Below, piece by piece: positions 1 through 64,000 of a stretch of 64,000 nt of DNA. Each line of letters starts with the position of its first letter. Positions within the stretch are counted from its first letter, which is position 1. Both the position numbers and the translations under genes were made by a program. The notes beneath the pieces were generated by a model. That model saw nothing but the letters and a program-made list of their open reading frames with translations, was not told where the DNA came from and did not search any database. The DNA comes from a virus. The stretch is taken from the IMG/VR virus record IMGVR_UViG_3300031911_000002, positions 1 through 64,000 of that record; one strand, 5' to 3'.

Positions 1-842
1 TCCGGCTGAGCAAGGGCACGAGCAAGCTGAACCTGCCTCGCTGGGTCACCCTGACCACGCAGCAGATGGTGGACCGGGGCGTCACCGTGGCCTGGAGGGA
101 CCGGCCCGTATACCGGTTCCGGCTGCCCGTACAGCAATCCGTGCAGGCACCCGAGGCGGACCTGCCGCTGGACCCGTACGTGCTCGGGGCCTGGCTGGGG
201 GACGGCTCGTCCGAGGGAAGCCGGTTCACCTGCCACCCGGACGATATGCAGATCATGGACGAGATCCGGGCCGCCGGGATCCCGGTCCGCAAGACCGGGA
301 AGTCCCCGCTCTCCTGGACTCTCGGGGACGGGACGCACCGGAAGGACGGCACGGCCGTCAGCGCCCGTCTGAGGGCTCTCGGGGTGCTTGGGGGCAAGCA
401 CGTACCCGAGGCGTACCTGACGGCTTCAGCGGGGCAGAGGCTGGCGCTCTTGCAGGGTCTGATGGACACGGACGGGTTCGCTTCGGCGGGCCAGGGGCAG
501 GCAGAGTTCTGCACGACACGCCGGACCCTGGCGGACGCGGTGCTGTACCTGGCCAGGTCCCTGGGGTGGAAGGCCACGGTCAAGGAAGGCCGGGCCACCC
601 TGGACGGCCGGGACTGCGGGCCGAAGTGGCGTGTCATGTGGACGCCCGGCCCGGACGGGATGATCCCGTTCCGGCTGAAGCGCAAGGCGGACCGTATCCG
701 GGCCAGCCGGTCCCGGATACGGCCGACTGAGCCGAGCATCGTGTCCATCGAACGGGTGGAGTCCCGGCCGGTGCGCTGCATCACGGTGGACCGGGATGAC
801 GCGCTGTACCTGGCGGGCCGGGACCTGGTCCCGACGCACAAC
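1..842 (+). mobile_element. Intein with LAGLIDADG homing endonuclease (N-terminus outside window)
   Basis: Two LAGLIDADG-like blocks (DPYVLGAWLGDG, LLQGLMDTDG) and the C-terminal splice junction LYLAGRDLVPTHN/S, with Ser+1 at 843-845. The position fits insertion in the helicase Walker A (GK/S). Confidence 0.9.
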
Positions 843-3800
843 AGCACGGTCTACGACGTGTGCGCGATGGTGCTCGGCAAGTACCACGTGCAGGTCAGCG
901 ACCGGGTCATCCTCGGGGCCGCCAGTGACAACCACCCGACCGAGATCATGGACCTGCTCGGGGCGCGGTACGCGGTCCTGGAGGAGACCCCGGAGGCGAG
1001 GCGCCTGGACACCAACCGGGCCAAGAAGCTGGCGGGCACGCGGGAGATCACCGGCCGCCGGATCCGGCAGGACCCTGTGACCTTCGAGGCCACCCACAGC
1101 CTGTTCATCAACTCCAACCACAAGCCCCTGGTGGACGAGACGGACCACGGCACGTGGAGGCGCCTCGCCCTGATGGTGTGGCCGCACACCTACCGGAAGC
1201 GTCAGGAGGACCTCAGGGGGCCGAACGACCGCCTGGGGGACCCGACGCTGCGCCTGCGGCTCAAGGAGGACCCGCAGGCGCGGGAGGCCGCTCTGGCGTG
1301 GATCGCGGAGGGCGCGCGGCGCTGGTACGAGATGGACCGGATCATGCCGCCGGTCCCGGAGCGGGTGGAGGAGGACACCCTCGCGTGGCGCAAGGAGAGC
1401 GACCCCGTGCTCAGCTTCGCCGACGAGCACCTCCAGTTCGACCTCGACGCCTGCATCGCCGGACAGGAACTACGGAGCGTATTCAACGAGTGGCTCGTCA
1501 AGGTCAAGGGAGCGCGCGAGTGGGGCGACAAGACGTTCCTCGCGCGCTTCCAGGGGCACGACGCGATGACCACTCATTCGGTGGTCTACAAGGTCGTCAA
1601 GAACCCTCAGCGGCTGTCCTCGCGGGAGGGCGGCGAGGGGCCGAAGACGGGGACCGTCCGGGCGTGGCTCGGGCTGAAGTGGGCGACCGGAGGCGACGAT
1701 TCCGGAGAAGGTAACGAGGAGGTAAAAGACCCGTTCGGAGGGGGTGACACCAAGATCGGTTACAGCGGTTACACGTCGCCGGTTAACGGGAAGATTCCCT
1801 ATCGCATAGCCGTTAACTTTGGAAGTGTAACCGGTGTAACCGGACCGGAGTCCGCTTCTGAAACGATCTCCGATCCGGCCCCCGAGGAGTACCCGGACGA
1901 CCCCTTCGCAGAGGCGGACCCGGAGCCCTCCCCGGCCCCCTCCCTCCCCGTCCTGCGGGGCGCGGTCGGGTGGGACCTGGAGACCCCCTCGGCCAAGCAG
2001 CTGTTTACGTTCCGTAGCGACGAGGCGGCCCCGTACGCCCGGCTGTGCGGCGTGGTCGACGAGGACGGGCAGCGGGTGATCGTCAACAGCCCCGAGGAGC
2101 TGATCACGCTCCTGGAGCGCGCGCCGGTCATCCACGCCCACAACGGCTTCCGGTTCGACCTGATGGCGCTGGCGTGGCACCACGGTGCCGACTACGACCG
2201 GCTGGCGGCCAAGCTGTGGGACACCTACGTGGACGCGACCGTGCTCGACCCTCCGGGCGCCAAGGGACAGAAACCGTGGGCGAACGAGGGGTACTACGGG
2301 CTGGACCAGGTGGCGGAGCGTCTCGGCCTGCCCGGCAAGACGGACCGCCTCCCCGAGCTGGCCAAGGAGTTCGCCTCCCCCGGCCTGACCGGCAGGGAGG
2401 CGGAGGAGGACGGCTACGGCCGCATCCCCGTGGACAACGAGCGCTACCGGTCGTACCTGATGGGAGACCTGGGGGCACAGCAGAGCGTCGGCCAGAGGAT
2501 GCTCTCCGTGCCGGAGAGGATGGACTACCGGCGCCGGGAGCAGAGGGTGGCGCACATCCAGAACCGGATGACCCTGTCCGGCTGGAAGGTGGACGTCCCG
2601 CTCCTCGACCGCCTGGTGCGTGAGGAGCAGGACAAGGTGGCGGAGTCCCTCGCGTGGCTGCACGAGAACGCCGGGGTGCCTCTGACCGAGACCAGGACCC
2701 GTGGCCGGAGAGCGGCCAAGGAGACCTACGAGGTGCCCCGCAAGAGCCCACTGGGCTCGAACGCGGGCAAGGAGGCTCTCATCCGTGCCTTCGCCGAACG
2801 GGGCGCCTACTCGGTGCCCCGGACCGAGTCCGGCGTCCTCGCCCTGAACAAGGACGCGCTCGGGGAGGGCTCGTACATGGTCGGCAAGGGCGGCCGGGGA
2901 CAGCTGCGGCCGGGGATGCTCAACCCCCGCGTCCTGGCCACGTTCGCCGACCGGGGAGCCGACGTGGAGGCCATCCGTGAGCTGTGCGACCACATCAAGC
3001 TGGTGACCACCTCGGTGCAGAAGTACGCCGAGATCCAGCAGCACCTGATCGGGGACCGGGTCCACGCTCACGTCGGCGAGACCCAGGGATCCCGCCGATG
3101 GGCCATGGTCAAGCCCTCGGTCACCAACATGGGCAAGCGGGGCGGCAAGGTCGCGCAGAGGGCGCCCATGATCGCCGACGACGGGTGCGTGCTGATCGCG
3201 TTCGACTTCGATCAGGTCGACATGCGCGCGTTCGCCGGGCACTGCGGTGACCCGGCGTACGTGGGGATGTTCGTGCGGGACGAGGACCCCCACAGCATGA
3301 TCGCCGACATGGTGTTCGGCCGCCACGACGGCGAGTGGCGTGAGCGGGCCAAGGCGTCCGGCCACGGCTGGAACTACGGCCTGAGCGTGAACGGCCTGGT
3401 CAACTCCGGCATCGAGCGGGAGCTGGCGGAGCGGTTCGACGCCGGTATGAACGAGGGGTACCCGGTGCTGTGCTCCTGGCGCTCGGACGTCCGGGCACAG
3501 GGCGAGGCCGGTCAGCTCCTGGACAACGGCTTCGGCGCCCTGATGCGCTGCGACCCCCACCGTGCCTACACCCAGGCACCGGCACTGATGGGCCAGGGCA
3601 CCGCTCGGGACATCATGTGTGAGGGGCTGCTGCGGCTGCCGGAGGAATACATCCCGTGGCTGCGGGGCGTGGTGCACGACGAGGCCGTGCTCAGCGTGCC
3701 GGAGGACCGGGTGGAGGAGTGCATCGCCACCGTGACGGCCGCCTTCACGATGGACCTCGCGGAGATCACAGGGGGGCGCCTGACGAGCGTCCCGATCAAG

Positions 3801-3854
3801 GCGGGCGCGAGCAGGCCCGGACACAACTGGGCTGCCTGCTACGCCAAGGACTGA
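1..3854 (+). CDS. Primase/SF3 (D5/P4-like) helicase - family A DNA polymerase fusion, 5'-truncated by the window, intein-containing
   Basis: The frame is open to the window edge. After the intein come helicase motifs (RYAVLEET, LFINSNHKP, GTWRRL), 3'-5' exonuclease motifs (GWDLET, HNGFRFD, WDT) and PolA motifs A (DFDQVDMR), B (RAKASGHGWNYG) and C (VHDE). Confidence 0.88.
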   Translation, partial: RLSKGTSKLNLPRWVTLTTQQMVDRGVTVAWRDRPVYRFRLPVQQSVQAPEADLPLDPYVLGAWLGDGSSEGSRFTCHPDDMQIMDEIRAAGIPVRKTGKSPLSWTLGDGTHRKDGTAVSARLRALGVLGGKHVPEAYLTASAGQRLALLQGLMDTDGFASAGQGQAEFCTTRRTLADAVLYLARSLGWKATVKEGRATLDGRDCGPKWRVMWTPGPDGMIPFRLKRKADRIRASRSRIRPTEPSIVSIERVESRPVRCITVDRDDALYLAGRDLVPTHNSTVYDVCAMVLGKYHVQVSDRVILGAASDNHPTEIMDLLGARYAVLEETPEARRLDTNRAKKLAGTREITGRRIRQDPVTFEATHSLFINSNHKPLVDETDHGTWRRLALMVWPHTYRKRQEDLRGPNDRLGDPTLRLRLKEDPQAREAALAWIAEGARRWYEMDRIMPPVPERVEEDTLAWRKESDPVLSFADEHLQFDLDACIAGQELRSVFNEWLVKVKGAREWGDKTFLARFQGHDAMTTHSVVYKVVKNPQRLSSREGGEGPKTGTVRAWLGLKWATGGDDSGEGNEEVKDPFGGGDTKIGYSGYTSPVNGKIPYRIAVNFGSVTGVTGPESASETISDPAPEEYPDDPFAEADPEPSPAPSLPVLRGAVGWDLETPSAKQLFTFRSDEAAPYARLCGVVDEDGQRVIVNSPEELITLLERAPVIHAHNGFRFDLMALAWHHGADYDRLAAKLWDTYVDATVLDPPGAKGQKPWANEGYYGLDQVAERLGLPGKTDRLPELAKEFASPGLTGREAEEDGYGRIPVDNERYRSYLMGDLGAQQSVGQRMLSVPERMDYRRREQRVAHIQNRMTLSGWKVDVPLLDRLVREEQDKVAESLAWLHENAGVPLTETRTRGRRAAKETYEVPRKSPLGSNAGKEALIRAFAERGAYSVPRTESGVLALNKDALGEGSYMVGKGGRGQLRPGMLNPRVLATFADRGADVEAIRELCDHIKLVTTSVQKYAEIQQHLIGDRVHAHVGETQGSRRWAMVKPSVTNMGKRGGKVAQRAPMIADDGCVLIAFDFDQVDMRAFAGHCGDPAYVGMFVRDEDPHSMIADMVFGRHDGEWRERAKASGHGWNYGLSVNGLVNSGIERELAERFDAGMNEGYPVLCSWRSDVRAQGEAGQLLDNGFGALMRCDPHRAYTQAPALMGQGTARDIMCEGLLRLPEEYIPWLRGVVHDEAVLSVPEDRVEECIATVTAAFTMDLAEITGGRLTSVPIKAGASRPGHNWAACYAKD
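1757..1842. repeat. Symmetric inverted iteron-like structure inside the helicase-PolA linker (candidate origin)
   Basis: CGGTTACAg CGGTTACAC-N7-GTTAACGG-N20-CCGTTAAC-N7-GTGTAACCG GTGTAACCG; locally AT-rich. Confidence 0.65.
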
Positions 3855-3870
3855 CCAAGGAGGAGAGATC

Positions 3871-4275
3871 ATGATCAAGGTTCAGTGCGACATCGGCGGG
3901 GAGCAGGCGGAGACCTCGGGGGTGTTCCTGCCGCTCCCCCGGATGGGGGTCCCGTTCTTCAAGCCGGAGCTGCCCGACGGCTGGCGCCGGATGGAGGTCC
4001 CGATGCCGGACGGGTCCGCCTGGGAGCGCCACGCCTGCCCGGCGTGCCTGCGCAGGCTGTGGGAACTGTTCGGGGTCCCGGACCCGGAGGCGGAGCGGTG
4101 CGTGGCCTGCGGGCACACCCCGAAGGACCACGAGGGGCACCTGGGCTGCACCTCTACGGTCACGAAGGTGACCGGGGAGGGCAACGATGCGGTGCACTCG
4201 ACCGGCGACTGCCCGTGCGTCCTGTCCCCGGTCGAGTGTCTCGACGAGACCTGGATGCCGGAGGCGAGGGCATGA
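3871..4275 (+). CDS. Hypothetical Cys/His-rich protein
   Basis: AGGAGG RBS; CxxC motifs; follows the polymerase gene. Confidence 0.65.
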   Translation: MIKVQCDIGGEQAETSGVFLPLPRMGVPFFKPELPDGWRRMEVPMPDGSAWERHACPACLRRLWELFGVPDPEAERCVACGHTPKDHEGHLGCTSTVTKVTGEGNDAVHSTGDCPCVLSPVECLDETWMPEARA

Positions 4276-4772
4276 CCGAGGACGAGATCCTGGGGATCCT
4301 GATCGGCCCGGTCGTGCTCGGCCTCGTCGCCCTGCTCACCGACCTCCTCGTCGACGGGACGAGCCGGTGCCTGTGGCCGAGGGGACTGCGCTGGTTCCCT
4401 CCGGCCTGGGAGGCACTCAAGGGCACGCTGCGGTACGCCCTGCTGCGGATCTTTTGGCCGGAAAAGGCGCTGAGGCGTCCCGGCCGCCGTCTGCGGGAGC
4501 TGGAGAGCCTGGACCAGACCTACCGCACGTGGGCCGGGTCCGGGGTCCCCCAGTGGTACGGCGACGACCGCCGGGGGCACTGGGCGCCCTGTACGGCCGT
4601 ACGGGCGCCGCAGACGACTGATCTGACCGAGGACCTGGAGCGCATCCTCAGCGCCCTGGAGACGGCCGCCGGGGCGTGTCCCTGCGGCTACACGGACGAG
4701 TGCCCGGTCCACTGCGGCAGCGGGCACGAGAGCGGGCAGTGCCCCAAGCCGGGCGTGCTGTACGACCGGTGA
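4272..4772 (+). CDS. Hypothetical membrane-anchored protein
   Basis: ATGA overlap with the upstream stop; N-terminal hydrophobic helix; Cys-rich C-terminus. Confidence 0.6.
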   Translation: MTEDEILGILIGPVVLGLVALLTDLLVDGTSRCLWPRGLRWFPPAWEALKGTLRYALLRIFWPEKALRRPGRRLRELESLDQTYRTWAGSGVPQWYGDDRRGHWAPCTAVRAPQTTDLTEDLERILSALETAAGACPCGYTDECPVHCGSGHESGQCPKPGVLYDR

Positions 4773-4843
4773 CGGAGCGGTTCGGCCCAAGCCGGACCGG
4801 GTACACAGAACTACGTAGACCTACGCGGAAGGGAACACAGACC

Positions 4844-5581
4844 ATGGACCAGAGGATCAAGGCTCTGCGGGACGCACTGGCGGACCTCGGCCAGGACACC
4901 CGGCAGTGGACCGACGAGGATCTGCTCAGCCGGGTCCTGTCCGGCGGGCCGTCCCGGCTCCCGGCGTGGGCGGACCGGCCGTGGGCCGACCGCCTCGACA
5001 CGCTGCGGGCGGAGCTGACCCGTGAGGGCCAGGACGTCTCCGGTCTGAGCGACGGGGAGCTGCTGGGCCTGGAGCTGAACCGGGCGTGGGCCGAAGCCCG
5101 GCGTCACGAGAACGCTTACGCGTCCCTGCTCCAGCACCGGGTCCGGGACGAGCGCGCGGTGCGCACAGCCGCACGGCAGGCGGCCGTCGCCGACATCACG
5201 GCGCAGGCGGGTTTGTACATCCAGGTCATCATCCGGCAGAACGCGTCCCACCTGGAGGGCGTGATCTACCGGGCGGAGAACCTCCCCGAGGACGGGCGCG
5301 CCACGCCGACCGCCGTCAAGGAGCTGCGGGAGGCGGCGCTGCGGTCGCGGTGGATGCTGCGGGGGCTGGCCAGTGACTCCGCCATCGCGCGGGCCGGGCG
5401 GGACGAGGACGTACAGCACCTGGAGGCCCTCAAGGCGGAGATCCGCCGCATGACGCGGGCCGTCAAGGCGGCCGGAAGGCGCCTGCACGACGAGACCGCC
5501 GTTTTCCACGCGGGGATGTGCGAGTGCCCCGGCTGTGAGCTGCTCCGGTCCGTCCACGACACGGAGGGCGAGCAGCCGTGA
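4844..5581 (+). CDS. Hypothetical protein
   Basis: Start MDQRIK after a purine-rich leader; GC3-rich codons; C-terminal CECPGC. Confidence 0.6.
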   Translation: MDQRIKALRDALADLGQDTRQWTDEDLLSRVLSGGPSRLPAWADRPWADRLDTLRAELTREGQDVSGLSDGELLGLELNRAWAEARRHENAYASLLQHRVRDERAVRTAARQAAVADITAQAGLYIQVIIRQNASHLEGVIYRAENLPEDGRATPTAVKELREAALRSRWMLRGLASDSAIARAGRDEDVQHLEALKAEIRRMTRAVKAAGRRLHDETAVFHAGMCECPGCELLRSVHDTEGEQP

Positions 5582-5838
5582 TCCGCAAGATCCTCAAAGG
5601 CGTGCTCAGGGCCGCCATCGCGCAGCCCTGGGACTACGTCGGCGAGGGCGCGCCCCACGAGCGCGAGGTGCGGTGGTCCCCGGACGGCCGGTACCTCGCG
5701 CTGTGGGACCCCGGCAACGAGCCCTGGTTCGTGATCGACACGGCGGCCGTCCGGGGCCGGTTCGTCTCGACCCCCGACCTCGACCGGCACGCCGACGACT
5801 GGGTGCCGTTCCTTCCCCTGGAGGATCCCGATGAGTGA
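5578..5838 (+). CDS. Hypothetical protein
   Basis: GTGA overlap with the upstream stop. Confidence 0.55.
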   Translation: MIRKILKGVLRAAIAQPWDYVGEGAPHEREVRWSPDGRYLALWDPGNEPWFVIDTAAVRGRFVSTPDLDRHADDWVPFLPLEDPDE

Positions 5839-6061
5839 GCGCGAGACGACCGACGTCCGGGGGCGCACCGTGCGCGCCGGGGACACCGTCGGAGGAGCCG
5901 TGTTCGGCCGGTACCCGGACACCGTCTGGGGCACGGTCCTCAAGGTGACCCCGTCCGGATCGGTCCGGGTGGAGGTCGAGCACGGCAGCGGAGGGTACCG
6001 GCCCTCCCCCGGCGACGTGTTGCTGCTCCCCAGGCACAGGATCTTCAAGCTGGACGACTGA
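5831..6061 (+). CDS. Hypothetical small beta-barrel (SH3/KOW-like) protein
   Basis: GGAGG RBS; DVRGRTVRAGDTV pattern. Confidence 0.55.
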   Translation: MSERETTDVRGRTVRAGDTVGGAVFGRYPDTVWGTVLKVTPSGSVRVEVEHGSGGYRPSPGDVLLLPRHRIFKLDD

Positions 6062-6149
6062 CCGGCGGCCGGTGCTCCCACAGGGCACCGGCCGCTCCGT
6101 GCTGGGGCATCATGAGCCCTACCGATCAACGCACACGGAGGAACGATCT

Positions 6150-6941
6150 ATGACCACGGAGTACATCGAGACCCGCATGGTCCCCCTCGCGCAGCTCCAG
6201 CCGTACCCCGGCAACGCGCGCCACGGTGACCGGGGCGTGCTCGTGGAGTCGCTGGAGGAGAACGGCCAGTACCGCTCCCTGGTGGTCCGGCGCACCGACG
6301 ACGGCGAGCACGTGGTGCTGTGCGGCAACAACACCCTGGCCGCCCTGGAGGAGCGAGGCGACGAGGCGGCGCGCTGCGAGATCGTCCGCTGCGACGACGC
6401 GACCGCCCTGCGGGTGAACCTCGTCGACAACGCCTCCAACGACAAGGCGACGTACGACGACGAGGCACGGGCCCGCCTGGTGGCCCTGCTGGACGGCGAG
6501 CTGACCGGCTCCGGCTACACCGACGAGGAGGCGGACGCGCTCCTGGCCCAGTACGAGGAGCCGGAGGTCACCGCGTACGAGGAGCCGGACGTCAGCTACA
6601 ACGACGACGAGGAGGAGCGCGAGGCACGCATCGCCTCCCGTGGCGGGCACGAGTCGTCCCCGATGGTCAGCCGGGGCATCCGGGACGTGCTCCTGGTGCT
6701 CCCCAACGAGCAGGCCGACGAACTGGGCCGGATCATCATGCGCCTGCGCAAAGACTGGGGATCCCTCCCGCAGGGAGAGATCATCCTCAAGGGGATGCGG
6801 GTGGCTGTGACGGCGATGGACGACACCCCGGACGGCGACGACGTCGTGAGCGGGGCGCACCTGCGCAAGGCGGCCGACGAGGTCTACGGCGCTCCGGAGG
6901 AGGTGGCAGCCGGTGACCACGGCGCAGACGACCCGGCGTGA
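6150..6941 (+). CDS. ParB/Srx N-terminal domain protein
   Basis: LQPYPGNARHGD..L.ESLEENGQYRSLVV..VLCGN..L.A..NLVDN pattern of phage ParB-like proteins; GGAGG RBS. Confidence 0.8.
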   Translation: MTTEYIETRMVPLAQLQPYPGNARHGDRGVLVESLEENGQYRSLVVRRTDDGEHVVLCGNNTLAALEERGDEAARCEIVRCDDATALRVNLVDNASNDKATYDDEARARLVALLDGELTGSGYTDEEADALLAQYEEPEVTAYEEPDVSYNDDEEEREARIASRGGHESSPMVSRGIRDVLLVLPNEQADELGRIIMRLRKDWGSLPQGEIILKGMRVAVTAMDDTPDGDDVVSGAHLRKAADEVYGAPEEVAAGDHGADDPA

Positions 6942-7836
6942 GGACTACTACCGCTTCCACGAGATCCAGGTGGAGTGCGGGGACATGGACCCGGCGTACC
7001 CGGTCCTGCGGGACATAGCCGACCGGTGGACGTCGTCCGTGGAACAGCGGCTGTGGCTGGTGATCGTCTTCACGGCCTACTACCACCTGGGCTCCGCCCT
7101 GCGTGCGTTTGCGGAGACTTCCAACCCACGGCACGCCTGCGGCGCGGCACTCGACCTCCCGTGCGCCACGGAGCGCCGGGGGCACTGGTACAGGCCCCGT
7201 CTGCGCAGGCACCTCGCGGCGGTGCAGGAGATCGCGCGCGGCCCCGGAGGGCTGGAGCAGTGGCTGCTCTCCGACCTCAACGGCACCCCCGAGGAGAACT
7301 GGGCTCAGGTGCAGCACCGCGCCGGGCTGCTCCCCGGCAACGGCCGGTGGGCGTCCTTCAAGACCACGGAGCTGGTCAAGTCGGTGCTCGGGGTGGAGCT
7401 GCGGGCGCCCGACATGCAGCACGCGCACTCCTCCGGCCCCCGGCACGGGCTGGACCTGCTGTACGCCAACCTGCCTACCGGCAACGACCGGGCCGACATC
7501 GCCGTGCTCGACCGGGTCAGTGCGCAGCTGGTCGACGACATGAGGCGCCATGGGCTGAAGGTCTCCGTGGAGACCGCCGAGACCTCGCTGTGCGACTTCC
7601 ACTCCATGGTGAACGGCAGGTACTACCCCGGCCGGGACATCGACCAGATGCAGCTCCAGCTGGACGCGGTCCCCTCGGTCCTCGCCGACTACGCCTGGCG
7701 CGCCCGGCGCCGGACCCTCCCCCTGCACTACCTCGGGGAGGTCACGGGGCGCTCCGGCGTCGACCGCCAGGCCATGATCTGCTACCGCACCACGGGCCGC
7801 ATCCCGGTCCGGGACACCTCGGGAGAACTGCGATGA
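6913..7836 (+). CDS. aGPT-Pplase clade 2 / amino acid:DNA transferase
   Basis: DMDPAY, WL....AYYH, ERRGH, GNGRWASFK..E, SGPRHGL and ETSLCDF..GRYYPGRDI motifs; kinase and TET/JBP neighbours. Confidence 0.8.
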   Translation: MTTAQTTRREDYYRFHEIQVECGDMDPAYPVLRDIADRWTSSVEQRLWLVIVFTAYYHLGSALRAFAETSNPRHACGAALDLPCATERRGHWYRPRLRRHLAAVQEIARGPGGLEQWLLSDLNGTPEENWAQVQHRAGLLPGNGRWASFKTTELVKSVLGVELRAPDMQHAHSSGPRHGLDLLYANLPTGNDRADIAVLDRVSAQLVDDMRRHGLKVSVETAETSLCDFHSMVNGRYYPGRDIDQMQLQLDAVPSVLADYAWRARRRTLPLHYLGEVTGRSGVDRQAMICYRTTGRIPVRDTSGELR

Positions 7837-8675
7837 AGATCCTTGTCGCCGGAGCGGGCATCGCCGGGTCCGTCCTCACACACATGCTCCGGGAGCGCGG
7901 GCACGAGGTCACCCTGATCGACCCGTGGCCCCGCCGGTCCGCGTCCCACTGCGCGTACGCCTACCTGCGCACCGCCTGGTTCAAGGGGGCCGACAAGCAC
8001 CGGGTCCGGGAGTCTCTGGCCTGGTACGAGCGCCGGGGCGACATCGTCACCCGCACCGGCTCCGTGACCACCGGCCGGTCCGAGGACGACACGCTGAAGG
8101 TCCGGAACCAGTCGGATCACGTCCTGGTCCACCCGTCCCGTCCACTGCTCGTCCCGGACATCCTGTGGGGCGTGACGCGGTACAGGGAGGTTCCGGGTGG
8201 TGTGCTCGTCGACACGACCGAGGGCCTGCCCCTCGACGCGCAGCACCTCGTGCTCGCCTGCGGAGCGGGGATGGACCGCTGGTACACCGGTTCCCCGGTC
8301 TACGGCGGAGTGTACGAGTGCAAGAGCTACCGGATGATCACGCCGCTGAAGCTGCTGCGCGTCACGGACCGCCTCACGCACGTGGCGGCCGATGACGGCG
8401 CGGTCACCCGCACCGCCGCGTCCAAGGGGCGCACCCCCGAGGAGGCACGGGCGCGGGCCGACAAGATCCTGGAGCTGATGATGGACCGGGGAATGATCGC
8501 CTGCACCCGGCGGTGGACCTACCGGGCCGGGGTGCGGTGGCAGTCGATCGACCGGGCCCCCGTGGCGGACCGGATCAGCGAGCACGTGTGGGCCCTGACC
8601 GGGTTCGCCCGCAACGGCTACGCCATGGCGCCCTCGTACGCGAACGACCTCGTCACCAAGCTGGAGGCGGCATGA
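7833..8675 (+). CDS. FAD-dependent oxidoreductase/lyase (DAO/glycine-oxidase fold)
   Basis: Rossmann motif VAGAGIAG..HEVTLID, LVLACG, C-terminal TGFARNGYAMAP; ATGA overlap. Confidence 0.82.
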   Translation: MKILVAGAGIAGSVLTHMLRERGHEVTLIDPWPRRSASHCAYAYLRTAWFKGADKHRVRESLAWYERRGDIVTRTGSVTTGRSEDDTLKVRNQSDHVLVHPSRPLLVPDILWGVTRYREVPGGVLVDTTEGLPLDAQHLVLACGAGMDRWYTGSPVYGGVYECKSYRMITPLKLLRVTDRLTHVAADDGAVTRTAASKGRTPEEARARADKILELMMDRGMIACTRRWTYRAGVRWQSIDRAPVADRISEHVWALTGFARNGYAMAPSYANDLVTKLEAA

Positions 8676-9286
8676 TCTCGAACCTGCTGTACATCTGCGG
8701 CGCCCCCGGCGTCGGCAAGTCGACCGTCTCCAGGGCGCTGCGGGAGCCGTGGGACTGCGAGGTGATGCGCCACACGGCGGTCCCGCACATACAGCTGCGC
8801 CACCCCGTCAGCGGCACGCCGCAGGGTCTGGAGCTGGGACTGCCCCGTGACGACTTCCCCGGCACTGACGCCCTGAGCATGTCGATCGCCCCGGCCGCCC
8901 TCCAGTTCCTCAGCTCCAGCTACGCCTCGTTCGCGACGGGCGAGGGGGCCCGCCTCGCCACGCGCCCGTTCCTGGAGGCCCTCGCGGCGCGAGGCGTGGC
9001 TGTAACGCTCGTACGACTGGCGGCCGACCCGGAGCTGCTGGAGGAGCGCTGGAGGGCGCGAGGCGCCAAGCAGAGCCCTTCCTGGCGCAAGGGGGCCGAC
9101 ACGCGGGCGCGCCGTCTCGGGGAGTGGTTCAGCGACGCCATGGCGGACCTCCCCGGCCCGTGCCTGTACCTCGACATGGACGTCACGGAGATGAGCGTGG
9201 CCGACACGGCGGACCGGATCCGGGACGCCTTCCCCCACGTGGTGCCCCTCGGCACCGATCCGGCGCAGCGCAAGGTGGGAGACTGA
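8672..9286 (+). CDS. P-loop kinase, putative 5-hydroxymethyluracil-DNA kinase
   Basis: Walker A GAPGVGKST, FPGTDALSMS, EGARLA, ERWRARG; context with aGPT-Pplase2. Confidence 0.75.
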   Translation: MISNLLYICGAPGVGKSTVSRALREPWDCEVMRHTAVPHIQLRHPVSGTPQGLELGLPRDDFPGTDALSMSIAPAALQFLSSSYASFATGEGARLATRPFLEALAARGVAVTLVRLAADPELLEERWRARGAKQSPSWRKGADTRARRLGEWFSDAMADLPGPCLYLDMDVTEMSVADTADRIRDAFPHVVPLGTDPAQRKVGD

Positions 9287-9289
9287 ACC

Positions 9290-10186
9290 ATGATCTCCAT
9301 TCGTGTCCGGTCCCGGATCCCCCGCGAGGAGCTGGACCTCAAGGTGGGGAAGGTCGTCGGCGACAGCGCCTACAACGTGCTGCTCACCGGACCGACCCGC
9401 GTGTTCATGCCCTCGGGCAAGCTGCTGTGCGTCTACCTCCCCGGAGCGATGCGGGGCGTGGTGCAGCCGGAGCACTACGAGATCCTTCACAGCCTCCGCA
9501 AGGACGTCGTCAGCTACAACCGGGGGCAGGCATCCGGCAGCGAGCGCGTGAAGGTCGGCACCACCAAGCGCTCGTACGCGATGGGGGTCAGCTCAGGCAT
9601 CCTCGGCTCGTTCGACCCCTCGGGGACCTTCAAGTTCTGCCGCCTCACGGCCTGGACCGGCAAGCACATGCCCCAGTGGCAGGCGCTCCAGCCGGTGTTC
9701 CAGCGGGTCGCGGACGCGATGCGGGACCACGTGCCGGACCGGTACGCGGCGCAGATGGAGGAGATCGACGCGACGCACCCCGACTGGGTCATCCCCGGCA
9801 CGCCCTTCACCACAGTGACGGTCAACAACACGTACCCGACTGGCGTGCACTGTGACCGGGGTGACCTCGACAAGGGATTCAGCACGATCTTCACGCTGCG
9901 CCGGGGCAGCTACTCCGGCGGGATCTTCACGTTCCCGGAGTACAGGGTGGCGGTCGACCTCAAAGACGACGATCTCATCCTGATGGACGCTCACCAGTGG
10001 CACGGCAACACCCCGATCATCTGCGCCTGCGGGGATCGCCGGACGTCGTGCTGCGAGACCTGCGGGGCCGAGCGGATCTCCGTGGTGAGCTACATGCGGG
10101 CCGCCATGACACGCTGCGGGAGCGAGGCGGAGGAGACCGAGCGGGCCATCCGGCACCGTGAGCAGCACAAAGGCGTGATCCGCTAA
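9290..10186 (+). CDS. TET/JBP-family 2OG-Fe(II) dioxygenase
   Basis: PFTTVTVN..TGVHCDRGD (HxD), YSGG...FPEY, HQWHGNT (H) and RISVVSYMR (R); Cys-rich insert. Confidence 0.87.
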   Translation: MISIRVRSRIPREELDLKVGKVVGDSAYNVLLTGPTRVFMPSGKLLCVYLPGAMRGVVQPEHYEILHSLRKDVVSYNRGQASGSERVKVGTTKRSYAMGVSSGILGSFDPSGTFKFCRLTAWTGKHMPQWQALQPVFQRVADAMRDHVPDRYAAQMEEIDATHPDWVIPGTPFTTVTVNNTYPTGVHCDRGDLDKGFSTIFTLRRGSYSGGIFTFPEYRVAVDLKDDDLILMDAHQWHGNTPIICACGDRRTSCCETCGAERISVVSYMRAAMTRCGSEAEETERAIRHREQHKGVIR

Positions 10187-10207
10187 GGCTGATGGGAGGT
10201 AAGGATC

Positions 10208-10861
10208 ATGGCAACACCGTGGGACTCCGCTGATCACGCCTCCGTGGAGGCTCGTCGTTGGCGCGCGATCCAGCTGGCCAACCGGGGTCTGACGCACCGG
10301 CAGATCGCCGAGGAGCTGCAAGGGATGTACCGGGAGGCGTCCCGCGACGGGGACAGCCTCAGCCTGGTGTCGATCACGAACATGGTCGGCGTCGACATCC
10401 ACCGGGCGCTCAAGGAGTACCGCAAGCGCACCGACAAGGAGATCGAGGACCGGATCTCGGCGCAGCTCATGCGGTTCGACGACCTGCGCCGGAGCCTGTA
10501 CGGGATCATGGCCCGCCGTCACCCCGTGCTGCATCAGGGGAAGATCGTCAAGGACGACGACGACGTTCCGCTGCGGGATGACGGGCCGGTGCTCGCCGCG
10601 ATCTCACAGCTGATCAGCCTGGAGGACCGGCAGGCACGTGTGGAGGGCACCTACGCACGGGAGAAGCTGGACATCGCCCTGGACACGCGAGTGGAGAACG
10701 AGGCGCAGATGGCTGTGGAGGCGATTCTCGCGGGGGCCGATGCGATCGGCCTGGAGCCGGTGCAGCGCCAGCGCATGCTGGAGGCAGCCGGGGCCCGGCT
10801 GAGGGTCATCGAGGGCGAAGTGGTGCAGCGGAGCGACGAGGACGGGGAGCACGATGGGTAG
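10208..10861 (+). CDS. Terminase small subunit-like HTH protein
   Basis: N-terminal HTH (RAIQLANRGLTHRQIAEEL), helical body, upstream of TerL. Confidence 0.65.
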   Translation: MATPWDSADHASVEARRWRAIQLANRGLTHRQIAEELQGMYREASRDGDSLSLVSITNMVGVDIHRALKEYRKRTDKEIEDRISAQLMRFDDLRRSLYGIMARRHPVLHQGKIVKDDDDVPLRDDGPVLAAISQLISLEDRQARVEGTYAREKLDIALDTRVENEAQMAVEAILAGADAIGLEPVQRQRMLEAAGARLRVIEGEVVQRSDEDGEHDG

Positions 10862-11123
10862 CAGGCTGATCGACCCGCTGGCAGCGGCGCGCGAGGACGA
10901 GGTGAACCGGGGGATGCGGCTCAGCGGGTCGCCGGTCCGATTCTGCTTCCACCCGGACACGACCCTGGAGCACCTGCCCGGCGAGGGCACGCGCCGGTCG
11001 TGCGACTACTGCGCGACGGCCGTGTTCACGTACCCCGGTAGCTGCGCCACGGATCTGACGCCGTGGGCGTACCTCCCGGATGGATATACGGCGGCCGACG
11101 AGCCTCCCGTTACTGGTCGGTAG
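10854..11123 (+). CDS. Hypothetical protein
   Basis: Overlapping start; its 3' end runs into dispersed repeat copy 1. Confidence 0.45.
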   Translation: MGSRLIDPLAAAREDEVNRGMRLSGSPVRFCFHPDTTLEHLPGEGTRRSCDYCATAVFTYPGSCATDLTPWAYLPDGYTAADEPPVTGR

Positions 11124-11284
11124 CAACTACTGGCCCGACCTGGCCGAACAACGAACTCGCGGCGGGTGTCCGAGGAGACAGGGCACCCGCCGTTCGCTGC
11201 GGAGACGGCAACCTCGTGACGCCGCTACGCTACGCACCGGTAGATTTAGCTAAAGCGACTCCGGGTAACCGTATAGCTATACGG
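11076..11284 (+). repeat. Dispersed 209-bp element, copy 1
   Basis: Reverse complement of the copies at 26455, 49346 and 60068; bounded by 16-bp quasi-palindromes. Confidence 0.92.
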
Positions 11285-11310
11285 TCCGGCGGATGGAACA
11301 GGGAGCAACG

Positions 11311-12345
11311 ATGAAGGTCCTTCTGACCGGGGCGTCCGGGTTCGTCGGCAGCCACGTGCTGCGCCACATCCTCGTGAACACCGACTGGAGCGTGGTCGCC
11401 CCGGTCACGTTCCGGCACAAGGGCCTCCCGGCCCGCATCGCCTCGGCCGTCTGCGACCGGCCGGACTGGACGAGCCGGGTGGACACGGTCCACTGGGACC
11501 TGCGGTCGGTCGCGGACCCGCTCACCCTGCTCACGGTCGACGACTGTGACGTGATCATGAACGTGGCCAGCGAGTCGCACGTGGACCGGAGCATCGCCCA
11601 CCCCGGCCCGTTCATCCGGAACAACATCGACCTGATGCTCACCGTGCTGGAGGTCGCGCGGGTGGTCCGGCCGAAGCTGCTGCTCCAGATGAGCACCGAC
11701 GAGGTCTACGGGCCCGCCTACGGGGACCACAGGCACCACGAGTGGGAGGCCATCCTCCCCTCCAACCCCTACAGCGCGTCCAAGGCGGCCCAGGAGGCCA
11801 TCGCGATCAGCTACTGGCGCACCTACGGGGTGCCGCTCGTCCTGACCAACACCATGAACATCATCGGGGAGATGCAGGACCCCGAGAAGTTCCTCCCCAA
11901 GATCGTGAGGGGGCTGCGGGACCGGACCCCCGTCCCGGTCCACGTCGGCCCCGACGGCAACTCCGGCTCCCGGTTCTACCTGCACGCGCGCAACCTGGCG
12001 GACGCGTGGGTGTTCCTCGCGGAGCAGTACGCGGCGAACGGACCGGCCCTGTACGACGAGGGCGCGGAGCGGCCGGAGCGGTTCCACATCGTGGGGGAGC
12101 GGGAGATCTCGAACACCCGCCTGGTGCACTACGTCGGCCGGATCATGGGCCTGGACCGGTCCGAGACGGACGGCCTGATCCAGCCGGTGGGGTTCCACGC
12201 CACCCGGCCCGGTCATGATCTGCGCTACGCGCTGGACGGCTCCCTGATCGCCGGTCTCGGCTGGAGCGCCCCTGTGCCATTCGACGAGGGCCTGCGGCGC
12301 ACCGTGGCGTGGACCCTGGATCACCCCGAGTGGCTGGACCTCTGA
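11311..12345 (+). CDS. rmlB: dTDP-glucose 4,6-dehydratase-like extended SDR
   Basis: TGASGFVG, ASESHVDRSI, STDEVYG, PYSASK, RPGHDLRYALD. Confidence 0.85.
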   Translation: MKVLLTGASGFVGSHVLRHILVNTDWSVVAPVTFRHKGLPARIASAVCDRPDWTSRVDTVHWDLRSVADPLTLLTVDDCDVIMNVASESHVDRSIAHPGPFIRNNIDLMLTVLEVARVVRPKLLLQMSTDEVYGPAYGDHRHHEWEAILPSNPYSASKAAQEAIAISYWRTYGVPLVLTNTMNIIGEMQDPEKFLPKIVRGLRDRTPVPVHVGPDGNSGSRFYLHARNLADAWVFLAEQYAANGPALYDEGAERPERFHIVGEREISNTRLVHYVGRIMGLDRSETDGLIQPVGFHATRPGHDLRYALDGSLIAGLGWSAPVPFDEGLRRTVAWTLDHPEWLDL

Positions 12346-12362
12346 CGGGTTTGGGGATCTCC

Positions 12363-12378
12363 CGGTTTAGGTAAATAC
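12363..12378. promoter_or_regulatory. AT-rich quasi-palindromic operator-like site
   Basis: CGGTTTAGGTAAATAC; one of ten similar intergenic 16-mers. Confidence 0.6.
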
Positions 12379-12508
12379 CCCTCAGAGTGACGTCGGACCG
12401 CAGGATGGCGATGGGTCTGCGGCCCGACGTCCGGCGCCCTCCGCCCGGCCGGGTCGTGGGTCCCCGGCGACGGGGGAGGGCGCCCTCCAACCGTGACCAA
12501 GGACCAGG

Positions 12509-13330
12509 ATGCCCAGCGAAGCCATGAACACTCCTCCTGAACGTCCGTATCTCTCGCCCCTGGAGCGCCGGTACCTCTGGCTGCTGACCCAGGGCCACAC
12601 CGTGGGCGAGGCCGAGAAGATCCTCGGTATAGGGCGCACGCCCACCCTCGGGATGCGGGTCCGGGACAAGCTGGGGGCCGCGACCACGGCCCAGGCCACG
12701 TACAGGGCGGCCGTCCTCCAGCTGGTGGGCCCGGATCCCGAATGCGGCACGATGACCGGCTACCGCAGGCACAAGGGGCGCCAGGAGGACGTCTGCGAGG
12801 CGTGCCGTACGGAGTTCACCAGCTTCGTGGACCGGACCGGAGGTCTGTCGGCCCACCGTCGGCCGCAGCTCACGGAACCGGAGCTGTACCTGCTGCGCGC
12901 GTTCGACGCGGGCGCCAACTACAAAGCCCTGGCGCAGCGGTGGCGGATCAGCACCCGGACCCTGGACAAGGTGCGGGCCAGCCTGTACCGGAAGCTGGAC
13001 GTCCTGCACCACCCGCTGAAGGCACGCCGACAGGCGGCCCTGGAGGTGGGCCAGCGCCTGGGGTTCCTGCGCCCGGACCCGCTGGGGGCCCCGCCCCCGC
13101 CCCCTCCGGCCGAACCGTCCCCGCTCACCGAGCTGGAGGTGCACACTCTCGCGACGGTCGCCGACGGGACGTCCCTGTCACAGGCGGGCCGGAAGCTGGG
13201 CATCCCCGCGTCCTCCGTGGGGTCCCGTCTCGCGAGGGTCTACATCAAGCTGGACGTGGCGCACCACGGCCGGGGCCGGTGCCGACAGGCGGCCGTCAGG
13301 GAGGCCCGGCGCAGAGGGTACGAGGTCTGA
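12509..13330 (+). CDS. Transcription regulator with three LuxR-like HTH units and a Cys/His Zn motif
   Basis: LSPLE/LTEPE/LTELE repeats, each followed by an HTH and (Y)xKL; CGT..GYRRH...CEAC. Confidence 0.7.
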   Translation: MPSEAMNTPPERPYLSPLERRYLWLLTQGHTVGEAEKILGIGRTPTLGMRVRDKLGAATTAQATYRAAVLQLVGPDPECGTMTGYRRHKGRQEDVCEACRTEFTSFVDRTGGLSAHRRPQLTEPELYLLRAFDAGANYKALAQRWRISTRTLDKVRASLYRKLDVLHHPLKARRQAALEVGQRLGFLRPDPLGAPPPPPPAEPSPLTELEVHTLATVADGTSLSQAGRKLGIPASSVGSRLARVYIKLDVAHHGRGRCRQAAVREARRRGYEV

Positions 13331-13369
13331 CCGAGCGCAGCCCCGGCGGCCGTGGGGCATACTCCCGGC

Positions 13370-14761
13370 ATGGGTGATCTACAGCGTGCGGGAAGCCTGG
13401 CAGCGGACCTGCTGGCGCACCATGCCCGTCTCGCCACCCAGCCCCGGTGGACGCCTCTGGCCCACCAGGTGCCCCCGCCGGGGGACTGGTACGGGTGGCT
13501 GCTGCTCGCCGGACGAGGCGCAGGCAAGACCGACGCCTGTGCGCGCTACGTGCACGAGCACGTCAGCGGACCGCCCTGCCTCCCCGGACCCGTCCCCCAC
13601 TGGGTCGGCATCATCGCCCCGACCCTGGGGGACGCGGCGACGTCCTGCTTCAGCGGGCCCTCGGGACTCAGCGCCCACAGCCCCGGCGCCAAGATGATCA
13701 CGTCCCCCGGCGGCACGATCGTCAAGTGGCCCAACGGCTCCATCGCCAAGCTGTTCGGCGCCAACACCGAGGAGCAGACCGAACGTCTGCGCTCCGGAGG
13801 CAACCGGTGCCTGGCGTGGCTGGAGGAGATGGCCGCGTGGCGCTACCTCGACGACACCTGGGCCCAGATGCGGTTCGGTCTGCGCTCCGGTCCCCGGCCG
13901 CACTGGGTGGCCTCCACCACGCCCAAGCCCCGCCCCCTGATCAAGAAGCTGGCAACCGGCGGCGTGCGCAGCGTGGTGCTCACCAAGGCGTCCATGTACG
14001 ACAACCCCCACCTGCCGGAGCACATCCGGGACGCACTCCTGGAGGAGTACGAGGGCACCGACCTCGGCCGCCAGGAGCTGATGGCCGAGATCCTCGACGA
14101 GGACAGCAACGCGCTGTGGACCCGCGAGTGGCTCAGCCGGTCCCGGCTTTCGGTCACGGACCTGGAGCGGATCAAGCTGTCCCGGATCACGGTGGGGGTC
14201 GACCCGTCCGGCGGCGCCGGGGAGCAGGGCATCGTCGTCGTCGGCAAGGCGATGCAGGACCACGTCCGTACGCGCACCGTGCAGGGCGAGGAGCGTGAGA
14301 CCAGGACCTCCCTGGCCCACGGGTACGTCCTCGGGGACCGCACCGTGCACCTCAAGCCGGAGGGCTGGGGCCGGGCGGCCGTCCTCGCCGCCAAGGAGTT
14401 CGACGCCGACGACATCGCCGTGGAGATCAACTTCGGCGGAGAGATGGCCGTCTCTACCATCCGGGCCGCAGCCGACGCGGAGGGCATGAACATCCCGATC
14501 AGGATCGTGCGCGCGACACGGGGCAAGGTGGTCCGGGCGCAGCCCGTCAGCGCGCTCACGGCGCAGAACCGCTGGCACATGGTGGGGACGCACCAGGCTC
14601 TGGAGGACCAGCTCTGCACCTGGTACCCGGAGCTGGACTGGAGCCCCGACCGGCTGGACGCGATGGTGTGGCCCGCGTGGCACAACCGGATCGTCAAGCT
14701 GACCGGCACCGTGGCCCAGGGCGGGGGCGGCATGTCGCAGATGGCGCGTACGCTGGGTTAA
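13370..14761 (+). CDS. terL: Terminase large subunit
   Basis: LLAGRGAGKT Walker A, WLEEMA Walker B, STTPKP, LGRQEL, VGVDP, EINFGG, SPDRLDA. Confidence 0.93.
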   Translation: MGDLQRAGSLAADLLAHHARLATQPRWTPLAHQVPPPGDWYGWLLLAGRGAGKTDACARYVHEHVSGPPCLPGPVPHWVGIIAPTLGDAATSCFSGPSGLSAHSPGAKMITSPGGTIVKWPNGSIAKLFGANTEEQTERLRSGGNRCLAWLEEMAAWRYLDDTWAQMRFGLRSGPRPHWVASTTPKPRPLIKKLATGGVRSVVLTKASMYDNPHLPEHIRDALLEEYEGTDLGRQELMAEILDEDSNALWTREWLSRSRLSVTDLERIKLSRITVGVDPSGGAGEQGIVVVGKAMQDHVRTRTVQGEERETRTSLAHGYVLGDRTVHLKPEGWGRAAVLAAKEFDADDIAVEINFGGEMAVSTIRAAADAEGMNIPIRIVRATRGKVVRAQPVSALTAQNRWHMVGTHQALEDQLCTWYPELDWSPDRLDAMVWPAWHNRIVKLTGTVAQGGGGMSQMARTLG

Positions 14762-14770
14762 CGTAAACCC

Positions 14771-14950
14771 ATGCCTCTCACCCTCACGCTCGCCCTGGTC
14801 ATCTTCGGAGCGGGTCTCCTGATCGGCCGGAAGCAGCCCATGGTGCTCGCGGCGGCCGTGGCGCTCGCCCTCGGTCTCTCCATCGCCGACGAACCGGCCG
14901 GAGTGTTCGTGCATACTCTGCTCGACGGGGCAGCCCGTCTCGTCCTGTAA
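14771..14950 (+). CDS. Small membrane protein (59 aa)
   Basis: MPLTLTLALVIFGAGLL...; two hydrophobic segments; fills the gap (below the ORF-track cutoff). Confidence 0.5.
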   Translation: MPLTLTLALVIFGAGLLIGRKQPMVLAAAVALALGLSIADEPAGVFVHTLLDGAARLVL

Positions 14951-14967
14951 CCTCCGGGAGGACTTCC

Positions 14968-15330
14968 ATGGGGAAGATCTACGGCCGCGAACCGGCCGTC
15001 TGGCTGGGTGCGCTCGGCGCGCTGTGGCAGATCCTGTCCGCGTTCGGGCTCAACTTTGACCCGATGCTCCAGTCCGTCGTCACCGCTGCCGTCTCGACCC
15101 TGTTCGGCTTCATCGTCGCCGTGCAGGTGCACGACGGGATCTTCGCTGCGCTCACGGGCCTGATCACCGCCGGTACGTCCCTCGTCTCGTACTTCGCCCT
15201 GGACTGGTCCTCCGAGACCCAGGCCAAGTTCGTCGGCGGCCTGATGATCATCCTCGGCATCTGGGTACGGGACAAGGTGGTCGCCCCGGTGCCCGCCGAC
15301 GTGTCCCCTCCGGGCCGACTCGTCGCCTGA
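14968..15330 (+). CDS. Holin-like 4-TM membrane protein
   Basis: GREPA N-terminus and VRDKVVAP C-terminus typical of actinophage holins; GGAGG RBS. Confidence 0.65.
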   Translation: MGKIYGREPAVWLGALGALWQILSAFGLNFDPMLQSVVTAAVSTLFGFIVAVQVHDGIFAALTGLITAGTSLVSYFALDWSSETQAKFVGGLMIILGIWVRDKVVAPVPADVSPPGRLVA

Positions 15331-15390
15331 CCCCGAGCACGACCGGCCGGGCCCCGCGCCCGGCCGGACCCGTCCACAGATCAAGGAGCC

Positions 15391-15810
15391 GTGTCCATGC
15401 ACATGACCCTCACCCTGGTGGTGCTGGTCCTCGCGTCCTACCGCCTCACCCGGCTCGTCGTCCGGGACACCTTCCCTCCCGTGCTGTGGCTGCGTGACCG
15501 CCTCGCCGGAGGATGGCGCCCTCTCACCGACCTGGAGCAGCACACCCTTCACACCCTGCGGGGGTCTCCGAAGCACGCGGAGCTGAAGACGGTCTGGGCC
15601 GTCGACGGGGAGCAGCGGTACGTCTACCGCTGGAAGTACTCGCCGTTCTGGCTCGCTGAGCTGATCACCTGCCCCTGGTGCGCCAGCGCGTACGTCTCCG
15701 GCGCCGTGGTCGCCGGAACCTGGTGGACCGTGGGCCTGCCGGTCCCGGTCCTGCTGTGGCCCGCCGTCTGGGGCGGAGCCGCTCTGATCGCCTCACAGGA
15801 GTGGGCATGA
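15391..15810 (+). CDS. DUF1360-like membrane protein
   Basis: YRLTRLVVRDTFPP and LAELITCPWC motifs. Confidence 0.75.
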   Translation: MSMHMTLTLVVLVLASYRLTRLVVRDTFPPVLWLRDRLAGGWRPLTDLEQHTLHTLRGSPKHAELKTVWAVDGEQRYVYRWKYSPFWLAELITCPWCASAYVSGAVVAGTWWTVGLPVPVLLWPAVWGGAALIASQEWA

Positions 15811-16310
15811 GCCTGTACATTTGTTCCCTCGCCAACAACAACCGCCGGACCATCCCGCCCCGCAAGTGGGTCACGGTCCCGTTCCCGTACACCACCCCTC
15901 CCACCTCGTACGACGCCTGGGAGATGCACCGGCCCTCCCAGCCCGGAGGCGTGGTCTCCACGTACCCGGACCGGTACTCCGCCCTGATCCACCCGCAGGC
16001 GGACGGGTGGGGCACGCTGGAGGGCCACGTGGAGTTCGAGGAGGGGGACTACACCGAGATCCGCACCCGGTTCGTCCGGGACCCCTACGGGGACGGGGAG
16101 AAGTCCAACGACACCACGAACACCGAGCACCACGCGCCGTCCCCCGGCATGCAGTTCTTCACCGTGCTGCACAAGCTGTTCGTCCACCCCGGCGTACCGG
16201 TGGCGTTCATGGTCTACGTCGGAGGCGACGAGGGGGCCGTGCTGACCTACAGCCAGCTCAAGCTGGAAGTGGACGACGACGTGGCGGTGCCGACCGGGGA
16301 GGGGAGCTGA
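15807..16310 (+). CDS. Hypothetical beta-rich protein
   Basis: ATGA overlap; AGGAG RBS. Confidence 0.6.
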   Translation: MSLYICSLANNNRRTIPPRKWVTVPFPYTTPPTSYDAWEMHRPSQPGGVVSTYPDRYSALIHPQADGWGTLEGHVEFEEGDYTEIRTRFVRDPYGDGEKSNDTTNTEHHAPSPGMQFFTVLHKLFVHPGVPVAFMVYVGGDEGAVLTYSQLKLEVDDDVAVPTGEGS

Positions 16311-16311
16311 C

Positions 16312-16422
16312 GTGCCGGACTGGGCCGCGTACGCGATCGGCGCCGTCCTCGGGGCCGTAGCGGGCATGGGGTCCGGCTACCTGCTGCTGGTCTGGTACCT
16401 CACCCGGAGGCACAGCACATGA
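16312..16422 (+). CDS. Small single-TM peptide (36 aa)
   Basis: MPDWAAYAIGAVLGAVAGMGSGYLLLVWYLTRRHST; its stop overlaps the next ATG. Confidence 0.45.
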   Translation: MPDWAAYAIGAVLGAVAGMGSGYLLLVWYLTRRHST

Positions 16423-16937
16423 TTCCCGTCCTGAACAGCCCGTCGGCCCCCTACGCCCACCTGCTCCTGAGGTCCCGGAACGCCGGGGCGCCCCCCTGGT
16501 TCGACCGGGCCGTGAAGGCACTGTGGGACGCCGGGGTGCAGACCGGAGCCGACCCGGTCGTCCTCGTCGCGCAGTGCGCCCTGGAGACGAACTGGGGCCG
16601 GTTCGGAGGCGCCGTGGACGCGACCTTCAACAACACCTGTGGCCTCAAGACCGTGGACGCCTCAGGCGACCGCCCCGAGGACCACCAGAGGTTCCCTGCG
16701 GACGCGGCCGGACGGCCGTGGCTGGGGGCCCTCGCGCACGCGCACCACCTCCGGCTGTACTGTGGGCTGCCGGTCCCGGCCGACTCCCCCGACCCCCGCG
16801 CCCGGTTCATCGCCCCCGGCTCCGTCAACTTCGGGTCCGTGCTGTACGTAGAGGATCTCGGCGGCAAGTGGGCTCCGGCCGCCGACTACGGGGTGCGGGC
16901 CGCCCGTATCGTGACAACGGTCCTTACGCCGACGTAG
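16419..16937 (+). CDS. Glucosaminidase (GH73-like) peptidoglycan hydrolase
   Basis: DPVVLVAQCALETNWG..FNNTCGLKT..LGGKWAPAADYG. Confidence 0.75.
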   Translation: MIPVLNSPSAPYAHLLLRSRNAGAPPWFDRAVKALWDAGVQTGADPVVLVAQCALETNWGRFGGAVDATFNNTCGLKTVDASGDRPEDHQRFPADAAGRPWLGALAHAHHLRLYCGLPVPADSPDPRARFIAPGSVNFGSVLYVEDLGGKWAPAADYGVRAARIVTTVLTPT

Positions 16938-16966
16938 CCTGAGCCAGGGCACCGCACCCTGCCCCG

Positions 16967-17003
16967 GAAGCCCCGCCACGCCACCTCGTCCGGCGGGGCT
17001 TTC
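16967..17003 (+). terminator. Hairpin terminator candidate
   Basis: GAAGCCCCGCC-N14-GGCGGGGCTTTC. Confidence 0.5.
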
Positions 17004-17070
17004 TGCTGTCCGGGAGGTCCGCAGCGTTCCGGCCGGTACCATGCCCCCGAGATCACGTCGGGAGGTCGCT

Positions 17071-18918
17071 GTGGGTCTGCTCAGTGCCATCGCACGACCG
17101 GGGCAGCGGTCCCTGGTCGCGTCCGCCGCGCCCCTGTCCGTCCCGGAAGCGCTGACGGCCGCTGCCGCGCCTCCACGGGGCCCCGGCGCGCAGTTCATCC
17201 GTCACACCGAGAAGTGGCAGGACGAGGTCTGGCGGTACTACGACTCCCTGGGGGAGTTCAACTACGGGATCTGGTGGCTGAGCAACATGCTCTCCCGCGT
17301 CCGGCTCCGGGCGGGCAAGCTCCAGCCCGACACCGACGAGCCGGAGATCCAGACGGAGGGCCCTGCGGCGGAGCTGATGATGCGCCTCGGGGGAGGCGTC
17401 GGCGGCCAGGCGCAGCTCATGAAGCGGTTCACGGTGCAGCTCCAGATCCCCGGCGAGGGGTACCTGATCGGGGAGCAGGACGGCACGCGGGAGCGCTGGC
17501 AGGTCCGGTCCGTGGACGAGATCCGGGCGCAGTCCGGGACGTACTACGTCATGGACGAGACGAGCGTCAACGCCGGTCAGGACTGGAGGCCGATCGCAGC
17601 CGACTCCCTGGTCACCCGCGTCTGGCGCCCGCACGACCGGTACTTCCACCTGGCCGACTCCCCGGCCCGCAGCGCGCGGGAGATCATGCGGGAGCTGGAG
17701 CTGGTCAACAGGAAGATCGCAGCGGAGTACCTCAGCCGCCTCGCGTCCGCCGGTCTCATCGGCATCCCCGACGACATCACGTTCCCTGTACGTGAGGAGT
17801 TCGCAGACGCCCCCAACCCCCTGGTGTCGGAGTTCATCGAGGTGGCCGCAGAGGCTATCCAAAAGCCCGGCACCGCGTCCTCCGTCATCCCCATCCCGGT
17901 CGTCGGTCCGGCTGATTCCATCGCTGCGATCCGGCACATTGACTTCACGCTGAAGATCGATGAGACGATCATCGAAAAGCGGGAGAGCGCGATCAAGCGG
18001 CTGGCCACCAAGCTGGACATGCCCGCAGAGATCCTCCTCGGGATGGGCGACGTCAACCACTGGGGGGCGTGGCAGCTGGAGGAGGGCGCGCTGAAGACCC
18101 ACATCGCCCCTGTGGCCGAGCTGATCTGCGACTCCCTGACGCGCGGGTACCTCCAGCCCCGTCTGGAGGCGTCCGGCGAGGACGCCACGGACTATGTCGT
18201 CTGGTACGACATGAGCGAGCTGGCGCTGCGCCCCGACCGCAGCGAGAACGCCAAGGAGGCGTACGACCGGCTGGAGATCTCCGGCTCCGCCCTGCGCCGT
18301 GAGCTGGGGTTCGATGAGGACGACAAGCCCGACGACGAGGAGCTGACCGAGCAGGCCCTCAAGGTCATCATCCACACCCTCCCCTCCGGCGCCGCGTCCG
18401 CACTGGCGCAGCTCACCGGCAAGGCCGTCCAGCCGATCGTCCCGGTGTCCCCGCAGGATCCGGGGACGGCCGAGGCGGTGCAGGAGGGCAACACGCCCCC
18501 GCCCGGCGGAGCGGCCGGGCAGAGCGCACCCGAGAAGCAGCCTCCCGCTGCTCAGGAGAGCCCCGCAACCGGTCCTCCACCCGAACCCCAGGGGGCGGGC
18601 CCGTCGGCCGCAGAGAGGGCAGCCCGTGCCCGTCTGCTGATCCAGCAGGCGCAGACTCAGCACGTCGTCCGCTTCACCGTGGGGGACAAGAGGTGGGAGC
18701 TGCTCCACCCGCAGCTCTGCCACGACCACGAATACTCGTGCCCCTACACCCACGCCGTCAGCCGGGACGCCCCTGTCGTCCGGCCGGGGTCGAGCGGGAC
18801 CTACCTGTGCCACCTGGACGCGTTCGGCCGCCTGGCGGTCGACGGCCGGGCCCCCTACCTCGACACCCACGGCCTGATCAGCACGCGGCTCGTCCCGGCG
18901 GTGAACGGCCGTGGCTGA
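17071..18918 (+). CDS. Portal protein
   Basis: WQDEVWRYYD.LGE..Y, VWRPH, ADSP, E.LLG..NHW.AW; GGAGG before GTG; position after TerL. Confidence 0.88.
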   Translation: MGLLSAIARPGQRSLVASAAPLSVPEALTAAAAPPRGPGAQFIRHTEKWQDEVWRYYDSLGEFNYGIWWLSNMLSRVRLRAGKLQPDTDEPEIQTEGPAAELMMRLGGGVGGQAQLMKRFTVQLQIPGEGYLIGEQDGTRERWQVRSVDEIRAQSGTYYVMDETSVNAGQDWRPIAADSLVTRVWRPHDRYFHLADSPARSAREIMRELELVNRKIAAEYLSRLASAGLIGIPDDITFPVREEFADAPNPLVSEFIEVAAEAIQKPGTASSVIPIPVVGPADSIAAIRHIDFTLKIDETIIEKRESAIKRLATKLDMPAEILLGMGDVNHWGAWQLEEGALKTHIAPVAELICDSLTRGYLQPRLEASGEDATDYVVWYDMSELALRPDRSENAKEAYDRLEISGSALRRELGFDEDDKPDDEELTEQALKVIIHTLPSGAASALAQLTGKAVQPIVPVSPQDPGTAEAVQEGNTPPPGGAAGQSAPEKQPPAAQESPATGPPPEPQGAGPSAAERAARARLLIQQAQTQHVVRFTVGDKRWELLHPQLCHDHEYSCPYTHAVSRDAPVVRPGSSGTYLCHLDAFGRLAVDGRAPYLDTHGLISTRLVPAVNGRG

Positions 18919-21900
18919 GACGTTCCACCGCCGGGGGCACCACAGCCAGCGGGCCCACGGCCGCCGGGTCAGCCTCGCGACCGACACCAGCCACACCCAG
19001 GGCGGGATGATCGCGCTCATGCCGTCGGCGGCCGACGCGAAACGTCTCGCGCTCCCCGGCGGAGAGCCTGCGGCGGAACTGCACTGCACGCTGTTCTACC
19101 TCGGGGATGACGGCAGCGTCTGGGACGAGGACCAGCGAAACGAACTGGAGGCCCTGGTCCGCGCCCGCGTGGAGGAACTGCCCCCGGTCCCGGCACGGGT
19201 GTTCGGCGTGGCGCACTGGAACGGGGACGGCGACAAGCCGTCCTGGGTGTGGTCCGTGGGGGACGACCCGGAGGCCGGTCTGACCGACACCTGCCTGGAG
19301 GAGGTGCGGGCCGACGTCACGGACGCACTGGAGTCCACGCACGAGCGGCCGGAACTGCCCGTGCAGCACAGCCCGTGGGTGGCCCACATCTGCGCCGCCT
19401 ACGACAGCGACCTCACTCTGATGCGCGCCCTGGAGAAACGGATCGGCCCCGTTACGTTCGACCGGGTCCGGCTCAGCTTCGGGGACGACGACCGGGACAT
19501 CCCCCTTGGAGGTACAGCCGTCAGCCTCACCGCTTCCGCCTTGCGCCGGGACCCGCTGGATCACGAGTCGTTCTGTGACTTCGCCGAGCACAACCGGCAG
19601 TGGGAGAACGCCGTGTCGGCCGCGACCGGCCGCATGATCAGTGTCTACGCCGGGTGGCGCACCTGGATCTCCGAGCAGATCAAGGCCGGAGCCGACACCC
19701 CGGAGGAGCTGGCTGCGCTCACCCTCGGTCCGGAGCAGGGCGTGGACCAGGCGGCCGAGATGCTCGCAGAGGCCATGACCGACCTCGCGCGCCGGGCGGG
19801 ACAGGCGCTCCAGCGCGAGGCGGAGCGCCAGGGAGTTGCCGTGCCGGAGTGGAGCCTGCCGGAGGACGCCGTCACGGCGGCCGTCGGCGGCCGGAGGCTG
19901 ATCTCCTCCGTGGCGCGCATGACGGCGGACCTGATGGCCACCTCGGTGGTCCAGACGGCCAAGCGGGTCGTCACGGGACTGTTCACGCGGGACGCTCCTC
20001 CCAAGCAGATCGCTGACGAGGTCGACCGCGTCCTGGCGGACAGCCAGGACAGCCTGATCAAGTCTCAGATCGGAACGGCGATGAGCACCGCGCAGACGGC
20101 CGGGCGTCAGGCGGTCCTGGAGGCCGCTTCTCCGGGGGAGTACTACGCCTCCGAGATGCTCGACAAGAACACCTGCTCCCCCTGCAAGGCCGTGGACGGC
20201 GAGCAGTTCGGTTCGCTGGAGATCGCGATCAAGGCGTACCCCGTCATGGGGTACAAGGACTGCATCGGCCCTCGTTACGGCAACTCGTGCCGGGGGATGA
20301 TCGTGGCCCGGTGGACGCCGGGGGAGACCGGCGACGAGGACGAGCCAGAGGCGCAGACCGCCTCAGCCGCTACCATGCGCGCAGACGCCGAGATGATCGG
20401 GGAGGGCACCGTGCCCTGGCACACCGTGAAGGACCACTCCGAGTGCGACGGCGGATGGGCCGTCGTCAAGGACTCCGACGGGTCCGTGGCGGGGTGCCAC
20501 GACTCCAAGGCGGACGCCGACAAGCAGATGGCCGCCCTGTACGCGAACGAAGGAGACAGCGCCGTGACGACAGAAGCTCTCCGCCGGGGTGAGCCCAGCG
20601 AGGGGACCAAGAAGGACAAGAGGCTCAAGGAGAACAAGTACGGCGACGGCATGGAGCACGACTGCCCGCCGGGGATGGAGCCGGACCAGCAGACCGGCAA
20701 GTGCGTGGAGATGTCCGGCACGAGCCAGGCCCTGGAGGTACAGGGACCGGCGCCGGAGGACATCGGGGGCGAGAACACCGCGCCCTGGCGCGGCCCCCTG
20801 ACCGTGGAGGGCATCGAGACCGGTGACGGCCGAGAGTTCGACTCCGGAGCGCTCACGTGGGCCGACCTCCCCCTGCCCCTGCGCTGGAACAAGGAGGACA
20901 GCCACGGGGGCGAGCCCCACACCGTGGCCGTCAACGTCGGCCGGATCGACAAGATCTGGCGCGAGGACTCCGGCCTGATCATGGGTGAGGGGCTGCTCGA
21001 CCTCAGCGACGACGACGGCCGCCGGGTCCACGCCAAGATCGAGGGCAAGTTCCTGCGGGGCGTCTCGGTCGACGTCGACTCCGTCAAGGACGCCGACATG
21101 GAACTGATCTACCCGGTCACGGACCCGGACGGCGAGGACGACCCGGACCCGTTCGCGCAGCTGTTCGCCGCGCCGGAGAAGGTGGTGTTCCACCGGGGCC
21201 GGATCCGTGCGGCCACCCTCGTCGACATCCCCGCGTTCGCAGAGGCGTACATCGCCCTGCTCGGGGAGGACGGGGCCGTGGTTGCAGGCGGGGAGCCCAT
21301 TGGGGCGATGCGCGCGGTGTACGGAGTCCGCACCCGGACCCTGACCGTGGAGGCGCCGGAGCGTCCTCCGGCCGACTGGTTCGCCAACCCGGACCTGTCC
21401 GTGCCGACCGGCATCACCGTGACCCCCGAGGGCCGTGTCTACGGCCACGCCGCCCTGTGGGGCACCTGCCACATCGGGCAGGCAGGGCTGTGCGTCACGC
21501 CCCCGCGCGAGGACTCGCACCCGTACTTCATGACCGGCAACGTGTGGACCGAGGACGGCGGCTCCGCGTCCGTCGGCCAGATCACGGTCGGCACCGGGCA
21601 CGCCCCGATCAACCTGGGGCACCGTGCAGCGAGCGACCACTACGACAACACGGGGTCCGCCGTGGCGGACGTCGCCGTCGGCAACGACAGCCACGGCATC
21701 TGGGTCGCCGGATCGATCCGGCCCGGATCGTCGCCCTCCCGCATCCACGAGCTGCGCGCGGCCGGTCAGGTCTCCGGGGACTGGCGCCGAATCGGCGGAC
21801 AGCTGCGGCTGGTGGGCCTGCTCGCCGTGAACGTCCCCGGATTCCCGGTCCCGAAGCTCAGCACCACGTACGCCGGGGGCCAGCAGCTCGCCCTCGTCGC

Positions 21901-22009
21901 GGCGGGCATCCCGGCCCTCACGGAACAGCTCGGCGAGGATGAGCTGGACCAGTGGGCTTACGATCGGATCATGACCAAGATGGCCCAGCGAGTGCACGGA
22001 ACGAGGTGA
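18911..22009 (+). CDS. 2H-phosphoesterase + MuF head-morphogenesis + capsid maturation protease fusion
   Basis: HCTL and HICA motifs; DKNTCSPC..C.G..CRG; EGIETGDGR, RGVSVD, ATLVDIPAF, SGDWR, AVNVPGFP. Confidence 0.8.
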   Translation: MAETFHRRGHHSQRAHGRRVSLATDTSHTQGGMIALMPSAADAKRLALPGGEPAAELHCTLFYLGDDGSVWDEDQRNELEALVRARVEELPPVPARVFGVAHWNGDGDKPSWVWSVGDDPEAGLTDTCLEEVRADVTDALESTHERPELPVQHSPWVAHICAAYDSDLTLMRALEKRIGPVTFDRVRLSFGDDDRDIPLGGTAVSLTASALRRDPLDHESFCDFAEHNRQWENAVSAATGRMISVYAGWRTWISEQIKAGADTPEELAALTLGPEQGVDQAAEMLAEAMTDLARRAGQALQREAERQGVAVPEWSLPEDAVTAAVGGRRLISSVARMTADLMATSVVQTAKRVVTGLFTRDAPPKQIADEVDRVLADSQDSLIKSQIGTAMSTAQTAGRQAVLEAASPGEYYASEMLDKNTCSPCKAVDGEQFGSLEIAIKAYPVMGYKDCIGPRYGNSCRGMIVARWTPGETGDEDEPEAQTASAATMRADAEMIGEGTVPWHTVKDHSECDGGWAVVKDSDGSVAGCHDSKADADKQMAALYANEGDSAVTTEALRRGEPSEGTKKDKRLKENKYGDGMEHDCPPGMEPDQQTGKCVEMSGTSQALEVQGPAPEDIGGENTAPWRGPLTVEGIETGDGREFDSGALTWADLPLPLRWNKEDSHGGEPHTVAVNVGRIDKIWREDSGLIMGEGLLDLSDDDGRRVHAKIEGKFLRGVSVDVDSVKDADMELIYPVTDPDGEDDPDPFAQLFAAPEKVVFHRGRIRAATLVDIPAFAEAYIALLGEDGAVVAGGEPIGAMRAVYGVRTRTLTVEAPERPPADWFANPDLSVPTGITVTPEGRVYGHAALWGTCHIGQAGLCVTPPREDSHPYFMTGNVWTEDGGSASVGQITVGTGHAPINLGHRAASDHYDNTGSAVADVAVGNDSHGIWVAGSIRPGSSPSRIHELRAAGQVSGDWRRIGGQLRLVGLLAVNVPGFPVPKLSTTYAGGQQLALVAAGIPALTEQLGEDELDQWAYDRIMTKMAQRVHGTR

Positions 22010-22014
22010 TCATC

Positions 22015-22089
22015 ATGTGTGGCTGCAACAAGCCTGCGCCCCCTCCGCCCCCGCCCCCTCCGGGTCCCGGTGGTCCCAGCGGATCCTGA
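22015..22089 (+). CDS. 24-aa Cys/poly-Pro micro-ORF
   Basis: MCGCNKPAPPPPPPPPGPGGPSGS with GAGGTG RBS, between protease and capsid genes. Confidence 0.5.
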   Translation: MCGCNKPAPPPPPPPPGPGGPSGS

Positions 22090-22201
22090 CCTGCGAATTC
22101 CCTGAACCGGTTCGTCTAAATGACCTCATTTGGGCGGGCCGGTTTCGTCTGCTACGGTGCGCGCGACAACGATCATTCGGCCGTCACCCACGGAGGTTAC
22201 A

Positions 22202-23989
22202 GTGCCGGAGCCTCAGCTGTTCGAAGCACCCGCTGACCTCACCCTGGTGGGGGACGTGGATCTCCAGTCCCTGGAGACGCAGGCCGTGGCGGAGTTCGAC
22301 CGGGTGATGGGTCTGGAGACCCGCACTCCGGACGACGTCATCTACGCGCAGCGTCTCACCGGGGACCTGGACAAGATCCGGGCGGAGCTGCGGGTGCGCA
22401 AGACCCGCGCCGACGAGCAGGCAGCCCTCGCGCGCCAGGAGACCGAGCGCCAGATGGCGTCCCTCAGTGAGCGGGTCCACGGCCCCGGCGACGGCGGTGA
22501 GCCCACGGCGGCCGTCACCGCCGGAGGCGACCGGGTCGACCTCGCCGCACTCACCCAGGCGACCGCCCAGGGTGTCGCCCTTGCGCTGTTCGGGGACGAC
22601 CAGGGGAAGCTGGAGCAGGCCAAGCGCCGGTTCGCGACCCTGTCCGCCACCCGCGACCGTGCCCCGGACCCGCGCGTCCCCGAGCGCACCGACGCCATCA
22701 CCGCCTCCGTCGACATCCCCGGCGTACAGGCCGGTCAGACTCTGCCGACCCTGGAGGCCCTCGGGGAAGCGTTCCGCTCCAAGGCCAAGGCCATCCCGGT
22801 CACCATGGCCGGACAGGGCGCCGCGCGTCACCTCGTGGCGTCCGTCCGCAACCGGTTCGAGCACACGGTGGACAACCGGACCGCCCACGCCGAGGTCGAG
22901 CGCCTGCTGCGCTCGATGGTGGACGGGGTCGACTCCGCCGACGCTCTCGTGGCCGGTGGTGGATGGTGCGCCCCCTCCGAGGTCAAGTACGACTTCTTCA
23001 ACATCGCGTCGGCCGCACCCCGGATGATCGACCTGCCGACCGTCGGCGTGAGCCGGGGTGGCATCCGCTTCCCGGTCTCCCCCGCCATCGGTGACACGTT
23101 CTTCCAGGCCAACGCCGGGTCCAGCCCCGCGTCCGGCTTCGGCGGGTTCGCGTTCTCGATGAGCAACGCGACTGACCCGTGGCTGTGGACCGAGTCTGAC
23201 GACGCCCTGACGGTCACAGGCTCCGTCAACAAGCCGACCCTGCGGGTTCCCTGCCCCTCGTTCAGCGAGGTCCGGCTGGAGTGCTACGGCATCAGCCTCA
23301 CGGCGGGCAACCTGACGGACGACGCCTACCCGGAGAGCACCCAGAACTTCATCCAGCTCCTCCGCGCCGCCTACGCCCACGCCATCAACGCGCGCCTGAT
23401 CAGCCTGATGCAGACCGCATCGGAGTCGGCGGTGAGCATCGGTACGGCCGCCCACGGTGTCATCCCGCAGCTCCCCAACGCCGTGGCCCTCGCCGCGACC
23501 GACTACCGCACCCGGTTCGCCATGGACGAGAACGCCGTCCTGGAGGTCGTGCTCCCGTACTGGGTGCTGGAGATGGCCCGCTCCGACCTCGGCTACAAGC
23601 CCGGCAACGACAGCCCCGACGACATGGCTGTGGCCGACGCGACGATCGTTTCGATGTTCACCGCGCGCAACGTCCGGCCGCAGTTCGTCAGCGACTACCA
23701 GGTGCGCGGCACCGGCCTGCCGGGCGTGAGCACCAACAACCTGGCCGCCTGGCCCACGAGCGTGGAGTTCATGCTGTACGCGGCAGGCACGTTCGTCCAC
23801 GGCAACGGCCTTCAGCTGGACCTCGGCGTCATCCGGGACTCCGTCCTCAACGCGGAGAACGACTTCACCGCGCTGTGGGCGGAGGAGTGCCACCTGATCG
23901 CCAAGGTCGGTCACCAGTCCCGCCGGTACACCGCAGCCATCCGGGTGGACGGCACGGTCGGTGCCGGGGTCGCGGCTGCGAAGGTGTGA
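22202..23989 (+). CDS. Major capsid (hexamer) protein with N-terminal scaffold-like region
   Basis: GGAGG RBS; ALVAGGGWCAPSE, DLPTVGVSRGGIRF, DSVLNAENDFT. Confidence 0.85.
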   Translation: MPEPQLFEAPADLTLVGDVDLQSLETQAVAEFDRVMGLETRTPDDVIYAQRLTGDLDKIRAELRVRKTRADEQAALARQETERQMASLSERVHGPGDGGEPTAAVTAGGDRVDLAALTQATAQGVALALFGDDQGKLEQAKRRFATLSATRDRAPDPRVPERTDAITASVDIPGVQAGQTLPTLEALGEAFRSKAKAIPVTMAGQGAARHLVASVRNRFEHTVDNRTAHAEVERLLRSMVDGVDSADALVAGGGWCAPSEVKYDFFNIASAAPRMIDLPTVGVSRGGIRFPVSPAIGDTFFQANAGSSPASGFGGFAFSMSNATDPWLWTESDDALTVTGSVNKPTLRVPCPSFSEVRLECYGISLTAGNLTDDAYPESTQNFIQLLRAAYAHAINARLISLMQTASESAVSIGTAAHGVIPQLPNAVALAATDYRTRFAMDENAVLEVVLPYWVLEMARSDLGYKPGNDSPDDMAVADATIVSMFTARNVRPQFVSDYQVRGTGLPGVSTNNLAAWPTSVEFMLYAAGTFVHGNGLQLDLGVIRDSVLNAENDFTALWAEECHLIAKVGHQSRRYTAAIRVDGTVGAGVAAAKV

Positions 23990-24034
23990 TCCCTCCTGCC
24001 CAGCCGTCCCACAGGACCGAAAGGAGGGTGACCA

Positions 24035-24934
24035 ATGGCTGGAGCACGGGACTTCATCAACGGCCCGGAGTTCACTCCGCTCCCCAACTTCCTGTGGGAC
24101 GCGGCGCAGCACCCGGCGACCGAGGACGCCCACTGGCAGAACGGTGTCACCTGGATCGAGCGCTGCGGGGGCGGAGGCACCGCGTACGACGAGTGCATCG
24201 CCGTCACTGGGACCGGAGGCACTCCGGCCGCACAGGCTGCCCTCGCCGACAACGTCGATCAGTCCAACCGGGGCGCCACGGCCTTCACGGTGTACGCGGA
24301 GTTCGACTGCGCGCCGGTTGGTCAGGACTACATGCAGGACAAGGCCGTGGAGGCCCTGGCCAAGCGTGAGCCGTACCTGGTCAGCCGTGCGTTCTGGACG
24401 GGAACGGCCGGATCCTCGAACGGGACCGGTCAGACCACGGTTTGGCCTCACCTCGCCGCCAACGCGACGCTCGACGACCCGCAGGGGATCCGGCTCCAGA
24501 CGGCGGCCAGCCCGCTCGTCACCGGGGGCGAGGATCCGGCTGTGGCGCTCGGTCAGCTGGAGGCCCGGCTGGTGGAGTGCTACGGCGGCCAGGGCGTGGT
24601 CCACATGGCGTACGAGGCTCTGCCCACGTTCGTCGCTCGTGGGCTGGTCCGGGTCGACGGAGACCGTCTGGTCACCGTAGCGGGCAACATCGTGGTTCCT
24701 GGACAAGGCTACGCCGGAACGTCCCCAGCGGGCGCGGCCCCAGCCGCCGGAACCTCCTGGGTGTACGCGACTGGCGCCCTGTTCGGGTTCCGGTCGGAGG
24801 TGTTCGCACGGGAGTTTCCCGACACGTTCGACCGGGCCGAGAACACGGTGCGCATGCTCGCGTCCCGTACGTACCTGTTTGGATACGACTGCTGCCACCT
24901 GGCGGCTCTCGTCAACCTCGGTGTTCCCACGTAA
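24035..24934 (+). CDS. Capsid pentamer/minor capsid protein
   Basis: HWQNGVTW, FTVYAEFDC, GNIVVPGQGY, WVYATG; directly after the major capsid gene. Confidence 0.65.
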   Translation: MAGARDFINGPEFTPLPNFLWDAAQHPATEDAHWQNGVTWIERCGGGGTAYDECIAVTGTGGTPAAQAALADNVDQSNRGATAFTVYAEFDCAPVGQDYMQDKAVEALAKREPYLVSRAFWTGTAGSSNGTGQTTVWPHLAANATLDDPQGIRLQTAASPLVTGGEDPAVALGQLEARLVECYGGQGVVHMAYEALPTFVARGLVRVDGDRLVTVAGNIVVPGQGYAGTSPAGAAPAAGTSWVYATGALFGFRSEVFAREFPDTFDRAENTVRMLASRTYLFGYDCCHLAALVNLGVPT

Positions 24935-24944
24935 GGGGTGAACA

Positions 24945-25643
24945 GTGGTAGCAACAGTCTCTGCGTGCGCAACCCCGATCAAGGGAACGCACATGCGCGT
25001 GGTCCGTCTGGACTCCTGCGGTCTCCCGGTCACCGGCACCGGCTCCCTGGTCGTCGTGACCAAGGGATTCGTGCAGGTGCAGAACGAGCCGCAGTACGAG
25101 GACGGAGAGGAATTCTTCGAGCGGACCGCCGACGGCACCGTCTGTGTCAACCAGAAGGACGACCCTGTCCTCAAGCGCTTCCAGCTCACGATGGATTTCT
25201 GCGAGGTCAACACGACCATGCTGGCCTTCATGACCAGCGCTCGGGAGCTGACGGCGTCCGGAGCGGGGGTCACCGGGTCCGGCATGGCGTTCGCGGAGGG
25301 GTCCCCGTCGAACCGGTACTCGCTGGAGGTCTGGCAGAAAGTCGCCGGATCCGGGGCGTGCGACGCGTCCGGCGCGCAGCGGTACATCTACAACGCGTGG
25401 CCGAACCTCGGGGCGAGCAAGCTGGGCTCGTACTCCATCGAGAACGGCCGCTCCACGTTCCAGCTCATGAGCGAGTCCCAGGCCGGGTCGACCACGGCGA
25501 CCGTCGGCTGGCTCAACGGGCCGGGCTCCAGCACGAGCTGGCTGCCGTCCGGGGAGACGCTCGGGACCGGGGAGCACTGGCTGTGGAACATCACGACCAC
25601 GGCTCCGCCGACAGCGGCGTGCAACCCGACCACCCTTACGTGA
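24945..25643 (+). CDS. Major tail protein
   Basis: MRVVRLDSCG..TKGFVQV..YEDGEE..ADG..C, YSLEVW. Confidence 0.8.
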   Translation: MVATVSACATPIKGTHMRVVRLDSCGLPVTGTGSLVVVTKGFVQVQNEPQYEDGEEFFERTADGTVCVNQKDDPVLKRFQLTMDFCEVNTTMLAFMTSARELTASGAGVTGSGMAFAEGSPSNRYSLEVWQKVAGSGACDASGAQRYIYNAWPNLGASKLGSYSIENGRSTFQLMSESQAGSTTATVGWLNGPGSSTSWLPSGETLGTGEHWLWNITTTAPPTAACNPTTLT

Positions 25644-25951
25644 TCCTTCACGCGGAGCAGCGCTGGGTCTGCCCCAACTGTCCGGCCACGGCCGTGACGG
25701 AGGGGCGGACCAACCGTTTCCACCGCTGCACGGGCCTGCGCCTGCTCCTCGCGCCCATGGTCCTGGAGGGAACCCGCTGCAAGGTGGTGGCGCGGGAGCG
25801 CGAGGACTACGTGGGCCGGGAGACCGTACAGTGCGATGGCGAGGGGCGCCCGGTCGCCGCCATCATGACCGTGCGGGACGATGGCGAGGACTGCACCGTG
25901 CTGGCGCCTGCGGCCCGTATGAGGATGGTGTCCGATGGCGTGGAGCGCTAG
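25640..25951 (+). CDS. Hypothetical Zn-ribbon protein
   Basis: GTGA overlap; WVCPNC..FHRC..EREDYVG..RDDGEDC. Confidence 0.6.
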   Translation: MILHAEQRWVCPNCPATAVTEGRTNRFHRCTGLRLLLAPMVLEGTRCKVVAREREDYVGRETVQCDGEGRPVAAIMTVRDDGEDCTVLAPAARMRMVSDGVER

Positions 25952-26441
25952 CGCGATCTTCCGGGAGTGGCCCCGGTCCGTGATGGGACAGGGACAGACG
26001 GCGGCCGTTCTCCCGGCCGGGTACGCCGGACTGGGAGCCGACACCGTCAAGTGCGCCCTGTTCGGAGGCAACACCCCGGACAAGGACGCGGTCCTCGCGC
26101 AGACCGGCTACAACTCCGGCTCGTCCCAGTGGGTCACGGCGAACGAGAAGACGGGCGGGGCCGACTGGGTCTCCGGCGGCCGGACTCTGGGATCCAAGAC
26201 CCTGACCACCCCGTCCTCCGGGGTGTTCATGTTCGACGCGGCAGACCTGACGAGTGCGGCGACCGCCACGATGTCGAACGTCGAGGGGGCCCTGATCTAC
26301 GACGACACGATCACCGCCGGGACCGGCGGGGTGGCGGACCAGGGTGTCTGTTACCTCTGGTTCGGGGGCGCTCAGTCGGTCACCTCGGGGACGTTCTCCG
26401 TGATCTTCAACGCCGACGGACTGCTCCGGATCTCGGTTTAG
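25935..26441 (+). CDS. Putative virion structural protein
   Basis: GAGG RBS; KCALF, FDAAD, ALIYDD; Gly/Ser/Thr-rich. Confidence 0.6.
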   Translation: MAWSASAIFREWPRSVMGQGQTAAVLPAGYAGLGADTVKCALFGGNTPDKDAVLAQTGYNSGSSQWVTANEKTGGADWVSGGRTLGSKTLTTPSSGVFMFDAADLTSAATATMSNVEGALIYDDTITAGTGGVADQGVCYLWFGGAQSVTSGTFSVIFNADGLLRISV

Positions 26442-26454
26442 TTTATTCGTCCCG

Positions 26455-26663
26455 CCGGATACCTATCCGGTTACCCGGAGTCGCTTTAGCTAAATCTACC
26501 GATGCGTAGCGTAGCGGAAGCACGAGGTTGCGTTCTCCGCAGCGATCTGCGGACACCCTGTCTCCCCGGACACCCGTCCGGAGTTCGTTGTTCGGCCAGG
26601 TCGGGCCACAGATCGCTACCGGCCGGTAAGAGGCCGTAGGCCACGGCCCGTATATCCTTCCGT
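26455..26663 (-). repeat. Dispersed 209-bp element, copy 2
   Basis: Near-identical core to copies 3 and 4; intergenic and opposite in orientation to copy 1. Confidence 0.92.
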
Positions 26664-26675
26664 CGGGAGGTCGCC

Positions 26676-27467
26676 GTGACTGCTGACTTCGGGCCCTGTG
26701 AGAACTGGCCGATCCACTGGACGTGCCAGACGTCCTCGCTGGATCCGGCCGTGACCGGGTACGCCGTATCGATGGCGACGCGGGTGCTGTGGTCGCTCTC
26801 CGGCCGCCGGTTCGGCACTTGCCAGACCACGCTCCGCCCGTGCCGCAAGGACTGTTACGACTCCTGGCCGTGGGGGTGGACCGAGTGGGACAACTCCGTG
26901 CTCGGGACCTCGGTCTGGTCCTCGTACCGCTACTGGTTCCCGCTCGCCTGCGGTGCCTGCACCACCGGCTGCTCGTGCTCCCGCGTCTCTGAGGTCGTCC
27001 TCCCCTCCCCCGTCAACAGCATCGTCCAGGTGAAGGTCGACGGCACCCCGCTCGTCACCGGGGCGTACCGGGTCGACAACAACCGGCTGCTGGTACGTAC
27101 GGACGGCCAGGAGTGGCCTCTCTGCAACGATCTGAGCAAGGACGACACAGAGGCTGGCACGTGGTCCGTAACGGCCCTGTACGGCGAGGACGTGCCGGAG
27201 GGGGCCCGTCTCGCGATGGGTGAACTGGCCTGCGAGATCAGCAAGGCCGGAGCCGGTCAGGACTGCCGCCTTCCCCCCGGCGTCACCCAGCTCGTCCGGC
27301 AGGGTGTGACGATCCAGTACCCGGATGTCGGCCAGCTCCTGAAGGACGGCCGCACCGGCCTGTACCTCGTGGACATGTTCATCGCGGCGGAGAACCCTCA
27401 CGGCCTCACCCAGCGGGGCCGGGTCTACAGCGTGGACCGGGCCCTGAGCCGGAGGACGAACACATGA
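26676..27467 (+). CDS. Head-to-tail adaptor
   Basis: LWSLSGRRFG.C, ELACE, CRLP..VRQGVT, TGL..VD. Confidence 0.78.
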   Translation: MTADFGPCENWPIHWTCQTSSLDPAVTGYAVSMATRVLWSLSGRRFGTCQTTLRPCRKDCYDSWPWGWTEWDNSVLGTSVWSSYRYWFPLACGACTTGCSCSRVSEVVLPSPVNSIVQVKVDGTPLVTGAYRVDNNRLLVRTDGQEWPLCNDLSKDDTEAGTWSVTALYGEDVPEGARLAMGELACEISKAGAGQDCRLPPGVTQLVRQGVTIQYPDVGQLLKDGRTGLYLVDMFIAAENPHGLTQRGRVYSVDRALSRRTNT

Positions 27468-27967
27468 TCACGGGATCGGCGCGCTGGTACACCGTGGGGG
27501 CCCGGATCGTCACCGCCGTCCGCACGGGACTCTCCGCGTCCGTCGCGCGCGCGGGACAGGTCCCCGGAGAGATCACCTGGGACGAGTGCAACTGTGACGG
27601 AGCCCTGTACGTCACGGTGCCCCGCGTCTACCTGTCGGAAGCGTTCCCCGCCGAGCAGGAGACGCCCGTGGGGGCCCGCTGCCGGGCTCCGTACGAGGTC
27701 GGGGAGTACACCGTGTCCGTGGTCCGCTGCGCCCCGCAGGCGGACGGTCAGAGCCTCGCTCCCTCCGTGACGGACCTCGACAACGCAGCGGGCCTGCTCC
27801 TCCAGGACATCGCCGAGACCATGGACGCCCTGGCGGTCCTGATGTGCTCGATGGACGACGCCGACGAGATCAGCGACTACCTGGTGACCCCTGCGGAGTC
27901 GGCCGGACCGAACGGCGACTGTGTCGGCTTCACCCTCCGCGTCCTCGTCGCGCTGGAGCGTCCCTGA
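27464..27967 (+). CDS. Tail completion/terminator-like protein
   Basis: Position; WDECNC, VVRC and GPNGDCVG motifs. Confidence 0.6.
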   Translation: MITGSARWYTVGARIVTAVRTGLSASVARAGQVPGEITWDECNCDGALYVTVPRVYLSEAFPAEQETPVGARCRAPYEVGEYTVSVVRCAPQADGQSLAPSVTDLDNAAGLLLQDIAETMDALAVLMCSMDDADEISDYLVTPAESAGPNGDCVGFTLRVLVALERP

Positions 27968-28326
27968 TGCCCGCAGCGAACATCGAGTGGCGGCCGGGCC
28001 CCGGCGCGCAGGCGCAGCTCGACGCCGAGGTGATGAAGTTCCTCCTCAGCCGCGCCCGGAGGGTGCAGCGCAACGCGCGCCGGATGGCCCCCGGCCGCAT
28101 GGGCAAGAAGGTCAACGCCGTCATCGTCGGCAAGCACGTGCGCATCGAGTCGTCGCACCCGGCGACCATGTACGTGATCAAGGGGACCCGCAAGCACATC
28201 ATCCGGCCCCGGTACCGCAAGGTGCTGAAGTTCACCTCCAGGGGCAACACGGTGTTCGCCAAGGTCGTCCACCACCCTGGCACCAAGCCGAACGACTTCC
28301 TGACCAAGGCCCTGCGGATGGGGTAG
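27967..28326 (+). CDS. Neck protein (HK97 gp10-like)
   Basis: Basic; GTRKHIIRP..VHHPGTKPNDFL. Confidence 0.7.
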   Translation: MPAANIEWRPGPGAQAQLDAEVMKFLLSRARRVQRNARRMAPGRMGKKVNAVIVGKHVRIESSHPATMYVIKGTRKHIIRPRYRKVLKFTSRGNTVFAKVVHHPGTKPNDFLTKALRMG

Positions 28327-28364
28327 CGAGCGATCATGGGCACCCCGTGCCCTATGCTCCGCCC

Positions 28365-28799
28365 ATGAGCGAGATCAAGGACTTCACCCGCAGGCGGAAG
28401 GCTCCGCAGTTCCGCATCGACGAGGACCTGTTCACGGCCGTCGCCGCGATTCCGGCGGAGGAGATGATCTCTTTCGCCGAGCAGATCACCACGGCCGACC
28501 CCACCCAGATGTCTCCGCGCGAACAGGTGAGCCTCCTGCGCAAGACGCTGGAGAACATGCTCGTGCCGGAGTCCCTCCTCCGGTTCCAGCAGCGCATGGC
28601 GGACAAGACCAACCCCATCGACATGGAGCAGCTCAACGACGTCGTTGAGTGGCTGTTCGAGGAGTACGGGCTCCGCCCTACGACCGGATCCAGCAGCTCG
28701 TCCAGTGGGGGCTCGCCCCCGGTACCTGGCATTACCTCGACGGACAGCATGCCGGACGTGGTGTCGATCTCCGCAGCCTCCCCCTCGACAGCTTCCTGA
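28365..28799 (+). CDS. Tail assembly chaperone
   Basis: Upstream of the tape measure gene; WLFEEYGLRPT followed by a Ser-rich tail. Confidence 0.7.
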   Translation: MSEIKDFTRRRKAPQFRIDEDLFTAVAAIPAEEMISFAEQITTADPTQMSPREQVSLLRKTLENMLVPESLLRFQQRMADKTNPIDMEQLNDVVEWLFEEYGLRPTTGSSSSSSGGSPPVPGITSTDSMPDVVSISAASPSTAS

Positions 28800-29047
28800 A
28801 CATCCTGTACGCCGCACGGGTCGACGCGCGCGAGGTGCGCGAGAACGAGAGTGCGGAAGCGGTGTCCCGGCAGCTGGACAACGAGATGGGCGTGGCGGAG
28901 TGGTGGACGCCGCTGCACACGCGCAGGCCCGGTCCGGTCCGGCCAAAGGTCACGGAGGACGGGCTGAAGGTTCCGTCGTGGTGGACGGACGACGAGACGG
29001 AGAGCCAGCAGATGCTGGCCGCACAGGGGGTGACACTCGATGGCTAG
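28676..29047 (+). CDS. Tail assembly chaperone extension (-1 frame, probable frameshift product)
   Basis: Overlapping -1 ORF (YLDG..DLRSLPLDSFLNILY..PSWW) without a clear RBS. Confidence 0.5.
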   Translation, partial: PYDRIQQLVQWGLAPGTWHYLDGQHAGRGVDLRSLPLDSFLNILYAARVDAREVRENESAEAVSRQLDNEMGVAEWWTPLHTRRPGPVRPKVTEDGLKVPSWWTDDETESQQMLAAQGVTLDG

Positions 29048-32000
29048 CATCCTGGTCGCCACAGGGTTCGTCCGGATCGAGTCGGACACCAAGCCCGCCC
29101 TGAAAGCGCTCAAGGGCTTCGGGTCCATCGCCGCCAGCGCGCTGACGACCACGCTCCTCCCGGCCACGGCTCTCGTGGCCACGGGGATCGGCGCGATCGG
29201 CGGCGCGCTGGCGTCCGCCGGAGCGGCGGCCGGAGCGTTCGGCGCTGCTGTCATCCCGCAGTTCCAGAAGATCACGGACGCGAACGAGAAGTACAAGACA
29301 GCCCAGGAGAAGAGCGCCAAGGCGGACCAGGCCAAGGCGTACGCCCAAAAGGTCGCCAAGAAGTTCGGCGTGGAGTACGGCGCCTCCATCAAGATCACGT
29401 CCAAGATGACGGACACCGCGCGCGAGGAGGCGCTGAAGTACAACAAGGCCCTGTCGGAGTCCAAGACGGCGTCCAACGCCGCGCGCAAGGCGCAGGACGA
29501 ATACAAGGCCAAGATGGCGGAGATGACCCCGGCGACGAGGGCGACCGCCAAGGAGTTCCTGGGGCTCAAGGACGACTTTGAACGGTGGTCCGACTCCCTC
29601 AGCGGCGCCACGATGCCGATCTTCACCCGCGCCCTGCAAGGGGTCCGCCGACTCCTGCCCAGCCTCACCCCGTTCGTCAGGTCGGCGGCCGGAGCGATCC
29701 AGGGATTCATGGACACCCTGGGGGAGGGGTCCGCCGGGCGGATCTTCCGCGAGTTCGGCGACAACATGCGCAAGAACGCCGGGGGTGCGCTCCGCGACTT
29801 CCTGTCCTTCGGCAAGGACATGGTGGCGGGGATCCTCGGGATCCTGAACGCGTTCGCCCCCTTCCAGGAGCGCGTGGGAGGGGGCATGGCCGAGATGGGC
29901 CAGCGGTTCGCCGACTGGAGCGCCAACCTGGGCTCCAGCGGGGGCTTCCAGACCTTCGTGCAGACCGCCGAGAACGCCGGGCCCAAGCTGGGGGATCTGT
30001 TTCGCTCCATCGCCGAGGCCATGGGGAAGATCTCCGACTCCGCCGGACCCCTGGCCGGGGTCGGAATCACCATCGCCGGTATCTTCGCGCAGATCATCGA
30101 CGCGATCCCCACCCCGGTCCTCCAGGTGCTGGTCCCCGCGATCCTCGCGGTGAACACAGCAATGAAGCTGTACGCGATCTACTCCGCTGCCGCGACAGCT
30201 GCCACGTGGCTGTTCACCACGTCGGTCACCACGAGCACGGGCGTGACCTACGCCAGCCGGGTCGTCCTCGTCGCGCACCGGATATCCCTCGTGGCGCACG
30301 CGCTGGCCAGCCGGATCGCGGCAGCTGCAACCGCCACCTTCAGCCTCGCGATGCGGGTCGCCTCCGGCGTCATGCTCGCCTTCCGGTACGGCCTCGTCGC
30401 GCTCCGTCTCGGTCTCGTGCTCACCGCGACCGGGTTCCGCCTGCTCGCCATCGCGATCATCAGTAACCCCATCGGACTGATCATCGCCGGAATCGCGCTG
30501 CTCGTGGGCGCCTTCATCCTCGCGTACAAGAAATCCGAGACGTTCCGCAACATCGTCAACAAGGCGATGGAGGGCGTGAAGAACGTGGCCGCCGCGATCG
30601 GCCGCTGGTTCGCCGGTCCCTTTGTCGACTTCTTCAAAAAGGCTTGGGACCTGTACTACAAGTTCCTGGTCCGGCCGTTCTTGTGGTTCTACACGGAAGC
30701 CGTGCCCGCAGCGGCCAAGTTCGTCTGGAACATCATCGTCCAGTACTGGAACTTCATCTGGGGCGCCGCTAAGACGGCCTGGGGTCTGTACTACAAGTTC
30801 CTGGTCAAGCCGTTCCTGTGGTTCTACCTGGAGGCCGTGCCGGGGGCCGCCAAGTTCGTCTGGAACAAGATCGTCCAGTTCTGGAACCTGATCGTCTCGG
30901 GGGTCCGGGCGGCGTGGGGTCTGTACCAGCGGTTCGTCATCCGGCCCATCATCAACTTCTTCACCCAGACGATCCCCGGCGCCGCGCGCGCCCTGCGCGA
31001 CCGGGTCGTGGGCGCCTGGAACGGCCTGCGCGACCGGGTCTCCGGAGTCTTCACCAGCATCAAGAACCGCGTCTTCAGTCCGATACGTACCTTTTTCACC
31101 CAGACGATCCCTGGCTGGGCCCGCACCCTGCGGGACAAGGTCAAAGGGTTCTTCTCCGACATGCGCGACGGCATCGGGGTGATCTGGAACGGGATCAAGA
31201 ACAAGGCCAAGTCGCCCATCAACTGGGTGCTGCGCAACGTGTGGAACAAAGGGATCGTCTCGGTCTGGGGGAAGATCGCAGGCTGGATCGGGATCAAGAA
31301 CGGGCTGAAGACGGTCAAGGAGCTGGCGGCCGGAGGGACGGTCGGCCGGTCCGGCATGGGGATCTTCAACCGGCCCACGGCCATCGTCGGCGAGGGCAAC
31401 CCGGCGTACCCGGAGTACGTGATCCCCACGGACCCGAAGTACGCCACCCGCGCGCGCGGGCTGTGGGAGGCGGCCGGAGCGCACTTCATGGAGGACGGGG
31501 GCATCCTCGGGACCCTCGGCAAGGCGGCCAGCAAGGTGACCGGGGCCGCGACCGGAGCGGCCAAGGGCGTCGCCGACTTCCTCGGGGACCCTGTCGGCAA
31601 GGCCAAGAAGCTGCTGCTGGCCTCCCTGTCGGGCATGTCCAAGCTGGGCAACTCCCCCTGGGTCAAGATGGCCACCAAGCTCCCCCGGATGGCCGTGGAC
31701 GGGCTCATCAAGGCGGTGAAGGACTCCGCCGGGGACATCCTCGGGGGCATCGGCAGCGCGGTCGGTCTCGGCTCCAGCGGGGGCTCCGGAGTGAAGAGGT
31801 GGGCCGGGGTCGTGCAGATGATGCTCCGGCAGGTCGGCCAGCCCGCCGCGTACACAGGCATCACGCTGCGCCGGATGAACCAGGAGTCTGGCGGCAACCC
31901 GACGATCGTCAACAAGTGGGACAGCAACTGGAAGGCCGGTCACCCGTCGGTCGGGCTGATGCAGGTGATCGGCCCGACGTTCCGTTCGTATGCGGGCAAG

Positions 32001-32381
32001 TACCGCAAGACGGGCCCGTTCCTGTACGGCGTGTCCGTCAATCCGGCCGCCAACATCTACTCCTCGATGCGGTACGCGCTGGCGGCCTACGGCTCCCTGC
32101 CCCGCGCCTACAACCGCAAGGGCGGGTACCGCAACGGGACCAACGGGACGGTCGGAGGCTGGCACCTGTTCGGGGAGGACGGCCCGGAGATGGGGTACAG
32201 CCCGGCAGGCTGGCGCGTCCTCAACGCGCGCCGGACGGCCGCTCTGGCGACCGGGGGCGGAGGGCTTACCGTGGAGCGGCTCGTCATCGAGAACCACGGG
32301 GTGATCGGCAGCCGCCAGGAGACCGAGGACTGGCTGGTGGAGTCGCTGACGTCGATCAAGCGGAAGGGGAGGCTGCCCTAG
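29040..32381 (+). CDS. Tape measure protein with C-terminal lytic transglycosylase domain
   Basis: 1113 aa; Ala/Gly-rich with Trp-periodic repeats; QESGGNP..GLMQVI SLT motif. Confidence 0.92.
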   Translation: MASILVATGFVRIESDTKPALKALKGFGSIAASALTTTLLPATALVATGIGAIGGALASAGAAAGAFGAAVIPQFQKITDANEKYKTAQEKSAKADQAKAYAQKVAKKFGVEYGASIKITSKMTDTAREEALKYNKALSESKTASNAARKAQDEYKAKMAEMTPATRATAKEFLGLKDDFERWSDSLSGATMPIFTRALQGVRRLLPSLTPFVRSAAGAIQGFMDTLGEGSAGRIFREFGDNMRKNAGGALRDFLSFGKDMVAGILGILNAFAPFQERVGGGMAEMGQRFADWSANLGSSGGFQTFVQTAENAGPKLGDLFRSIAEAMGKISDSAGPLAGVGITIAGIFAQIIDAIPTPVLQVLVPAILAVNTAMKLYAIYSAAATAATWLFTTSVTTSTGVTYASRVVLVAHRISLVAHALASRIAAAATATFSLAMRVASGVMLAFRYGLVALRLGLVLTATGFRLLAIAIISNPIGLIIAGIALLVGAFILAYKKSETFRNIVNKAMEGVKNVAAAIGRWFAGPFVDFFKKAWDLYYKFLVRPFLWFYTEAVPAAAKFVWNIIVQYWNFIWGAAKTAWGLYYKFLVKPFLWFYLEAVPGAAKFVWNKIVQFWNLIVSGVRAAWGLYQRFVIRPIINFFTQTIPGAARALRDRVVGAWNGLRDRVSGVFTSIKNRVFSPIRTFFTQTIPGWARTLRDKVKGFFSDMRDGIGVIWNGIKNKAKSPINWVLRNVWNKGIVSVWGKIAGWIGIKNGLKTVKELAAGGTVGRSGMGIFNRPTAIVGEGNPAYPEYVIPTDPKYATRARGLWEAAGAHFMEDGGILGTLGKAASKVTGAATGAAKGVADFLGDPVGKAKKLLLASLSGMSKLGNSPWVKMATKLPRMAVDGLIKAVKDSAGDILGGIGSAVGLGSSGGSGVKRWAGVVQMMLRQVGQPAAYTGITLRRMNQESGGNPTIVNKWDSNWKAGHPSVGLMQVIGPTFRSYAGKYRKTGPFLYGVSVNPAANIYSSMRYALAAYGSLPRAYNRKGGYRNGTNGTVGGWHLFGEDGPEMGYSPAGWRVLNARRTAALATGGGGLTVERLVIENHGVIGSRQETEDWLVESLTSIKRKGRLP

Positions 32382-34769
32382 ATGGCCATCGCCTTCAAAG
32401 CTGCGGGCGCCCGGACCAAGCTGGACGTGGCCACGCTTCCTCCTGGCGGAGGGTCCACGAGCGTGAGCGTCGCGCTCCCGGCCGGACACGCCAGCGGGGA
32501 CTGGCTCATCCTCGTCTACCTGGCGGACAACAACCTCAACCCGCCGACCCCCGCCGGGTGGACCCTGCTCGCTGTATCCAACCCCGCCCCGTCCACCCAG
32601 TCCCCGTACAAGGGGTACCCCCGCCTGATCGTCTGGCACCGGGTCGACAACGGGTCCCTGGGGGCATCGGTCAGCCTCTCCGTGAGCACACAGACGTGGC
32701 CCACCGGGGACCCGTACCTGATCGCGTTCACGGCCGCCTACACGGGCGTGGACACCACGGGTCCGATCGATACCTGGTCGCAGTCCTCCACGGTCTCGAC
32801 CGACGCGGCGTTCGCGCACCCGCAGCTCACCACGGCGGTGAACCAGGACTGGCTCCTGACCGTCCGGGCGGGCAGCTCTGGCGACACGGCGCAGACGTTC
32901 ACGATCTCGGGCGGCACCAACTCCGAACGCGTTGACGACAATGACGGGTTCGGCGAGCTGGGTGCGGCCCTGTACGACTCGAACGGGGGCCTGGCGCCGG
33001 GGCTCCAGACCCAGCGCACCACGACGTCCAGCGATGCGTTCCTGGAGTACGGGTCCGCAGGATTCTCCATCGCCCTCAAGCCCGCCTCCACGGCCACCGT
33101 GGTCAACGCGTCCGCCGGGACCGCGACGGCGGCCGGGACCGCGTACGACGCGACCGTGCAGGCCGTCTCGGGTCCCTGGGACCTGTGCTCCGTAGGAGGT
33201 CTGCCCCAGTACGCGTTCGAGGTGGACTGGGACGGCGACGGGTCGTTCAGCCCCGGCGACGACGTGACGCCCGACCTGATCTCCGAGGTCACCGCCACCT
33301 ACGGCCGGGACCAGGAGCGTCAGCTCAACCCGGCGGCCGTGGGCTCATCGGCGTTCACGCTCAACAACTCCAACGGGACGTACTACCCGGACGACCCGTC
33401 CTCGCCCCTGTTCGGGGACCTCAACCCCGCCCGCGAGATGCGGGCACAGGTGCAGTACGACACCACCACGTACCCCATCGCGCGAGGCCGGATCGACGAC
33501 TACGACCTGCGGGTGGACCGGGCCAACCGCACGGTGGAGTTCACGTTCCTGGACGGGCTCAACGATCTCCAGGGCGTGAAGCTGTCGACCGGGGTCTACA
33601 CAGCCATGCGGACCGGCGCGCTCATCGACACGATCCTGGACCTGGCCGGATGGACCGGCGGCCGGGACATCGACCTCGGGGCCACCGTGGTCCCGTACTG
33701 GTGGGCGGAGGGCACGGACGCGTTCGCCGCGATCAATGAGCTGGTGAAGTCGGAGGGCCCGCCGTCCATCGCCTACGTCGGCCCGGACAACACCTTCATC
33801 TTCCGGGACCGGCACCACCGGCTGCTGCGGACGGAGTCGGTCAGCGTCCAGGCGGAGTTCTCCGCACAGGCCGTGGGCTGTGACTCCCCCGCGTCGACCG
33901 GCCTGGACTTCACGGCGCCCTTCACCTACGCCCACGGCTGGAGGGACATCATCAACTCCGTCTCGTTCGACGTGCCGGAGCGGATCGTCAGCGGGGACCT
34001 GGAGGACGTCTGGACGTCGGAGGACACGATCTCCCTCGGCATCGGCCAGAGCACGGAGATCGCAATCTCCACGTCGGATCCGTTCGTGGACGCCGTCACC
34101 CCAGTGTCCGGGACGGACTACACGGTGTCCGGCGCCGGGACCCTGAACGTGGTCATGTCCCGGACCTCCGGCCAGTCCGTGAAGATCACCCTCCTGGCTG
34201 TGGGCGGCGCCGTGGTCGTGTCGTCCCTGAAGCTGCGCGCCAAGCCGATCACCGTGACCAAAACGATCAAGGTCACCCGCCAGGACACCGGCTCGATCAC
34301 CCTGCACGGCGAACGCGCCTACCCGGACGCGGCCCCGTGGGCGAACGCGAACGACGCCGACGCCATCGCCGGAATGGTCCTGCTCCAGTACGCGCAGAGG
34401 CGCCCCACGGTGCAGCTGAGAGTGGTCTCCGAGAACCCGGAGCACTTTGTCCAGCTCCTCACCCGGACGGTCAGCGACCGCATCCACATCACGCACGGCG
34501 AGGCCAGTCTGGACGCGGACTTTTTCGTGGAGAGGGTCACCCACACGGTCCGGCGCATCAACCAGGACGGCAAGCCTCCCGTGCACGCCGTGGTCTTCGG
34601 CTGTGAGCGGGACCTCGTCTCCACGGCGAACCCTTTCCGGTTCGACGTCCGTGGCTCGGGATTCGACCAGGGCGTGTTCGATCCGATCACGGCAGATAAT
34701 GCCTCGACCGTGTTCATCTTTGACCACCCCGCTCAGGGCGTGTTCGACACGGGCCTGTTCGGGACCTGA
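32382..34769 (+). CDS. Minor tail protein
   Basis: Follows the tape measure gene; Thr/Ser-rich; FEVDWDGDG, FTLNN and FRDR motifs. Confidence 0.8.
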   Translation: MAIAFKAAGARTKLDVATLPPGGGSTSVSVALPAGHASGDWLILVYLADNNLNPPTPAGWTLLAVSNPAPSTQSPYKGYPRLIVWHRVDNGSLGASVSLSVSTQTWPTGDPYLIAFTAAYTGVDTTGPIDTWSQSSTVSTDAAFAHPQLTTAVNQDWLLTVRAGSSGDTAQTFTISGGTNSERVDDNDGFGELGAALYDSNGGLAPGLQTQRTTTSSDAFLEYGSAGFSIALKPASTATVVNASAGTATAAGTAYDATVQAVSGPWDLCSVGGLPQYAFEVDWDGDGSFSPGDDVTPDLISEVTATYGRDQERQLNPAAVGSSAFTLNNSNGTYYPDDPSSPLFGDLNPAREMRAQVQYDTTTYPIARGRIDDYDLRVDRANRTVEFTFLDGLNDLQGVKLSTGVYTAMRTGALIDTILDLAGWTGGRDIDLGATVVPYWWAEGTDAFAAINELVKSEGPPSIAYVGPDNTFIFRDRHHRLLRTESVSVQAEFSAQAVGCDSPASTGLDFTAPFTYAHGWRDIINSVSFDVPERIVSGDLEDVWTSEDTISLGIGQSTEIAISTSDPFVDAVTPVSGTDYTVSGAGTLNVVMSRTSGQSVKITLLAVGGAVVVSSLKLRAKPITVTKTIKVTRQDTGSITLHGERAYPDAAPWANANDADAIAGMVLLQYAQRRPTVQLRVVSENPEHFVQLLTRTVSDRIHITHGEASLDADFFVERVTHTVRRINQDGKPPVHAVVFGCERDLVSTANPFRFDVRGSGFDQGVFDPITADNASTVFIFDHPAQGVFDTGLFGT

Positions 34770-34778
34770 GGAGGGACC

Positions 34779-35138
34779 TTGTTCGAGACACCCAGCGAGG
34801 TGCAGACCGTCGCCCGCGCGTACGTCTACAGCGGCGAGTGGGTGGCCGACTGCCCCCGTAGCTGCGGCAACGTGGAGTTCCTGTATACCCCGTCCCGGAT
34901 GAACGGGCCCCGTGACGTCCGGAGGCCGTTCTACCTGTGCTCCAACTGCGGGATCCAGTCGGGCATCGACTGGCCGGAGAGGGAGCACGAGATCATTCAG
35001 GTGCTCGCGCTCCGGCCGGTCCCCCAGACGCGGAACTGGTACCCGCAGGATCACCCGGTTGCCGTCAACTTCCGGATCCCCCACGGGCAGAGTGTGCGTG
35101 ACCTGCTCGATGAGAACGAAGCGCACGGGGTGCACTGA
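34779..35138 (+). CDS. Hypothetical Cys-containing tail-region protein
   Basis: GAGGAGG RBS, TTG start; WVADCP..C..CSNC..RNWYP. Confidence 0.6.
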   Translation: MFETPSEVQTVARAYVYSGEWVADCPRSCGNVEFLYTPSRMNGPRDVRRPFYLCSNCGIQSGIDWPEREHEIIQVLALRPVPQTRNWYPQDHPVAVNFRIPHGQSVRDLLDENEAHGVH

Positions 35139-35677
35139 TGACCTGGTCCGCGCCCATGACGGCGGTCGCCGGAGCGACCTTCACGGCCGCCGAGTTCAAC
35201 CAGTACGTCCGGGACAACCTCAACGAAACGGCCCCGGCGAAAGCCACAGCCGCCTCCCAGCTGTTCGTCTCCACCGGGGCGAACGCGATCACGACCCGGT
35301 CCCCGAGCACCACGTCGATATCCACGAACGAGAACACCACGAGCACGAGCTACACCGACCTGACGACACCGGGTCCGTCCCTGTCCGTCGCCTGCGGGAC
35401 GATCGCGCTCGTCTACTTCGCCGCCAGCCAGGCCAACGACACGGCCAACTCAGCGTGCCTGTCCTCCGTGGAGGTGACCGGCGCGTCCTCGGTGTCCGCG
35501 TCCGACAGCTGGGCTCTGCTCTCCGACGGGGTACAGGCGGGCAACTTCGTGAGGTACGGGATGTTCCATGTCTTCACGGGTCTCACCGCCGGGACGAACA
35601 CCTTCACGATGAAGTACCGCGCCGGGTCGTCCACGGCCCGGTTCCAGAGGCGAGAGATCGCCGTCATCCCCCTGTGA
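35138..35677 (+). CDS. Tail fibre/minor tail protein, paralog 1
   Basis: MTWSAPMTAVAG..FTAA.FN.YVRDNL N-terminus. Confidence 0.7.
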   Translation: MTWSAPMTAVAGATFTAAEFNQYVRDNLNETAPAKATAASQLFVSTGANAITTRSPSTTSISTNENTTSTSYTDLTTPGPSLSVACGTIALVYFAASQANDTANSACLSSVEVTGASSVSASDSWALLSDGVQAGNFVRYGMFHVFTGLTAGTNTFTMKYRAGSSTARFQRREIAVIPL

Positions 35678-35684
35678 GGATCCC

Positions 35685-35981
35685 GTGGCCACCGTCAAGC
35701 AGTACGCGCTCCAGGTCTGGCGGACCCAGACCGCCGTGAGCCAGAAACTCGGGTACGACCTGCGTCAGGCCGATCTGCCCCTGCGGGCATTCGCCGTCTC
35801 CGGGGCTGTGATCACCGGCTGCGTCCTGCGGATCCTGTTCCTCAAGGGGACCGCCACGGACAACGAGATGAGCACCGTGTTCACCAACGCGCGGGACGCC
35901 GACTACCCGCAGCTCCCCTACGGGCCCCCGGTCATCGACGAGGACAACCTGGAGCCTCCGGACCCGGATCTGGGGTCCTGA
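35685..35981 (+). CDS. Hypothetical protein
   Basis: GAGG RBS; stop overlaps the next start. Confidence 0.55.
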   Translation: MATVKQYALQVWRTQTAVSQKLGYDLRQADLPLRAFAVSGAVITGCVLRILFLKGTATDNEMSTVFTNARDADYPQLPYGPPVIDEDNLEPPDPDLGS

Positions 35982-36553
35982 TGGCGTGGACAGCCCCGTT
36001 CACAGCGGTCGCCGGGTCCGTCTTCACGGCGGCGCAGTGGAACACCTTCATCCGGGACAACCTGGCCGAGACCATGCCGTCCCGAGCGACGTCCGCCGGG
36101 TCCTGGTTCGCCGCGTCCGACACGAACCGGATCGTCCAGCGCACCCCCGCGTCGATCATCGACACCCAGTCCGTCGACTTCACGTCCACGTCGTTCGGGG
36201 ACCCCGAGAACGAGAACTCCACGGAGCGCCCCTCCACCCCCGGCCCGGCCGTCACGGTCCTGACGGGGGTACAGGCTCTGGTGGGGTACCGCGTCAACAT
36301 CCGTAACGCGTCCGTCAGCGCCCGGTGCGAGGCCAGTTACGAGATCTCGGGGGAGACGAGCGTGGAGACGTCCAAGACGAGGTCCATCGGCTACTCCGTG
36401 TCCAACTCCGCATCCGGCCTGAACCTGCGGGCCGGGTGGATGGACCTCGCGACGGAGCTGACTCCGGGCCTGAACACCTTCACCCTCAAGTACAACGTCA
36501 GCTCCGGATCCGGCGTGGTCAACGACCGGCGCCTGTTCGTCGTCCCGCTCTAA
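35981..36553 (+). CDS. Tail fibre/minor tail protein, paralog 2
   Basis: MAWTAPFTAVAG..RDNL; LTPG.NTF.LKY C-terminus. Confidence 0.7.
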   Translation: MAWTAPFTAVAGSVFTAAQWNTFIRDNLAETMPSRATSAGSWFAASDTNRIVQRTPASIIDTQSVDFTSTSFGDPENENSTERPSTPGPAVTVLTGVQALVGYRVNIRNASVSARCEASYEISGETSVETSKTRSIGYSVSNSASGLNLRAGWMDLATELTPGLNTFTLKYNVSSGSGVVNDRRLFVVPL

Positions 36554-36563
36554 GGAGACCGCC

Positions 36564-37115
36564 GTGGCCTGGACAGCCCCCATGACTGCCATTGCCGGAG
36601 CCGTGTTCCAGGCCGCGCAGTTCAACACCTACGTCCGCGACAACCTCAACGAGACCGCACCGGCCAAGGCCACCACGCCCGGCTCCATCTTCGCCGTCTC
36701 GGGGACGAACCAGATCGCGGAGCGCATCCCCGGCGCCGCCATCGACACCGGCACCGCCACCTTCACGTCCACCACGTTCGCCGACCCGGCCACCGGCTCC
36801 GCCGGACCGTCCGTCACGGTCACGACAGGGGTGCAGGCGCTCGTCGGATACCGTTCCTACCTGGAGGTACCGTCCACGACGGCCCGTGTGGAGGCCAGCT
36901 ACTCGATCTCCGGGGCGACCACGCGCGCGGCCTCCACGACACGGTCCGTCGGGTATTCGGTGTCCAACAGCGTCAACGGCCTCAAGACCCGGACCGGCGT
37001 GGTGGACCTGGCCACGGGCCTCACGCCCGGATCGAACACGTTCAAGCTGGAGTACAACGTCAGTTCCGGGACCGGCACGGCCGCCGACCGGAGGCTGTGG
37101 GTGCTCCCCCTGTGA
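36564..37115 (+). CDS. Tail fibre/minor tail protein, paralog 3
   Basis: MAWTAPMTAIAG..RDNL; AAGGAG RBS. Confidence 0.7.
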   Translation: MAWTAPMTAIAGAVFQAAQFNTYVRDNLNETAPAKATTPGSIFAVSGTNQIAERIPGAAIDTGTATFTSTTFADPATGSAGPSVTVTTGVQALVGYRSYLEVPSTTARVEASYSISGATTRAASTTRSVGYSVSNSVNGLKTRTGVVDLATGLTPGSNTFKLEYNVSSGTGTAADRRLWVLPL

Positions 37116-37124
37116 GAGGGACGT

Positions 37125-37436
37125 ATGGACTACACAGCGATGCTCACTCCGTCCCTCGGGGCCGGGGGCCTGCTCGCCGTCGTCATCTACATGATCTTCA
37201 CGGGGAGGCTCGTCCCCCGGAGTCAGGTCGACGACATGCGCGCCGACAAGGACCGTCAGATAGACCTGTGGAAAGCTGCGTACGACAAGGCCATCGAGGG
37301 CCAGGAAGTACAGCGGGACCACATCACGGCCCTCATGGAGGCGAACCGGACGACCACCCGCGTCATACAGGCGCTGCCGGTGGGAGCAATGAACGAAAGG
37401 GGGCCTCATGCCCTGGCTGAGGCGGAGGAGGAGTGA
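37125..37436 (+). CDS. Membrane protein of lysis module
   Basis: One TM helix (GAGGLLAVVIYMIFTGRLVPR) plus a coiled coil. Confidence 0.65.
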   Translation: MDYTAMLTPSLGAGGLLAVVIYMIFTGRLVPRSQVDDMRADKDRQIDLWKAAYDKAIEGQEVQRDHITALMEANRTTTRVIQALPVGAMNERGPHALAEAEEE

Positions 37437-37623
37437 GCGTCTCCCGGCCGCGACCGCCGGGCAGGCCGAGGCGTCCAAGGCGCTCGGCAAGGCTGAGGAG
37501 TCCCTGGAGGACGCTCAGGACGCCGGTCGTGAGATCATGGCGGCCGTACGGAGGCTGAAGCGCCTGGGAGACGACAACGACTTCGCCGCGCGGATCTCCA
37601 GAGCGATGGGAGGCTCCCCGTGA
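37408..37623 (+). CDS. Small lysis-module protein
   Basis: MPWLRRRR..DNDFAARI pattern; overlaps neighbours. Confidence 0.55.
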   Translation: MPWLRRRRSERLPAATAGQAEASKALGKAEESLEDAQDAGREIMAAVRRLKRLGDDNDFAARISRAMGGSP

Positions 37624-37937
37624 CCTGGTTCGAAATCCTGTACCTCTGCTTCGGCACGTTCGTGACGGCGTCCGGGGTGGCCATGATCTCGGTCTACTCC
37701 GCGACCTATGCGTGGTGGAGGAACCACGTCGGCCGGATGATGGTGACGTACGCCGGGGCCGAGGTGCTGATGTCGCTCCTGCTCCTCCTCACGGTCGTCG
37801 GGCACGTGAGCCCGCTGTGGTTCCGGGCCGTGTGGTTCGGGCTCCAGGCGGCCGTGGGCGGGGCATTCTGTTTCCAGACAGTCCTGCTCGTCAGGCTGCA
37901 CCGGCAGCGCCGGGACCGAGAGAGGAGCGCGGCATGA
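37620..37937 (+). CDS. Holin-like 3-TM protein
   Basis: Three hydrophobic helices, WWRNHVGR, basic tail; directly before the endolysin. Confidence 0.65.
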   Translation: MTWFEILYLCFGTFVTASGVAMISVYSATYAWWRNHVGRMMVTYAGAEVLMSLLLLLTVVGHVSPLWFRAVWFGLQAAVGGAFCFQTVLLVRLHRQRRDRERSAA

Positions 37938-38833
37938 GCTGGTGCCCGTTCGCCAAGAAGATGGAGTTGCAGCCGGAGTCCGACGCTCAGGCCGCGATCC
38001 AGCCCACGCAGTTCATCGCCCACAGCATCGCCGCTCCGTGGACCGTCGAGCGGCTGTATCAGTACTGGCGGGACAGCACGAACCTAGAAAGTCATTTCGG
38101 CCTTGGGTATGACGGCCGCCTGGCGCAGTACATCGGGACCAACACACGGGCCGACGCCAACGCGCAGGCGAACCCGAGGGCCATCAGCCTGGAGTCGGCC
38201 GCCAACACGTCCAACTCGGATCCCTGGACGGATGCGCAGATCAACACCCTGGTCCGGGCCATGGACTGGGCCGCCGAGGAGCACGGCATCCCCCGGCGCA
38301 AGTGCCGGAGCTGGACCGACCCCGGATTCGGCTACCACAAGATGTTCCCCGAGTGGTCCACCGGGGGCACAGCTTGTCCGGGTCCGATCCGGACCGAGCA
38401 GTTCAACGACATCGTCCTGCCGCGACTGATCGCCGGGGACGTGGGAGGAGACGAGGACGTGGCACTCACCGACGCCGACGTGACCAAGGTCGCGGACGCC
38501 GTGGTCAAGAAGCTCATCGCCGGGGGAGGCGTCCTGGAGGGGTCCGACATCGAGCGGATCTTCACCACGGACGGTCTGCTCAAGGCGCCGCCGGACGCGG
38601 AGACCGCCGAGACGAACCCGTTCTGGACGTTCGCGTCCCACGTGCAGGCGCAGACCACGACCGGCCGCGCCACGGCCAAGGACGTGGACGACATCCTCGC
38701 GCAGGTGCGCGCGAACGGCGAGGCCCTCACGGCGATCCGAGCCACCCTGGGTGCGATCGATCTGTCCCGGCTCCCGGCCGACATCGCCGACAAGCTGAAC
38801 GGCCTCGCCTTCCGGCTGGAGGGCCCCCAGTGA
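37934..38833 (+). CDS. Endolysin, N-acetylmuramoyl-L-alanine amidase
   Basis: IAHS, SHFG, AISLES, GYH and TACPG Zn-amidase motifs. Confidence 0.85.
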   Translation: MSWCPFAKKMELQPESDAQAAIQPTQFIAHSIAAPWTVERLYQYWRDSTNLESHFGLGYDGRLAQYIGTNTRADANAQANPRAISLESAANTSNSDPWTDAQINTLVRAMDWAAEEHGIPRRKCRSWTDPGFGYHKMFPEWSTGGTACPGPIRTEQFNDIVLPRLIAGDVGGDEDVALTDADVTKVADAVVKKLIAGGGVLEGSDIERIFTTDGLLKAPPDAETAETNPFWTFASHVQAQTTTGRATAKDVDDILAQVRANGEALTAIRATLGAIDLSRLPADIADKLNGLAFRLEGPQ

Positions 38834-39042
38834 GCGCCGCCGCACAGATCAGGGAGATGGTGGAGTCCGTGGTCCGCGCCCTCACGGGCGAGACGGACCG
38901 GAGACTGGACGCCCTGGAAAAGGACGTGGCCGACCTGAAGGACCGGCTGAGCCCTCCGGAAAAGGCGGCGCGGGCGCAGACCGCCAGGGGCTCCGGCTCC
39001 GCGTCCCGGCCCCGCACCGTGAAGGATCCGGGCACGCCGTGA
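38830..39042 (+). CDS. Small coiled-coil protein
   Basis: GTGA overlaps on both sides. Confidence 0.5.
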   Translation: MSAAAQIREMVESVVRALTGETDRRLDALEKDVADLKDRLSPPEKAARAQTARGSGSASRPRTVKDPGTP

Positions 39043-40136
39043 GGATCAAGGTCTATCCGGCCGACACGACCGGATGCGGACACTTCAGGCTGATCTGGCC
39101 CGTGGAGGCGCTGCGTGCCTCCGGCGCGCTCCCGGACGACGTCACGGTGGAGGTCCGGCCGCCGACCGAGCGCGACCTCAAGCTGCGCATGGAGGGGGAG
39201 CGCGTGGTGGAGGTCGTGGACGCGGACCCGGACGCCGTCTACGTGTTCCAGCGCCTGACTCACTCGTGGATGGCGCAGTGCGTCCCGCTCCTGAGGGAGG
39301 CCGGGGCCGCCGTCGTGGTCGACATCGACGACCACCTGGGGTCGATCCACCCGAGCAACCCGGCGTACGAGGCACTGCACCCCCGCAACAGCGGGACGTG
39401 GGACCCCGTCAAGCGGGAGGTCACCCGGCACAGCTGGCTGCACCTACAGCAGGCGTGCCGGGACGCGACCCTCGTGACGGTCTCCACCCCGGCCCTGCTC
39501 GCCCGGTACGCCTCCCACGGGCGAGGCCAGGTGCTGTTCAACTACCTGCCGGACATCTACTTCGGCGTGCCCCACGAGGACTCCGCCGTCGTGGGCTGGC
39601 CCGCGTCCCTGCACTCCCACCCGGACGACCCGTCGGCTGTAGGGGGTGCCGTCGCGCGCCTCGTGGCCGCAGGGGAGGCTTTCAGGGTGGTGGGTGACCC
39701 GATAGGTGTCGGGGCCGCTTTCGGGCTGCGAGAGGACCCACAGGGAGCTTCGGGCCCCGTAGGGGTTGCACAGTGGCCCGCAGCGGTCGCGGAGCTGGGG
39801 GTGGGGATCGCACCTCTGGCGGACACCCGCTTCAACGCCTGCAAGTCGTGGCTCAAGCCTCTGGAGCTGAGTGCGCTCGGGGTCCCGTGGGTCGCGTCCC
39901 CGCGCGCGGAGTACGAGCGGCTGCACCGCCGGGGCGCCGGAGTCCTCGCCGACACCCCCCGGCGCTGGCACCGGGAACTGACCCGTCTCACGCAAAATGC
40001 CCGCTTCCGCCAGGAGCTGGCGGAAGCGGGCAGGGGGGTGGCCGAGGGTCTCAGGCTCCGGGAGCACTCCTGGCGGTGGCTGGAGGCGTGGAGCCGGGCC
40101 CGCGATCTCCAGCGGTCTCAGGCGGTCGCCGTCTGA
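39039..40136 (+). CDS. GT-B (GT4-like) glycosyltransferase
   Basis: GCGHFRL..P, VFQR, DIDD, VTVST..L, GIAPL..FN..KS.LK.LE.SALG.P.VAS. Confidence 0.8.
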   Translation: MRIKVYPADTTGCGHFRLIWPVEALRASGALPDDVTVEVRPPTERDLKLRMEGERVVEVVDADPDAVYVFQRLTHSWMAQCVPLLREAGAAVVVDIDDHLGSIHPSNPAYEALHPRNSGTWDPVKREVTRHSWLHLQQACRDATLVTVSTPALLARYASHGRGQVLFNYLPDIYFGVPHEDSAVVGWPASLHSHPDDPSAVGGAVARLVAAGEAFRVVGDPIGVGAAFGLREDPQGASGPVGVAQWPAAVAELGVGIAPLADTRFNACKSWLKPLELSALGVPWVASPRAEYERLHRRGAGVLADTPRRWHRELTRLTQNARFRQELAEAGRGVAEGLRLREHSWRWLEAWSRARDLQRSQAVAV

Positions 40137-40333
40137 GGGAGCTGAAGGCGGTCGATCACCTCCAGCTCCGCGAGGATCTCGTCCACCCGGTTCGCCAGCG
40201 CATCGCACTGGCGGGTCAGGGTGGCCCGGTCGTAGGTGCTGAAGTCGCGGTCCCGGATCTCCCGGCGCTTGTGCGCGAGGTCATCCTGGAGCCGGTGCGC
40301 GTGCTCCCTCAGTTCGGCCACGGTCAGTGTCAT
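40118..40333 (-). CDS. Small coiled-coil protein
   Basis: MTLTVAELREH...; AGGAG RBS. Confidence 0.5.
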   Translation of the reverse strand: MTLTVAELREHAHRLQDDLAHKRREIRDRDFSTYDRATLTRQCDALANRVDEILAELEVIDRLQLPQTATA

Positions 40334-40709
40334 CCGGTCGCTCCTCAGGCTCCGGGGTTTTCCGGGCGGCCGACGTCCAGGACACCCCACATGCCTGGCA
40401 TATCTCGTGACCGTCCGGCGTGATGACGAGCGTCTTGCTCTTGCATACCGGGCATCGCGCGCGCTCCCGCGCGTACCCGAGGAGGCGCCGCTCCACGGTG
40501 TCCGTCCCGCCCCAGTAGCCGGACATCCGGTACAGCAGGGCGTACGCAAGGCACTCCGCCCGGACCGGGCAGGCATTGCACCAGCCGGTCCGGGCGGTCT
40601 CCTTTCCTGAACGGGTCTCCACGTTCGGCGTGAAGTCGAACGGGGCCCCGTTGCAGTTCGCGTCCCTCTGCCAGCCGACGTCGGCGGCGCGAAACGCATC
40701 CTGGGGCAC
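40281..40709 (-). CDS. whiB: WhiB-family transcription factor with C-terminal Zn ribbon
   Basis: WQRDANC..C..CPVRAECLAYAL..GYWGG..ERR, then CPVC..CQAC. Confidence 0.85.
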   Translation of the reverse strand: MPQDAFRAADVGWQRDANCNGAPFDFTPNVETRSGKETARTGWCNACPVRAECLAYALLYRMSGYWGGTDTVERRLLGYARERARCPVCKSKTLVITPDGHEICQACGVSWTSAARKTPEPEERPDDTDRGRTEGARAPAPG

Positions 40710-40804
40710 CCAGCCTCCCTCTCATCAGCGGTGTTGTCTCTGTCCTCAACGATCCACCCCGATTGAGAGAAAGTCACTAGGTGCCCCAGGGGTCTACAGG
40801 CCGG

Positions 40805-41368
40805 TCACGGGTGCGACCGGCCGCTCCAGTGCGGCCCCGGTGTGTAGTGCATCGCGTCCCCGGTGACACCCTCGTACGCGGACCGACGGCCGACGACGTC
40901 CCCCGGCCGGACGCCGTCCACCCCGCCGGAGCGGGCCCGGAGCGTCCGGCCGTAGACCTCAGCGTTGCCGGGGACGCGGATGACCTCCCGGTGGCGGCCG
41001 GGGCCGCGCCGGTAGTCGCCCTGGCGCCGCAGGTGCGCCTCCCAAGCCTCCAGGCACGCGTACTGGTGCTGGCCCGTGGTCGGCGAGTAGCCGACGTCCG
41101 GGACGTGGAACCAGTGGTCGGCCCCTCGCCCCGCGTCGTCCTCGACGGCCCACGCGATCGGCGTGCTGTAGCTGTAGACCACGTACACGGCCGACCGGGC
41201 GGAGGCGTGGAACCGAGCGGGCAGGTGCCCCAGTTCCACGGCCGGACCGGAGTGAGCGGACCACAGCCGCGTCCCGTCCGGCAGCTTGCCGGTGGACAGG
41301 AACGGCCGCAGCTCCGCGATCAGTCCGGGGATCTCCGCGTTGCGGTACGTCGTGCGCGTCCTGCTCAC
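40805..41368 (-). CDS. Hypothetical protein (paralog of 41996-42817)
   Basis: YVVYSYSTPIAW..YSPTT..HQ; GGAGG RBS. Confidence 0.6.
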   Translation of the reverse strand: MSRTRTTYRNAEIPGLIAELRPFLSTGKLPDGTRLWSAHSGPAVELGHLPARFHASARSAVYVVYSYSTPIAWAVEDDAGRGADHWFHVPDVGYSPTTGQHQYACLEAWEAHLRRQGDYRRGPGRHREVIRVPGNAEVYGRTLRARSGGVDGVRPGDVVGRRSAYEGVTGDAMHYTPGPHWSGRSHP

Positions 41369-41739
41369 GATCCCTCCTCCGTCCGGATGATGCGCCGGAT
41401 CTCGTCGGTGTCCCTGTCGTCGGTCTCCGCCCCCTCGGCCGCCTTCTGCCGGAGAGCTGTGATCAGCTGCTGCTCCTTGGAGATGATCGCCCGCAGGTGC
41501 TCGATGTGGGCGAACAGATCCGTGACGATCTGCGGGTCACCCTTCATCGGCTCCGGATTGGCGATCAGCTCCCGGTGCCGGTCCAGGTGCTTGGCGTAGT
41601 CCCGGTCCCACGCCGTCCACTCGCTGCGGCGCGCGTAGGTCTCCGGGTGCGGGAACAGGTGGCCTCCCTTGGAGTCGTGGAAGTTCCTCCGCTCCCGCGA
41701 TCCTTCGATGAGCCCCATCAGAACGTCCTCCCTCCGCAC
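41365..41739 (-). CDS. Hypothetical protein
   Basis: Overlaps neighbours; GC3-rich frame. Confidence 0.5.
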   Translation of the reverse strand: MRREDVLMGLIEGSRERRNFHDSKGGHLFPHPETYARRSEWTAWDRDYAKHLDRHRELIANPEPMKGDPQIVTDLFAHIEHLRAIISKEQQLITALRQKAAEGAETDDRDTDEIRRIIRTEEGS

Positions 41740-41999
41740 CAGTCCGACACGGCGCCCTGGAGGACGGCCTCCACGGTCACGCCCTCGTCGTCCGTCCAGT
41801 CGGCCCAGACGTTGCTCAGCCAGTCGGCGAACGACCGGGCGGAGCGCTCCGGCAGGCTCCCGTGCTCGGGGTCACGGGCCCACGCGAGGATCTTGTTGTA
41901 CGGGTCAGGGTTGGAGCCCTGGTCCGCGTCGTAGTCGGCGGCCGGAGCGGCGAGGAATGCCTTGAGCCGCTCCTTGTCCCTGGCGCTGAGGACGGTCAC
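41718..41999 (-). CDS. Hypothetical protein
   Basis: GGAGG RBS; GTGA overlap. Confidence 0.5.
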   Translation of the reverse strand: MTVLSARDKERLKAFLAAPAADYDADQGSNPDPYNKILAWARDPEHGSLPERSARSFADWLSNVWADWTDDEGVTVEAVLQGAVSDWCGGRTF

Positions 42000-42817
42000 G
42001 GCCTCCACCTCCGCCCCGCGCGCTCGTCCGCCTCGATGCGGTCGGCGTCCCGGCTCTCCGCGCCCGGAGGCAGGTTGGTCCCGCCCTCGTTCCACGGCGT
42101 CCAGTCCGGGTCGCTGTACCTCCGGTCCAGCAGGTACGCAGGGGGCCCGGACGCCTCCGCCATGTCGCGCTCGTATGACGTGTCCCGTTCCACCAGGGAG
42201 TCGTACCGCACACCTCGGTGGTCCGTGCGGAAGCGGGAGGTCCCCTCGTCGTGAGCGGCTTGCACTTCCGCTCGGGTGAAGATGCCGGAGGGAGCGGTGC
42301 GGGACGGCTGGCCGGTCCGCTGCACCATCCGTCGCGCTACGCCCGGAAGGTCAGGGGTCTCACGGGCCGGTACCCGGCCGTAACGGACGTCGGAGTACCG
42401 GCCGCGCGCCGTGCCCCGGTTGTCGCGCCGGGACTTGCGGGGGTCGGGGTCCACGAACTTGCCACCCCACGCCTGCATCACCAGGCTCTGGTAGTAGGTC
42501 GTGGTGGCGCTGTACTGCCAGTCCGGGACGTAGTTGACGCGGGGGGTGTCCCCCTCGAACCGGGCCCCGTCGGCGTTGCTCACCCACGCAATGGGGGTGC
42601 CGTAGCAGTAGACGACATACTCCGCCTCGTCCAGGCCCACGGCGTACTCACGGGGCAGGGCGCCGTACCGGGCGCCCGTCAGGCGCCGGTACGGGCCGGA
42701 GAGCCCCACCAGGCCGTGGCTCAGGTCGGTCCCCTCATTGGCCTGGAACGTGCGGAGGTTGGACAGGGAGCGGATCACGCGGTCCCGCGTGCGCCTCCCG
42801 AATGCGAAGGTACCCAT
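41996..42817 (-). CDS. Hypothetical protein (paralog of 40805-41368)
   Basis: YVVYCYGTPIAW..YSATT..YQ; GACCAAGGA leader. Confidence 0.6.
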   Translation of the reverse strand: MGTFAFGRRTRDRVIRSLSNLRTFQANEGTDLSHGLVGLSGPYRRLTGARYGALPREYAVGLDEAEYVVYCYGTPIAWVSNADGARFEGDTPRVNYVPDWQYSATTTYYQSLVMQAWGGKFVDPDPRKSRRDNRGTARGRYSDVRYGRVPARETPDLPGVARRMVQRTGQPSRTAPSGIFTRAEVQAAHDEGTSRFRTDHRGVRYDSLVERDTSYERDMAEASGPPAYLLDRRYSDPDWTPWNEGGTNLPPGAESRDADRIEADERAGRRWRP

Positions 42818-42906
42818 TGGATCTTCCTTGGTCTCTTGAGATGTTAGGGACCCGGCCCCGCCCCTGGAGGGGGCGAGGCCGGTGGCTGTGCTGTGGTGCG
42901 GGTAGG

Positions 42907-43113
42907 TCAGACCTGCACGCCGCGCGCGAAGTCGACGAACGCGCTGAAGGCGCCCGGCGAGACGCGGAAGTTCGTGCGCTCGACGGCGGTGGTCTCCTTG
43001 CTGTCCGACACGGCCAGGGCGGACGGGTCGGTGGAGCGGATCTCGATGCACGCGCCGTTGCCGGTGGAGTAGGACGACTTGGTCCACGCGTCCTGGCTGC
43101 CGAGACGGATCAT
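42907..43113 (-). CDS. DUF397 domain protein
   Basis: WTKSSYS.GNGACIEI..VSDSK..AFSAFV. Confidence 0.85.
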   Translation of the reverse strand: MIRLGSQDAWTKSSYSTGNGACIEIRSTDPSALAVSDSKETTAVERTNFRVSPGAFSAFVDFARGVQV

Positions 43114-43323
43114 GGTGTTCTCCCTCGTACCGTTGTGGTCCGGCCGGGACCGGGTCGGCCCCGGCCGGTCGTACGCCCCGCCCCGGAGGGCCGGATACCC
43201 GTTGCTCCGGGCGCAGAGAGGCCGGTTACGGGGCCCACCCGGCGACGACTTCCCCTTTACCCTCGTGCCCCGCTGGCTGCGGCGAGGGAGGCTGTCTCGC
43301 GTCGCTGAACGATCTGCCTTGCG

Positions 43324-43396
43324 TGCCGCCCGCAGGGATCGAACCTGCGGCCTCCGGGGTTTCACTCCGGCGCTCTCCCGACTGAGCTAGGGCGGC
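43324..43396 (-). tRNA. tRNA-Phe(GAA) with atypical anticodon stem-loop
   Basis: GCCGCCC/GGGCGGC acceptor, GCTC/GAGC D-stem, CCGGA-GTGAAAC-CCCGG anticodon arm, GCAGG-TTCGATC-CCTGC T-arm; CCA not encoded. Confidence 0.8.
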
Positions 43397-43399
43397 GAC

Positions 43400-43427
43400 C
43401 CGGCCGGACCCCGGAGGGTCCGGCCGG
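43400..43427 (-). terminator. 12-bp stem with cUCCGg loop; near-duplicate at 43660-43683
   Basis: CCGGCCGGACCC-TCCG-GGGTCCGGCCGG on the minus strand. Confidence 0.5.
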
Positions 43428-43431
43428 TGGA

Positions 43432-43641
43432 TCAGGAGACCTCGTCGGCGGAGTGCTGGCGGAGGAAATCCGCCACCTCCTCCGCTGTGGCATCCGAACG
43501 GTACTTGCCGATGTGCCAGCTCATGCCGCCCGTCACGCGGGTGACGCTCCAGCACGGGACGTTCTTCCAGCTGTCCGGGTCCAGGGGGTCGCCCTCCGTC
43601 GCGGTGTCCTCCCGGACGATGTACTTGGGGCCCTTTTGCAC
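43432..43641 (-). CDS. Hypothetical protein
   Basis: GGGAG RBS; flanked by two matching hairpins. Confidence 0.5.
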   Translation of the reverse strand: MQKGPKYIVREDTATEGDPLDPDSWKNVPCWSVTRVTGGMSWHIGKYRSDATAEEVADFLRQHSADEVS

Positions 43642-43690
43642 GGCCGCTCCCTCGGTCGGGGCCGGACCCCGGAGGGTCCGGCCGGGTCGG

Positions 43691-44887
43691 TCAGCGGAGC
43701 AGGAGCGCGGTGGCGCGCTCCTCCATCTGGAACGCCAGGTCGGCGTCGATGTCGGCGGACTGCGCCGCAGCGGTGACGGCCTGGACGAGGCCGCCGCGCG
43801 TGGTCTGCCCTCCCTTGATGAACGCGGTGAGGACGTCGTCGTACAGGGCCGGGCACTCCAGCTTCTGAGTGATCTCCTTGACGGCCCGCTCGGTCTCCTT
43901 GACCTCGTGGCCCGCCTGCTCGGTCAGCTCCGCGAGGACCTTGCGCATGTAGTCGACGTCCAGGAACGTCCGCACCGCGTCGGCCGCCTGCGAGGTGATG
44001 AGCTGGAGGTTGGCCTGCCGGGTCTCCTCGCTGTAACGGATCAGTCCATCGTCCAGCCGGGCCCCGAGGTGACGGGCCGCGACCGCGTCCCGCTTGATCG
44101 TCATCCCGTTGGTGCAGACCTCCACGACGAGCCGGGGGGTGACGGAGAACGAGCCGTGGCCGGTCTCGCTGTTGGAGAGGACGAATCCGGCGAACACCGT
44201 GGGGTTGTCGGAGCCGGTCTGCCCGGTGAACGGGGAGCGGTACCCCTTGAGCAGCTCCGGGGCGAGGGCCTTGATCTCCGGCGCCGTGACCGTGACGTAC
44301 ATCTTGCGGCCGGTGAGGTCGCACTGGGCGATGTTGTCGGCCCCCAGACCGGCCGCCTGCATCCCCCGCAGGGCCGCGCGCAGGGTCTCGACGTGGTCCA
44401 CGATCTTGTACGAGTTGGACAGGAGCGCGCGGGCCGTACCCGTCTCCCCGCCGTCCGCGTCCTTAAGCGCGCGCACGAGCACCGACTTGTCGAGCGGCTC
44501 CCGCATCCACTCGCTGCCGTCCCCGGTCGCCTGGACCAGGGACCCGCCCTTGCGCTTGCCATGGATCAGGCCGTTGAGTGTGCCGTCCACGATGTCCGTC
44601 CAGCCCTCCGCCCGCAGCTTGCGGAGCATCCGGCCGGTGACGATCCCCCGGCCGAGACGCTCGGCCAGTCCCTCGTCGAACACGTCCGTGGAGGTGAATT
44701 CCTGCACGACCGGCGTGACTCCGTCGGCGGTGAGCCGGGGCTCCAGGTCGGAGCGGAGGACGCGGAGGTTGCCGCCCCCGAAGCAGAGGTTGGTCGCCGG
44801 GACGACGACGTCCACCTTGCGGTCCTGCTGCTCGTCCAGCGTCGCCAGGAGGGTCTCGAAGTCGGTCTTGCGCAGGGTGTCGGTCAT
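43691..44887 (-). CDS. DUF932/DUF945-like protein
   Basis: RALLSNSY..VDH, GFVLSNSETG.GS...PR.....CTNGM, H.G motifs. Confidence 0.75.
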   Translation of the reverse strand: MTDTLRKTDFETLLATLDEQQDRKVDVVVPATNLCFGGGNLRVLRSDLEPRLTADGVTPVVQEFTSTDVFDEGLAERLGRGIVTGRMLRKLRAEGWTDIVDGTLNGLIHGKRKGGSLVQATGDGSEWMREPLDKSVLVRALKDADGGETGTARALLSNSYKIVDHVETLRAALRGMQAAGLGADNIAQCDLTGRKMYVTVTAPEIKALAPELLKGYRSPFTGQTGSDNPTVFAGFVLSNSETGHGSFSVTPRLVVEVCTNGMTIKRDAVAARHLGARLDDGLIRYSEETRQANLQLITSQAADAVRTFLDVDYMRKVLAELTEQAGHEVKETERAVKEITQKLECPALYDDVLTAFIKGGQTTRGGLVQAVTAAAQSADIDADLAFQMEERATALLLR

Positions 44888-44915
44888 GATCTGGTCTCTC
44901 TTCCTTGGTCGGTTG

Positions 44916-44931
44916 TGCTTTACCTAAATCG
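44916..44931. promoter_or_regulatory. Operator-like 16-mer
   Basis: TGCTTTACCTAAATCG, about 30 bp upstream of the DUF932 start. Confidence 0.6.
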
Positions 44932-44978
44932 TCCCCCGGTCCCGGAGGGCGAAACCTCCGGGACCGGGACTCTACCGG

Positions 44979-45359
44979 TTACAGATCCGTCGGGCCGTCC
45001 GTATCGGCGGAGTGATGCGCCCTGTACGTTTCCGCGTACTGATCGGGGCTCATCCCGTGGCGGGCTGCTTCCTCCTCGATTGCCATCCGGATACGAGCTG
45101 CGAGATCGGCCACCCTGTCCGGCGGCCAGCAGAGCCCCTGCGCCTCGCGCCATGTGCGCCACTCCTCAGGAGTTGCGTCACTCTTTTCGGAGTTGCAGGG
45201 CCAGCAAGCAGGCGCCAGGTTGGTGCGGTCGTTTGTGCCGCCTCGGGACACCGGTATGACGTGATCGACCACAACGGCGTTTTCCCGGCCGCAGTAGGCG
45301 CACAAGGCGCAGTCGATGATCTCCCGGCGCAGAGACGCTGCAATGTGCCGGGACGCCAT
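44979..45359 (-). CDS. HNH endonuclease
   Basis: CAYCG..DHVIPVSRGG.N...NL..AC..CN..K; visibly lower GC. Confidence 0.88.
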   Translation of the reverse strand: MASRHIAASLRREIIDCALCAYCGRENAVVVDHVIPVSRGGTNDRTNLAPACWPCNSEKSDATPEEWRTWREAQGLCWPPDRVADLAARIRMAIEEEAARHGMSPDQYAETYRAHHSADTDGPTDL

Positions 45360-45709
45360 CAGTCGCGCACCAGACGGACCCACCGGGCGAACCGGTCCGT
45401 CACGGTGGCCCCCACGAGGAGCGCCGTGGTGAGCCGGATCCCCTCGTGCTGGGCTCCGTCCAGTCCGGCCCAGGTGATCAGTCCCATGCCTATCCCGGCC
45501 GCCACGACCGCGAACAGAGCGGCGAAGTGCCACCACCCCCACATGTGCGGGTCCTGCACCGGCTCCAGGCTCTCCGGGGGAGCCCAGTATCCGTCCGACC
45601 TGTACGCCGGACGGACCAGGATGTCCCGGCCGCCGGACTCCGCCACCTTCACCACGGCCCCGGTCCGCCTGTCGCGGACGAAGCCTCCACGCTTGATCTT
45701 CTGCTCCAT
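45359..45709 (-). CDS. Membrane protein
   Basis: AAGGAAGG RBS; two C-terminal TM helices. Confidence 0.55.
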   Translation of the reverse strand: MEQKIKRGGFVRDRRTGAVVKVAESGGRDILVRPAYRSDGYWAPPESLEPVQDPHMWGWWHFAALFAVVAAGIGMGLITWAGLDGAQHEGIRLTTALLVGATVTDRFARWVRLVRD

Positions 45710-45969
45710 GTTCGGTCCTTCCTTGATCCGGATCGGCCGTACGGCCGCCTGAGGGCCGTTCTCCGGCCCCGGTGACCCGAGGGCCACGGAGACGGAGAAC
45801 GGCCGGGAGGCGGCAGCAGGGACGTGCGGAGGGGTCAGTCCTGCCCGGCGTACTCCGCGCCCCAGCGGCCGTAGTCGTCCACGTGGATCGGCACCGTGAC
45901 GCCGCTGTGCTCGATGGACCCTGCGGGGTACTTGTCCATGATCTTCCTTCCGTTGACCGGATGCTTGCG

Positions 45970-46038
45970 TGGGCCTGGCCGGGTTCGAACCGGCGTCACG
46001 GGAGGGGTCCCCCTGCTCTGCCTCTGAGCTACAGACCC
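45970..46038 (-). ncRNA. tRNA-like RNA with 4-nt loop replacing the anticodon loop
   Basis: GGGTCTG TA GCTC AGAGGCA GAGC A GGGGG-ACCC-CTCCC GTGAC GCCGG-TTCGAAC-CCGGC CAGGCCC A. Confidence 0.75.
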
Positions 46039-46074
46039 ATGCTCGGGATCGCGGCTCCCGGCGGCCGTCGTGCG

Positions 46075-46380
46075 TCAGTTCCACTGTGCGGAGCGCTCCA
46101 TGCGGCCGGTCGCCTGTGCGGCCCTCTGCGAGCGCATGTCGCCCGTCAGGCACTGCTCGGCGATGGATCCGCCGGAGCACATGTCGCAGGCCGCGACGTG
46201 GGCCAGGTACAAATCGAATGCCGGACGGTACGGCAGGGCCAGGGACACCTGCAACGCGAACGGCTCCGCGTCCGGCTCGTCGGGGTCCATCTCGGGGATG
46301 GCACCGGCCCGGCGCCAGTAGGTGTCGTGCTGGTCCTCCCAGTCCTCGTCGGTCAGGGTCTCGAACGTCCTCGCCGTCAT
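46075..46380 (-). CDS. Hypothetical protein
   Basis: GAGGG RBS; H...C..C..C motif. Confidence 0.55.
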   Translation of the reverse strand: MTARTFETLTDEDWEDQHDTYWRRAGAIPEMDPDEPDAEPFALQVSLALPYRPAFDLYLAHVAACDMCSGGSIAEQCLTGDMRSQRAAQATGRMERSAQWN

Positions 46381-46409
46381 GGTCGTCCCTCTCTGGTCTG
46401 TGGTCTGCG

Positions 46410-46484
46410 TGCCCCCGGCCCGACTTGAACGGGCCGTACTCTCTACGCTCCGCCGGACAGCCGGTGATCACTCGTAGCGGGGGC
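46410..46484 (-). ncRNA. tRNA-like RNA keeping acceptor stem and T-arm only
   Basis: GCCCCCG...GCCCG-TTCAAGT-CGGGC CGGGGGC A; the interior is one CTACG/CGTAG plus CCGG/CCGG stem. Confidence 0.6.
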
Positions 46485-46518
46485 GGCCGGATCACGGGCT
46501 CCGGCCGGGCCGTCGTGC

Positions 46519-46920
46519 TCAGCGGTTCAGGTTGTGGTGCTGCGCCCACACGGGGCACGTCCCGGCGTGCAGGGTCGGGCTGGGCTCCCCGCGACGGCCG
46601 CAGGTGCAGGACGCGCCCTCCGACATCTGGCGGACCTCGTCCCGGTACTCACCCTGGTAGTAGGCGAGCTGGTGCCGCGCCATGTCGGCCGCCGTGGTGT
46701 CGCCCCACTCCGCCGGGTCCACGGCCGCGACCGCCTTGGCGGCCGACTCCGCGAGGATCTCCGTGGCGCTGGCGTAGTCGGTCTGCTCGTCCAGAGCGGC
46801 GAATACCCCGGAGTTGTCCAGGGTGTTGAAGGCTGCGATGACCTCCGGCCGCTCCCGGTCCTCCGACGTGATGGAGCGGAGTACGGCCAGAGCCTTGATC
46901 GTCTCGTCGCTGTAGGTCAT
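46519..46920 (-). CDS. Hypothetical protein
   Basis: GACCACGGA-AGGA leader; C-terminal CTC..H..C. Confidence 0.55.
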   Translation of the reverse strand: MTYSDETIKALAVLRSITSEDRERPEVIAAFNTLDNSGVFAALDEQTDYASATEILAESAAKAVAAVDPAEWGDTTAADMARHQLAYYQGEYRDEVRQMSEGASCTCGRRGEPSPTLHAGTCPVWAQHHNLNR

Positions 46921-47003
46921 GGTCGATCCTTCCGTGGTCGCCTGGCTCATCAGGACCGGGTGGCGCCCGGCCGACGGCCCCGCCGGAGCGGGGCCGTTTC
47001 GCC

Positions 47004-47243
47004 TCAGTCTCGCGAGTCGCGCTCCAGGCGTCCCTCGTACCCGGCCGCCCACCCGTTCCCCCAGTGGTGCCACTGCACGGCCGACATCAGCCGGAGGGCC
47101 TCCACGTAATCCAGTCCGGCCGCCTCCGCCAGCCGGACCAGGACGTCCTCGGCCTCCGACCCCTGCTTGCCCTCCGTCCGGTCTCCGACCGGCTGACCGG
47201 CGATGCGGCGCGCTTCGTCCAGGATGTGCGTGATCTCGGGCAT
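47004..47243 (-). CDS. Hypothetical protein
   Basis: GACCACGGA-AAGAGG leader. Confidence 0.5.
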   Translation of the reverse strand: MPEITHILDEARRIAGQPVGDRTEGKQGSEAEDVLVRLAEAAGLDYVEALRLMSAVQWHHWGNGWAAGYEGRLERDSRD

Positions 47244-47329
47244 GTGGTCCTCTTTCCGTGGTCCGGGGCCTGAGCAGACCCTCACAGGGGGCACGGGTGG
47301 CGGAAGCCTACCGTGCCCCCGAGCGGGGC

Positions 47330-47947
47330 TCAGCGGGTGTAGTTGTCCGAGCAGACGGGGCCCTTGCCGTAGTCGATCGACCGGCGGTCCGTCAGCAGCT
47401 TCCCGCAGTCGATGCAGGTTCCAGTGAGCTGACCGAAGGACTTCTCGAACTCCAGGGAGACGCGGTGCTCGGGGCGGATCCCCCTCATGGCGCCCTTGGC
47501 GTAGACGAACCGGAGCGGGGTGCCGTCCTCGTCCGCGACCGGCAGCCGGTCCTCCCAGTGGAAGCCCGTCAGCTCCTTGGCGTAGTGCCGGTCGGAGCTG
47601 CGGGAGGGGAGCACCTTGAAGATCCGGTCCCCCACCCTGTAGATCCCGACCTCGGTCACGTACTGCGGCTCCGACAGGGTCGGCTCGTCCGGGGCCCCGA
47701 GGGACTTCAGTTCGTCGCGCAAAAGCTGGTTGTTGTCCTTGGCGTCCTGGATCGCGGCAGACGCCTCCAGGCGGGTCATCGTGTCGACCTTGCGGACGAC
47801 GTCGGCGACCGCGCGCCGCGCCTCCGGCCACTCACAGCCGGTGGCCGCGTCCCGCCGGTCGAGCAGGCGGGATGCTTCGGCCAGGAGCGCGTTCAGGAAC
47901 GTGATCTGCTTGGGCGTGACGTCGGAAGGGGCGTAGGTGCTGTTCAT
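47330..47947 (-). CDS. DUF6011-like Zn-finger protein
   Basis: TPKQITF N-terminus; C-terminal CIDCGKLLTD..SI..G.GPVC. Confidence 0.7.
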   Translation of the reverse strand: MNSTYAPSDVTPKQITFLNALLAEASRLLDRRDAATGCEWPEARRAVADVVRKVDTMTRLEASAAIQDAKDNNQLLRDELKSLGAPDEPTLSEPQYVTEVGIYRVGDRIFKVLPSRSSDRHYAKELTGFHWEDRLPVADEDGTPLRFVYAKGAMRGIRPEHRVSLEFEKSFGQLTGTCIDCGKLLTDRRSIDYGKGPVCSDNYTR

Positions 47948-48030
47948 GGTCGTTGCTCCTTGGTCTTCGGGATGAGCCGGTCGGCCCGACAGGGCCCACG
48001 TACGAGACGCGGACCCGACTGGAAACCGGA

Positions 48031-48270
48031 TCAGTTGGTGGCCATGCCGCTGAGTTCGGCCATGATGAACATGCACTCCGTCAGGGTGCGCAGGTCGCTG
48101 TAGTCGATCCCTCCGCCGTGCTGCTCGTCGGAGAACTTCTGGATCTGCGCACGCAGCTCGTCCAGCTTCAGGTGGCCGTACTCCGCCCACAGCGCGTCGA
48201 ACGAGGCGATGTCGGTCTGGTAGGCGCCGTGGTCGGTGATCCGGAGCGAGACGTGTCCGGGACGGGCCAT
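48031..48270 (-). CDS. Hypothetical protein
   Basis: GACCAAGGAGG leader. Confidence 0.55.
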   Translation of the reverse strand: MARPGHVSLRITDHGAYQTDIASFDALWAEYGHLKLDELRAQIQKFSDEQHGGGIDYSDLRTLTECMFIMAELSGMATN

Positions 48271-48368
48271 GGGGTCCTCCTTGGTCGGTGTTCTTCGGTG
48301 CGGGCTGATCCACCCGATAGGGCGCAGGCACCCGGCCCGTGAAGGCCGGTCCTGCACCCGACTGGAGA

Positions 48369-48605
48369 TCAGCTGACGAACAGGTCGCCGTAGCGGACGG
48401 TGCTCAGCAGCCGCCCGGCGTCCCGCTGGCTGATACCGAGACGCTCCGCGACATCGCTGCGTAGCTTGGTGAGACCGAGCGCGTTCGTCCGGGGCGAGGC
48501 GCCCCTCAGGTTCGCGCGGCGAGCCTCCACAAGAGCGACCGTGCCGTGGTCCATCGTGATCCGGCGTCCGTCGATGACGCGGGTGATCGTGTTGCGAAGA
48601 TTCAT
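48369..48605 (-). CDS. Small basic HTH-like protein
   Basis: DVAERLGISQRDAGRLL; first gene after the long leader. Confidence 0.55.
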   Translation of the reverse strand: MNLRNTITRVIDGRRITMDHGTVALVEARRANLRGASPRTNALGLTKLRSDVAERLGISQRDAGRLLSTVRYGDLFVS

Positions 48606-48939
48606 GGTGTTCTCGTTTCTGGTCCGTGGTCGTCGTGCTGTACGTCCATCCAACCCGTCGAGCGGTCCCCTCGGGGGTGCTTGCGTCGGTCGGAGCGCCG
48701 TGGCCCTCGCGAGGTACGCTCCCGGTTTCTCTCCGCCGTGGGTGGGTTCCGTGTGTCCCTCACCGCGCGTCGGCCGTCCGCCGTTTTGCGATCTCGCTAC
48801 TACCCGTAGCTTCCCGGTTTCTTGTGGAGGGTCCGGTGCCCTGTCTCCGGAGCTGCGCTGCCGCTTCGGGATCTCTCCCCGGACCTGTCCGCCTGGCCCG
48901 CTTCCGGAGGGTGGTAGCTCGTCCTGCCCTCCGCCTTAC

Positions 48940-48976
48940 TGGTTTAATTAAAGCGCGATTCCGCACCCGCGTCTAT
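48940..48976 (-). promoter_or_regulatory. Candidate leftward promoter overlapped by an operator-like 16-mer
   Basis: Minus strand TAGACG-N17-TTTAAT; TGGTTTAATTAAAGCG at 48940-48955. Confidence 0.45.
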
Positions 48977-49028
48977 ACCCATCTACCTGCGTCTTTACGG
49001 GTAGTTGAGACCGGGCCCCGGCACAGAA

Positions 49029-49056
49029 CAGCCCCGACGATCTTCCGTCGGGGCTG
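49029..49056 (-). terminator. Intrinsic terminator
   Basis: 11-bp stem CAGCCCCGACG/CGTCGGGGCTG followed by TTCTGT on the minus strand, after the 49073 stop. Confidence 0.6.
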
Positions 49057-49072
49057 ATTCGTTACGCGTCCG

Positions 49073-49309
49073 TTACCGGATGATGGTGACGAACTGGTCC
49101 GCTACGGCCAGCCCCAGGAAGGGACGGAGGGTGGCGGTGTCGATGCCGCAGACCTCCACGGCGCTGTGGACCTCGTCCCGGTACGGGATCGCGACCGTCT
49201 GGGGCTTGTCGGCCGCCACGATCTTGCGGCCGTGGATCCGGACGATGTCGCCGGGGAGCACGTTCTCGATCTTGTCGCGCAGCTGGTTCAGCATTCCGAT
49301 CTTCCTCAT
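49073..49309 (-). CDS. Hypothetical protein
   Basis: GGAG RBS; directly downstream of repeat copy 3. Confidence 0.55.
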   Translation of the reverse strand: MRKIGMLNQLRDKIENVLPGDIVRIHGRKIVAADKPQTVAIPYRDEVHSAVEVCGIDTATLRPFLGLAVADQFVTIIR

Positions 49310-49345
49310 TCCGTGGTCTCCGCCTCAACGCGCTTATACGTAAGG

Positions 49346-49555
49346 CGGTATATCTATCCGGTTACCCGGAGTCGCTTTAGCTAAATCTACCGGTGCGTAG
49401 AGTAGCGGAAGCACGAGGTTGCCGTCTCCGCAACGAACTGCGGACACCCTGTCTCCTCGGACACCCGGCCGGAGTTCGTTGTTCGGCCAGGTCGGGCCAC
49501 AGATCGCTACCGGCCGGTAAGGAGCCAGCCGGTCCGGGGCCGGATGGATATACGG
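49346..49555 (-). repeat. Dispersed 210-bp element, copy 3
   Basis: Same core as copies 1, 2 and 4; intergenic. Confidence 0.92.
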
Positions 49556-49568
49556 CCCCGGATGCAGC

Positions 49569-49937
49569 TCACGATCCGGACACCTCGCCCTTGCCCCGCT
49601 TCCGCAGGGTGGTGACCGGCTCCAGGGCACGGACGGAGTCGGCGAATAGACCCGTGGCACTGAAGCGGACCCGACGGACCTCCGTGGGCATCACGGCCCC
49701 CTCCGCACGCTTCCCCGGCAGTCCGCCTTCCGGGACCCGGCGCCACTGCGGGGTGAACGACCCGAAGTTGGTGAGGCTGACGCGGTACCCGGCGGCCACG
49801 TGGCGGCCGATGATGTCGAGCACGGCGTGCAGAACGTCCTCGGACGTCGCCGTCCGGAGGTCCACCTCGACGTCCAGCAGCTCCGCCAGCCGGGTGAAGT
49901 TGAGGTTGGTCTCAGGGCGTGCGATCTTCTTTTCCAT
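49569..49937 (-). CDS. HU/IHF-like DNA-binding protein
   Basis: VLHAVLDII...V..G.RVSLTNFGSF...R...VRF.A..LF. Confidence 0.75.
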   Translation of the reverse strand: MEKKIARPETNLNFTRLAELLDVEVDLRTATSEDVLHAVLDIIGRHVAAGYRVSLTNFGSFTPQWRRVPEGGLPGKRAEGAVMPTEVRRVRFSATGLFADSVRALEPVTTLRKRGKGEVSGS

Positions 49938-49970
49938 GATCTGTTCCTCTCTGGTCCGGTCGGCCGCCGG

Positions 49971-50258
49971 TCAGCGGTCGACACACTTGGGGTAGCTGGA
50001 CCCCCGATAACAGCGGTCGAATCCGTCGTGGCTGACGTCCAGCTCGTACGTGGTGCCGTCCGGCCGCCGGATCGTCAGGTCGTAGTCGTAGTGGACCGTG
50101 GTCACCCCGGCGCTGCGGGTGGTCCAGATGCTCTCCTCCCTGTCCACGACCCGGCCGGGGTCCCCGCGCTTGTCGTCCGGGCCGCAGCCCGTCAGCGCGA
50201 GGGCGACGGCCGCCGCGACGGCGACGAGGGCGCCCGTCCGGCGCTTCATCCGTCCCAT
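49971..50258 (-). CDS. Putative lipoprotein
   Basis: Signal peptide with LTGC lipobox. Confidence 0.65.
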   Translation of the reverse strand: MGRMKRRTGALVAVAAAVALALTGCGPDDKRGDPGRVVDREESIWTTRSAGVTTVHYDYDLTIRRPDGTTYELDVSHDGFDRCYRGSSYPKCVDR

Positions 50259-50335
50259 GATCTGTACCTCCGTGGTCTCCGGCCTGAGCACCGGGTCGGA
50301 CGGCCGGGCGGGGTCCGGCCGTCCTGCTCACCTGC

Positions 50336-50878
50336 TCAGAACCCGTACCCGCGCTCCCATGTCATCGGGTAGCTGTTGCGGTTGCCCTGCTCGTCGTGGT
50401 ACCTGCCCTGGGGCACAGGCCGGACCGTGGCCGACACGACCTCGTCATCCCCCGCGATCTCCTCCACGATCCGGTCCCAGCTCGTGTCCGTCTGCTCCGG
50501 GCCTGTGTAGTACAGGTCCGTGTCGCCGTCGGCCAGAGCCCCCGTCCCCCGGTCCACGACCACGTTCAGGTGCCAGTCAGCCCGCTGGGTCCGCTTGGCC
50601 GGGCGAAACGACTCCTCCGGGACGTCGTGCTCTTCTCCCCAGTAGCCGTCCACGCTTTCCCGGATGTGGATGCCGTGCGCCGCCGTCGCGCCGCACCGGA
50701 AGTTGCCCTTGCCGACGTGCATCTCATTGTCCGGCGCCGGAGGCGTCAGGCACGTCCAGGAGCAGTCCTCAGCGGCCTTGGCCGCCAGAGCCCCGGCCCT
50801 GTCCAGGGAGCGGAGCGGGCGTTCTCCGGGGTTGAGGACTCCGGAGCCCTCGTCGATGACGTAGTACGTCGTGGCCAT
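50336..50878 (-). CDS. Hypothetical protein
   Basis: GGAGG RBS before MATTYYV. Confidence 0.55.
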   Translation of the reverse strand: MATTYYVIDEGSGVLNPGERPLRSLDRAGALAAKAAEDCSWTCLTPPAPDNEMHVGKGNFRCGATAAHGIHIRESVDGYWGEEHDVPEESFRPAKRTQRADWHLNVVVDRGTGALADGDTDLYYTGPEQTDTSWDRIVEEIAGDDEVVSATVRPVPQGRYHDEQGNRNSYPMTWERGYGF

Positions 50879-50880
50879 GG

Positions 50881-51240
50881 TCAGACCTCCAGGATGGTGT
50901 AGTGGGGTGTGGTTTCCAGCGACTTGCGGGGCGGGCCGTCGCAACCCGTGATCTGACGGGGTGCTCCCCCGTCGTCCGGGACCTTCCAGTGGACGACCCC
51001 GTGATGCATCTGGACGGCGACGATCAGGCTGCCGTCGTCGTCCCGCGCGAACGCCGGATCGGTGTCCAGGGCCCCCAGGGCGGCGAGGACCTGATTGCGC
51101 AGGTCCACGGCCGCGTCCCGGTTCGTCCGGCCCCACCCGGTCAGCGGCCCCAGGCGCATCTGCACCTTGCGGGCCGCCGTGGCCGCCCCGGTCCGCAGCA
51201 CCTTGACCGGGAATGACAGCCGGGTCTCGTCGGCAGCCAC
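50881..51240 (-). CDS. Hypothetical protein
   Basis: GGAGG RBS before GTG; start uncertain. Confidence 0.5.
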   Translation of the reverse strand: MAADETRLSFPVKVLRTGAATAARKVQMRLGPLTGWGRTNRDAAVDLRNQVLAALGALDTDPAFARDDDGSLIVAVQMHHGVVHWKVPDDGGAPRQITGCDGPPRKSLETTPHYTILEV

Positions 51241-51242
51241 GG

Positions 51243-51392
51243 TCACCACCTCCAGGTCGGGGCGGAGTCGTCTCCGCCCTGGTACATGCCGGGCGCGTCC
51301 TCGGGTCCGGCACAGTTGGCCGCCGCGCCCGCGAGGAGCGCGACGAGCAGGGTGAGCGAGGCGAGGGTGCGCCTGCCGATGATCTGGGTCAT
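51243..51392 (-). CDS. Small secreted/lipoprotein-like peptide (49 aa)
   Basis: MTQIIGRRTLASLTLLVALLAGAAANC...; GGAGG RBS. Confidence 0.4.
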   Translation of the reverse strand: MTQIIGRRTLASLTLLVALLAGAAANCAGPEDAPGMYQGGDDSAPTWRW

Positions 51393-51415
51393 GGGTCCCT
51401 CCGGGAGCGGGCTGG

Positions 51416-52369
51416 CTAGATGGCGATGAAGGCGTACGGGTGGCCCAGGGCGTACCGCTCCGCAAGGACGTCCTGCACGTTCTCCGGGGCGTCCAGGGCG
51501 ACGGCCGTTCCGGGGGCGGTCGAGTAGACGTCGGTCTCGCTGACGATCCAGGACGTCCGCTCGTCGCGGGCGCGGGGCTCACGGGGGTCGCGCGCGCTCA
51601 TCAGCCGGTCGTACGCGTCCCGGCCGATCGTCTCGGGGGAGCCGTCCCAGTTCTGCACCTCCATCGTGGTGCAGACCTCCAGCTCCCCCTCGCTGGCGCG
51701 GGTGGTGCCTCCGGCGGCCAGCGAGGGGTCGTCCAGCTTCACGATGACGCTCCAGCCGGACGGGCCGAACGCGCGGGTGCCCTCCACCACGGTCCCCGTG
51801 AAGCCGTGCCGCGTGTGGCGGACCGGGCCGGTGACCGGAGCGGTCTGCGCCTGCGCTACGAGGGCCGCCTTGGTGGGGGCCGCCTTGCGGACCCGGCGGT
51901 GCAGGGTGGTGTGGGTGACCCTGTCGAACCGGAAGCTGCGGACGTCGCCGTCACGGCGGTCGTCCTCGGCCCGCACGATGTAGTCCCCGCCCTGGGTGCG
52001 GTACAGGGACTGCGGGCGGACCCGGCGCCGGGAGACTTCGCCGGTCGGCTTGACATACCGGATGCTCATCTCGCGGCCGGTACGGATCGCGGTGGTGACG
52101 CGTAGCATGTCGTCCTCGCTGGCGTAGACGACCGTGTCGACGACGCCGCCCGTGACGAGCGCCCACACGGCGAGGCCGGGGAAGTCGTAGAACCAGACCT
52201 CCCCGGCCTCGTTGAAGTCGGCCGCCGTCTCCAGGTGGGCCGTGGCCATGTCGTCCACGATCCACTCCGCCTCGCCCGCCTGCTTGGGCGTCCACACGGC
52301 CTCCACGCTCGCCTGGCCGTTCACGAAGTTGATGGTGGCGACGGTCCGGCTTCCGGTGTTCTCTCGCAT
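51416..52369 (-). CDS. WYL-domain protein
   Basis: AIRTGREMSIRY....GEVSRRRVRP..L......YIVRA.D......RSFRFDRV. Confidence 0.8.
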   Translation of the reverse strand: MRENTGSRTVATINFVNGQASVEAVWTPKQAGEAEWIVDDMATAHLETAADFNEAGEVWFYDFPGLAVWALVTGGVVDTVVYASEDDMLRVTTAIRTGREMSIRYVKPTGEVSRRRVRPQSLYRTQGGDYIVRAEDDRRDGDVRSFRFDRVTHTTLHRRVRKAAPTKAALVAQAQTAPVTGPVRHTRHGFTGTVVEGTRAFGPSGWSVIVKLDDPSLAAGGTTRASEGELEVCTTMEVQNWDGSPETIGRDAYDRLMSARDPREPRARDERTSWIVSETDVYSTAPGTAVALDAPENVQDVLAERYALGHPYAFIAI

Positions 52370-52420
52370 CGTCCTGGTCCCTTGGTCTGTGGTCGGTTGT
52401 TGTACTCCCCCAATCATTCC

Positions 52421-52436
52421 CGATTTAGGTTAATCC
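52421..52436. promoter_or_regulatory. Operator-like 16-mer
   Basis: CGATTTAGGTTAATCC upstream of the WYL gene. Confidence 0.6.
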
Positions 52437-52463
52437 GTAAACCTCCGTTTTACCTGGGGAAGT

Positions 52464-53384
52464 TCACTCGTTCAGCTCCTCCAACGATCGCCGGATACCC
52501 TCCTCCAGGCTGATCTTGGGGGCGTAGTACCCGAGCAGGAGCCGGTTGGGGTCCCCCACCCGGTACGCCACGCCCTGCGGGGCGTCCGGGTTCGGGCGGA
52601 TCTCCGCTGTCTTCCCCGCCTCCCGGAGCATCATCGTGGCCAGCAGGGTGAACGGTGTCGGCTCTCCTGTGCAGAGGTTCACCGGCTGCACGGTGCCGGA
52701 CTCCGCGACCGCGAGGGCCCCGGCGACGATGTCATCCACATGGATCCAGTCCCTCACGCAGTCCCCGCACCACAGCTCCAGGGGTTGACCGGGTTGCAGG
52801 GCGCGCACCCGCTCCAGGATGGCCCGGAAGGGATACGACGGGTCCTGGTCGGAGCCGTACCCGCTGAAGGGCCTGACCACGGTCACCGGCACCCCGGCCG
52901 CACGCAGCTTCCCGGCGAGCATCTCCCCGGTGACCTTGCTCCAGCCGTAGACCTCGTCGGGCGGTCCCAGGCTGAGCCGGGCACAGTCCTCGTCCAGACG
53001 GCTCTCATAGGTCACGGCCTGCTGAAGGGCCACCGGGTACGCCGCGCTGGAGCTGATGTACAGCACCCGGCCCGGCCGCGCGACGGCCGCCCACCGGAAC
53101 ATCTCCGCGTCGATCGACAGGGACTCCGCCGTGGCCAGCGGGTCCCGCTCGATGGTCTCCCGGCCGCCGACGACGGCGGCGCAGTGCACGACGAGGTCGA
53201 ATCCAGGGCTGTTCTCCCCGGCCCTCCTGTGGATCAGGTCGTTCTGGAAGTACCTCCGGCAGTCCTGCGCAGAGGACGCCTTGACGTCCAGGCCGTAGAC
53301 CTCCCAGCCCCGGCGCCGCAGCTCCGTCGTGAAGTGCCGCCCCAGGAAGCCCCGGTCGCCCGTGATCAGTGCGCGCATCACCAT
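52464..53384 (-). CDS. NAD-dependent NDP-sugar epimerase/dehydratase
   Basis: ITGDRGFLG, VVHCAA, SSSAAY, YGWSK, RDWIHVDD. Confidence 0.85.
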   Translation of the reverse strand: MVMRALITGDRGFLGRHFTTELRRRGWEVYGLDVKASSAQDCRRYFQNDLIHRRAGENSPGFDLVVHCAAVVGGRETIERDPLATAESLSIDAEMFRWAAVARPGRVLYISSSAAYPVALQQAVTYESRLDEDCARLSLGPPDEVYGWSKVTGEMLAGKLRAAGVPVTVVRPFSGYGSDQDPSYPFRAILERVRALQPGQPLELWCGDCVRDWIHVDDIVAGALAVAESGTVQPVNLCTGEPTPFTLLATMMLREAGKTAEIRPNPDAPQGVAYRVGDPNRLLLGYYAPKISLEEGIRRSLEELNE

Positions 53385-53977
53385 CTGTCGTTCCTTCCGC
53401 TCGTGTTGCCGGGGTGCCAGTGCCAGGTCCACGTCCGGCGGGGCAGGTGGGAGAACGTCGCTCCGGCGCCCACGAGCCGCTCCCAGGTCCCCCAGTCATC
53501 GCACGGGTTCTCCGGAGGTCCCTTGGGGGTGAACCCGCCGATCTCCCACAGCAGGTCCGTACGGGCGAGGACCGTGATCGGGATGTAGTTGAACTCCCGC
53601 AGGCGCTCCTCGCTGAAGGGGGACCCCTCCACGCCGGGCCACGGGTCGAATCCGCCGGAGACGTTGAACCAGGGGTAGACGACGTCCGCCCCCGTCTCCT
53701 CCGCGTGCGCCAGCAGGCACTCCACGTGGTCCGGGTTCCACTCGTCGTCGTCGTCCAGGAACGCAGCCCACGTCGTGCCGACCCCGGACACGGCCCGCGT
53801 CCGGTTCAGGGCGGAGCCCCGGCGCGCGTGGTCCACGCTGACGCTGATCGCGTCGACCGGCCGCGTCTGGCTCAGGACCGAATCGAGAGCACGGCGCAGC
53901 TTGCCGTCGGCCGCCCGTGGCGGGATCGCGGGGATGACGGCCGTGACGCCGGGCCGCATGCGCGAGGGCCGGGTCAC
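53378..53977 (-). CDS. GT2 glycosyltransferase
   Basis: AVIP..R..LRRALDSV..Q, AFLDDDD, DDWG.W. Confidence 0.85.
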   Translation of the reverse strand: MTRPSRMRPGVTAVIPAIPPRAADGKLRRALDSVLSQTRPVDAISVSVDHARRGSALNRTRAVSGVGTTWAAFLDDDDEWNPDHVECLLAHAEETGADVVYPWFNVSGGFDPWPGVEGSPFSEERLREFNYIPITVLARTDLLWEIGGFTPKGPPENPCDDWGTWERLVGAGATFSHLPRRTWTWHWHPGNTSGRNDRW

Positions 53978-54627
53978 AGCGAGACCGCCATCCACAGCTG
54001 GAAGACGTAGGCGTCCTCCCACCCCTTGGTCGCCTCCGGTCGGAGGATCTTCAGCTCCAGGGGGTCCCACCCGTTGTCCTGGAGCATCCGGTGCAGGTCC
54101 GCCTGGTCCCAGCCCCAGTAGTGCTCGGTGTTGCCGGACCCCACGCGCTCCCCGAGGGGCGTGGACAGGAACAGGTACCGGGACCAGTCGGCCGCGTCCG
54201 CCAGGATCCGGTCGGGATCCTTCACGTGCTCCAGCGTCTCGCTGAGGATCAGCAGGTCCACCGGAGCGTCTACCGGGAGCTGATGCAGGCTGTCCGGCAG
54301 AGGCTCCGGCCTCAGGATCGTCGCCGGGGCCCGGCACGACACGGCCGCCGACGCGGGGACCCCGTTGAGGTCCCCGAACCAGGCGTGGTCCAGCTTGAGG
54401 GTCGTGCTGATCATGTTGAGCAGGGCCCCGTCCCCGCAGCTGAGATCGGCCGCCGTCCGGATCCTCGACCCGTACCGCTCGATCAGGTCGGCCGACGCCT
54501 TGATCCGCTCGATGTGATCGGCCCACCGGTCGTGCCGGTAGCCGTCCGGGTACGTCCGGCGGTAGAGGGCGCGCTCGTCCCCAGGGGACCGGAAGTCCTC
54601 CTCGGGGCGCAGTCGGTACTTAGCCAC
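53974..54627 (-). CDS. SAM-dependent methyltransferase
   Basis: ADLSCGDG motif I, LSETLEHV.DP, LSTP, EHYWGW. Confidence 0.75.
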   Translation of the reverse strand: MAKYRLRPEEDFRSPGDERALYRRTYPDGYRHDRWADHIERIKASADLIERYGSRIRTAADLSCGDGALLNMISTTLKLDHAWFGDLNGVPASAAVSCRAPATILRPEPLPDSLHQLPVDAPVDLLILSETLEHVKDPDRILADAADWSRYLFLSTPLGERVGSGNTEHYWGWDQADLHRMLQDNGWDPLELKILRPEATKGWEDAYVFQLWMAVSL

Positions 54628-55324
54628 GGCCGTACTCCTTGTTGACGGTCCTCAGCAGAGCCTCGAACTTGACTCCGTCCCTGAACGCTTCCCACGCCAG
54701 GCGGTCCGCCTGGTCCACGGAGGAGTCGTTGACGGCGGCGTAGCGGTCGTCCCACTGAGCCTTACCGGCCACGGGGTGCAGGTGCTCGATGACGACGTCG
54801 TCCCGGTACCGCAGTCCGCCCACAGCCTCCCCGAGGTGCTTCCAGAAGTTGTCGAGGTACAGGTGGCGCATCACCTGCGGAGCCATGATCCCCATCGCCC
54901 GGATCATCCTCGACTGCATGAACACCGCTGTCGGCAGGGCCGCGCCCTGGAGCAGATCGTTGCCGTAGGCGATGCGGGGCTCCAGGCTGTCCAGCTCCGT
55001 GATCATCTGCTCGTCCCACCCACGGGTCCGGGGCAGGTGGTCGTCCCCCATGAACCCGACGTAGTCGAACGCGGCGGCGTACCGGCGCGCAGTGAAGTTG
55101 AGCGGGAAGCACAGCCCTCCGCCTCCGGCCTGGTCCATGACGAGGAGCCGCGTGAGGGCCCCGTCATCGAGCAGGGCCCTGTACTCCTCCAGCTTCGGGT
55201 CGTCCGGGTCGGCCACGAACACGGCAGCGGCGCCCAGGACGGTCGTGTCCCTGAACGCCGCTTCCAGCCGGGCCGCATTCTCCGGCCGTCCCCTGGTGGG
55301 GACGACCACAACGAGATCGGTCAC
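54620..55324 (-). CDS. GT2-like glycosyltransferase
   Basis: VVVPTRGRP, GFMGDD, HLYLD, IEHLHP. Confidence 0.8.
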   Translation of the reverse strand: MTDLVVVVPTRGRPENAARLEAAFRDTTVLGAAAVFVADPDDPKLEEYRALLDDGALTRLLVMDQAGGGGLCFPLNFTARRYAAAFDYVGFMGDDHLPRTRGWDEQMITELDSLEPRIAYGNDLLQGAALPTAVFMQSRMIRAMGIMAPQVMRHLYLDNFWKHLGEAVGGLRYRDDVVIEHLHPVAGKAQWDDRYAAVNDSSVDQADRLAWEAFRDGVKFEALLRTVNKEYGRG

Positions 55325-55704
55325 CTGGTCCTCTTTCCTCGGTCACGGGCTGCGGCCTCTGCCAGCCCGGCGTTGATCTGTGCCTCACGGGCGGTCTTGA
55401 TCAGGAACGCCAGCGCCACGGCGAACAGCGTAAGCCCGATCAGGCCCATCAGCAGCGCCATCATCGCGACCGCCAGGAGCAGGGCGCAGATGGTGAGGAT
55501 GATGGTCGACCCGAGGGCGAGCCAGACCCACGGCAGCGCCTTTTCGGCGAACGAGGGTCCGCCCCCCTCCGGCGCCGGAACAGGTGCCGGGGCCGGAGGG
55601 TAATGGTGGTGGATGTGGATGTGCTGGCCACCGGCCGGAGGGGTCGGGTTCGCCCGGAGGTAGTCCACGATCTCCGGCAGGCGGTCGCTGTTCGGCTGGT
55701 CCAT
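55321..55704 (-). CDS. SpdD-like spread membrane protein
   Basis: Pro-rich segment then a long hydrophobic hairpin (LLLAVA..AVAL); downstream of traB. Confidence 0.45.
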   Translation of the reverse strand: MDQPNSDRLPEIVDYLRANPTPPAGGQHIHIHHHYPPAPAPVPAPEGGGPSFAEKALPWVWLALGSTIILTICALLLAVAMMALLMGLIGLTLFAVALAFLIKTAREAQINAGLAEAAARDRGKRTR

Positions 55705-55721
55705 GGTCCGGCGCTCCTTGC

Positions 55722-55946
55722 TCAGGCGGTCGGGTTGATCCGCCGCTGGACGTAGAGGTCCAGGGCGACCCACGGGAAGATGCAGGCGGCGATCATCACG
55801 AGCGATCCGGCGACGTTGAAGTTGACCCGGTCGCCGGGGATGAGCCCCGTGATGAGCAGCCAGGTGAAGAATCCGAGGACCACGTCCAGGGCGATGAGCC
55901 CGTACGTGATGGCCTCCCGGACGGCCCACCGGACGATTGCTTCCAT
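55722..55946 (-). CDS. Small 2-TM protein (Spd-like)
   Basis: GAGG RBS; two hydrophobic helices. Confidence 0.5.
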   Translation of the reverse strand: MEAIVRWAVREAITYGLIALDVVLGFFTWLLITGLIPGDRVNFNVAGSLVMIAACIFPWVALDLYVQRRINPTA

Positions 55947-55973
55947 GATCGTTGTTCCTCTCTCGACGGCGTC

Positions 55974-56110
55974 TGACACGCTCTGTGACAGCCGCACGGT
56001 GATCGCCCAGGAATTCCCTAGGTCAGGGCCCGTGTCAGAAAGTGACTGACACCCTCTGACACGGACCCTGACACAGGGAGTGACACTAGGTGTGACACCC
56101 CTTGTGACAT
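55974..56110. repeat. clt-like TGACAC direct-repeat array
   Basis: TGACA(C/G/T) at 55974, 55986, 56047, 56057, 56069, 56081, 56093 and 56105, mostly 12 bp apart; one inverted copy at 56032. Confidence 0.75.
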
Positions 56111-56114
56111 GCGC

Positions 56115-58103
56115 TTATCCGGTCTGCGGGTACCTCTTGATGATCTCGTAGACCACCCCGCCCTCGGGCGGCCGGATCTCCCGCAGACGGCCCGCGTCGA
56201 CCAGCAGGCCCAGGTTCTGGTACACCCAGCCCCGCTTGCGGCCCACCTCCTCCGGGAGGTCGGCGAGGTCGGCGAACCGGATCTGCATCCGGCCGCTGGC
56301 CTCCAGGACGTCGATGCGGTTCTGGAGCCGGGCACGGGCCTGCTCCGTGGACATCGTGACCTGCGGCCCCGGCGCGTCACTGAAGCTGATGTCCAGAGCC
56401 TGCGCCGGAGGAGGCCGCAGAGGCTCGTTGACGTCAGCTCCAGGGACCCCGGAGAACATCACGCTCCCGCTCATCTCCTCGTCCTCCTCTCCGTATTCGT
56501 CCAGGTCAGCGTCCTGGTCCTCGTCCGCCGGGGTGACGGCCGGGTCGATCCCGAACGCCAGCCGCTCGTAGGTGCCCCCGTCGATCTCGGCCCAGTACTG
56601 CCGGGACTGCTCGATGCACATGCGCTTCTCGGCGGCCTTCATGTAGACCGTCCGGCCGTCGATCGGCCAGTGGACCTTGTCCGTGCCCGTGACCTCGGCG
56701 TACAGGCTGCCGGGATGGTCGGGCCCCCACTTGGTGGGGTCGGCTCCGGCCTCCAGAGTCTCCGGCCGCAGGGAGTACTTGGCGTCCTGAAACTCGTTCT
56801 GCCCGTGGGCCAGCGACTCGCTGAACTGACCCCTGACCTTACGGGGGATGTCGTCGTGCGGCATGGTCTGCATCGACAGGTTCAGCTTGACCCCAAGGGA
56901 CCGCAGCTTGCGCACCGCCTCGTAGACCTCCTCGTCACGGTCCATGATGACGTCGGCCGCCTCCTCGATGTCCACGAAGATGAACGGGACGCCGTGCAGG
57001 GAGTAGCACTCCGGCTCCCACTGCTTGTAGCCGGTGCCGCCGTCCGACCTGGTCAGGGACCCCAGGAGGTCGGAGCGGTAGGTGACCACCGGTCCGGCCA
57101 GGTTCTCGAACAGCTGCATGACCTGCTCTTTTGTCTTGGCCGCCAGGCCCAGGCACTCCTCGATGTCGCTGAAGGACTGCGCGAACTTGGCCGGGTCCCC
57201 GACGACCGGGACGATGTCCGTCCTCCAGCGCATGTCCAGGATCGCGGTGCAGACCGTCTCGGTCTTGCCGGATCCGGGGACGCCGGTCGTCTTGGAGTGG
57301 GTGACGTTGCGGGGATTCTTCGGGTCCGTGGACCCCGGCATCCACCACTCGATGTCCGATCCGTCCGTCCGGCGTCCCAGCCACAGCGGCGCTGCGGCGC
57401 AGGACTGTCCCGGTGCGGACGGCCCCCGGTAGACGAGGGGACGGGACGTGTCCTGGGCTCGGGTGAGGACAACGTCCACCTTGGACTCGTCCCCCTTCAC
57501 CTTCAGGATCTTGACCTGGTCCTTGCCGACCCCGGCGACGGCCGCCACCTGGGACGCGGCACGCTGTGCGTCCTCGGCCGTGGTGGGGGCCGCGAGGGAC
57601 TCCGTCCAGCGCATCTCCTGTCCGTTGTCCTTCGGGCTGGAGCTGCGGCTGTTCTTGAAAACGGAGATCTTGTCCCCGAGCCAGGACCCGGAGCTGTCCC
57701 CTGTCCTGTCCCGGTCGTGTCCCGCGACGATGCCCGCGTGACGGATCATCCAGAACGAGGACAGGGACACGCCGCCGATGACCCACGCCTTGAGCATGTC
57801 CCCGCGCCACGGTGTCCCTGTCCCGGCGAAGACGATCCAGGACAGGAGGACACCGACGAACAGGGTGGCTGTCACGCGTGTCTCGCTGCGGCGTCCCTTC
57901 CACGTCACCCATGTCCCGTAGGTCATGGCGGTGCAGATGACTCCCAGGACAGCCATCCACCGGCCGTCGCCCCCCACCGTGAAGTGGATGACCACGGCCA
58001 CCGGCATGGCGACGAGGGCGAGCCCCCACGGCGCCAGGTACGGCGCCGTCTTCTCTCCGATGCGCAGCCCCAGGGAGCCGCGCCGGTAGCCGTGGCCAGC
58101 CAT
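56115..58103 (-). CDS. traB: TraB-type FtsK/SpoIIIE conjugative DNA translocase
   Basis: Four N-terminal TM helices, Walker A GVPGSGKT, VGDPAK, Walker B FVDIEEAA, SMQ, C-terminal wHTH (GRKRGWVY..L..L...G.L). Confidence 0.85.
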   Translation of the reverse strand: MAGHGYRRGSLGLRIGEKTAPYLAPWGLALVAMPVAVVIHFTVGGDGRWMAVLGVICTAMTYGTWVTWKGRRSETRVTATLFVGVLLSWIVFAGTGTPWRGDMLKAWVIGGVSLSSFWMIRHAGIVAGHDRDRTGDSSGSWLGDKISVFKNSRSSSPKDNGQEMRWTESLAAPTTAEDAQRAASQVAAVAGVGKDQVKILKVKGDESKVDVVLTRAQDTSRPLVYRGPSAPGQSCAAAPLWLGRRTDGSDIEWWMPGSTDPKNPRNVTHSKTTGVPGSGKTETVCTAILDMRWRTDIVPVVGDPAKFAQSFSDIEECLGLAAKTKEQVMQLFENLAGPVVTYRSDLLGSLTRSDGGTGYKQWEPECYSLHGVPFIFVDIEEAADVIMDRDEEVYEAVRKLRSLGVKLNLSMQTMPHDDIPRKVRGQFSESLAHGQNEFQDAKYSLRPETLEAGADPTKWGPDHPGSLYAEVTGTDKVHWPIDGRTVYMKAAEKRMCIEQSRQYWAEIDGGTYERLAFGIDPAVTPADEDQDADLDEYGEEDEEMSGSVMFSGVPGADVNEPLRPPPAQALDISFSDAPGPQVTMSTEQARARLQNRIDVLEASGRMQIRFADLADLPEEVGRKRGWVYQNLGLLVDAGRLREIRPPEGGVVYEIIKRYPQTG

Positions 58104-58105
58104 GG

Positions 58106-58615
58106 TCAGCGACCTCCGAACGGGTCGAATCCGCCGCGTGAGCTGCGGTGGGGGCGGACGGTCTGCATGCTCTCCAGCCGGTCCAGGAAGTCCTCCATGG
58201 GCGCGTAGGCGTCCATGGCGTCCTTGGCCACGGCGAACAGGTCGTCGTGAGCGTTGGCGAGACGGCGGGAAACCTTCCTCAGAACCAGGCGCAGTTCAGC
58301 TTTCTGCGCGAGGGTGAGACGGCCGTCCGCACTGTCACGGGCGCCCTTCTTCATGGCGCGCTCCAGCTGGGTGGCGGCCGACTCCGTGAAGAACGCCGCG
58401 CCGGTCGCCAGCGCCCGCAGGGCCTCCAGGAACTGGTACAGCCCCTGGGGGTCGAGCACCTCGCCCTCGGTCAGGGTGTTCAGCGCCGCCGGGAGGTCCG
58501 TGCGGCGGCCGGGGCCGCTCGGGGCGGCCGGGGCCGCCGGGGCGGCCGGAGCTGCGGCCGGGGCCGTCTTGGAGGCGGCCGTCTTGCGGGCGGACCCGCC
58601 GGTTGCAGTGGTCAT
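58106..58615 (-). CDS. TraA-like transfer accessory protein
   Basis: Helical 169-aa protein directly upstream of traB; ends RGGFDPF. Confidence 0.5.
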   Translation of the reverse strand: MTTATGGSARKTAASKTAPAAAPAAPAAPAAPSGPGRRTDLPAALNTLTEGEVLDPQGLYQFLEALRALATGAAFFTESAATQLERAMKKGARDSADGRLTLAQKAELRLVLRKVSRRLANAHDDLFAVAKDAMDAYAPMEDFLDRLESMQTVRPHRSSRGGFDPFGGR

Positions 58616-58636
58616 GATCTGTCCTTCCGTGTGCGG

Positions 58637-59596
58637 TCAGGGCCGGGACAGCTTGTCCTTGGCCCGGTTGATGGACTTGTTCACCGTGTTGGTCTTGGGA
58701 GGTGTCCCGTCCGGGGACGCGTACTCCGCCATGAGCGTCTTGGCCACCGTGTCCTCCGGTGTACCGGCCTGGAGGAGGGACAGCGCCCGCGATCCCATCG
58801 ACGGACGGGACGTCCCGAGGGACACCGGCACCGGGACGGCCGCTGCGGGGGACGTCCCGGCGGACAGGGCCGGACGGGACACCGGGGCCGGGACAGCGGA
58901 CGGGACAGCCGCCGGGGAGGACGTCCCTGTCCGCGTCAGGGACACGACGGGCCGGGACACAGGGACGGCCGCCGGGGACGCCGGAGGGACAGGGGCTGTC
59001 CTCGGCGCCGGGGACGTCCTGCGGGGCCGGGACGCGGCCACGGGGACAGTGCCCTGGATGTCCTGTCCCGCAGCGTCCCCGGCGGGGACGGCGGGACGCG
59101 GCGGCATGGCGGCGAAATGCAGCAGGTGTCCCAGGATCAGGGGCGGGACGGAGGACACCGTGACGACGAGCCACACGGGCGGCCGGGGGTCGGCCGACAG
59201 GTACCCCGTCACGAACAGGTGGCTGACCGGCTGGGCCCCCATCGCCAGCGCGAGGGAGAGCACGGCGCCCCAGATGGACGACGACTTGCCCCGCGCCCCC
59301 TTGGGGAGCTGGGTGGAGATGACGGCCGCCAGACCCGCATACAGCGTGAACAGGCCCGCCATGCCCCAGCTCAACCGGTAGCTGAACCCGGACAGGTCCG
59401 CCAGGTGCTGCTCACCGGGCGCGCAGAGGACAAGGACGAGGATGGCGGACACCGGGACACCCCAGCGCCGGAAGTGTGACACCCAGGAGGGGACACCGGC
59501 CGTGGACGGGACACCGGCCGTGGACGGGACACCGGCCAGGACAGCGGCAGGGGACGTGTCCTCGGGGGACACCGAGCGTTTGAAGGGACGCCTCAT
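58637..59596 (-). CDS. DUF2637/Spd-like 4-TM protein with Pro/Ala/Val-rich linker and possible C-terminal HTH
   Basis: E..LA...G, four TM helices, SHL, VSSVPP..LGHLLH. Confidence 0.6.
   Translation of the reverse strand: MRRPFKRSVSPEDTSPAAVLAGVPSTAGVPSTAGVPSWVSHFRRWGVPVSAILVLVLCAPGEQHLADLSGFSYRLSWGMAGLFTLYAGLAAVISTQLPKGARGKSSSIWGAVLSLALAMGAQPVSHLFVTGYLSADPRPPVWLVVTVSSVPPLILGHLLHFAAMPPRPAVPAGDAAGQDIQGTVPVAASRPRRTSPAPRTAPVPPASPAAVPVSRPVVSLTRTGTSSPAAVPSAVPAPVSRPALSAGTSPAAAVPVPVSLGTSRPSMGSRALSLLQAGTPEDTVAKTLMAEYASPDGTPPKTNTVNKSINRAKDKLSRP
59490..59537. repeat. 18-bp tandem repeat (2.7 units) in coding sequence
   Basis: GGGACACCGGCCGTGGAC twice plus a partial copy; encodes AGVPST repeats. Confidence 0.85.
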
Positions 59597-59620
59597 GACC
59601 CTGTCCTCTCTTCCGTGGTC

Positions 59621-59636
59621 CGGTTTCCTTAAATCG
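59621..59636. promoter_or_regulatory. Operator-like 16-mer in the leader of the tra operon
   Basis: CGGTTTCCTTAAATCG; a minus-strand CATACT -10-like box lies just upstream. Confidence 0.55.
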
Positions 59637-59714
59637 GTTGGTCGAGTATGGCATGTCCGCTGGGACGTCCCGGTAAACCCGGACAGTCCTGTCCCGTGTC
59701 CTGTCCCCGGACAC

Positions 59715-59752
59715 AGCAGAGCCCCGGAGGGACGTCCCTCCGGGGCTCTGTC
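59715..59752. terminator. Long perfect hairpin
   Basis: CAGAGCCCCGGAGGGAC/GTCCCTCCGGGGCTCTG palindrome after the 59757 stop. Confidence 0.55.
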
Positions 59753-59756
59753 CGGA

Positions 59757-60038
59757 TCAGACCCCGAAGCTCCTCAGGGCCATGTCCTCCTCCACGACAC
59801 CGGACAGCTCCCGGACAAAGAACGCGAGCAGCGCCTTGTCCCGCAGGGACATCTTCCGGACGAGACGCACGGCCTTGTCCCGGTCGTCCGCGAGGACAGC
59901 GAGGAACACCTGCACCGCGCCGACGTCCTCGCGCGGGACGGCGAGGGTGTCCCCGGTGAGTGTCCCGCCGACGGGACTGAAGGGCGGGTAAGCGTCCTGG
60001 GGACGCCGGGGGATCTCCGGCTGACGGTTTTCGCTCAT
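59757..60038 (-). CDS. Hypothetical protein
   Basis: GACCAAGGAG leader; directly downstream of repeat copy 4. Confidence 0.55.
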   Translation of the reverse strand: MSENRQPEIPRRPQDAYPPFSPVGGTLTGDTLAVPREDVGAVQVFLAVLADDRDKAVRLVRKMSLRDKALLAFFVRELSGVVEEDMALRSFGV

Positions 60039-60067
60039 GATCTCTGCTCCTTGGTCTATTCGGTCCG

Positions 60068-60276
60068 GCGGATACCTATACGGTTACCCGGAGTCGCTTT
60101 AGTTAAATCTACCGGTGCGTAGCGTAGCGGCGTCACGAGGTTGCCGTCTCCGCAACGAACTGCGGACACCCTGTCTCCTCGGACACCCGGCCGGAGTTCG
60201 TTGTTCGGCCAGGTCGGATGGCAGATCGCTACCGGCCGGTAAGAAGGGGCCGGTCGGCCGCCGTATAACTACGCGC
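60068..60276 (-). repeat. Dispersed 209-bp element, copy 4
   Basis: Core nearly identical to copy 3. Confidence 0.92.
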
Positions 60277-60925
60277 TCCGGCCCGCTGTGTGGGCGTGGT
60301 GCACGTGCCAGTACCACGTCGCCTCCGGCAGGTGCTCGAACGCGTCCTGAGGGGCGCGGAGACGCGTGGCGGAGTCGTCCAGGAGCCGGATCAGGTAGTC
60401 CTCGTCCTCTCCCCTGTACCGCCCGTCCACGGCGTACCCCGGCCGGAAGCCTCCGATCCGGCGCACGCACTCGGTGCGGACCAGGTGCGTCATCGGGATG
60501 AACGATCCCCGGACCCTCAGGTGGGCCGCGTGCTCCGGCGTGAACCGCAGTCCCCACGGCGAGACGGGGAACCGGCCCTGGTGGGTGACGGCGGTCGGAT
60601 CGGTCCCTCCCACCATCTTCGGCACTGGGTAGACGAGGTCCGGCCGGGACGGCGACTGCTCCAGCACCCGCATGCAGGCCATCAGGTGGTTGGGCTTGAG
60701 GGTGTCGTCGTCGTCCAGCCACGCGATCACGTCCGTGGTGACCCGCTCCAGGGCCCGGTTGCGGGCGGACCAGGCGCCTGTGCGCTCGCTGTCGCGCTCG
60801 ACGACGATCTGGTCCGCCCGGCGGCGCTGGGCCCGCACGGACGTCAGGGCCCGGTCAAGCAGGGCCTCCCGTCCGGGAATGGTGGGGATGACGACGGCGA
60901 CCGTGAGCCGCTGCTTCACGGGCAC
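60269..60925 (-). CDS. GT2 glycosyltransferase
   Basis: VVIPTIPGR..LLDRAL.SV, ARNRAL, AWLDDDD, GEDED. Confidence 0.85.
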   Translation of the reverse strand: MPVKQRLTVAVVIPTIPGREALLDRALTSVRAQRRRADQIVVERDSERTGAWSARNRALERVTTDVIAWLDDDDTLKPNHLMACMRVLEQSPSRPDLVYPVPKMVGGTDPTAVTHQGRFPVSPWGLRFTPEHAAHLRVRGSFIPMTHLVRTECVRRIGGFRPGYAVDGRYRGEDEDYLIRLLDDSATRLRAPQDAFEHLPEATWYWHVHHAHTAGRSA

Positions 60926-61473
60926 GACCGCACCTCCACCCCGTCCGCCGGGGGAGTCCACCGCATCGGGCCGGGCGGGGAGATGCGGCCGTAGCTGTAC
61001 GGGTCGTCCGGGAACTCCGCACGGGTCTCCCGCATCAGCCGCTCCCGGTCTTCGTACCGCCTCCGGGACAGGCCCAGACTCCGGGACAGTCTGGCGTGCT
61101 GAGCGACCTCGTCCGCCCCGAACGCCAGGAACGCGCGGACGTCCTCGGCGGGCATCAGCCCCCGGTCGAACAGACGCTGTGCGGCCTCCAGGTCGTCCCC
61201 GTACAGCCGCTCCAGCCGGGTCAGGTCCGCCATCGTCGGCTCGTCGCCCCGGCCCCCGGCGACGCCGTCGAACGTCAGGCCCCAGCTCCGGGGGTCGTCC
61301 CCGTCGGGCACCCTGACACCCGCCAGCACCCGTCCGGTCTCGGCCAGGACGGGCGCCGCCTCTGCTGCGACACGGCCGATGTCCCTCCAGGACCCCCGGA
61401 GAGCCTCCGTCGCGGGACGGATGGTCTCCCTCAGGAGTTCCTGACGGTTTACTGTCCCCGGCTCCGGCGTCAC
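60916..61473 (-). CDS. Hypothetical protein
   Basis: Overlaps neighbours; ends MRWTP; start uncertain. Confidence 0.5.
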   Translation of the reverse strand: MTPEPGTVNRQELLRETIRPATEALRGSWRDIGRVAAEAAPVLAETGRVLAGVRVPDGDDPRSWGLTFDGVAGGRGDEPTMADLTRLERLYGDDLEAAQRLFDRGLMPAEDVRAFLAFGADEVAQHARLSRSLGLSRRRYEDRERLMRETRAEFPDDPYSYGRISPPGPMRWTPPADGVEVRSCP

Positions 61474-61727
61474 GGGCACGGCTGGTCCACCTCCGCCGTC
61501 CACACCATCTCCGACGACCCCTCGGCCGCCGACGTGCACTTGCGGATCAGGCCATCGTTGCGCAGACGGTTCAGGCTGAGCCAGACGCGGGACTTGTTCT
61601 CCCCGAGATCCTCGGCCAGGGCGTTGCGGGTCTGGGGGCCCTGTGCCCGCAGGCGCTCCAGGATCTTCCGGTCACGGTCGATCGTCTCCTGGGGGCGGGG
61701 ACGCCCCCTGGGCCTCTGCTCGGACAT
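61470..61727 (-). CDS. Winged-HTH DNA-binding protein with AT-hook-like RGRP
   Basis: RPRGRPRP..RD.KIL..L...GP.TRN.LA..LG....V..SL.RL...G. Confidence 0.7.
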   Translation of the reverse strand: MSEQRPRGRPRPQETIDRDRKILERLRAQGPQTRNALAEDLGENKSRVWLSLNRLRNDGLIRKCTSAAEGSSEMVWTAEVDQPCP

Positions 61728-61753
61728 GGTCTCTCCTCCGTGGTCGTGTCCGT

Positions 61754-61769
61754 CGATTTACCTTAACCG
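61754..61769. promoter_or_regulatory. Operator-like 16-mer
   Basis: CGATTTACCTTAACCG, about 27 bp upstream of the wHTH start. Confidence 0.6.
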
Positions 61770-61799
61770 GTGGTACCCGGTCTGGGGCCCCCTCACCCC

Positions 61800-62702
61800 T
61801 CAGGGTGCGTAGCGGTAACAGCTGATCCAGGTCGTGTCGATCACGACGCTGCTCCCCGGCGCCGCACCGGCCACGTACCCGAGAGCCGACTCGTTCTGGA
61901 GGATCCAGTCCGCCGACGAGGGGAAGTCGGCGTTGACGGTCTTGAACAGGCGGCCGTCGAAATAGAACCTGATCTTCCCCGGCACGATCTCCGTGGAGTA
62001 GGTGTGCCACGACGTCCACGCGCTGTTCGGCGCTGCCTGAGCGGAGCTGGACGCGAACCCGTGGGTGAACTCCATGACCGGGTCGGAGGCGAACGTGCTG
62101 CCCGCCTCCGGATAGTCGACCTCGTGCGGTGTGTAGCGCAGGTGCGCCATCTTGAAGCCTGGGGTGCGGGTGCGGACGACGAGCCGTTCGCTGAACTTCC
62201 CGTACCGCAGGTTCATGCACTTCAGAGGGACCGGGGCTGCGACCCGGTTGGAGCCCCCGGCCGCCGGGCGGTACATCCTCACCCGCATCTGGCCGTCACC
62301 GTTGGACTGCTTGACCACGCTCATCGTGTCCTGCGGTTGGTAGTACCCCGGCACAGGCCCGTTGTTGCCGTCGGCCCCGGAGGCGGCCGTGTCCGGCCAG
62401 CCGCTGGGGTACGCCCCCAGCGTGGAGTAGTACCGGGGGTACGCCGTCTTCAGCCCGGCACAGCGGTGGTCGCCGTCCCCGGCACAGGAGCTGAAGGCTC
62501 CGACGGGGACCTGCACGGCCCCGAAGTCTTCCGCGTACAGCTGTTTGAACGGGCCGCAGTCCCCTCGGGGCGTGTTGTTGTCCGTGACGTGGCAGGCGTC
62601 CTCGGACGGGAACGTGTCGGCCGCCGGGGCCGGGGCCGCCAGCGCACAGACGAGGGCCCCGGCCGCCGCACCGGCAGCCAGGGCCCTGTTTCGGATCTTC
62701 AT
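61800..62702 (-). CDS. Secreted GH16/ConA-like beta-jelly-roll protein
   Basis: Signal peptide, YAEDF, YGKF..R, EVDYPE, WHTY..E...G..RFYFDG. Confidence 0.7.
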   Translation of the reverse strand: MKIRNRALAAGAAAGALVCALAAPAPAADTFPSEDACHVTDNNTPRGDCGPFKQLYAEDFGAVQVPVGAFSSCAGDGDHRCAGLKTAYPRYYSTLGAYPSGWPDTAASGADGNNGPVPGYYQPQDTMSVVKQSNGDGQMRVRMYRPAAGGSNRVAAPVPLKCMNLRYGKFSERLVVRTRTPGFKMAHLRYTPHEVDYPEAGSTFASDPVMEFTHGFASSSAQAAPNSAWTSWHTYSTEIVPGKIRFYFDGRLFKTVNADFPSSADWILQNESALGYVAGAAPGSSVVIDTTWISCYRYAP

Positions 62703-62754
62703 GGTCTTCCCTCGGTCGTCGAGATGGTCTGACGCGAGGGTAACCCGGACGTGC

Positions 62755-63015
62755 TCACGCCTCCCGGTGCAGGTAGAGGTGGATCAAGGAGTCCATCTCC
62801 GTCTGCTCCGCGTCGCTGAGGACACGGAATTCCTGCTCCGCGATCAGCTCCTTGAGCCGCTCCCGGCGCGTGGCCACGAGGTTGTTCCGGCGCGAGGCGT
62901 GGTCCAGTCCCGGCCCCGGCTGGCACTCCGGGCAGCCGCACCCCGGCTCCGTGGCACCTCGTGGGCGGCACCCACAGCCGCAGTGCGGGGACAGGAGCAC
63001 GGCCTGCTCAGCCAC
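62755..63015 (-). CDS. Hypothetical Cys-rich protein
   Basis: AAGGAGG RBS. Confidence 0.5.
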   Translation of the reverse strand: MAEQAVLLSPHCGCGCRPRGATEPGCGCPECQPGPGLDHASRRNNLVATRRERLKELIAEQEFRVLSDAEQTEMDSLIHLYLHREA

Positions 63016-63199
63016 GACGTGCCTCCTTCGGGCCGATCGGACAGAACGCCTTGTCCCCCTTCACAGTCCATCCGTTCTTGCGTGCCTGCTGGAGAACGAA
63101 CGTCCCGGACAGGTAGTGCACGGTTTCCCATTGGAGGGACGAGGGGCAACCGTAGGTGTCGCAGTGCAGCGTGGTCTTGTGGACCCGTTCGACGCTCAC
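63008..63199 (-). CDS. Small Zn-finger protein
   Basis: LHCD..GC..AR..GW....FCP. Confidence 0.5.
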   Translation of the reverse strand: MSVERVHKTTLHCDTYGCPSSLQWETVHYLSGTFVLQQARKNGWTVKGDKAFCPIGPKEARRG

Positions 63200-63366
63200 G
63201 ACCCGATCACCCCCAGGTCGCTGAGGACCCACACGACGGCGAGGACGACGCAGAGCCAGCCCCAGAACCCCATCTGCCCGAACACGGTGCGCTGGCGCCG
63301 GTAGGGCTGCCGGGACGCCCGGCGGCGGGCGCTCGTCCCGCCGCAGTTGCGGCACCGGCCGCTCAT
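63196..63366 (-). CDS. Small membrane protein
   Basis: ATGA overlap; C-terminal TM helix. Confidence 0.45.
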   Translation of the reverse strand: MSGRCRNCGGTSARRRASRQPYRRQRTVFGQMGFWGWLCVVLAVVWVLSDLGVIGS

Positions 63367-63833
63367 GACCGGGTCACCGGACTGTTGATGTACGCGTCCC
63401 GCAGTCCGCTGCTGTAGGACGCGGCCTGCGCCAGTGCCCGCCGTGCGGGCATCGGCAGGTCCCGCCGACGGGTGCGCCGGTCCACGGTCATCAGGGACTC
63501 CGCCAGCTCGAACGCGGTCCCGACCGGGGTGACCCGGATCAGGTCCCGCTCGCCGGGGACGTCGGAGGCGCCGCAGTTGACGACGTAGAACCGGCCGGAG
63601 GTGTCCTGGAAGATCCGGATCTCGGTCCACCGGCAGGTGGAGCAGTGGACCCCCTGCGGAGCCGACTGCTCCTCGGGGTGCCCCTTGTGCTCCGGCCGGT
63701 GGCTGGACCCCATACCCAGGAACGTGCCGTCGATCGTGCTCAGGCGCCCGTCCCGGTCGACGATGTTCCAGACACCCTCCGTGCCCGCCTCGTCCTCCAC
63801 GGGCAGTTCGTCGTACACAGGCTTGCCGGTCAT
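63363..63833 (-). CDS. Hypothetical protein
   Basis: GACCAAGGGAG leader; CSTCRWTE motif. Confidence 0.6.
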   Translation of the reverse strand: MTGKPVYDELPVEDEAGTEGVWNIVDRDGRLSTIDGTFLGMGSSHRPEHKGHPEEQSAPQGVHCSTCRWTEIRIFQDTSGRFYVVNCGASDVPGERDLIRVTPVGTAFELAESLMTVDRRTRRRDLPMPARRALAQAASYSSGLRDAYINSPVTRS

Positions 63834-63889
63834 GGTCTCCACTCCCTTGGTCAGATGATCCCCACAGGGGATGGTACCCAGCGGAGTGC

Positions 63890-64000
63890 TCATGACCGGG
63901 GCTCCAGGCCCCGGCTGCGGCGGCCGGAGTTGTAGACCTTGATCACGTAGCGGTACGCGGCCTCCGTGCGGCTGACCCCCATCGTCGCCCGGTAGGCGAG
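63890..64000 (-). CDS. C-terminus of a truncated CDS (possibly ParB/DUF6551-like)
   Basis: ...VIKVYNSGRRSRGLEPRS*; open to the window edge. Confidence 0.35.
   Translation of the reverse strand, partial: LAYRATMGVSRTEAAYRYVIKVYNSGRRSRGLEPRS

Follow-up and report, generated by a model that had tools for sequence, protein, structure and literature searches.

Positions 6150–10186 of the window, a stretch of 64,000 nucleotides from a phage of Streptomyces-like bacteria, carry five tightly packed plus-strand genes, as read from the open reading frame list and the translations:

6150–6941, + strand: ParB-like protein (PHROG 723)
6913–7836, + strand: amino-acid:DNA transferase (AADT, formerly aGPT-Pplase2; PF18724)
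7833–8675, + strand: compact FAD enzyme, PaMx11 gp47 homologue by profile and fold comparison (PF01266)
8672–9286, + strand: P-loop kinase, Ploopntkinase3, presumed 5-hmdU DNA kinase (PF18751)
9290–10186, + strand: TET/JBP Fe(II)/2-oxoglutarate dioxygenase (5mYOX), presumed thymine dioxygenase (PF12851)

Stop and start codons overlap as ATGA at 7833 and 8672, only 3 nt separate the kinase gene from the TET gene at 9290, and the ParB and transferase genes share 29 nt. The original prediction had named the last four genes, all of which are found on the plus strand by open reading frames, translations and Pfam, and the two ATGA overlaps and the 3-nt gap bear out the tight coupling it described; it had overlooked the ParB-like gene directly upstream of the transferase, which is part of the module. 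The arrangement is not chance, since 12 of the 66 related IMG/VR loci have their genes in the same order of transferase, flavoenzyme, kinase and TET.

The dioxygenase matches Tet_JBP at E 3.9e-17 and 62.4 bits (cut-off 34.9), and its catalytic H-x-D...H...R residues are invariant across all 24 aligned relatives. The invariant residues are H187-x-D189, H235, H238 and R262; a cysteine cluster (C245/C247/C255/C258) is followed by an invariant C276 and then by a C-terminal helix at 279–293. The AF2 model (pLDDT 92.3) matches CcTet, NgTet1 and human TET2 in Foldseek at E about 5e-12. In the ParB-dependent T-dioxygenase subclass the enzyme has a ParB gene next to its own and extends at the C-terminus beyond the last conserved cysteine (PMC13229309); both marks are present here, and thymine is the presumed target. 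The ParB-like frame is open from GTG 6072 to 6941, with ATG 6150 as its likely start: GGAGGA lies 7 nt upstream of this codon, and relatives begin at MTTEY. The protein matches PHROG 723 ('ParB-like partition protein') at E 1e-37 and no Pfam family at E<=0.01, while a 22-sequence profile of its family finds solved Noc/Spo0J/ParB chains at a best E of 1.9e-11, in a match confined to positions 9–101, the nucleotide-binding domain. The GERR motif of ParB is replaced in this family by G-N-(H/N)-T, with G85, N86 and T88 invariant or nearly so, and reads GNNT here; the absence of the GERR arginines counts against the pathway proposed below, in which the protein is presumed to activate the dioxygenase.

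The remaining three enzymes resemble those of the Pseudomonas phage PaMx11. The transferase, with GGAGGAGG upstream of its GTG start at 6913, matches ADDT/aGPT-Pplase2 at E 2.4e-18 and 67.1 bits (cut-off 26.2), and its family aligns with PaMx11 gp46 over 226 columns (hhalign, 95.7%, E 1e-8); identity to the PaMx11 enzyme is low, at 23%. Profile matches in the PDB include 25qc_A, 'Amino acid:DNA transferase domain' (1e-17), and 8z2m, 'Glycinyltransferase' (4.9e-6). When the 12 pocket residues of gp46 (PMC11472151) are mapped through the hhalign alignment, nine are identical: D24, Y51, E92, W146, K150, E243, T244, C247 and D262 correspond to D26, Y57, E87, W146, K150, E223, T224, C227 and D242. 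Two changes are conservative (Y47 to F53, K261 to R241), and E265 becomes Q245. The catalytic cysteine, the metal ligands and the glycine-binding Trp/Lys/Asp are thus all retained, and the transferred amino acid is probably glycine, although the whole transferase family may share these three contacts, whichever substrate is transferred.

The 280-aa flavoenzyme is a DAO-type FAD oxidoreductase (E 4e-14) whose family aligns with PaMx11 gp47 over 262 columns (hhalign, 96.9%, E 1.3e-10; 19% identity over the profile alignment). Among solved structures its sequence profile matches 8z2o/8z79, 'Flavin-dependent lyase', best, over the full length (E 8.5e-10), and its AF2 model (pLDDT 88) superimposes on them at TM 0.76–0.79 in both directions, with glycine oxidases, sarcosine oxidases and MnmC as further Foldseek neighbours. 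By these comparisons it is a full-length homologue of gp47, the N-alpha-GlyT flavin-dependent lyase (NGTO). Identical in both are gp47 W51 and F52, which form the base cage, and R242, the proposed carboxylate contact (PMC11472151); K268 becomes R260, and Y180 (DNA wedge), Q182 (base recognition; PMC11472151) and Y244 are changed to R180, T182 and Q237. The kinase (E 2e-23; Walker A GAPGVGKST) is a distant relative of PaMx11 gp49, the proven 5-hmdU DNA kinase, with which its family aligns over 117 columns (hhalign, 89.9%, E 1.7e-6); among the 66 related loci, 52 have it beside TET. It matches PF18751, not PF18748, and lies outside the proven family. No homologue of the helical partner gp50 was found by tblastn (best E 0.42).

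What the phage does not encode is equally informative. The complete record comprises 75,955 bases, of which the last 235 repeat the first 235 at 99.6%, and because it closes on itself through this overlap nothing substantial lies outside it. Six-frame family searches of the whole record returned no match to a thymidylate-synthase homologue (PF00303), ThyX (PF02511), a C5-methyltransferase (PF00145) or a GNAT (PF00583, PF13508, PF13302, PF13673), and tblastn with PaMx11 gp48, a GNAT that the PF00583 search recovers at E 2.6e-16, reached a best E of 1.7. The missing synthase homologue, C5-methyltransferase and GNAT, reported originally for the window, are therefore missing from the entire record. 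PF00583 is likewise absent from all 14 records that have the TET, transferase and flavoenzyme set, and PF00303 from all 21 related records searched, including the nine that are at least 90% complete; two of three controls for PF00303 were positive (PaMx11 and RHph_TM26), the complete genome of Mycobacterium phage Phelemich being negative. A dUMP hydroxymethylase beyond the window, the objection that the original prediction had raised against itself, is excluded for the closed record and for 21 of 21 related records. A C5-methyltransferase occurs elsewhere in the genome of 5 of the 21, and adjoins the module in none of the relatives examined.

Each step of the route originally suggested, T -> 5hmU -> 5-PmU -> amino-acid-T -> possibly free 5-aminomethyl-dU, has a matching candidate enzyme, and the reading as a whole is supported. 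Judging from gene content, homology, residues, absences and conservation, we read the five genes, with moderate confidence, as an operon for fully post-replicative thymine hypermodification that passes through 5-phosphomethyl-U and glycinyl-T. The dioxygenase, helped by the ParB-like protein, would oxidise the thymine methyl in polymerised phage DNA to 5-hydroxymethyluracil, whose hydroxyl the P-loop kinase would phosphorylate. Cys227 of the transferase would then attack C6, the phosphate would be expelled and the alpha-amine of glycine added, giving N-alpha-glycinylthymidine; oxidation of the N-C-alpha bond by the flavoenzyme and hydrolysis of the imine would release glyoxylate and leave 5-aminomethyl-2'-deoxyuridine (5-NmdU), reported in PMC8989533 as a nucleoside of 257 u. 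Since no acetyltransferase is encoded, the likely end product is a free primary amine, which would be carried by a sequence-dependent fraction of thymines and would probably serve to protect the DNA from host nucleases. The amine may nevertheless be capped without a GNAT, or modified further by unlinked genes.

All 12 flavoenzyme-bearing IMG/VR loci have the same transferase type, at 42–76% identity. In some loci this transferase-flavoenzyme pair encloses an unknown 284-aa protein, and in others an unknown 291-aa protein together with a low-molecular-weight phosphatase. Gordonia phages and Rhodococcus phage Tonitrus possess the transferase type at 42–46% identity with no detectable flavoenzyme homologue (hhalign 1.7%), so the pairing is not obligatory. 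In near-identical phages, moreover, the transferase and flavin lyase are swapped cleanly for a different transferase and a PLP enzyme, which shows that this position does not always carry the same chemistry. It is conceivable, if rather unlikely, that the same TET-started, kinase-activated route uses a nucleophile other than glycine, or a different flavoenzyme oxidation, and ends in a base other than 5-aminomethyl-dU. The swap would fit such an outcome, as would the extra genes inside the pair, the identity of only 19–23% to the PaMx11 enzymes and the non-conservation of gp47 Y180, Q182 and Y244 and of gp46 E265. Yet W146, K150 and D24, which contact glycine, are retained along with R242, the proposed binder of the carboxylate; the closest structural matches act as oxidases on glycine or its N-substituted forms; and PaMx11 has the same transferase-flavoenzyme order.

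There is a smaller chance that 5-aminomethyl-dU is an intermediate whose amine is capped or extended by an enzyme of the phage or the host encoded away from the operon; it might, for instance, be methylated, as happens in tRNA mnm5U, or glycosylated. The domains listed in PMC13229309 as accompanying phage 5mYOX genes include glycosyltransferases, O-methyltransferases and sugar epimerases, and the record contains a class I methyltransferase (53974–54627; PF13489, E 4e-7), a GT2 glycosyltransferase (60269–60961), a weak GT1-like protein (39039–40136) and two NAD-dependent sugar epimerase/dehydratases (11293–12345 and 52464–53432). These candidates, however, are separated from the operon by 1–50 kb and sit for the most part on the opposite strand in a sugar-gene island, and the operon-near epimerase is kept in relatives whichever cassette is present and therefore tracks the phage backbone, not the chemistry. 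Sugar-gene islands of this kind in actinophages generally glycosylate virion proteins.

Very improbable is a dioxygenase that acts on 5-methylcytosine made by a host methyltransferase, with the kinase and transferase building a cytosine hypermodification. In its favour, 5mC is a substrate of the TET/JBP enzymes in phage clades A/B, and in some contigs a kinase has been suggested to act on 5hmC (PMC8256090); tested phage T-dioxygenases also accept 5mC in vitro (PMC13229309), and a few relatives do encode a C5-methyltransferase. Yet the closed record has none, the downstream enzymes are homologous to enzymes specific for thymidine, gp46 binds O4 of thymine through its conserved E/T metal site (PMC11472151), and the ParB neighbour and C-terminal extension match the T-dioxygenase subclass.

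The thymine pathway favoured here is not without precedent. TET/JBP-fed thymidine hypermodification, which might have seemed a novel idea, was already predicted by Lee et al. in 2021 (PMC8989533), and O'Toole et al. have demonstrated the ParB-dependent T-dioxygenase step in phages (PNAS 2026, PMC13229309; preprint 10.1101/2025.08.14.668559). The operon is a well-resolved new member of a published kind of gene set, not a new system; it adds the prediction of an uncapped amine, the two-gene cassette swap and a ParB with GNNT for GERR. 5mYOX clade C1 neighbourhoods such as 5mYOX176/ParB176 (PMC13229309) likewise join the dioxygenase to a ParB homologue that matches partition ParBs in the nucleotide-binding domain only, and share the C-terminal extension, the lack of an adjoining C5-methyltransferase and a linked P-loop kinase and amino-acid:DNA transferase near the terminase gene; they differ in the GERR motif and in the flavoenzyme, 'FAD' and 'flavin' having no occurrence in the main text of PMC13229309.

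PaMx11 makes 5-acetylaminomethyl-dU by means of gp46–gp49 (Lee et al. 2021, PMC8989533), with enzyme structures from Wen et al. 2024 (PMC11472151; PDB 8z2m, 8z2o, 8z79). In both phages the genes overlap and run transferase, flavin lyase, kinase (gp46-gp47-(gp48)-gp49 in PaMx11), the transferase and lyase are homologous over full length, and the catalytic cysteine, metal ligands, glycine contacts, W/F base cage and carboxylate arginine are shared. In PaMx11, however, 5hmdU is made before replication by a thymidylate-synthase homologue, in place of which TET and ParB stand here; the GNAT gp48 and a gp50-like helical partner have no counterpart, and the kinase belongs to a different family (PF18751 here).

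Among cultured actinophages, at 27–46% identity to this operon, Mycobacterium phages Phelemich and Reprobate have the same set in genes 1–5 (in Phelemich ParB-like, weak Tet_JBP, ADDT, FAD enzyme and Ploopntkinase3, then terminase), and Microbacterium phages Kozie and MO526 in genes 1–4 (in Kozie Tet_JBP, ADDT, FAD enzyme, Ploopntkinase3, terminase), the Kozie FAD enzyme aligning with the present flavoenzyme family at 97.5% (hhalign). An element in Streptomyces africanus NRRL B-24243 bears the set as well. Gordonia phages (Wooper and others) and Tonitrus (PMC11955845) have a partial set, with GenBank labels in Wooper and Tonitrus of ParB-like, Tet-like J-binding protein, aGPT-Pplase2 and DNA kinase. 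TET precedes the transferase in the cultured phages, whereas here it comes last; no report of their DNA composition was found in the literature. Beyond phages, the FAD domain of MnmC, which converts cmnm5U to nm5U at the tRNA wobble position, performs the N-carboxymethyl cleavage proposed for the flavoenzyme, whose model aligns with 3pvc, 3awi and 3ps9 (Foldseek E about 1e-12), but MnmC acts on tRNA instead of DNA and bears a fused methyltransferase domain that is lacking here. Trypanosome JBP1/2 hydroxylate thymine in DNA, as proposed for the TET step, but in base J the resulting 5hmU is glucosylated, whereas here it would be phosphorylated and aminated.

The module lies at window positions 6150-10186 as five consecutive plus-strand genes without intergenic space, in a 75,955-base virus record with a G+C content of about 70%, whose first 64 kb make up the window. 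The four genes named in the original prediction and their coordinates are confirmed by open reading frames, Pfam and PHROGs; the ParB gene that precedes them had been overlooked.

6072/6150-6941, plus strand: ParB-like protein (PHROG 723, E 1e-37; no Pfam match at E ≤ 0.01)
6913-7836, plus strand: amino-acid:DNA transferase (ADDT, formerly aGPT-Pplase2; PF18724, E 2.4e-18, 67.1 bits)
7833-8675, plus strand: DAO-type flavoenzyme of 280 aa (PF01266, E 4e-14)
8672-9286, plus strand: P-loop kinase, Ploopntkinase3 (PF18751, E 2e-23)
9290-10186, plus strand: TET/JBP dioxygenase (PF12851, E 3.9e-17, 62.4 bits against a cut-off of 34.9)
10208-10861, downstream of the module: HTH protein, probably the small terminase

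ATG 6150 is the most likely start codon of the ParB gene, with GGAGGA 7 nt before it and MTTEY as the start in relatives too. The transferase gene begins at GTG 6913, with GGAGGAGG upstream, and overlaps the ParB gene by 29 nt; the next two junctions, transferase/flavoenzyme and flavoenzyme/kinase, are ATGA overlaps, and 3 nt separate the kinase and TET genes. Beyond the HTH protein, Pfam and PHROGs identify a sugar epimerase/dehydratase, a LuxR-type protein and the large terminase. Scanning 3500-15000 for promoters and terminators returned 0 promoter-like and 2 terminator-like sites against 1.5 expected, a result uninformative for a high-GC actinophage.

The CheckV completeness estimate of 92% would allow a thymidylate-synthase gene to hide in missing sequence, a possibility that can be rejected. 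Its last 235 bases (75721-75955, or 12721-12955 of L003, the later stretch of the same record) repeat window positions 1-235 at 99.6% with one mismatch, and the two open end ORFs are one gene, whose primase and helicase parts stand head to tail in a single frame in intein-free complete relatives. It follows from the overlap and the joined ORFs that no gene-sized piece is missing, and the record labelled linear and 92% complete is a genome of about 75.7 kb that is either closed or terminally redundant. The end-spanning frame (record 74154-75953 plus window 3-3854) encodes a DUF3854/D5_N primase, a helicase and a family A DNA polymerase, the helicase being split by an intein (about 420 aa) that carries LAGLIDADG motifs.

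Because gene calling by third-position GC missed genes with ORFs extending upstream, the absences reported here rest on six-frame family searches and not on the ORF list. The original prediction had seen no thymidylate-synthase homologue, C5-methyltransferase or GNAT in the window, and this is borne out across the whole closed record, where PF00303, ThyX (PF02511), PF00145 and four GNAT families (PF00583, PF13508, PF13302, PF13673) all gave 0 matches. A dUMP hydroxymethylase outside the window, which would have undercut that prediction, is accordingly not found. Among related phage records PF00303 was likewise absent (0 of 21, including 0 of the 9 that are at least 90% complete), while the control search recovered dUMP hydroxymethylase homologues in PaMx11 and Rhizobium phage RHph_TM26 (2 of 3 records) and found no match in Mycobacterium phage Phelemich. 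C5-methyltransferases occur in 5 of the 21 related records, none of them near the module. The PF00583 search detected PaMx11 gp48 as its control, and tblastn with PaMx11 gp48 and gp51 found neither in the record (best E 1.7 and 0.082).

The dioxygenase carries the residues H187 and D189 (H-x-D), H235, H238 and R262 in invariant form in all 24 aligned sequences, with a cysteine cluster (C245, C247, C255, C258) between the distal histidine and the arginine. An invariant C276 is followed by a 22-residue tail, in which the AlphaFold model (pLDDT 92.3) places a helix at 279-293. The family sequence profile had 0 matches to solved chains at E ≤ 0.01, so a fold search was needed; Foldseek aligned the model with CcTet, NgTet1 and human TET2 (E about 5e-12).

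Positions 9-101 of the ParB-like family profile match solved chains of Noc, Spo0J and ParB (best E 1.9e-11); past position 101 no solved chain matches, and a conserved C-terminal block is seen in the alignment of 22 family sequences. The N-x-R box is kept, with N48 invariant. The GERR motif is replaced by G-N-(H/N)-T in all 22 members, the window copy reading GNNT, whereas in the ParB partners of the 5mYOX dioxygenases the CTP-binding and hydrolysis residues are largely conserved according to O'Toole et al. (PMC13229309). Part of the CTP site seems to have been given up in this lineage. The GERR arginines of a ParB partner can thus be lost, in agreement with the published puzzle that activation survives CTP-site mutations: section 9 of the same paper reports that mutating these residues hardly alters activation. 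Prediction of the ParB-TET complex, run without controls, gave three scores of 0.00, 0.71 and 0.00 and weighs neither way on binding. A second ParB-fold gene (DUF6551, E 1.4e-12) lies far from the module on the minus strand, at L003 890-1723 (record 63890-64723).

For the transferase, the family profile matches PaMx11 gp46 (hhalign 95.7%) and, among solved chains, the amino-acid:DNA transferase 25qc_A at 1e-17 and also the glycinyltransferase 8z2m. Wen et al. (PMC11472151) list 12 pocket residues of gp46; in the window transferase nine of these are identical, two are conservatively replaced and one differs. C227, E223/T224, W146, K150 and D26, which align to gp46 C247, E243/T244, W146, K150 and D24, are invariant in 11 of 11 family members. 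We infer glycine as the transferred nucleophile solely because its contacts are conserved and a lyase partner is present.

The flavoenzyme family profile aligns with PaMx11 gp47 over 262 columns (hhalign 96.9%), and the solved sequences it matches best, 8z2o and 8z79, are those of the gp47 lyase, aligned over their whole length (residues 3-274 against 5-285). A structural model (pLDDT 88) agrees with both at TM 0.76-0.79 in both directions, ahead of glycine oxidases, sarcosine oxidase, CmiS2 and MnmC.

The kinase matches PF18751 and not PF18748, the proven 5-hmdU DNA kinase family, and profile comparison with PaMx11 gp49 (hhalign 89.9% probability, 117 columns) indicates distant homology. PaMx11 gp49 itself matches PF18748 weakly (E 0.002), and its helical partner gp50 matches PF18723; a tblastn search of the record with gp50 found no such partner (best E 0.42). 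By homology the kinase is the weakest link of the putative pathway, and the strongest argument for its role is its position, since 52 of 66 related loci have it next to TET. The locus offers a likely substrate for the uncharacterised Ploopntkinase3 family.

The most economical reading of these data is that the PaMx11 route is entered differently and ends without a cap. The TET enzyme, with ParB, would oxidise T to 5hmU, the kinase would convert this to 5-phosphomethyl-U, the transferase would then form N-alpha-glycinylthymidine, and the flavoenzyme would release glyoxylate to leave 5-aminomethyl-dU; every enzymatic activity in this scheme is a predicted one. The original reading of a TET/JBP-fed thymidine hypermodification is supported. 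PF00583 acetyltransferases are absent from all 14 records carrying the TET, transferase and flavoenzyme set, among them two complete genomes of cultured phages and three IMG/VR records of 90% completeness or more, and on this ground an uncapped amine is predicted as the end product for the whole lineage. In its full form the proposal is that a lineage of actinomycete phages, comprising the window phage, the Streptomyces africanus NRRL B-24243 element, Mycobacterium phages Phelemich and Reprobate and Microbacterium phage Kozie, carries un-acetylated 5-aminomethyl-2'-deoxyuridine (5-NmdU) as its final base, a free primary amine of the major groove made entirely on finished DNA with the nucleotide pool untouched, and that the transferase-plus-tailoring pair is a recombination unit. 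Taken jointly, we rate these statements at somewhat under an even chance.

The recombination part of this proposal draws on 66 IMG/VR loci with a TET protein 45-88% identical, whose content was typed by tblastn with proteins of the window and of its relatives. The transferase and flavoenzyme pair is present in 12 of these loci and a different ADDT transferase with a PLP enzyme (PF00291, Pfam) in 22; the remainder combine kinase and TET, some of them together with ParB, or have no more than ParB and TET. Two of the loci, L011 and L013, share about 86% identity across the ParB gene and, starting with the first base of the kinase gene, in all that follows; the intervals between these flanks, one of 1.8 kb and the other of 2.7 kb, share nothing. 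Comparison of the window with L007, another related locus, which like L013 carries the cassette of transferase and PLP enzyme, places the same breakpoints at 6782 and 8685. These comparisons are base-pair-level evidence that the transferase gene and its tailoring partner are exchanged together, as a two-gene cassette whose ParB and kinase-TET flanks stay fixed, and they put breakpoints on the "modular gene pool" proposed in section 21 of Lee et al. (PMC8989533). If the 5-NmdU proposal is true, near-identical phages could change their DNA chemistry in one step by swapping a gene pair.

In some relatives the transferase-flavoenzyme cassette holds additional genes, which may be signs of further chemistry. 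One locus (L005, 1776-2627) has a 284-aa protein between lyase and kinase, and others (L042, 5296-6569, also L040, L047 and L048) have a 291-aa protein and a low-molecular-weight phosphatase (PF01451) between transferase and lyase. Relatives of both cassette types retain the epimerase found at 11293-12345 of the window next to the module. Other genes recorded in the window are the following; for the sugar-handling ones (epimerase/dehydratases, methyltransferase and glycosyltransferases), virion proteins or DNA are the candidate targets.

11293-12345 and within 52464-54627: two NAD-dependent epimerase/dehydratases and a class I methyltransferase
39039-40136: weak GT1-like glycosyltransferase
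49569-49937, minus strand: HU-like DNA-binding protein, early-gene region
51416-52417, minus strand: WYL-domain protein, early-gene region
60269-60961: GT2 glycosyltransferase

Relatives were found in Streptomyces, Actinomadura and Haloechinothrix assemblies of the genome collection, among them a 92,743-base contig of Streptomyces africanus NRRL B-24243 with identical gene order. Among cultured phages, the full set precedes the terminase in Phelemich and Reprobate. The transferase also has matches in Microbacterium phages Kozie and MO526, and in Kozie Tet_JBP, ADDT, the flavoenzyme and Ploopntkinase3 were confirmed before the terminase. Megablast found no near-identical DNA among GenBank phages. 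In Rhodococcus phage Tonitrus and in Gordonia phages such as Wooper the set consists of ParB, TET, transferase and kinase, genes already labelled a thymidine hypermodification system (PMC11955845), with no detectable homologue of the lyase. That Wooper gp5 (290 aa, after the kinase) is a hidden lyase was rejected (hhalign 1.7%). A conserved protein of about 290 aa follows the kinase in these lyase-less phages (3054-3926 of L071, Wooper gene 5; 3761-4642 of L072, Tonitrus gene 8), with a weak Rossmann-like N-terminus in Wooper and no Pfam match in Tonitrus, and is a candidate alternative tailoring enzyme.

Computational prediction of TET/JBP hypermodification neighbourhoods reportedly originated with Iyer et al. 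in 2013. Thymidine hypermodification fed by a TET/JBP dioxygenase instead of a dUMP hydroxymethylase is already published as a general scheme, and no new field is opened here. According to Lee et al. 2021 (PMC8989533), some metavirome contigs without a dUMP hydroxymethylase have a gene for a TET_JBP protein alongside those for thymidine hypermodification, and this enzyme is the probable source of 5hmU in DNA. T oxidation has been reported for one phage TET by Burke et al. 2021 (PMC8256090) and, in vivo and in vitro, for phage dioxygenases of two subclasses by O'Toole et al. (PMC13229309); the window contig or the flavoenzyme association may already be in Fig. 3, SI Fig. S3 or Dataset S10 of the latter. 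Literature searches found no report of the DNA composition of any carrier, nothing relevant on 5-NmdU in actinophages, Ploopntkinase3 or DNA modification in Phelemich and Reprobate, and 5-NmdU only as a PaMx11 intermediate. Modest additions are made here: free 5-NmdU as the predicted terminal base, the cassette boundaries, the GNNT ParB and a Ploopntkinase3 kinase in use. The value of the locus is that of a clean, complete example in a closed genome, predicting a specific uncapped amine base that can be checked in phages already in culture collections.

Set against known systems, the module departs from the classical pre-replicative 5hmdU pathway, which has a dUMP hydroxymethylase of the thymidylate-synthase family that neither the closed record nor any of the 21 relatives possesses. 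Its kinase differs from the 5-HMUDK enzymes M6 gp54 and PaMx11 gp49, which belong to PF18748 with, in PaMx11, a PF18723 helical partner. With the ParB-dependent T-dioxygenase cluster, 5mYOX clade C1, a subclass defined by O'Toole et al. (PMC13229309), the dioxygenase shares the TET/JBP fold, the H-x-D...H triad, the 2OG-binding arginine and a ParB neighbour. The C-terminal extension past the last cysteine that both subclasses conserve, described in section 11 of that paper, is present here after C276, and the ParB of the clade C1 cluster is described there as lacking the HTH DNA-binding domain and keeping the C-terminal dimerisation domain.

The window transferase keeps the Cys247 nucleophile of gp46, its metal ligands E243/T244 and its glycine contacts W146/K150/D24, as described in PMC11472151, all of them features of the glycine:DNA transferases (AADT clade PaMx11 gp46 / M6 gp51). 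The flavoenzyme is a full-length homologue of PaMx11 gp47, the N-alpha-GlyT flavin-dependent lyase (NGTO), which has a compact glycine-oxidase-like FAD fold of about 285 aa. The base cage W51/F52 and the carboxylate-binding R242 of gp47 correspond to W49, F50 and R235, and K268 becomes R260. Y244 is not kept in the window enzyme. The DNA wedge Y180 and the base-reading Q182 of gp47 are replaced by R180 and T182 in the window flavoenzyme and its six closest relatives; a second flavoenzyme branch (L025, L040, L042, L047 and L048, all related loci) keeps A-P-Y-R as in gp47.

Follow-up and report, generated by a model that had tools for sequence, protein, structure and literature searches.

A family of dispersed, length-constrained 210-bp elements in uncultured phages co-occurs with an orphan ParB-like protein and is a candidate for its DNA docking platform

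Orphan ParB-fold proteins are common in phages. The P1 centromere parS is a composite, orientation-defined site of less than 100 bp, present in a single copy downstream of parB, which has an IHF site between its ParB boxes and works with ParA. MITEs, Correia and ERIC elements are short, non-coding intergenic sequences with repeat-like ends, found in either orientation, polymorphic for presence or absence and subject to copy homogenisation. Two orphan CTPase clamps of the ParB family, KorB (OB sites, plasmid RK2) and Noc (NBS sites), have palindromic sites that are dispersed; the accessible part of one paper has KorB acting on transcription at a distance (PMC11790492). The DGQHR ParB-like regulator DndB was shown to bind two TACG-N10-CGTA palindromes (accessible part of PMC4507180). 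An actinobacterial phage carries a dispersed palindromic repeat as well as a ParB-like gene, and the accessible text does not report the repeat–protein link as tested (PMC4351075). According to a 2025 survey, phage DUF6551 fusions bind CTP or ATP; its accessible text gives neither a function nor a target for them (PMC12704722).

The element described here was encountered in an uncultured, high-GC phage (G000), in a stretch of 64,000 nucleotides (the window) belonging to a 75,955-bp record. A preliminary description had reported four copies, one at 11076-11284 and three in the opposite orientation at 26455-26663, 49346-49555 and 60068-60276. All four are real and located at these positions, and the full record contains exactly four, i.e., a fifth copy is absent. 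Their extent needed correction: the element continues for about 12 nt on one side with a conserved extra half-site, by which its size becomes 210-220 bp (Table 1). The copies are 11-23 kb apart. With the flanks counted in, the four-copy alignment has a mean column identity of 83%; about 170 nt of it form a nearly invariant core.

Table 1. Window coordinates of the element copies, their subsites and the genes discussed in the text.
Feature	Position	Strand	Remarks
Copy 1 (W1)	11076..11296	-	Canonical strand is -; extra outer half-site 11285-11296; immediately upstream of epimerase gene heading the terminase/structural operon
Copy 2 (W2)	26443..26663	+	Between head-region gene (25935-26441) and head-tail adaptor gene (26676-27467)
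Copy 3 (W3)	49334..49555	+	Immediately downstream of HU/IHF-like gene
Copy 4 (W4)	60056..60276	+	Immediately downstream of glycosyltransferase gene (60269-60961, -)
End palindrome, perfect 16-mer example	11269..11284	.	Match to end motif
Remaining end palindromes	11076-11091, 26455-26470, 49346-49361, 49540-49555, 60068-60083, 60261-60276
Central hairpin region, copy 1	11147-11202	-
Central hairpin region, copy 2	26537..26592	+
Central hairpin region, copy 3	49428-49483	+
Central hairpin region, copy 4	60150-60205	+
DUF932 / PHROG 1362 gene	43691..44887	-	Presence pattern same as element in near-complete genomes
HU/IHF-like DNA-binding protein gene	49569..49937	-	Adjoins copy 3
ParB-fold/DUF6551 gene, 277 aa	63890..64000 (window part, 3′ end)	-	Proposed trans-acting partner

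The related 16-bp quasi-palindromes said to bound each copy are likewise real. With at most three mismatches allowed, CCGTATANNTATACGG has seven matches in the window, where 0.38 are expected and none of 100 shuffles attains seven. Each of the seven is an end of the 210-bp composite, so that isolated matches do not occur in the window; the eighth element end (right side of copy 2) is more degenerate. The inner motifs could be read in the four-copy alignment as described, i.e., TTTAGCTAAA, a CCGCA..TGCGG-like site, TACCGGCCGGTA and two GGACACCC, with variants: copy 4 carries TTTAGTTAAA, and copy 1 deviates in the last two of these motifs. The assertion that copy 2 opposes its flanking genes is true in the sense that its strand relation differs from that of copies 1, 3 and 4; of the four, it alone has its canonical strand in the sense direction of the neighbouring genes. 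A terminator-like hairpin was seen once, inside copy 2 only.

In all, 48 distinct members of the family were found in contigs from metagenomes and in related uncultured phages, 41 of them at full length, with two to five copies per genome (four in G000, five in G005 and four in G023). No known family had been recognised in the preliminary description, and neither Rfam nor the deposited phages (blastn with one copy as the query) gave a match. Rfam covariance models did not match the window at the gathering score, nor seven diverse copies at E up to 1. Exact core strings had no matches in viral contigs; with at least 120 stretches taken from genome contigs by a degenerate pattern, there was no true element among the nhmmer matches listed (best, 15.7 bits). 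A described equivalent was not found in the literature searched, the coverage of which was partial.

A coding function was rejected: all six frames are interrupted by stops in 27 of 37 copies, and the copies have no frame in common, so that the element is considered non-coding. It is better conserved than the adjoining genes in five out of five orthologous pairs (genes in the relatives were called with a crude GC3-based ORF script, not with a gene finder). Two landmark distances, of 48-49 and 93-95 nt, are found in all 41 full-length copies, while a third takes one of three values, 40-41 nt (three copies), 50-52 nt (32 copies) or 60-62 nt (six copies), without intermediates. Internal spacing is kept within 1 nt despite very divergent sequences. 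The end palindromes, about 193 bp apart, are conserved in sequence, as are several non-palindromic blocks, and CGTAG is unchanged in each of 37 copies (37 of 37). The tetramers CGTA and TACG recur at conserved positions in the element, where they are enriched 3.4-4.5-fold in G000, G005 and G021 and merely 1.2-2.1-fold in G022 and G023. Irrespective of what it does, this family clearly exemplifies how strongly length and phase can be constrained in a non-coding phage element.

Copies sit between co-directional genes, either way round: relative to transcription, 27 of the 41 are antisense, nine are sense and five are mixed. Four sites are orthologous and occupied in the same orientation in G000 and G005 (about 70% protein identity), including that of copy 2. 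The order of orientations in G000 (-,+,+,+) amounts to only two switches around the genome, and the same applies to the orthologous sites of G005. The copies of G003, G004, G005 and G007 group by site; the four of G000, together with those of G001, group by genome instead.

Beyond the preliminary description, we made the new observation that the element co-occurs with a gene for a ParB-like protein of 277 amino acids, which spans genome positions 63890-64723 and therefore extends beyond the end of the window. Among records at least 60% complete, the protein is encoded in eight out of eight with a full-length element (G000, G005, G021, G022, G023, G031, G045 and G046) and in none of the 11 without the element (G009, G010, G011, G013, G017, G020, G024, G025, G027, G028 and G030). 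G045 and G046 were found by DNA pattern alone, and the gene then turned up in both; G031 was found via the protein itself. In a tree of TerL and portal proteins, the two traits change jointly at two to three points, with few independent evolutionary events behind the co-occurrence. In a distant clade, the gene is followed on its own strand by the element, 25 nt further downstream in G023, 119 nt in G031 and about 1,150 nt in G022; in G000 and G005, 3.6-5.3 kb separate the gene from the nearest copy. G029 has kept the gene along with a single truncated, internally deleted copy (about 115 bp), and G032 yielded only a partial match to the element. Where the DUF6551 homologues are remoter (26-33% identity), the element was found in none of ten records, and seven loci of 18-21 kb around such genes showed no analogous repeats.

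The protein matches Pfam DUF6551 and PHROG 1033 (“ParB-like partition protein”). Its relatives were recovered with a protein alignment as the query, a single-sequence search having given none; searched against PDB sequences, the alignment hit only a designed repeat protein (E 0.008). KorB and Noc are among its top structural matches in Foldseek, and its N-domain superimposes on ParB, Noc and KorB with Z 8.4-10.3 and rmsd 2.3-3.2 over 91-109 residues. Residues 126-277 are helical; an alignment of them with Noc (7nfu) and KorB (8qa9) is obtained only when whole chains are compared, at an rmsd of 5.2-7.3 Å. This C-terminal half corresponds to DUF6551 and falls, by sequence, outside the ParB/KorB helix-turn-helix family; a DNA-reading helix-turn-helix within it is at most putative. 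The protein furthermore carries the motif LDGQTR, and TIGR03187 (DGQHR) scores 32.9 bits, below the cut-off of 58.85. For ParA, PF01656 (CbiA/ParA), the sole family searched, was unmatched in the 75,955-bp record, which is 92% complete; the control was positive in 14 of 14 genomes.

Two further genes were tracked with the element. That for an HU/IHF-like DNA-binding protein also occurs in G005 (again adjoining a copy), G006 and G023 and in none of seven records without a full-length element; its product is a possible accessory DNA-bending factor. The DUF932 / PHROG 1362 gene is present in the near-complete genomes G005, G022, G023 and G029. The suggestion that the element serves in modification loading is unsupported and was rejected, for it and the Tet/JBP gene cluster do not occur together: the Tet/JBP, kinase and transferase genes are found in G010 and G025, which are free of the element, and are missing from the element-bearing G021-G023.

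The element family occurs only in phages with one orphan ParB-like protein and may therefore well be that protein's DNA docking platform. Our tentative reading, to which we give slightly less than an even chance, is that of a phased, cis-acting DNA platform for the phage's own ParB-like protein, the binding itself being predicted. Of the options offered in the preliminary description, a phased protein scaffold is the best supported because the spacing is fixed, one spacer varies in steps of about 10 nt and a ParB-fold gene co-occurs; a structured RNA is supported weakly and a MITE-like unit in part. Amongst scaffold functions, partition is the closest by protein family, but ParA was not found. 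The fixed spacings and the 10-nt steps are constraints of a double-stranded DNA type. They point to the platform, as do the placement in either orientation, the sequence-conserved palindromes found only at the ends, the conservation above that of flanking coding DNA, the gene adjacency in the distant clade and the weak support for RNA structure.

We infer the binding of the protein to the element, the subsites it reads and the consequences of binding. The 277-aa protein, with its ParB-CTPase N-domain and helical DUF6551 domain, would assemble on the element, possibly assisted by the phage HU/IHF-like protein. Dimers would recognise the GTATA..TATAC palindromes at both ends as well as inner CGTA-containing subsites, and the fixed distances would set the bound proteins on defined helix faces, giving rise to a higher-order complex at four to five places in the genome. 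If KorB, Noc, VirB and ParB are taken as models, such a complex, possibly after nucleotide-dependent clamp loading, might act on neighbouring DNA (transcription, compaction or protection). Sites for ParB usually measure about 16 bp, and the platform model therefore leaves the conserved non-palindromic blocks and the compensatory central hairpin unexplained; the hairpin may form a cruciform by extrusion, or have its effect in single-stranded or transcribed DNA. Rather doubtful is the most far-reaching version, according to which the DUF6551 proteins of phages, as a branch of the ParB-CTPase fold, would have in this element their first cognate DNA site. It would be a loading platform of 210 bp in helical phase, made up of two palindromes, internal CGTA subsites and a hairpin able to extrude, at four to five operon boundaries of a lytic phage, where an orphan nucleotide-switch clamp and an HU/IHF-like protein would organise or regulate the whole genome without ParA.

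The hairpin, the invariant CGTAG and the non-palindromic blocks are what a structured non-coding RNA could account for, either as a small RNA gene of its own on the canonical strand, for which the conserved TAGNGT would serve as -10 and a GC-rich hairpin ahead of the right palindrome as terminator, or as a cis-acting processing or antitermination signal in polycistronic mRNA; we consider this unlikely. The central hairpin, with a conserved base (GCGAAC/GTTCG(C/T)) and a variable upper stem, shows compensatory changes in eight of 13 pairs, 74.5% of the cells being paired versus 68.6% after shuffling (reached in 0 of 500) and 25-43% when slid. A fixed-column scan for covariation gave nothing beyond this hairpin, averaged pair probabilities recovered it alone, and the RNAalifold consensus is weak for more than 200 columns (-8.3/-6.2 kcal/mol with 12 sequences and -6.6/-8.5 with 17). 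The canonical strand folds more stably in blocks D, E and F (p 0.019, 0.0025 and 1.5e-5), which may merely reflect their G+T richness. The claim that the inner stem of copies 2-4 makes G-U pairs on one strand is arithmetically correct in the copy-1 direction but does not generalise, since the 37 non-redundant members favour neither strand (central hairpin 17 versus 19, p 0.19; whole element 21 versus 16, p 0.42). Either orientation would suit an independent RNA gene, but no sigma-70-like promoter was found in the two copies scanned and Rfam is without a match; a cis-acting RNA would be expected to hold one orientation relative to transcription, whereas nine of the 41 copies are inverted. The 10-nt steps, for their part, could also arise if a hairpin in RNA or single-stranded DNA had its stem lengthened or shortened by 5 bp. 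Compensatory changes without RNA-strand preference would fit a single-stranded DNA signal, e.g., a priming or replication-related hairpin, the orientation of which is set by fork movement rather than by transcription; the two orientation switches would then correspond to two replication arms. We hold this to be very improbable: GC skew is flat and indicates neither origin nor terminus, the conserved sequence lies mostly outside the hairpin, the 10-nt steps and sequence-conserved palindromes point to duplex DNA, and the link with the ParB-like gene is left unexplained.

A non-autonomous, MITE-like mobile element, with the related end quasi-palindromes as terminal inverted repeats, either functionless for the phage or mobilised in trans, possibly by the ParB-fold protein, could explain why presence is patchy among close relatives, six complete or near-complete ones being without the element. 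The check for empty sites yielded one, in G009 at the position of the adaptor gene, where the flanking orthologues are about 18 bp apart. The internal deletion in G029 and the homogenised copies of G000 and G001 are in keeping with such an element. We nonetheless judge it improbable: none of 37 copies has a target-site duplication (chance 3-mers and one 6-mer only), orthologous sites are shared and copies cluster by site in other genomes, and both the conservation, exceeding that of the flanking genes, and the strict spacing speak against it. The genome lacks a Y1 transposase, the sole transposase family searched, and a reading as an IS200/IS605 PATE was dropped for that reason.

A conserved, countable DNA partner makes the question of DUF6551 function and target directly testable. 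If the link between protein and element holds, ParB-type clamps would have a role inside lytic phage genomes, at sites whose architecture differs from the 13-16-bp sites known so far.

Like MITEs, Correia and ERIC, the element is short, non-coding and intergenic, has repeat-like ends, occurs in either orientation, shows presence/absence polymorphism and has homogenised copies; unlike them, it is without target duplication and combines orthologous sites across diverged phages with strict spacing and a conservation above that of neighbouring genes. With the ParABS centromere, it shares 16-bp quasi-palindromes and a ParB-fold protein encoded on the same replicon, while the ParA partner was not found. 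As in P1 parS, the element lies downstream of the ParB-like gene (G023, G031 and G022), and an HU/IHF-like gene stands beside one copy; unlike P1 parS, it is longer, is present in several copies and is found in a phage in which ParA was not detected. The LDGQTR motif, the sub-threshold DGQHR match and the recurrent CGTA/TACG recall DndB, but the tetramers are arranged as CGTA-N6-TACG and TACG-N9-CGTA here, rather than with the N10 of the DndB boxes, and there were no dnd genes among the phage ORFs scanned. In the actinobacterial phage, as far as the accessible text tells, the repeat is a bare 17-bp inverted repeat in high copy (PMC4351075), in contrast to a 210-220-bp composite in two to five copies. 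KorB/OB and Noc/NBS resemble the present case in that a ParB-fold protein without ParA is accompanied by several palindromic sites across one replicon; unlike KorB, the protein has DUF6551 as its C-terminal half. Finally, the palindromes of KorB/OB, Noc/NBS and VirB/virS are short and stand alone, whereas here they come in pairs that bound a 210-bp composite, which also contains conserved inner blocks and a hairpin.

The preliminary description had claimed four dispersed repeats with palindromic ends, and both claims hold. Aligned with flanks included, the four stretches have a mean column identity of 83% and share a near-invariant core of about 170 nt; a repeat finder recovered the same four places, and a search of the whole 75,955-bp record (G000; an IMG/VR virus estimated to be 92% complete, of which the window is bases 1-64000) yielded exactly four copies. 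When no more than three mismatches are allowed, the 16-bp end palindrome has seven matches, each at an element end, versus 0.38 expected. The genome has a G+C content of 69.7%. From 1 to ~40 kb, + strand genes specify a family-A DNA polymerase with a LAGLIDADG insert, an amino-acid:DNA transferase, a P-loop kinase, a Tet/JBP oxygenase, an epimerase, the large terminase, the portal and the head-tail adaptor, while 40.8-73 kb is read on the - strand. The large terminase is at most 44% identical to that of any deposited phage (top match: Streptomyces phage mu1/6), which points to an uncultured lineage, the host of which is probably an actinobacterium.

Element copies and other features (positions in G000)
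Feature	Position	Strand	Remarks
Family-A DNA polymerase ORF	66-3854	+	1,262 aa; LAGLIDADG homing-endonuclease matches at residues 113-181
Weak ParB_N-like ORF	6072-6941		Just upstream of modification cluster
Second ParB_N match (weak)	6237-6431	+	Beside thymidine-modification genes
Amino-acid:DNA transferase	6913-7836	+	Thymidine hypermodification cluster
P-loop nucleotide kinase 3	8513-9286	+	Same cluster
Tet/JBP dioxygenase	9290-10186	+	Same cluster
Element copy 1	11076-11296	-	
Element copy 2	26443-26663	+	
Tandem pair, 123 nt	30636-30893		Within 1,113-aa ORF
Three related stretches	35139-36787		155-223 nt, ~600-850 nt apart, 62-71% identical
tRNA gene	43324-43396	-	Leftward-read region
DUF932 gene	43691-44887	-	
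tRNA gene	45970-46038	-	Leftward-read region
Predicted 184-aa ORF	46519-47073	-	Homologues in relatives
Type II hammerhead ribozyme match	46936-47004	-	Within 184-aa ORF; 44.6 bits, above Rfam gathering score
Element copy 3	49334-49555	+	
HU/IHF-like gene	49569-49937	-	
WYL-domain protein	51416-52417	-	
Nucleotide-sugar epimerase	52464-53432	-	
Methyltransferase	53974-54627	-	
Glycosyltransferase	54620-55324	-	
Element copy 4	60056-60276	+	
Glycosyltransferase	60269-60961	-	
ParB-like gene	63890-64723	-	277 aa; runs past window end

The LAGLIDADG matches in the polymerase suggest an intein or an inserted endonuclease, and the three related stretches are probably paralogous small genes. The related record G005 also carries type II hammerhead matches above the gathering score at ~4.6-5.0 kb (locus L073, 408-470 (-) and 800-861 (-), with 51.2 and 43.9 bits).

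An nhmmer search seeded with the four copies picked up diverged homologues in related viral contigs, close to their terminase genes, and the family was enlarged with a sequence-only covariance model, two degenerate DNA patterns and a rebuilt HMM. It comprises 48 distinct sequences, 41 of them full length with scores of 40 bits or more. G005 has five copies, G023 four, and G003, G006, G007, G021, G022, G031, G045 and G046 have two each. The Rfam and BLAST checks that the preliminary description had proposed gave no described relative: no Rfam family matched the element at gathering score in the window, nor at E up to 1 in seven diverse copies, and blastn against deposited phages gave no match.

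Read on the canonical strand (i.e., that of copies 2-4), the element begins with an outer half-site, (C/T)AT(A/T)CG, followed by a 16-bp palindrome of the GTATA..TATAC type, a variable stretch ending in GTA, a block that is A+T-rich in many copies (TTTAGCTAAA in G000), the motif TTAC..CGTAG.GTA (with CGTA in 37/37 non-redundant copies) and AGGTTCCCTTCT..GGAGCGAAC. Then come a hairpin, the base of which (GCGAAC/GTTCGC) is conserved and the upper part freely variable, CAGGTCAG (with GGTC in 36 of the 37), a variable G+C-rich stretch and the second, right palindrome. In all 41 full-length copies, 48-49 nt separate the left palindrome from CGTAG and 93-95 nt separate CGTAG from GGTC. The distance from GGTC to the right palindrome is 40-41 nt (3 copies), 50-52 nt (32) or 60-62 nt (6), with no copy of the 41 between these size groups. 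On the element tree, the short and long spacer forms fall in six or more separate positions; the ~10-nt steps thus arose repeatedly, as a helical-phase constraint on duplex DNA predicts, but a 5-bp stem extension, gained or lost, could mimic them.

Our own GC3-based ORF calls place 27 of the 41 copies between a pair of co-directional genes that run antisense to the canonical strand, nine between two sense genes, and five in a mixed or open context. The element fills the intergenic gap, typically with 1-30 nt to a stop codon on one side and a ribosome-binding site on the other. The distinct orientation that had been ascribed to copy 2 is confirmed by these calls: it is a sense case, and four further copies oriented likewise lie directly upstream of a 264-270-aa ORF. 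The ORF downstream of copy 2 is the head-tail adaptor, with an orthologue in G005; the other three were matched to it by length alone. All four G000 sites have G005 orthologues in identical orientation. Two of the sites are upstream, one of the terminase region and one of the adaptor gene, and the other two are downstream, one of the HU-like gene and one of a glycosyltransferase gene. On the element tree, copies group by site in G003, G004, G005 and G007, and by genome in G000 together with G001; the latter indicates that the G000 and G001 copies have been homogenised. The genes for the WYL-domain protein, nucleotide-sugar epimerase, methyltransferase and two glycosyltransferases form a sugar/modification block between copies 3 and 4, and these copies flank it in direct orientation.

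In six complete or near-complete relatives (G009, G010, G013, G017, G024 and G025), searches at E up to 0.1 gave no copy. The search for empty sites, likewise proposed in the preliminary description, found one: in G009, the orthologues of the genes flanking copy 2 are ~18 bp apart, and the element would slot precisely into the space that separates stop codon and ribosome-binding site. At this same position, G029 has an internally deleted copy of ~115 bp. No target duplication was found at element copies.

Stops occur in all six frames in 27 of 37 copies and no frame is shared, which rules out a coding role. Element identity is 79-90%, versus 62-84% for 400 bp of flanking DNA on each side, in five of five orthologous pairs, and we take the element to be non-coding and under selection. 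With 12 sequences, RNAalifold gave -8.3 kcal/mol for one strand and -6.2 kcal/mol for the other; with 17, the values were -6.6 and -8.5 kcal/mol. Averaged pair probabilities (37 sequences) yielded the central hairpin alone, on both strands. This hairpin is genuine: across its 13 pairs in 21 distinct sequences, pairing is possible in 74.5% of cells, versus 68.6% after shuffling (reached in 0/500 shuffles) and 25-43% when slid out of register, with compensatory change in eight of the 13 pairs. Its energy is lower on the canonical strand in 17 copies and on the reverse in 19, with one tie (p 0.19), and for the whole element the strands divide 21 to 16 (p 0.42), so neither is preferred; three conserved blocks fold more stably on the canonical strand, but on that strand they are also G+T-rich. 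No sigma-70-like promoter was found in the two copies scanned.

Comparison of every predicted G000 protein with 13 relatives singled out one gene, the ParB-like gene: each of the six records with an element has it, the six complete ones lacking the element do not, and G029 carries it too. Among 30 terminase relatives, eight carry it (G003, G005, G006, G012, G021, G022, G023 and G029). As a forward test, G045 (complete) and G046, found via the DNA pattern alone, both have the gene. Among records at least 60% complete, eight have element and gene, 11 have neither, two (G029 and G032) have the gene with a truncated or partial element only, and none has the element without the gene. Three of the 11 show short R1 matches (43-59 nt, E 0.002-0.008), of which that in G025 was unconfirmed by the better HMM. 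The gene is absent from element-bearing fragments less than 45% complete (G001, G002, G004, G007 and G047-G050), as expected, and these carry no weight as a test. In a TerL+portal tree, genomes with element and gene form two clades separated by genomes with neither; the two therefore changed together two to three times, a small number. In the distant clade, 25 nt (G023), 119 nt (G031) or ~1,150 nt (G022) separate the gene from an element that is downstream of it and on its strand; in G000, G005 and G006, the distance is 3.6-5.3 kb. Against a general link, no element could be detected in ten records whose homologues are remoter (26-33% identity), and no analogous repeat in seven loci of this kind. 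One viral contig with a remote DUF6551 homologue (L316, 3566-3801) has four ~29-nt repeats, 61 nt apart, that resemble a small CRISPR array.

Two other genes track the element less strictly. The HU/IHF-like gene directly adjoins a copy in G000 and G005, occurs in G006 and G023, and is absent from seven compared records without a full-length element; the DUF932 protein is found in G005, G022, G023 and G029.

The ParB-like protein matches Pfam DUF6551 (48 bits, against a cut-off of 26.8) and PHROG 1033 ("ParB-like partition protein"); it contains the motif LDGQTR and matches the DGQHR domain below threshold. Its AlphaFold2 model (pLDDT 86.7) has Noc, ParB and KorB as top Foldseek matches. With VIA-align, the N-domain superposes on ParB-fold structures at Z 8.4-10.3 (rmsd 2.3-3.2 Å over 91-109 residues), while the helical C-terminal half matches in whole-chain alignments only (rmsd 5-7 Å). 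A search of the G000 record found no ParA. The weak ParB_N region has tblastn matches in 11 of 13 compared relatives, with or without elements. Its ORF may encode a dioxygenase activator like that described in PMC13229309; the activator/hypermodification system does not track the element.

The weight of evidence leads us to favour, tentatively, the element as a nucleoprotein platform on duplex DNA that serves the orphan ParB-like protein, because the palindromes are conserved in sequence, spacing is kept within 1 nt or altered in ~10-nt steps, either orientation is used, RNA signals are weak, and the ParB-fold gene co-occurs with the element and occasionally adjoins it. We infer the binding of the protein to the element, the subsites it would read and any downstream effect. 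A simple parS analogy leaves the compensatory hairpin and the conserved non-palindromic blocks unexplained, and these same features keep other readings alive: an element acting as RNA, which we consider rather unlikely, a mobile element, which we think improbable, and a single-stranded DNA signal, to which we give a slim chance.

In a recent survey, phage DUF6551 fusions bound CTP or ATP (PMC12704722), and DndB, a DGQHR relative, binds TACG-N10-CGTA boxes (PMC4507180). CGTA and TACG are enriched 3.4-4.5x in the elements of G000, G005 and G021, and only 1.2-2.1x in G022 and G023. Within the part of the literature covered, we found no published description of such an element; the nearest described case is that of the Cluster O mycobacteriophages, where a 17-bp palindrome occurs together with a ParB-like gene (PMC4351075).

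Follow-up and report, generated by a model that had tools for sequence, protein, structure and literature searches.

A conserved, non-decoding, tRNA-shaped RNA between co-oriented phage genes and its possible role in punctuating a polycistronic message

The locus and the structure of the element

The window analysed here is a stretch of 64,000 nucleotides (positions 1 to 64,000 of the IMG/VR virus record IMGVR_UViG_3300031911_000002) from a soil phage of the Streptomyces type, in which two minus-strand genes are separated by a conserved leader, a 75-nt element and a short trailer (Table 1). An earlier inspection of the letters alone (hereafter the sequence-only reading) had listed an acceptor stem, a T arm and a central stem within 75 nt; all of its motifs were recovered in 5′ to 3′ order when the minus strand was read from 46484 to 46410, both in the sequence and in the minimum free energy (MFE) structure computed with RNAfold. 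The model R1 assigned 97.7 bits to this interval, and CCA is not encoded at its 3′ end, where A75 is followed by CGCA.

Table 1. Features of the intergenic segment and its flanking genes, in the direction of the minus strand
Feature	Positions	Strand	Remarks
Upstream gene	46519–46950	−	start ATG 46950 or ATG 46920
Conserved leader	46485–46518	−	starts directly after the upstream stop TGA (46519–46521)
Whole tRNA-shaped RNA, 75 nt	46410–46484	−	G1 = 46484, discriminator A75 = 46410
Acceptor stem, 5′ strand GCCCCCG	46478–46484	−	pairs with 46411–46417
Closing helix, 5′ strand UAC (positions 9–11)	46474–46476	−	after single C8 at 46477
Central arm	46445–46471	−	lower stem GUGAUC/GAGCGU with one A·G mismatch; bulged A20
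Purine-rich joining strand AGAGA	46440–46444	−	family form NGA..GA (alignment)
Closing helix, 3′ strand GUA	46437–46439	−	register test and partner shuffles
T arm GCCCG / loop UUCAAGU / CGGGC	46418–46434	−	sequence
Acceptor stem, 3′ strand CGGGGGC	46411–46417	−	sequence
Trailer, 29 nt	46381–46409	−	CGCAGACC to Shine-Dalgarno-like GAGAGGGA; downstream ATG at 46380
Downstream gene, 101 aa	46075–46380	−	only homologue found: L004

The 7-bp acceptor stem stacked on the 5-bp T arm is a 12-bp "minihelix", and a 2-nt CG linker (46435–46436) lies between the closing helix and the T stem. The central arm is capped by a CCGG/CCGG stem (hairpin 46464–46453) with a 4-nt loop, CUGU (46457–46460), and as the apical loops of the family consist of 3–4 variable bases (CUGU, GUA, UGA, UCA), the RNA is unable to read codons.

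In the window, the MFE fold is exactly the structure of the sequence-only reading (−37.3 kcal/mol, z = −1.81), including an interior stem in which CTACG (46477–46473) can pair with CGTAG (46447–46443). Since 11 of 200 shuffled sequences folded as stably, this single-sequence fold is only weakly better than chance; what lifts the element above chance is its conservation, with compensatory changes, across 14 distinct sequences. The family-consensus fold has an energy of −31.2 in the window, i.e., it is ~6 kcal/mol less stable than the fold with CTACG/CGTAG, and in most family members the single-sequence MFE fold differs from the consensus. The interior stem holds as the computed fold of the window and is not conserved in relatives (in the closest one, L149, just 3 of its 5 pairs are possible). 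The single central arm was correctly recognised; the bases that close it in the family are UAC (46476–46474) and GUA (46439–46437).

The leader consists of GCACGACGGCCC followed by a hairpin (GGCCGGA / loop GCCCGUGA / UCCGGCC) and is present in the window and at the loci L003, L006, L143, L148, and L149; the hairpin abuts G1 in all of these except L143, where it is one base away. Pairing between ACGGC and the leader hairpin loop could form a pseudoknot of 3–5 bp, the 5′ partner of which never varies. A related copy of the leader precedes a second tRNA-like gene of the window, and at the syntenic position in L003 nothing but the T arm and the 3′ strand of the acceptor is left. Other hairpins are found directly before tRNA-shaped genes, one of 20 bp abutting G1 in L002 and one of 12 bp located 3 nt upstream of the window's genuine tRNA-Phe. 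The trailers of the window, L148, and L149 are similar despite different downstream genes, and a protein-guided search with the 101-aa downstream product found no relatives. Homologues of the upstream gene precede the element in L004, L006, L143, L144, L146, and L159.

One gene upstream in the same operon, a type II hammerhead was identified in the Rfam scan (46936–47004, 44.6 bits), which also occurs in relatives, and strong hairpins occupy other gaps of the operon (z = −3.55 and −2.38). No sigma-70-like promoter was detected between 45800 and 47300 by a scan that covers actinobacterial promoter types poorly, no RNA run was listed as containing the phage, and three RNA runs, which share only the species label with the DNA runs containing it, had 0 reads on the region.

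Family members, covariation and genomic context

The 14 distinct sequences of the family (72–94 nt) come from uncultured phage and soil contigs and from one Streptomyces chromosome (the L096 copy), and they bear out the structural conservation of the element. The proposal of the sequence-only reading that one stem takes the place of the D and anticodon arms is upheld, as the covariation speaks for a junction at which three helical parts meet, namely the acceptor stem, a single central arm and the T arm. For the closing helix, 35 of 42 possible pairs are formed in the 14 sequences, compared with 27 of 42 in the next best register, and none of 20000 partner shuffles reached 35. The helix occurs as UAC/GUA, UAG/CUA, AUG/CAU, AAG/CUU, CAA/UUG, CCU/AGG, and UAU/GUA, with the pair C11-G46 of the window exchanged for G11-C46 in L149, and it is mismatched in L006, L143, L144, L151, and L152.

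Among the 10 alignable members, 93.5% of the cells were paired (86.5% in shuffles) and 8 pairs had changed on both sides; the covariation score of 0.152 (shuffles: 0.074) was reached by 0 of 500 shuffles, and slid controls were 31–47% paired. Helix 3, the central arm, was 88.7% paired, with double changes in 4 of its 10 pairs, and the apical stem varies as CCGG/CCGG, CCCC/GGGG, CCCU/AGGG, and CUCC/GGAG. Long members carry an additional variable-arm hairpin within the joining strand (helix 4, 95.8% paired, 2 covarying pairs). Conserved motifs also flank the apical stem, UGA before it and ACAGC after it. The acceptor stem (7/7 pairs) and the T stem (5/5) were invariant in these 10 sequences, an invariance that, as for C8, is largely forced by the search patterns. 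Only the window, L003, L006, and L159 were found without acceptor, C8 or T-stem patterns, and these four members have kept both stems as they are, with covariation in the apical and variable-arm stems. The linkers measure 1 nt and 2 nt in 14/14 members, the length of the former having been set by the search pattern.

Four sub-types (L145, L147, L151, and L002) have a wholly different middle part and retain the 7 + 5 bp stack and a UUCRA T loop. L144 and L146 share an identical 93-nt element, yet both flanking genes differ, and L143 is a variant of the L144 type with a 16-nt deletion in which the 3′ strand of the closing helix is lost. The element is always intergenic and co-oriented with the genes, while the neighbouring genes vary among members. 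The upstream stop lies 8–41 nt before G1 at 14 of 16 loci, namely those with a callable upstream frame (the frame is cut by the contig end in L145 and only 8 aa long in L002). The downstream start, as read from the flanks, lies 18–67 nt past the discriminator at most loci; the automatic call differs for L006 and gives none for L151.

A scan of viral contigs with the central motif returned 11 stretches, 2 of them real besides the window's own, and a second such scan returned 8, including 2 real ones; the motif scans yielded no member whose acceptor stem differs. No family member was found in 50,697 GenBank phage records. Against GenBank phages, blastn in near and distant modes gave no match for the region of 1.2–1.4 kb, and short queries gave 5 partial matches covering ≤ 27% of the query, none for the L144 type. 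Screening of 151 Streptomyces genomes with model R1 recovered only the L096 copy, under stricter filters that may have excluded weak members. Rfam 15 does not contain the family, no member of which reaches any gathering score, and the main text of a survey of 10,006 candidate viral RNAs (PMC10690425), whose supplementary tables might list the motif, names no class lacking the D arm or the anticodon.

Relation to tRNAs and other RNA classes

The element has a 7-bp acceptor stem, a discriminator, a 5-bp T stem and a UUCRA T loop, and it has neither a D arm nor an anticodon arm of 5 bp and a 7-nt loop. Standard tRNA finders had been expected to miss it, and they did: ARAGORN made no call at the locus and none for the 14 members in default, mitochondrial or tmRNA modes, and in low-score mode it called 2/14, with conflicting identities (Pro, Arg). 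The comparison with Rfam that had been suggested gave no match at 46410–46484 even at E ≤ 10, the gathering cut-off of RF00005 (29 bits) not being reached.

The acceptor stem and discriminator A are identical to those of Streptomyces tRNA-Arg(CCG) and tRNA-Arg(UCU). The T stem of the element occurs in no Streptomyces tRNA, that of Streptomyces tRNA-Arg being different, and many bacteria have the same T arm with the 3′ acceptor strand in their genuine tRNA-Leu and tRNA-Arg. This 25-mer corresponds to a real tRNA gene in 115 of 119 genome matches (the tally sums to 120 for 119 stretches; four rows are "none" and a fifth is probably a parsing artefact), and among the 119 matches seen the sole Streptomyces record is the element itself.

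Several other identities were considered and rejected. The sequence-only reading had invoked tmRNA and Y RNA "in outline only", and this caution was apt. A tmRNA would not fit, as the third acceptor pair is C3-G70 and not G3-U70, there is no tag frame, no Rfam tmRNA model matched and ARAGORN found none in 14 members. A Y RNA was discarded because TROVE (PF05731, Ro60) is absent from the phage record (92% complete; the control search worked) and no Rfam model matched. No RtcB or PolyA_pol gene was found in the phage, which speaks against a tRNA repair/CCA module, and an antisense regulator was dismissed on the grounds that, with ≤ 3 mismatches allowed, the window contains neither another copy of the central 26-mer nor a complement to it. 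A kink-turn reading of GUGAUGA was dropped by eye, since the opposite strand lacks the required GA beside the stem.

Possible functions and comparison with known systems

The element is a conserved, non-decoding, tRNA-shaped RNA. The explanation we favour, at a probability of roughly 0.45, is that host RNase P and RNase Z excise it and thereby punctuate a polycistronic phage mRNA into single-gene pieces. RNase P, RNase Z and the CCA-adding enzyme gauge their substrates by the acceptor/T minihelix, and substrate features for the first two are found in the sequence (the 12-bp stack, the T loop and a single-stranded 3′ trailer without CCA). We infer that the element is transcribed and cleaved by these enzymes, and it may affect mRNA stability. 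It would be transcribed within a minus-strand message of small accessory genes and recognised by the host's tRNA-end-processing enzymes, with RNase P making the cut at G1 and RNase Z the one behind the discriminator A, and excision would separate the upstream from the downstream cistron. The upstream mRNA would then end in the leader hairpin abutting G1, a putative 3′-end protector that, given the absence of the hairpin from seven loci (L096, L140, L144, L145, L147, L151, and L152), is not universal, and the downstream mRNA would begin ~29 nt before its own ATG. The job of the element would be that of the hammerhead one gene upstream and would complement the plain hairpins in other gaps. Two observations favour this role: the stack and T loop persist in sub-types with different middles, and L148 and L149 have a lone hairpin behind the homologue of the upstream gene, with the tRNA-like cassette displaced to the next junction. 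Analogies have been published: as described by Perreault et al. 2011, hammerheads flanking prophage genes were proposed to process long phage transcripts into single-gene mRNAs (PMC3088659), and Mycobacterium smegmatis YrlA, an ncRNA of tRNA-like form whose acceptor stem has 7 bp, is described as being cleaved by RNase P and then receiving CCA (PMC4201824). Because a pure processing signal would need neither central-arm motifs nor an invariant tRNA-Arg acceptor, the conserved UGA/ACAGC motifs and the acceptor identical to tRNA-Arg point to an added or different function.

Such a function is the core of the main rival, which we consider rather unlikely and according to which the excised ~75-nt RNA, probably with CCA added, serves in trans as a stable anticodon-less mimic of the tRNA-Arg acceptor that occupies or titrates a tRNA-binding protein, for example a toxin of host defence directed at tRNA acceptor ends, an enzyme of tRNA modification or a protein of the phage itself. 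Cleavage of the mRNA would then be the biogenesis route only, and the two roles are compatible. The acceptor and discriminator shared with both Streptomyces tRNA-Arg species agree with a role in trans, as do the unchanged acceptor and T stems amid covarying stems in the four members found without an acceptor search, and at a distance of 370 nt there is another tRNA-like gene that lacks an anticodon and has the same leader. The conserved unpaired bases of the central arm and the fixed linker geometry (1 nt and 2 nt) suggest that an L-shape is under selection. Actinobacterial toxins that modify tRNA acceptor ends exist, going by the accounts of MenT/AbiEii (PMC7450476, PMC10435456). Against a trans-acting mimic, a partner protein is not evident and the neighbouring genes vary, the phage has no genes for TROVE/Ro60, RtcB or a CCA-adding enzyme, four sub-types have an entirely different middle, and the central arm has no complementary target in the window. 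A more specific version appears quite improbable, namely that the RNA is a decoy, produced in bulk by Streptomyces phages, which copies the acceptor end of host tRNA-Arg without D arm or anticodon and would soak up a host defence enzyme attacking tRNA 3′ ends or sensing tRNA shape, and that it represents one type in a wider phage repertoire of "tRNA shells" with exchangeable middles.

Decay of a functionless tRNA-Arg pseudogene, with the D and anticodon arms drifting first, agrees with the degenerate tRNA genes of related phages, such as the T-arm/3′-acceptor remnant in L003, and with the deletion in L143; it is very unlikely given the compensatory changes in three separate helices, the occurrence of members between unrelated genes, the 93-nt element kept identical in L144 and L146 amid different flanking genes, and indels that are non-random and correspond to whole hairpins. 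We judge a function at the DNA level, as an attP-like tRNA fragment or a conserved "boundary sequence" for module recombination, to be highly improbable. The match of the 25-mer to real tRNA genes speaks for it, L059, L111, and L123 contain true att remnants of that tRNA, and leader, element and trailer sit as a cassette between unrelated genes, as at mosaic joints. However, these att remnants lack the 5′ acceptor strand, which 14/14 members keep at pairing distance, the phage record (92% complete) contains no tyrosine or serine integrase (PF00589, PF00239), and the T stem differs from that of Streptomyces tRNA-Arg and is found in no Streptomyces tRNA, for which reasons the attP fragment was rejected. 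Nor would a DNA site predict RNA-type, G-U-tolerant covariation on one strand, and the element is consistently internal in phage genomes, as L096/L139 illustrates, where genes of phage type lie upstream of it. Least probable of all is a transcription terminator or attenuator, for which only the GC-rich hairpins would matter and the tRNA likeness would be incidental. Other gaps of the operon do contain GC-rich hairpins, and the equivalent junction of L148 and L149 has nothing but a hairpin; no U tract follows the element, a terminator scan found none at 46381–46520, and a canonical T loop with an exact 7 + 5 bp stack and discriminator would be unexpected.

If excision by RNase P and RNase Z is the correct explanation, actinobacterial phages use tRNA-processing enzymes, ribozymes and hairpins as interchangeable operon punctuation, the tRNA punctuation of mitochondria and MALAT1/mascRNA extends to bacterial viruses, and it is explained why such phages carry non-decoding tRNA-shaped genes; annotators would also have a reason to search past tRNA finders. 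A role in trans would instead make it a counter-defence RNA of a kind new for phages. The family is a compact, covariation-supported tRNA mimic for testing the requirements of RNase P and RNase Z in vivo.

Compared with canonical tRNAs (RF00005, actinobacterial tRNA-Arg), the element is alike in acceptor stem, discriminator A, T arm, length and the lack of an encoded CCA, and differs by having no D arm, by position 8, where C replaces U, and by a closing helix that positions 9–11 form with the variable-region strand. In mitochondrial tRNA punctuation and at MALAT1/mascRNA, RNase P cleaves at a tRNA-like structure that is part of a larger RNA, and the 3′ end thus created on the upstream RNA is protected by a structure. 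These systems are eukaryotic and have no sequence relation to the element, mascRNA has a D arm, and the Rfam models gave no match. The tRNA-like domain of tmRNA shares the three-way junction of acceptor, T arm and one long helix, whereas the element has no pseudoknots and a single nucleotide after the acceptor instead of a D-loop-like strand. YrlA, as presented by Chen et al. 2014 (PMC4201824), is also a non-decoding tRNA mimic of actinobacteria and their phages, with D- and T-like arms, a Ro60-binding stem and an adjoining Ro60 gene, unlike the element, which lacks the D arm. Phage T4 RNAs C and D, described in PMC3014915 as small RNAs of unknown function from the tRNA region, can be likened to it by that description; their host, GC content and context are unrelated. 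The prophage hammerheads (PMC3088659) differ in that the element contains no known self-cleaving motif and would need host RNase P and RNase Z; going by their description, they resemble it as intergenic, co-oriented elements in an operon of small genes for which cutting of the transcript has been proposed.

Sequence, fold and excluded identities

The window spans the opening 64 kb of a virus record of 75,955 bp (92% complete, ~70% G+C). All the motifs that the sequence-only reading had listed for the 75-nt element were found: an acceptor stem of 7 bp (GCCCCCG paired to CGGGGGC) followed by the discriminator A, a T arm with a 5-bp stem (GCCCG with CGGGC) and the loop UUCAAGU, and, between the acceptor 5' strand and the T arm, a 43-nt middle containing CUACG, CGUAG and the hairpin CCGG-CUGU-CCGG. 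The fold drawn there is also the RNAfold minimum-energy structure (-37.3 kcal/mol, z = -1.81), and 11 of 200 shuffles were equally stable; the single-sequence fold is thus only weakly above chance for DNA so rich in G+C. As anticipated for standard tRNA finders, ARAGORN made no call at the locus, its tRNA genes in the window being only tRNA-Phe and an odd 'tRNA-Gly'. The suggested Rfam check (Rfam 15) gave these two genes and a type II hammerhead in the window and no match to the element, not even when a 5-kb region was searched at E ≤ 10.

Lacking both a 7-nt loop and a D arm, the element was rejected as a decoding tRNA. Its likeness to the tRNA-like domain of tmRNA, proposed in outline only, held at that level, and membership was rejected on the C3-G70 pair, the absence of a tag and the ARAGORN tmRNA mode (0/14). 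An identity as Y RNA was dismissed because no TROVE/Ro60 gene was found in the record, in a search whose control worked. No tRNA repair or CCA-adding gene linked to the element was found, nor any antisense target in the window. Nothing points to protein coding: members differ in length by numbers of nucleotides not divisible by three, and their sequence changes are compensations of the RNA type. An attP was rejected since no tyrosine or serine integrase was found, every member has the 5' acceptor strand, and Streptomyces tRNA-Arg genes, which match the element exactly in acceptor stem and discriminator, carry another T stem (GCAGG/CCUGC).

Relatives and consensus structure

An exact search with the 25-mer of the T arm and 3' acceptor strand retrieved two further viral contigs, while a central hairpin motif search, independent of acceptor and T arm, found contigs L003 and L006 among 11 stretches. 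A gapped acceptor-to-T-arm pattern with C at position 8 yielded 13 metagenome stretches, and a second central-motif scan found L159, an L144-type member. When slightly degenerate, the 25-mer matched 119 places in bacterial contigs (one genome per species), called by ARAGORN as tRNA-Leu (94), tRNA-Arg (19), Tyr (1) and Ser (1), with four uncalled. Three of the latter lack the 5' acceptor strand and retain just the 3' half of a tRNA gene, as ordinary remnants of integration do. In the fourth, L096, a 473-kb contig of Streptomyces sp. ISL-10 carries a homologue of the element, 74 nt long; when a four-member covariance model was run on 151 Streptomyces genomes, this copy was its sole match. The genome contigs L059, L111 and L123 carry 3' halves of tRNA-Arg or tRNA-Leu without the 5' acceptor strand, typical att remnants in contrast to the element. 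Nothing comparable was found in 50,697 GenBank phage records, and no family member reached an Rfam gathering score.

After identical copies were dropped, the family consisted of 14 distinct sequences. Ten are alignable: five short forms of 72–75 nt (window, L003, L096, L149, L152), four long forms of 92–94 nt with an extra hairpin (L006, L140, L144, L148) and the 77-nt deletion variant L143. The divergent L145, L147, L151 and L002 have in common with them only the acceptor, C8, the closing helix (positions 9–11 with three bases 2 nt before the T stem) and the T arm. Acceptor and T stems are invariant across the family, an invariance that, like C8, was forced by the search patterns for 10 of the 14 members. 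Compared with the 93-nt L144 type, of which it is a variant, L143 lacks 16 nt, a deletion that takes out one half of the variable hairpin together with the closing helix's 3' strand; it may be a decaying copy.

For the central arm, all registers of a 3-bp helix anchored at the acceptor-stem end and T-stem start were scanned in the 14 members. In the closing-helix register 35 of the 42 possible pairs form and nine helices are complete (at least one mismatch in the other five members), against 27/42 for the second-best register, and none of 20,000 partner shuffles among sequences reached 35 pairs (mean 21.8). Its pair types vary jointly (UAC/GUA, UAG/CUA, AUG/CAU, AAG/CUU, CAA/UUG, CCU/AGG, UAU/GUA), and C11-G46 of the window is replaced by G11-C46 in L149, its closest relative. 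In a MAFFT alignment of the ten alignable members, 93.5% of cells of the full structure were paired versus 86.5% in shuffles, eight pairs showed changes on both sides, and the covariation score (0.152 vs. 0.074) was matched by 0/500 shuffles; sliding the partners by 1–3 columns as a control lowered pairing to 31–47%. The apical stem occurs as CCGG/CCGG, CCCC/GGGG, CCCU/AGGG or CUCC/GGAG with loops CUGU, GUA, UGA or UCA, beneath it lie a U-A and an S-S' pair (UC..GA or UG..CA), and the hairpin added in the long forms is variable-arm-like and covaries as well.

By itself, RNAalifold reproduced the acceptor, T and apical stems and placed the lower arm in a different two-pair register, which makes the consensus register of the lower arm the least secure part. 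In most members the minimum-energy fold of the single sequence departs from the consensus, and for the window the consensus (-31.2 kcal/mol) is ~6 kcal/mol worse than the fold with the CUACG/CGUAG stem. That stem, listed in the sequence-only reading, is not conserved, L149 being able to form just three of its five pairs.

Genomic setting

The element is flanked by two minus-strand genes in its own orientation, neither with an assigned function, in an accessory region with an HNH endonuclease, a DUF932-like protein and a DUF6011 protein. It starts 8–41 nt after the upstream stop in 14 of 16 loci, those with a callable upstream frame (the contig end truncates the frame in L145, and L002 has only an 8-aa frame). 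A ribosome-binding site and start codon, read from the flanks, usually follow 18–67 nt past the discriminator; the automatic call disagrees in L006 and found no start in L151. The adjoining genes vary from member to member, and as L144 and L146 carry an identical 93-nt element between different genes, the element behaves as a cassette.

Six members (window, L003, L006, L143, L148, L149) conserve a leader beginning at the stop codon, GCACGACGGCCC, followed by a 7-bp hairpin abutting G1 (one base away in L143). In L148 and L149 a hairpin stands alone at the junction after the upstream-gene homologue, in L148 one that has the leader's first 20 bases in common with it, and the tRNA-like cassette sits one junction further on, so that a junction swap is seen. 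CGCA directly follows all three tRNA-shaped genes in the window. The second of these has normal acceptor, D and T arms and an anticodon arm formed by a GGGGG/CUCCC stem with a 4-nt loop. The hammerhead starts at the stop codon of gene 47004-47243 and ends ~15 nt before the ATG at 46920, and strong hairpins occupy other gaps of the same minus-strand operon.

Coordinates of the element and of other structured features in the window and in related contigs
Feature	Location	Strand	Details
Element, 75 nt	46484 to 46410	minus	read from sequence
Second non-decoding tRNA-shaped gene	45970-46038 (45969-46038 in ARAGORN)	minus	Rfam tRNA 48.4 bits; ARAGORN Gly-ccc
Leader of this gene	46039-46074		variant of the element's leader
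Syntenic remnant of this gene	L003 ~3115-3150		T arm and 3' acceptor strand alone left
Canonical tRNA-Phe(GAA)	43324-43396 (43323-43396 in ARAGORN)	minus	ARAGORN, Rfam
Hairpin before tRNA-Phe	43397-43431		12-bp, GC; 3 nt before the 5' end, right behind the upstream stop codon
Type II hammerhead	46936-47004	minus	Rfam RF02276, 44.6 bits; one gene upstream of the element
Hammerheads in relatives	L004 1973-2039; L146 155-214; L143 814-874
Operon gap with hairpin	44888-44978	minus	15-bp perfect stem, z = -3.55
Operon gap with hairpin	47244-47329	minus	stem of at least 10 bp, z = -2.38
Operon gaps with hairpins	43642-43690; 47948-48030	minus
Deletion variant	L143 215-291	minus	77 nt
Inverted repeat abutting G1 of the 114-nt member	L002 2841-2935	minus	20-bp, perfect, around ~50 nt
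D-arm-less tRNA-shaped sequence	L002 1836-1909	minus	different acceptor, GCCCUGG
Related-phage tRNA genes	L008 7277-7367; L009 4331-4421; L005 2794-2875; L002 2080-2179		Rfam tRNA 50-56 bits

The related-phage tRNA genes measure 82–100 nt owing to a hairpin inserted in or extending the anticodon arm; L002 was the sole one of these four contigs run through ARAGORN, which called no tRNA there. The stretch 45900-47100 was recovered with 96–100% of sampled words in four sequencing runs of 2022 (X2–X5), all labelled with a single non-metagenome organism code, and in X2 the phage region forms one identical contig with a depth of 21; those samples therefore contained the phage or its host.

Possible roles and comparison with known systems

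Taken together, it is in our view very likely that a real structured RNA under selection is present here. Bacterial RNase P and RNase Z, like the CCA-adding enzyme, recognise a 12-bp acceptor/T stack that has a T loop and a trailer lacking CCA; for the processing of tRNA-like structures, mascRNA and mitochondrial punctuation offer precedents. On these grounds we propose that the element would be excised from the polycistronic transcript, leaving an upstream message with its end at the leader hairpin and a downstream message with its start in the trailer. We give this mechanism a probability of roughly 45%. A further precedent, YrlA of M. smegmatis, is an RNase P substrate that gains CCA (PMC4201824), and hammerheads flanking prophage genes were proposed by Perreault et al. 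for the same transcript-splitting job (PMC3088659).

The tRNA-Arg acceptor and the conservation of motifs in the central arm hint at more than processing. The main rival, a stable tRNA mimic acting in trans, is on the unlikely side and could be an additional role. The remaining explanations fit covariation and context more poorly: a pseudogene is improbable, a DNA-level role slightly more so, and a terminator the least probable of all.

In our searches of the literature on phage tRNA-like and non-canonical tRNAs, RNase P, Streptomyces-phage hammerheads and IMG/VR structured RNAs, including a 2023 catalogue of viral RNA candidates considered without its supplements, no account of such an element was found. 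Failed membership tests place it outside tRNA, tmRNA, Y RNA and att fragments. In kind it is a tRNA-like phage RNA or processing element, and what it resembles in its way of working is a tRNA-type processing signal.
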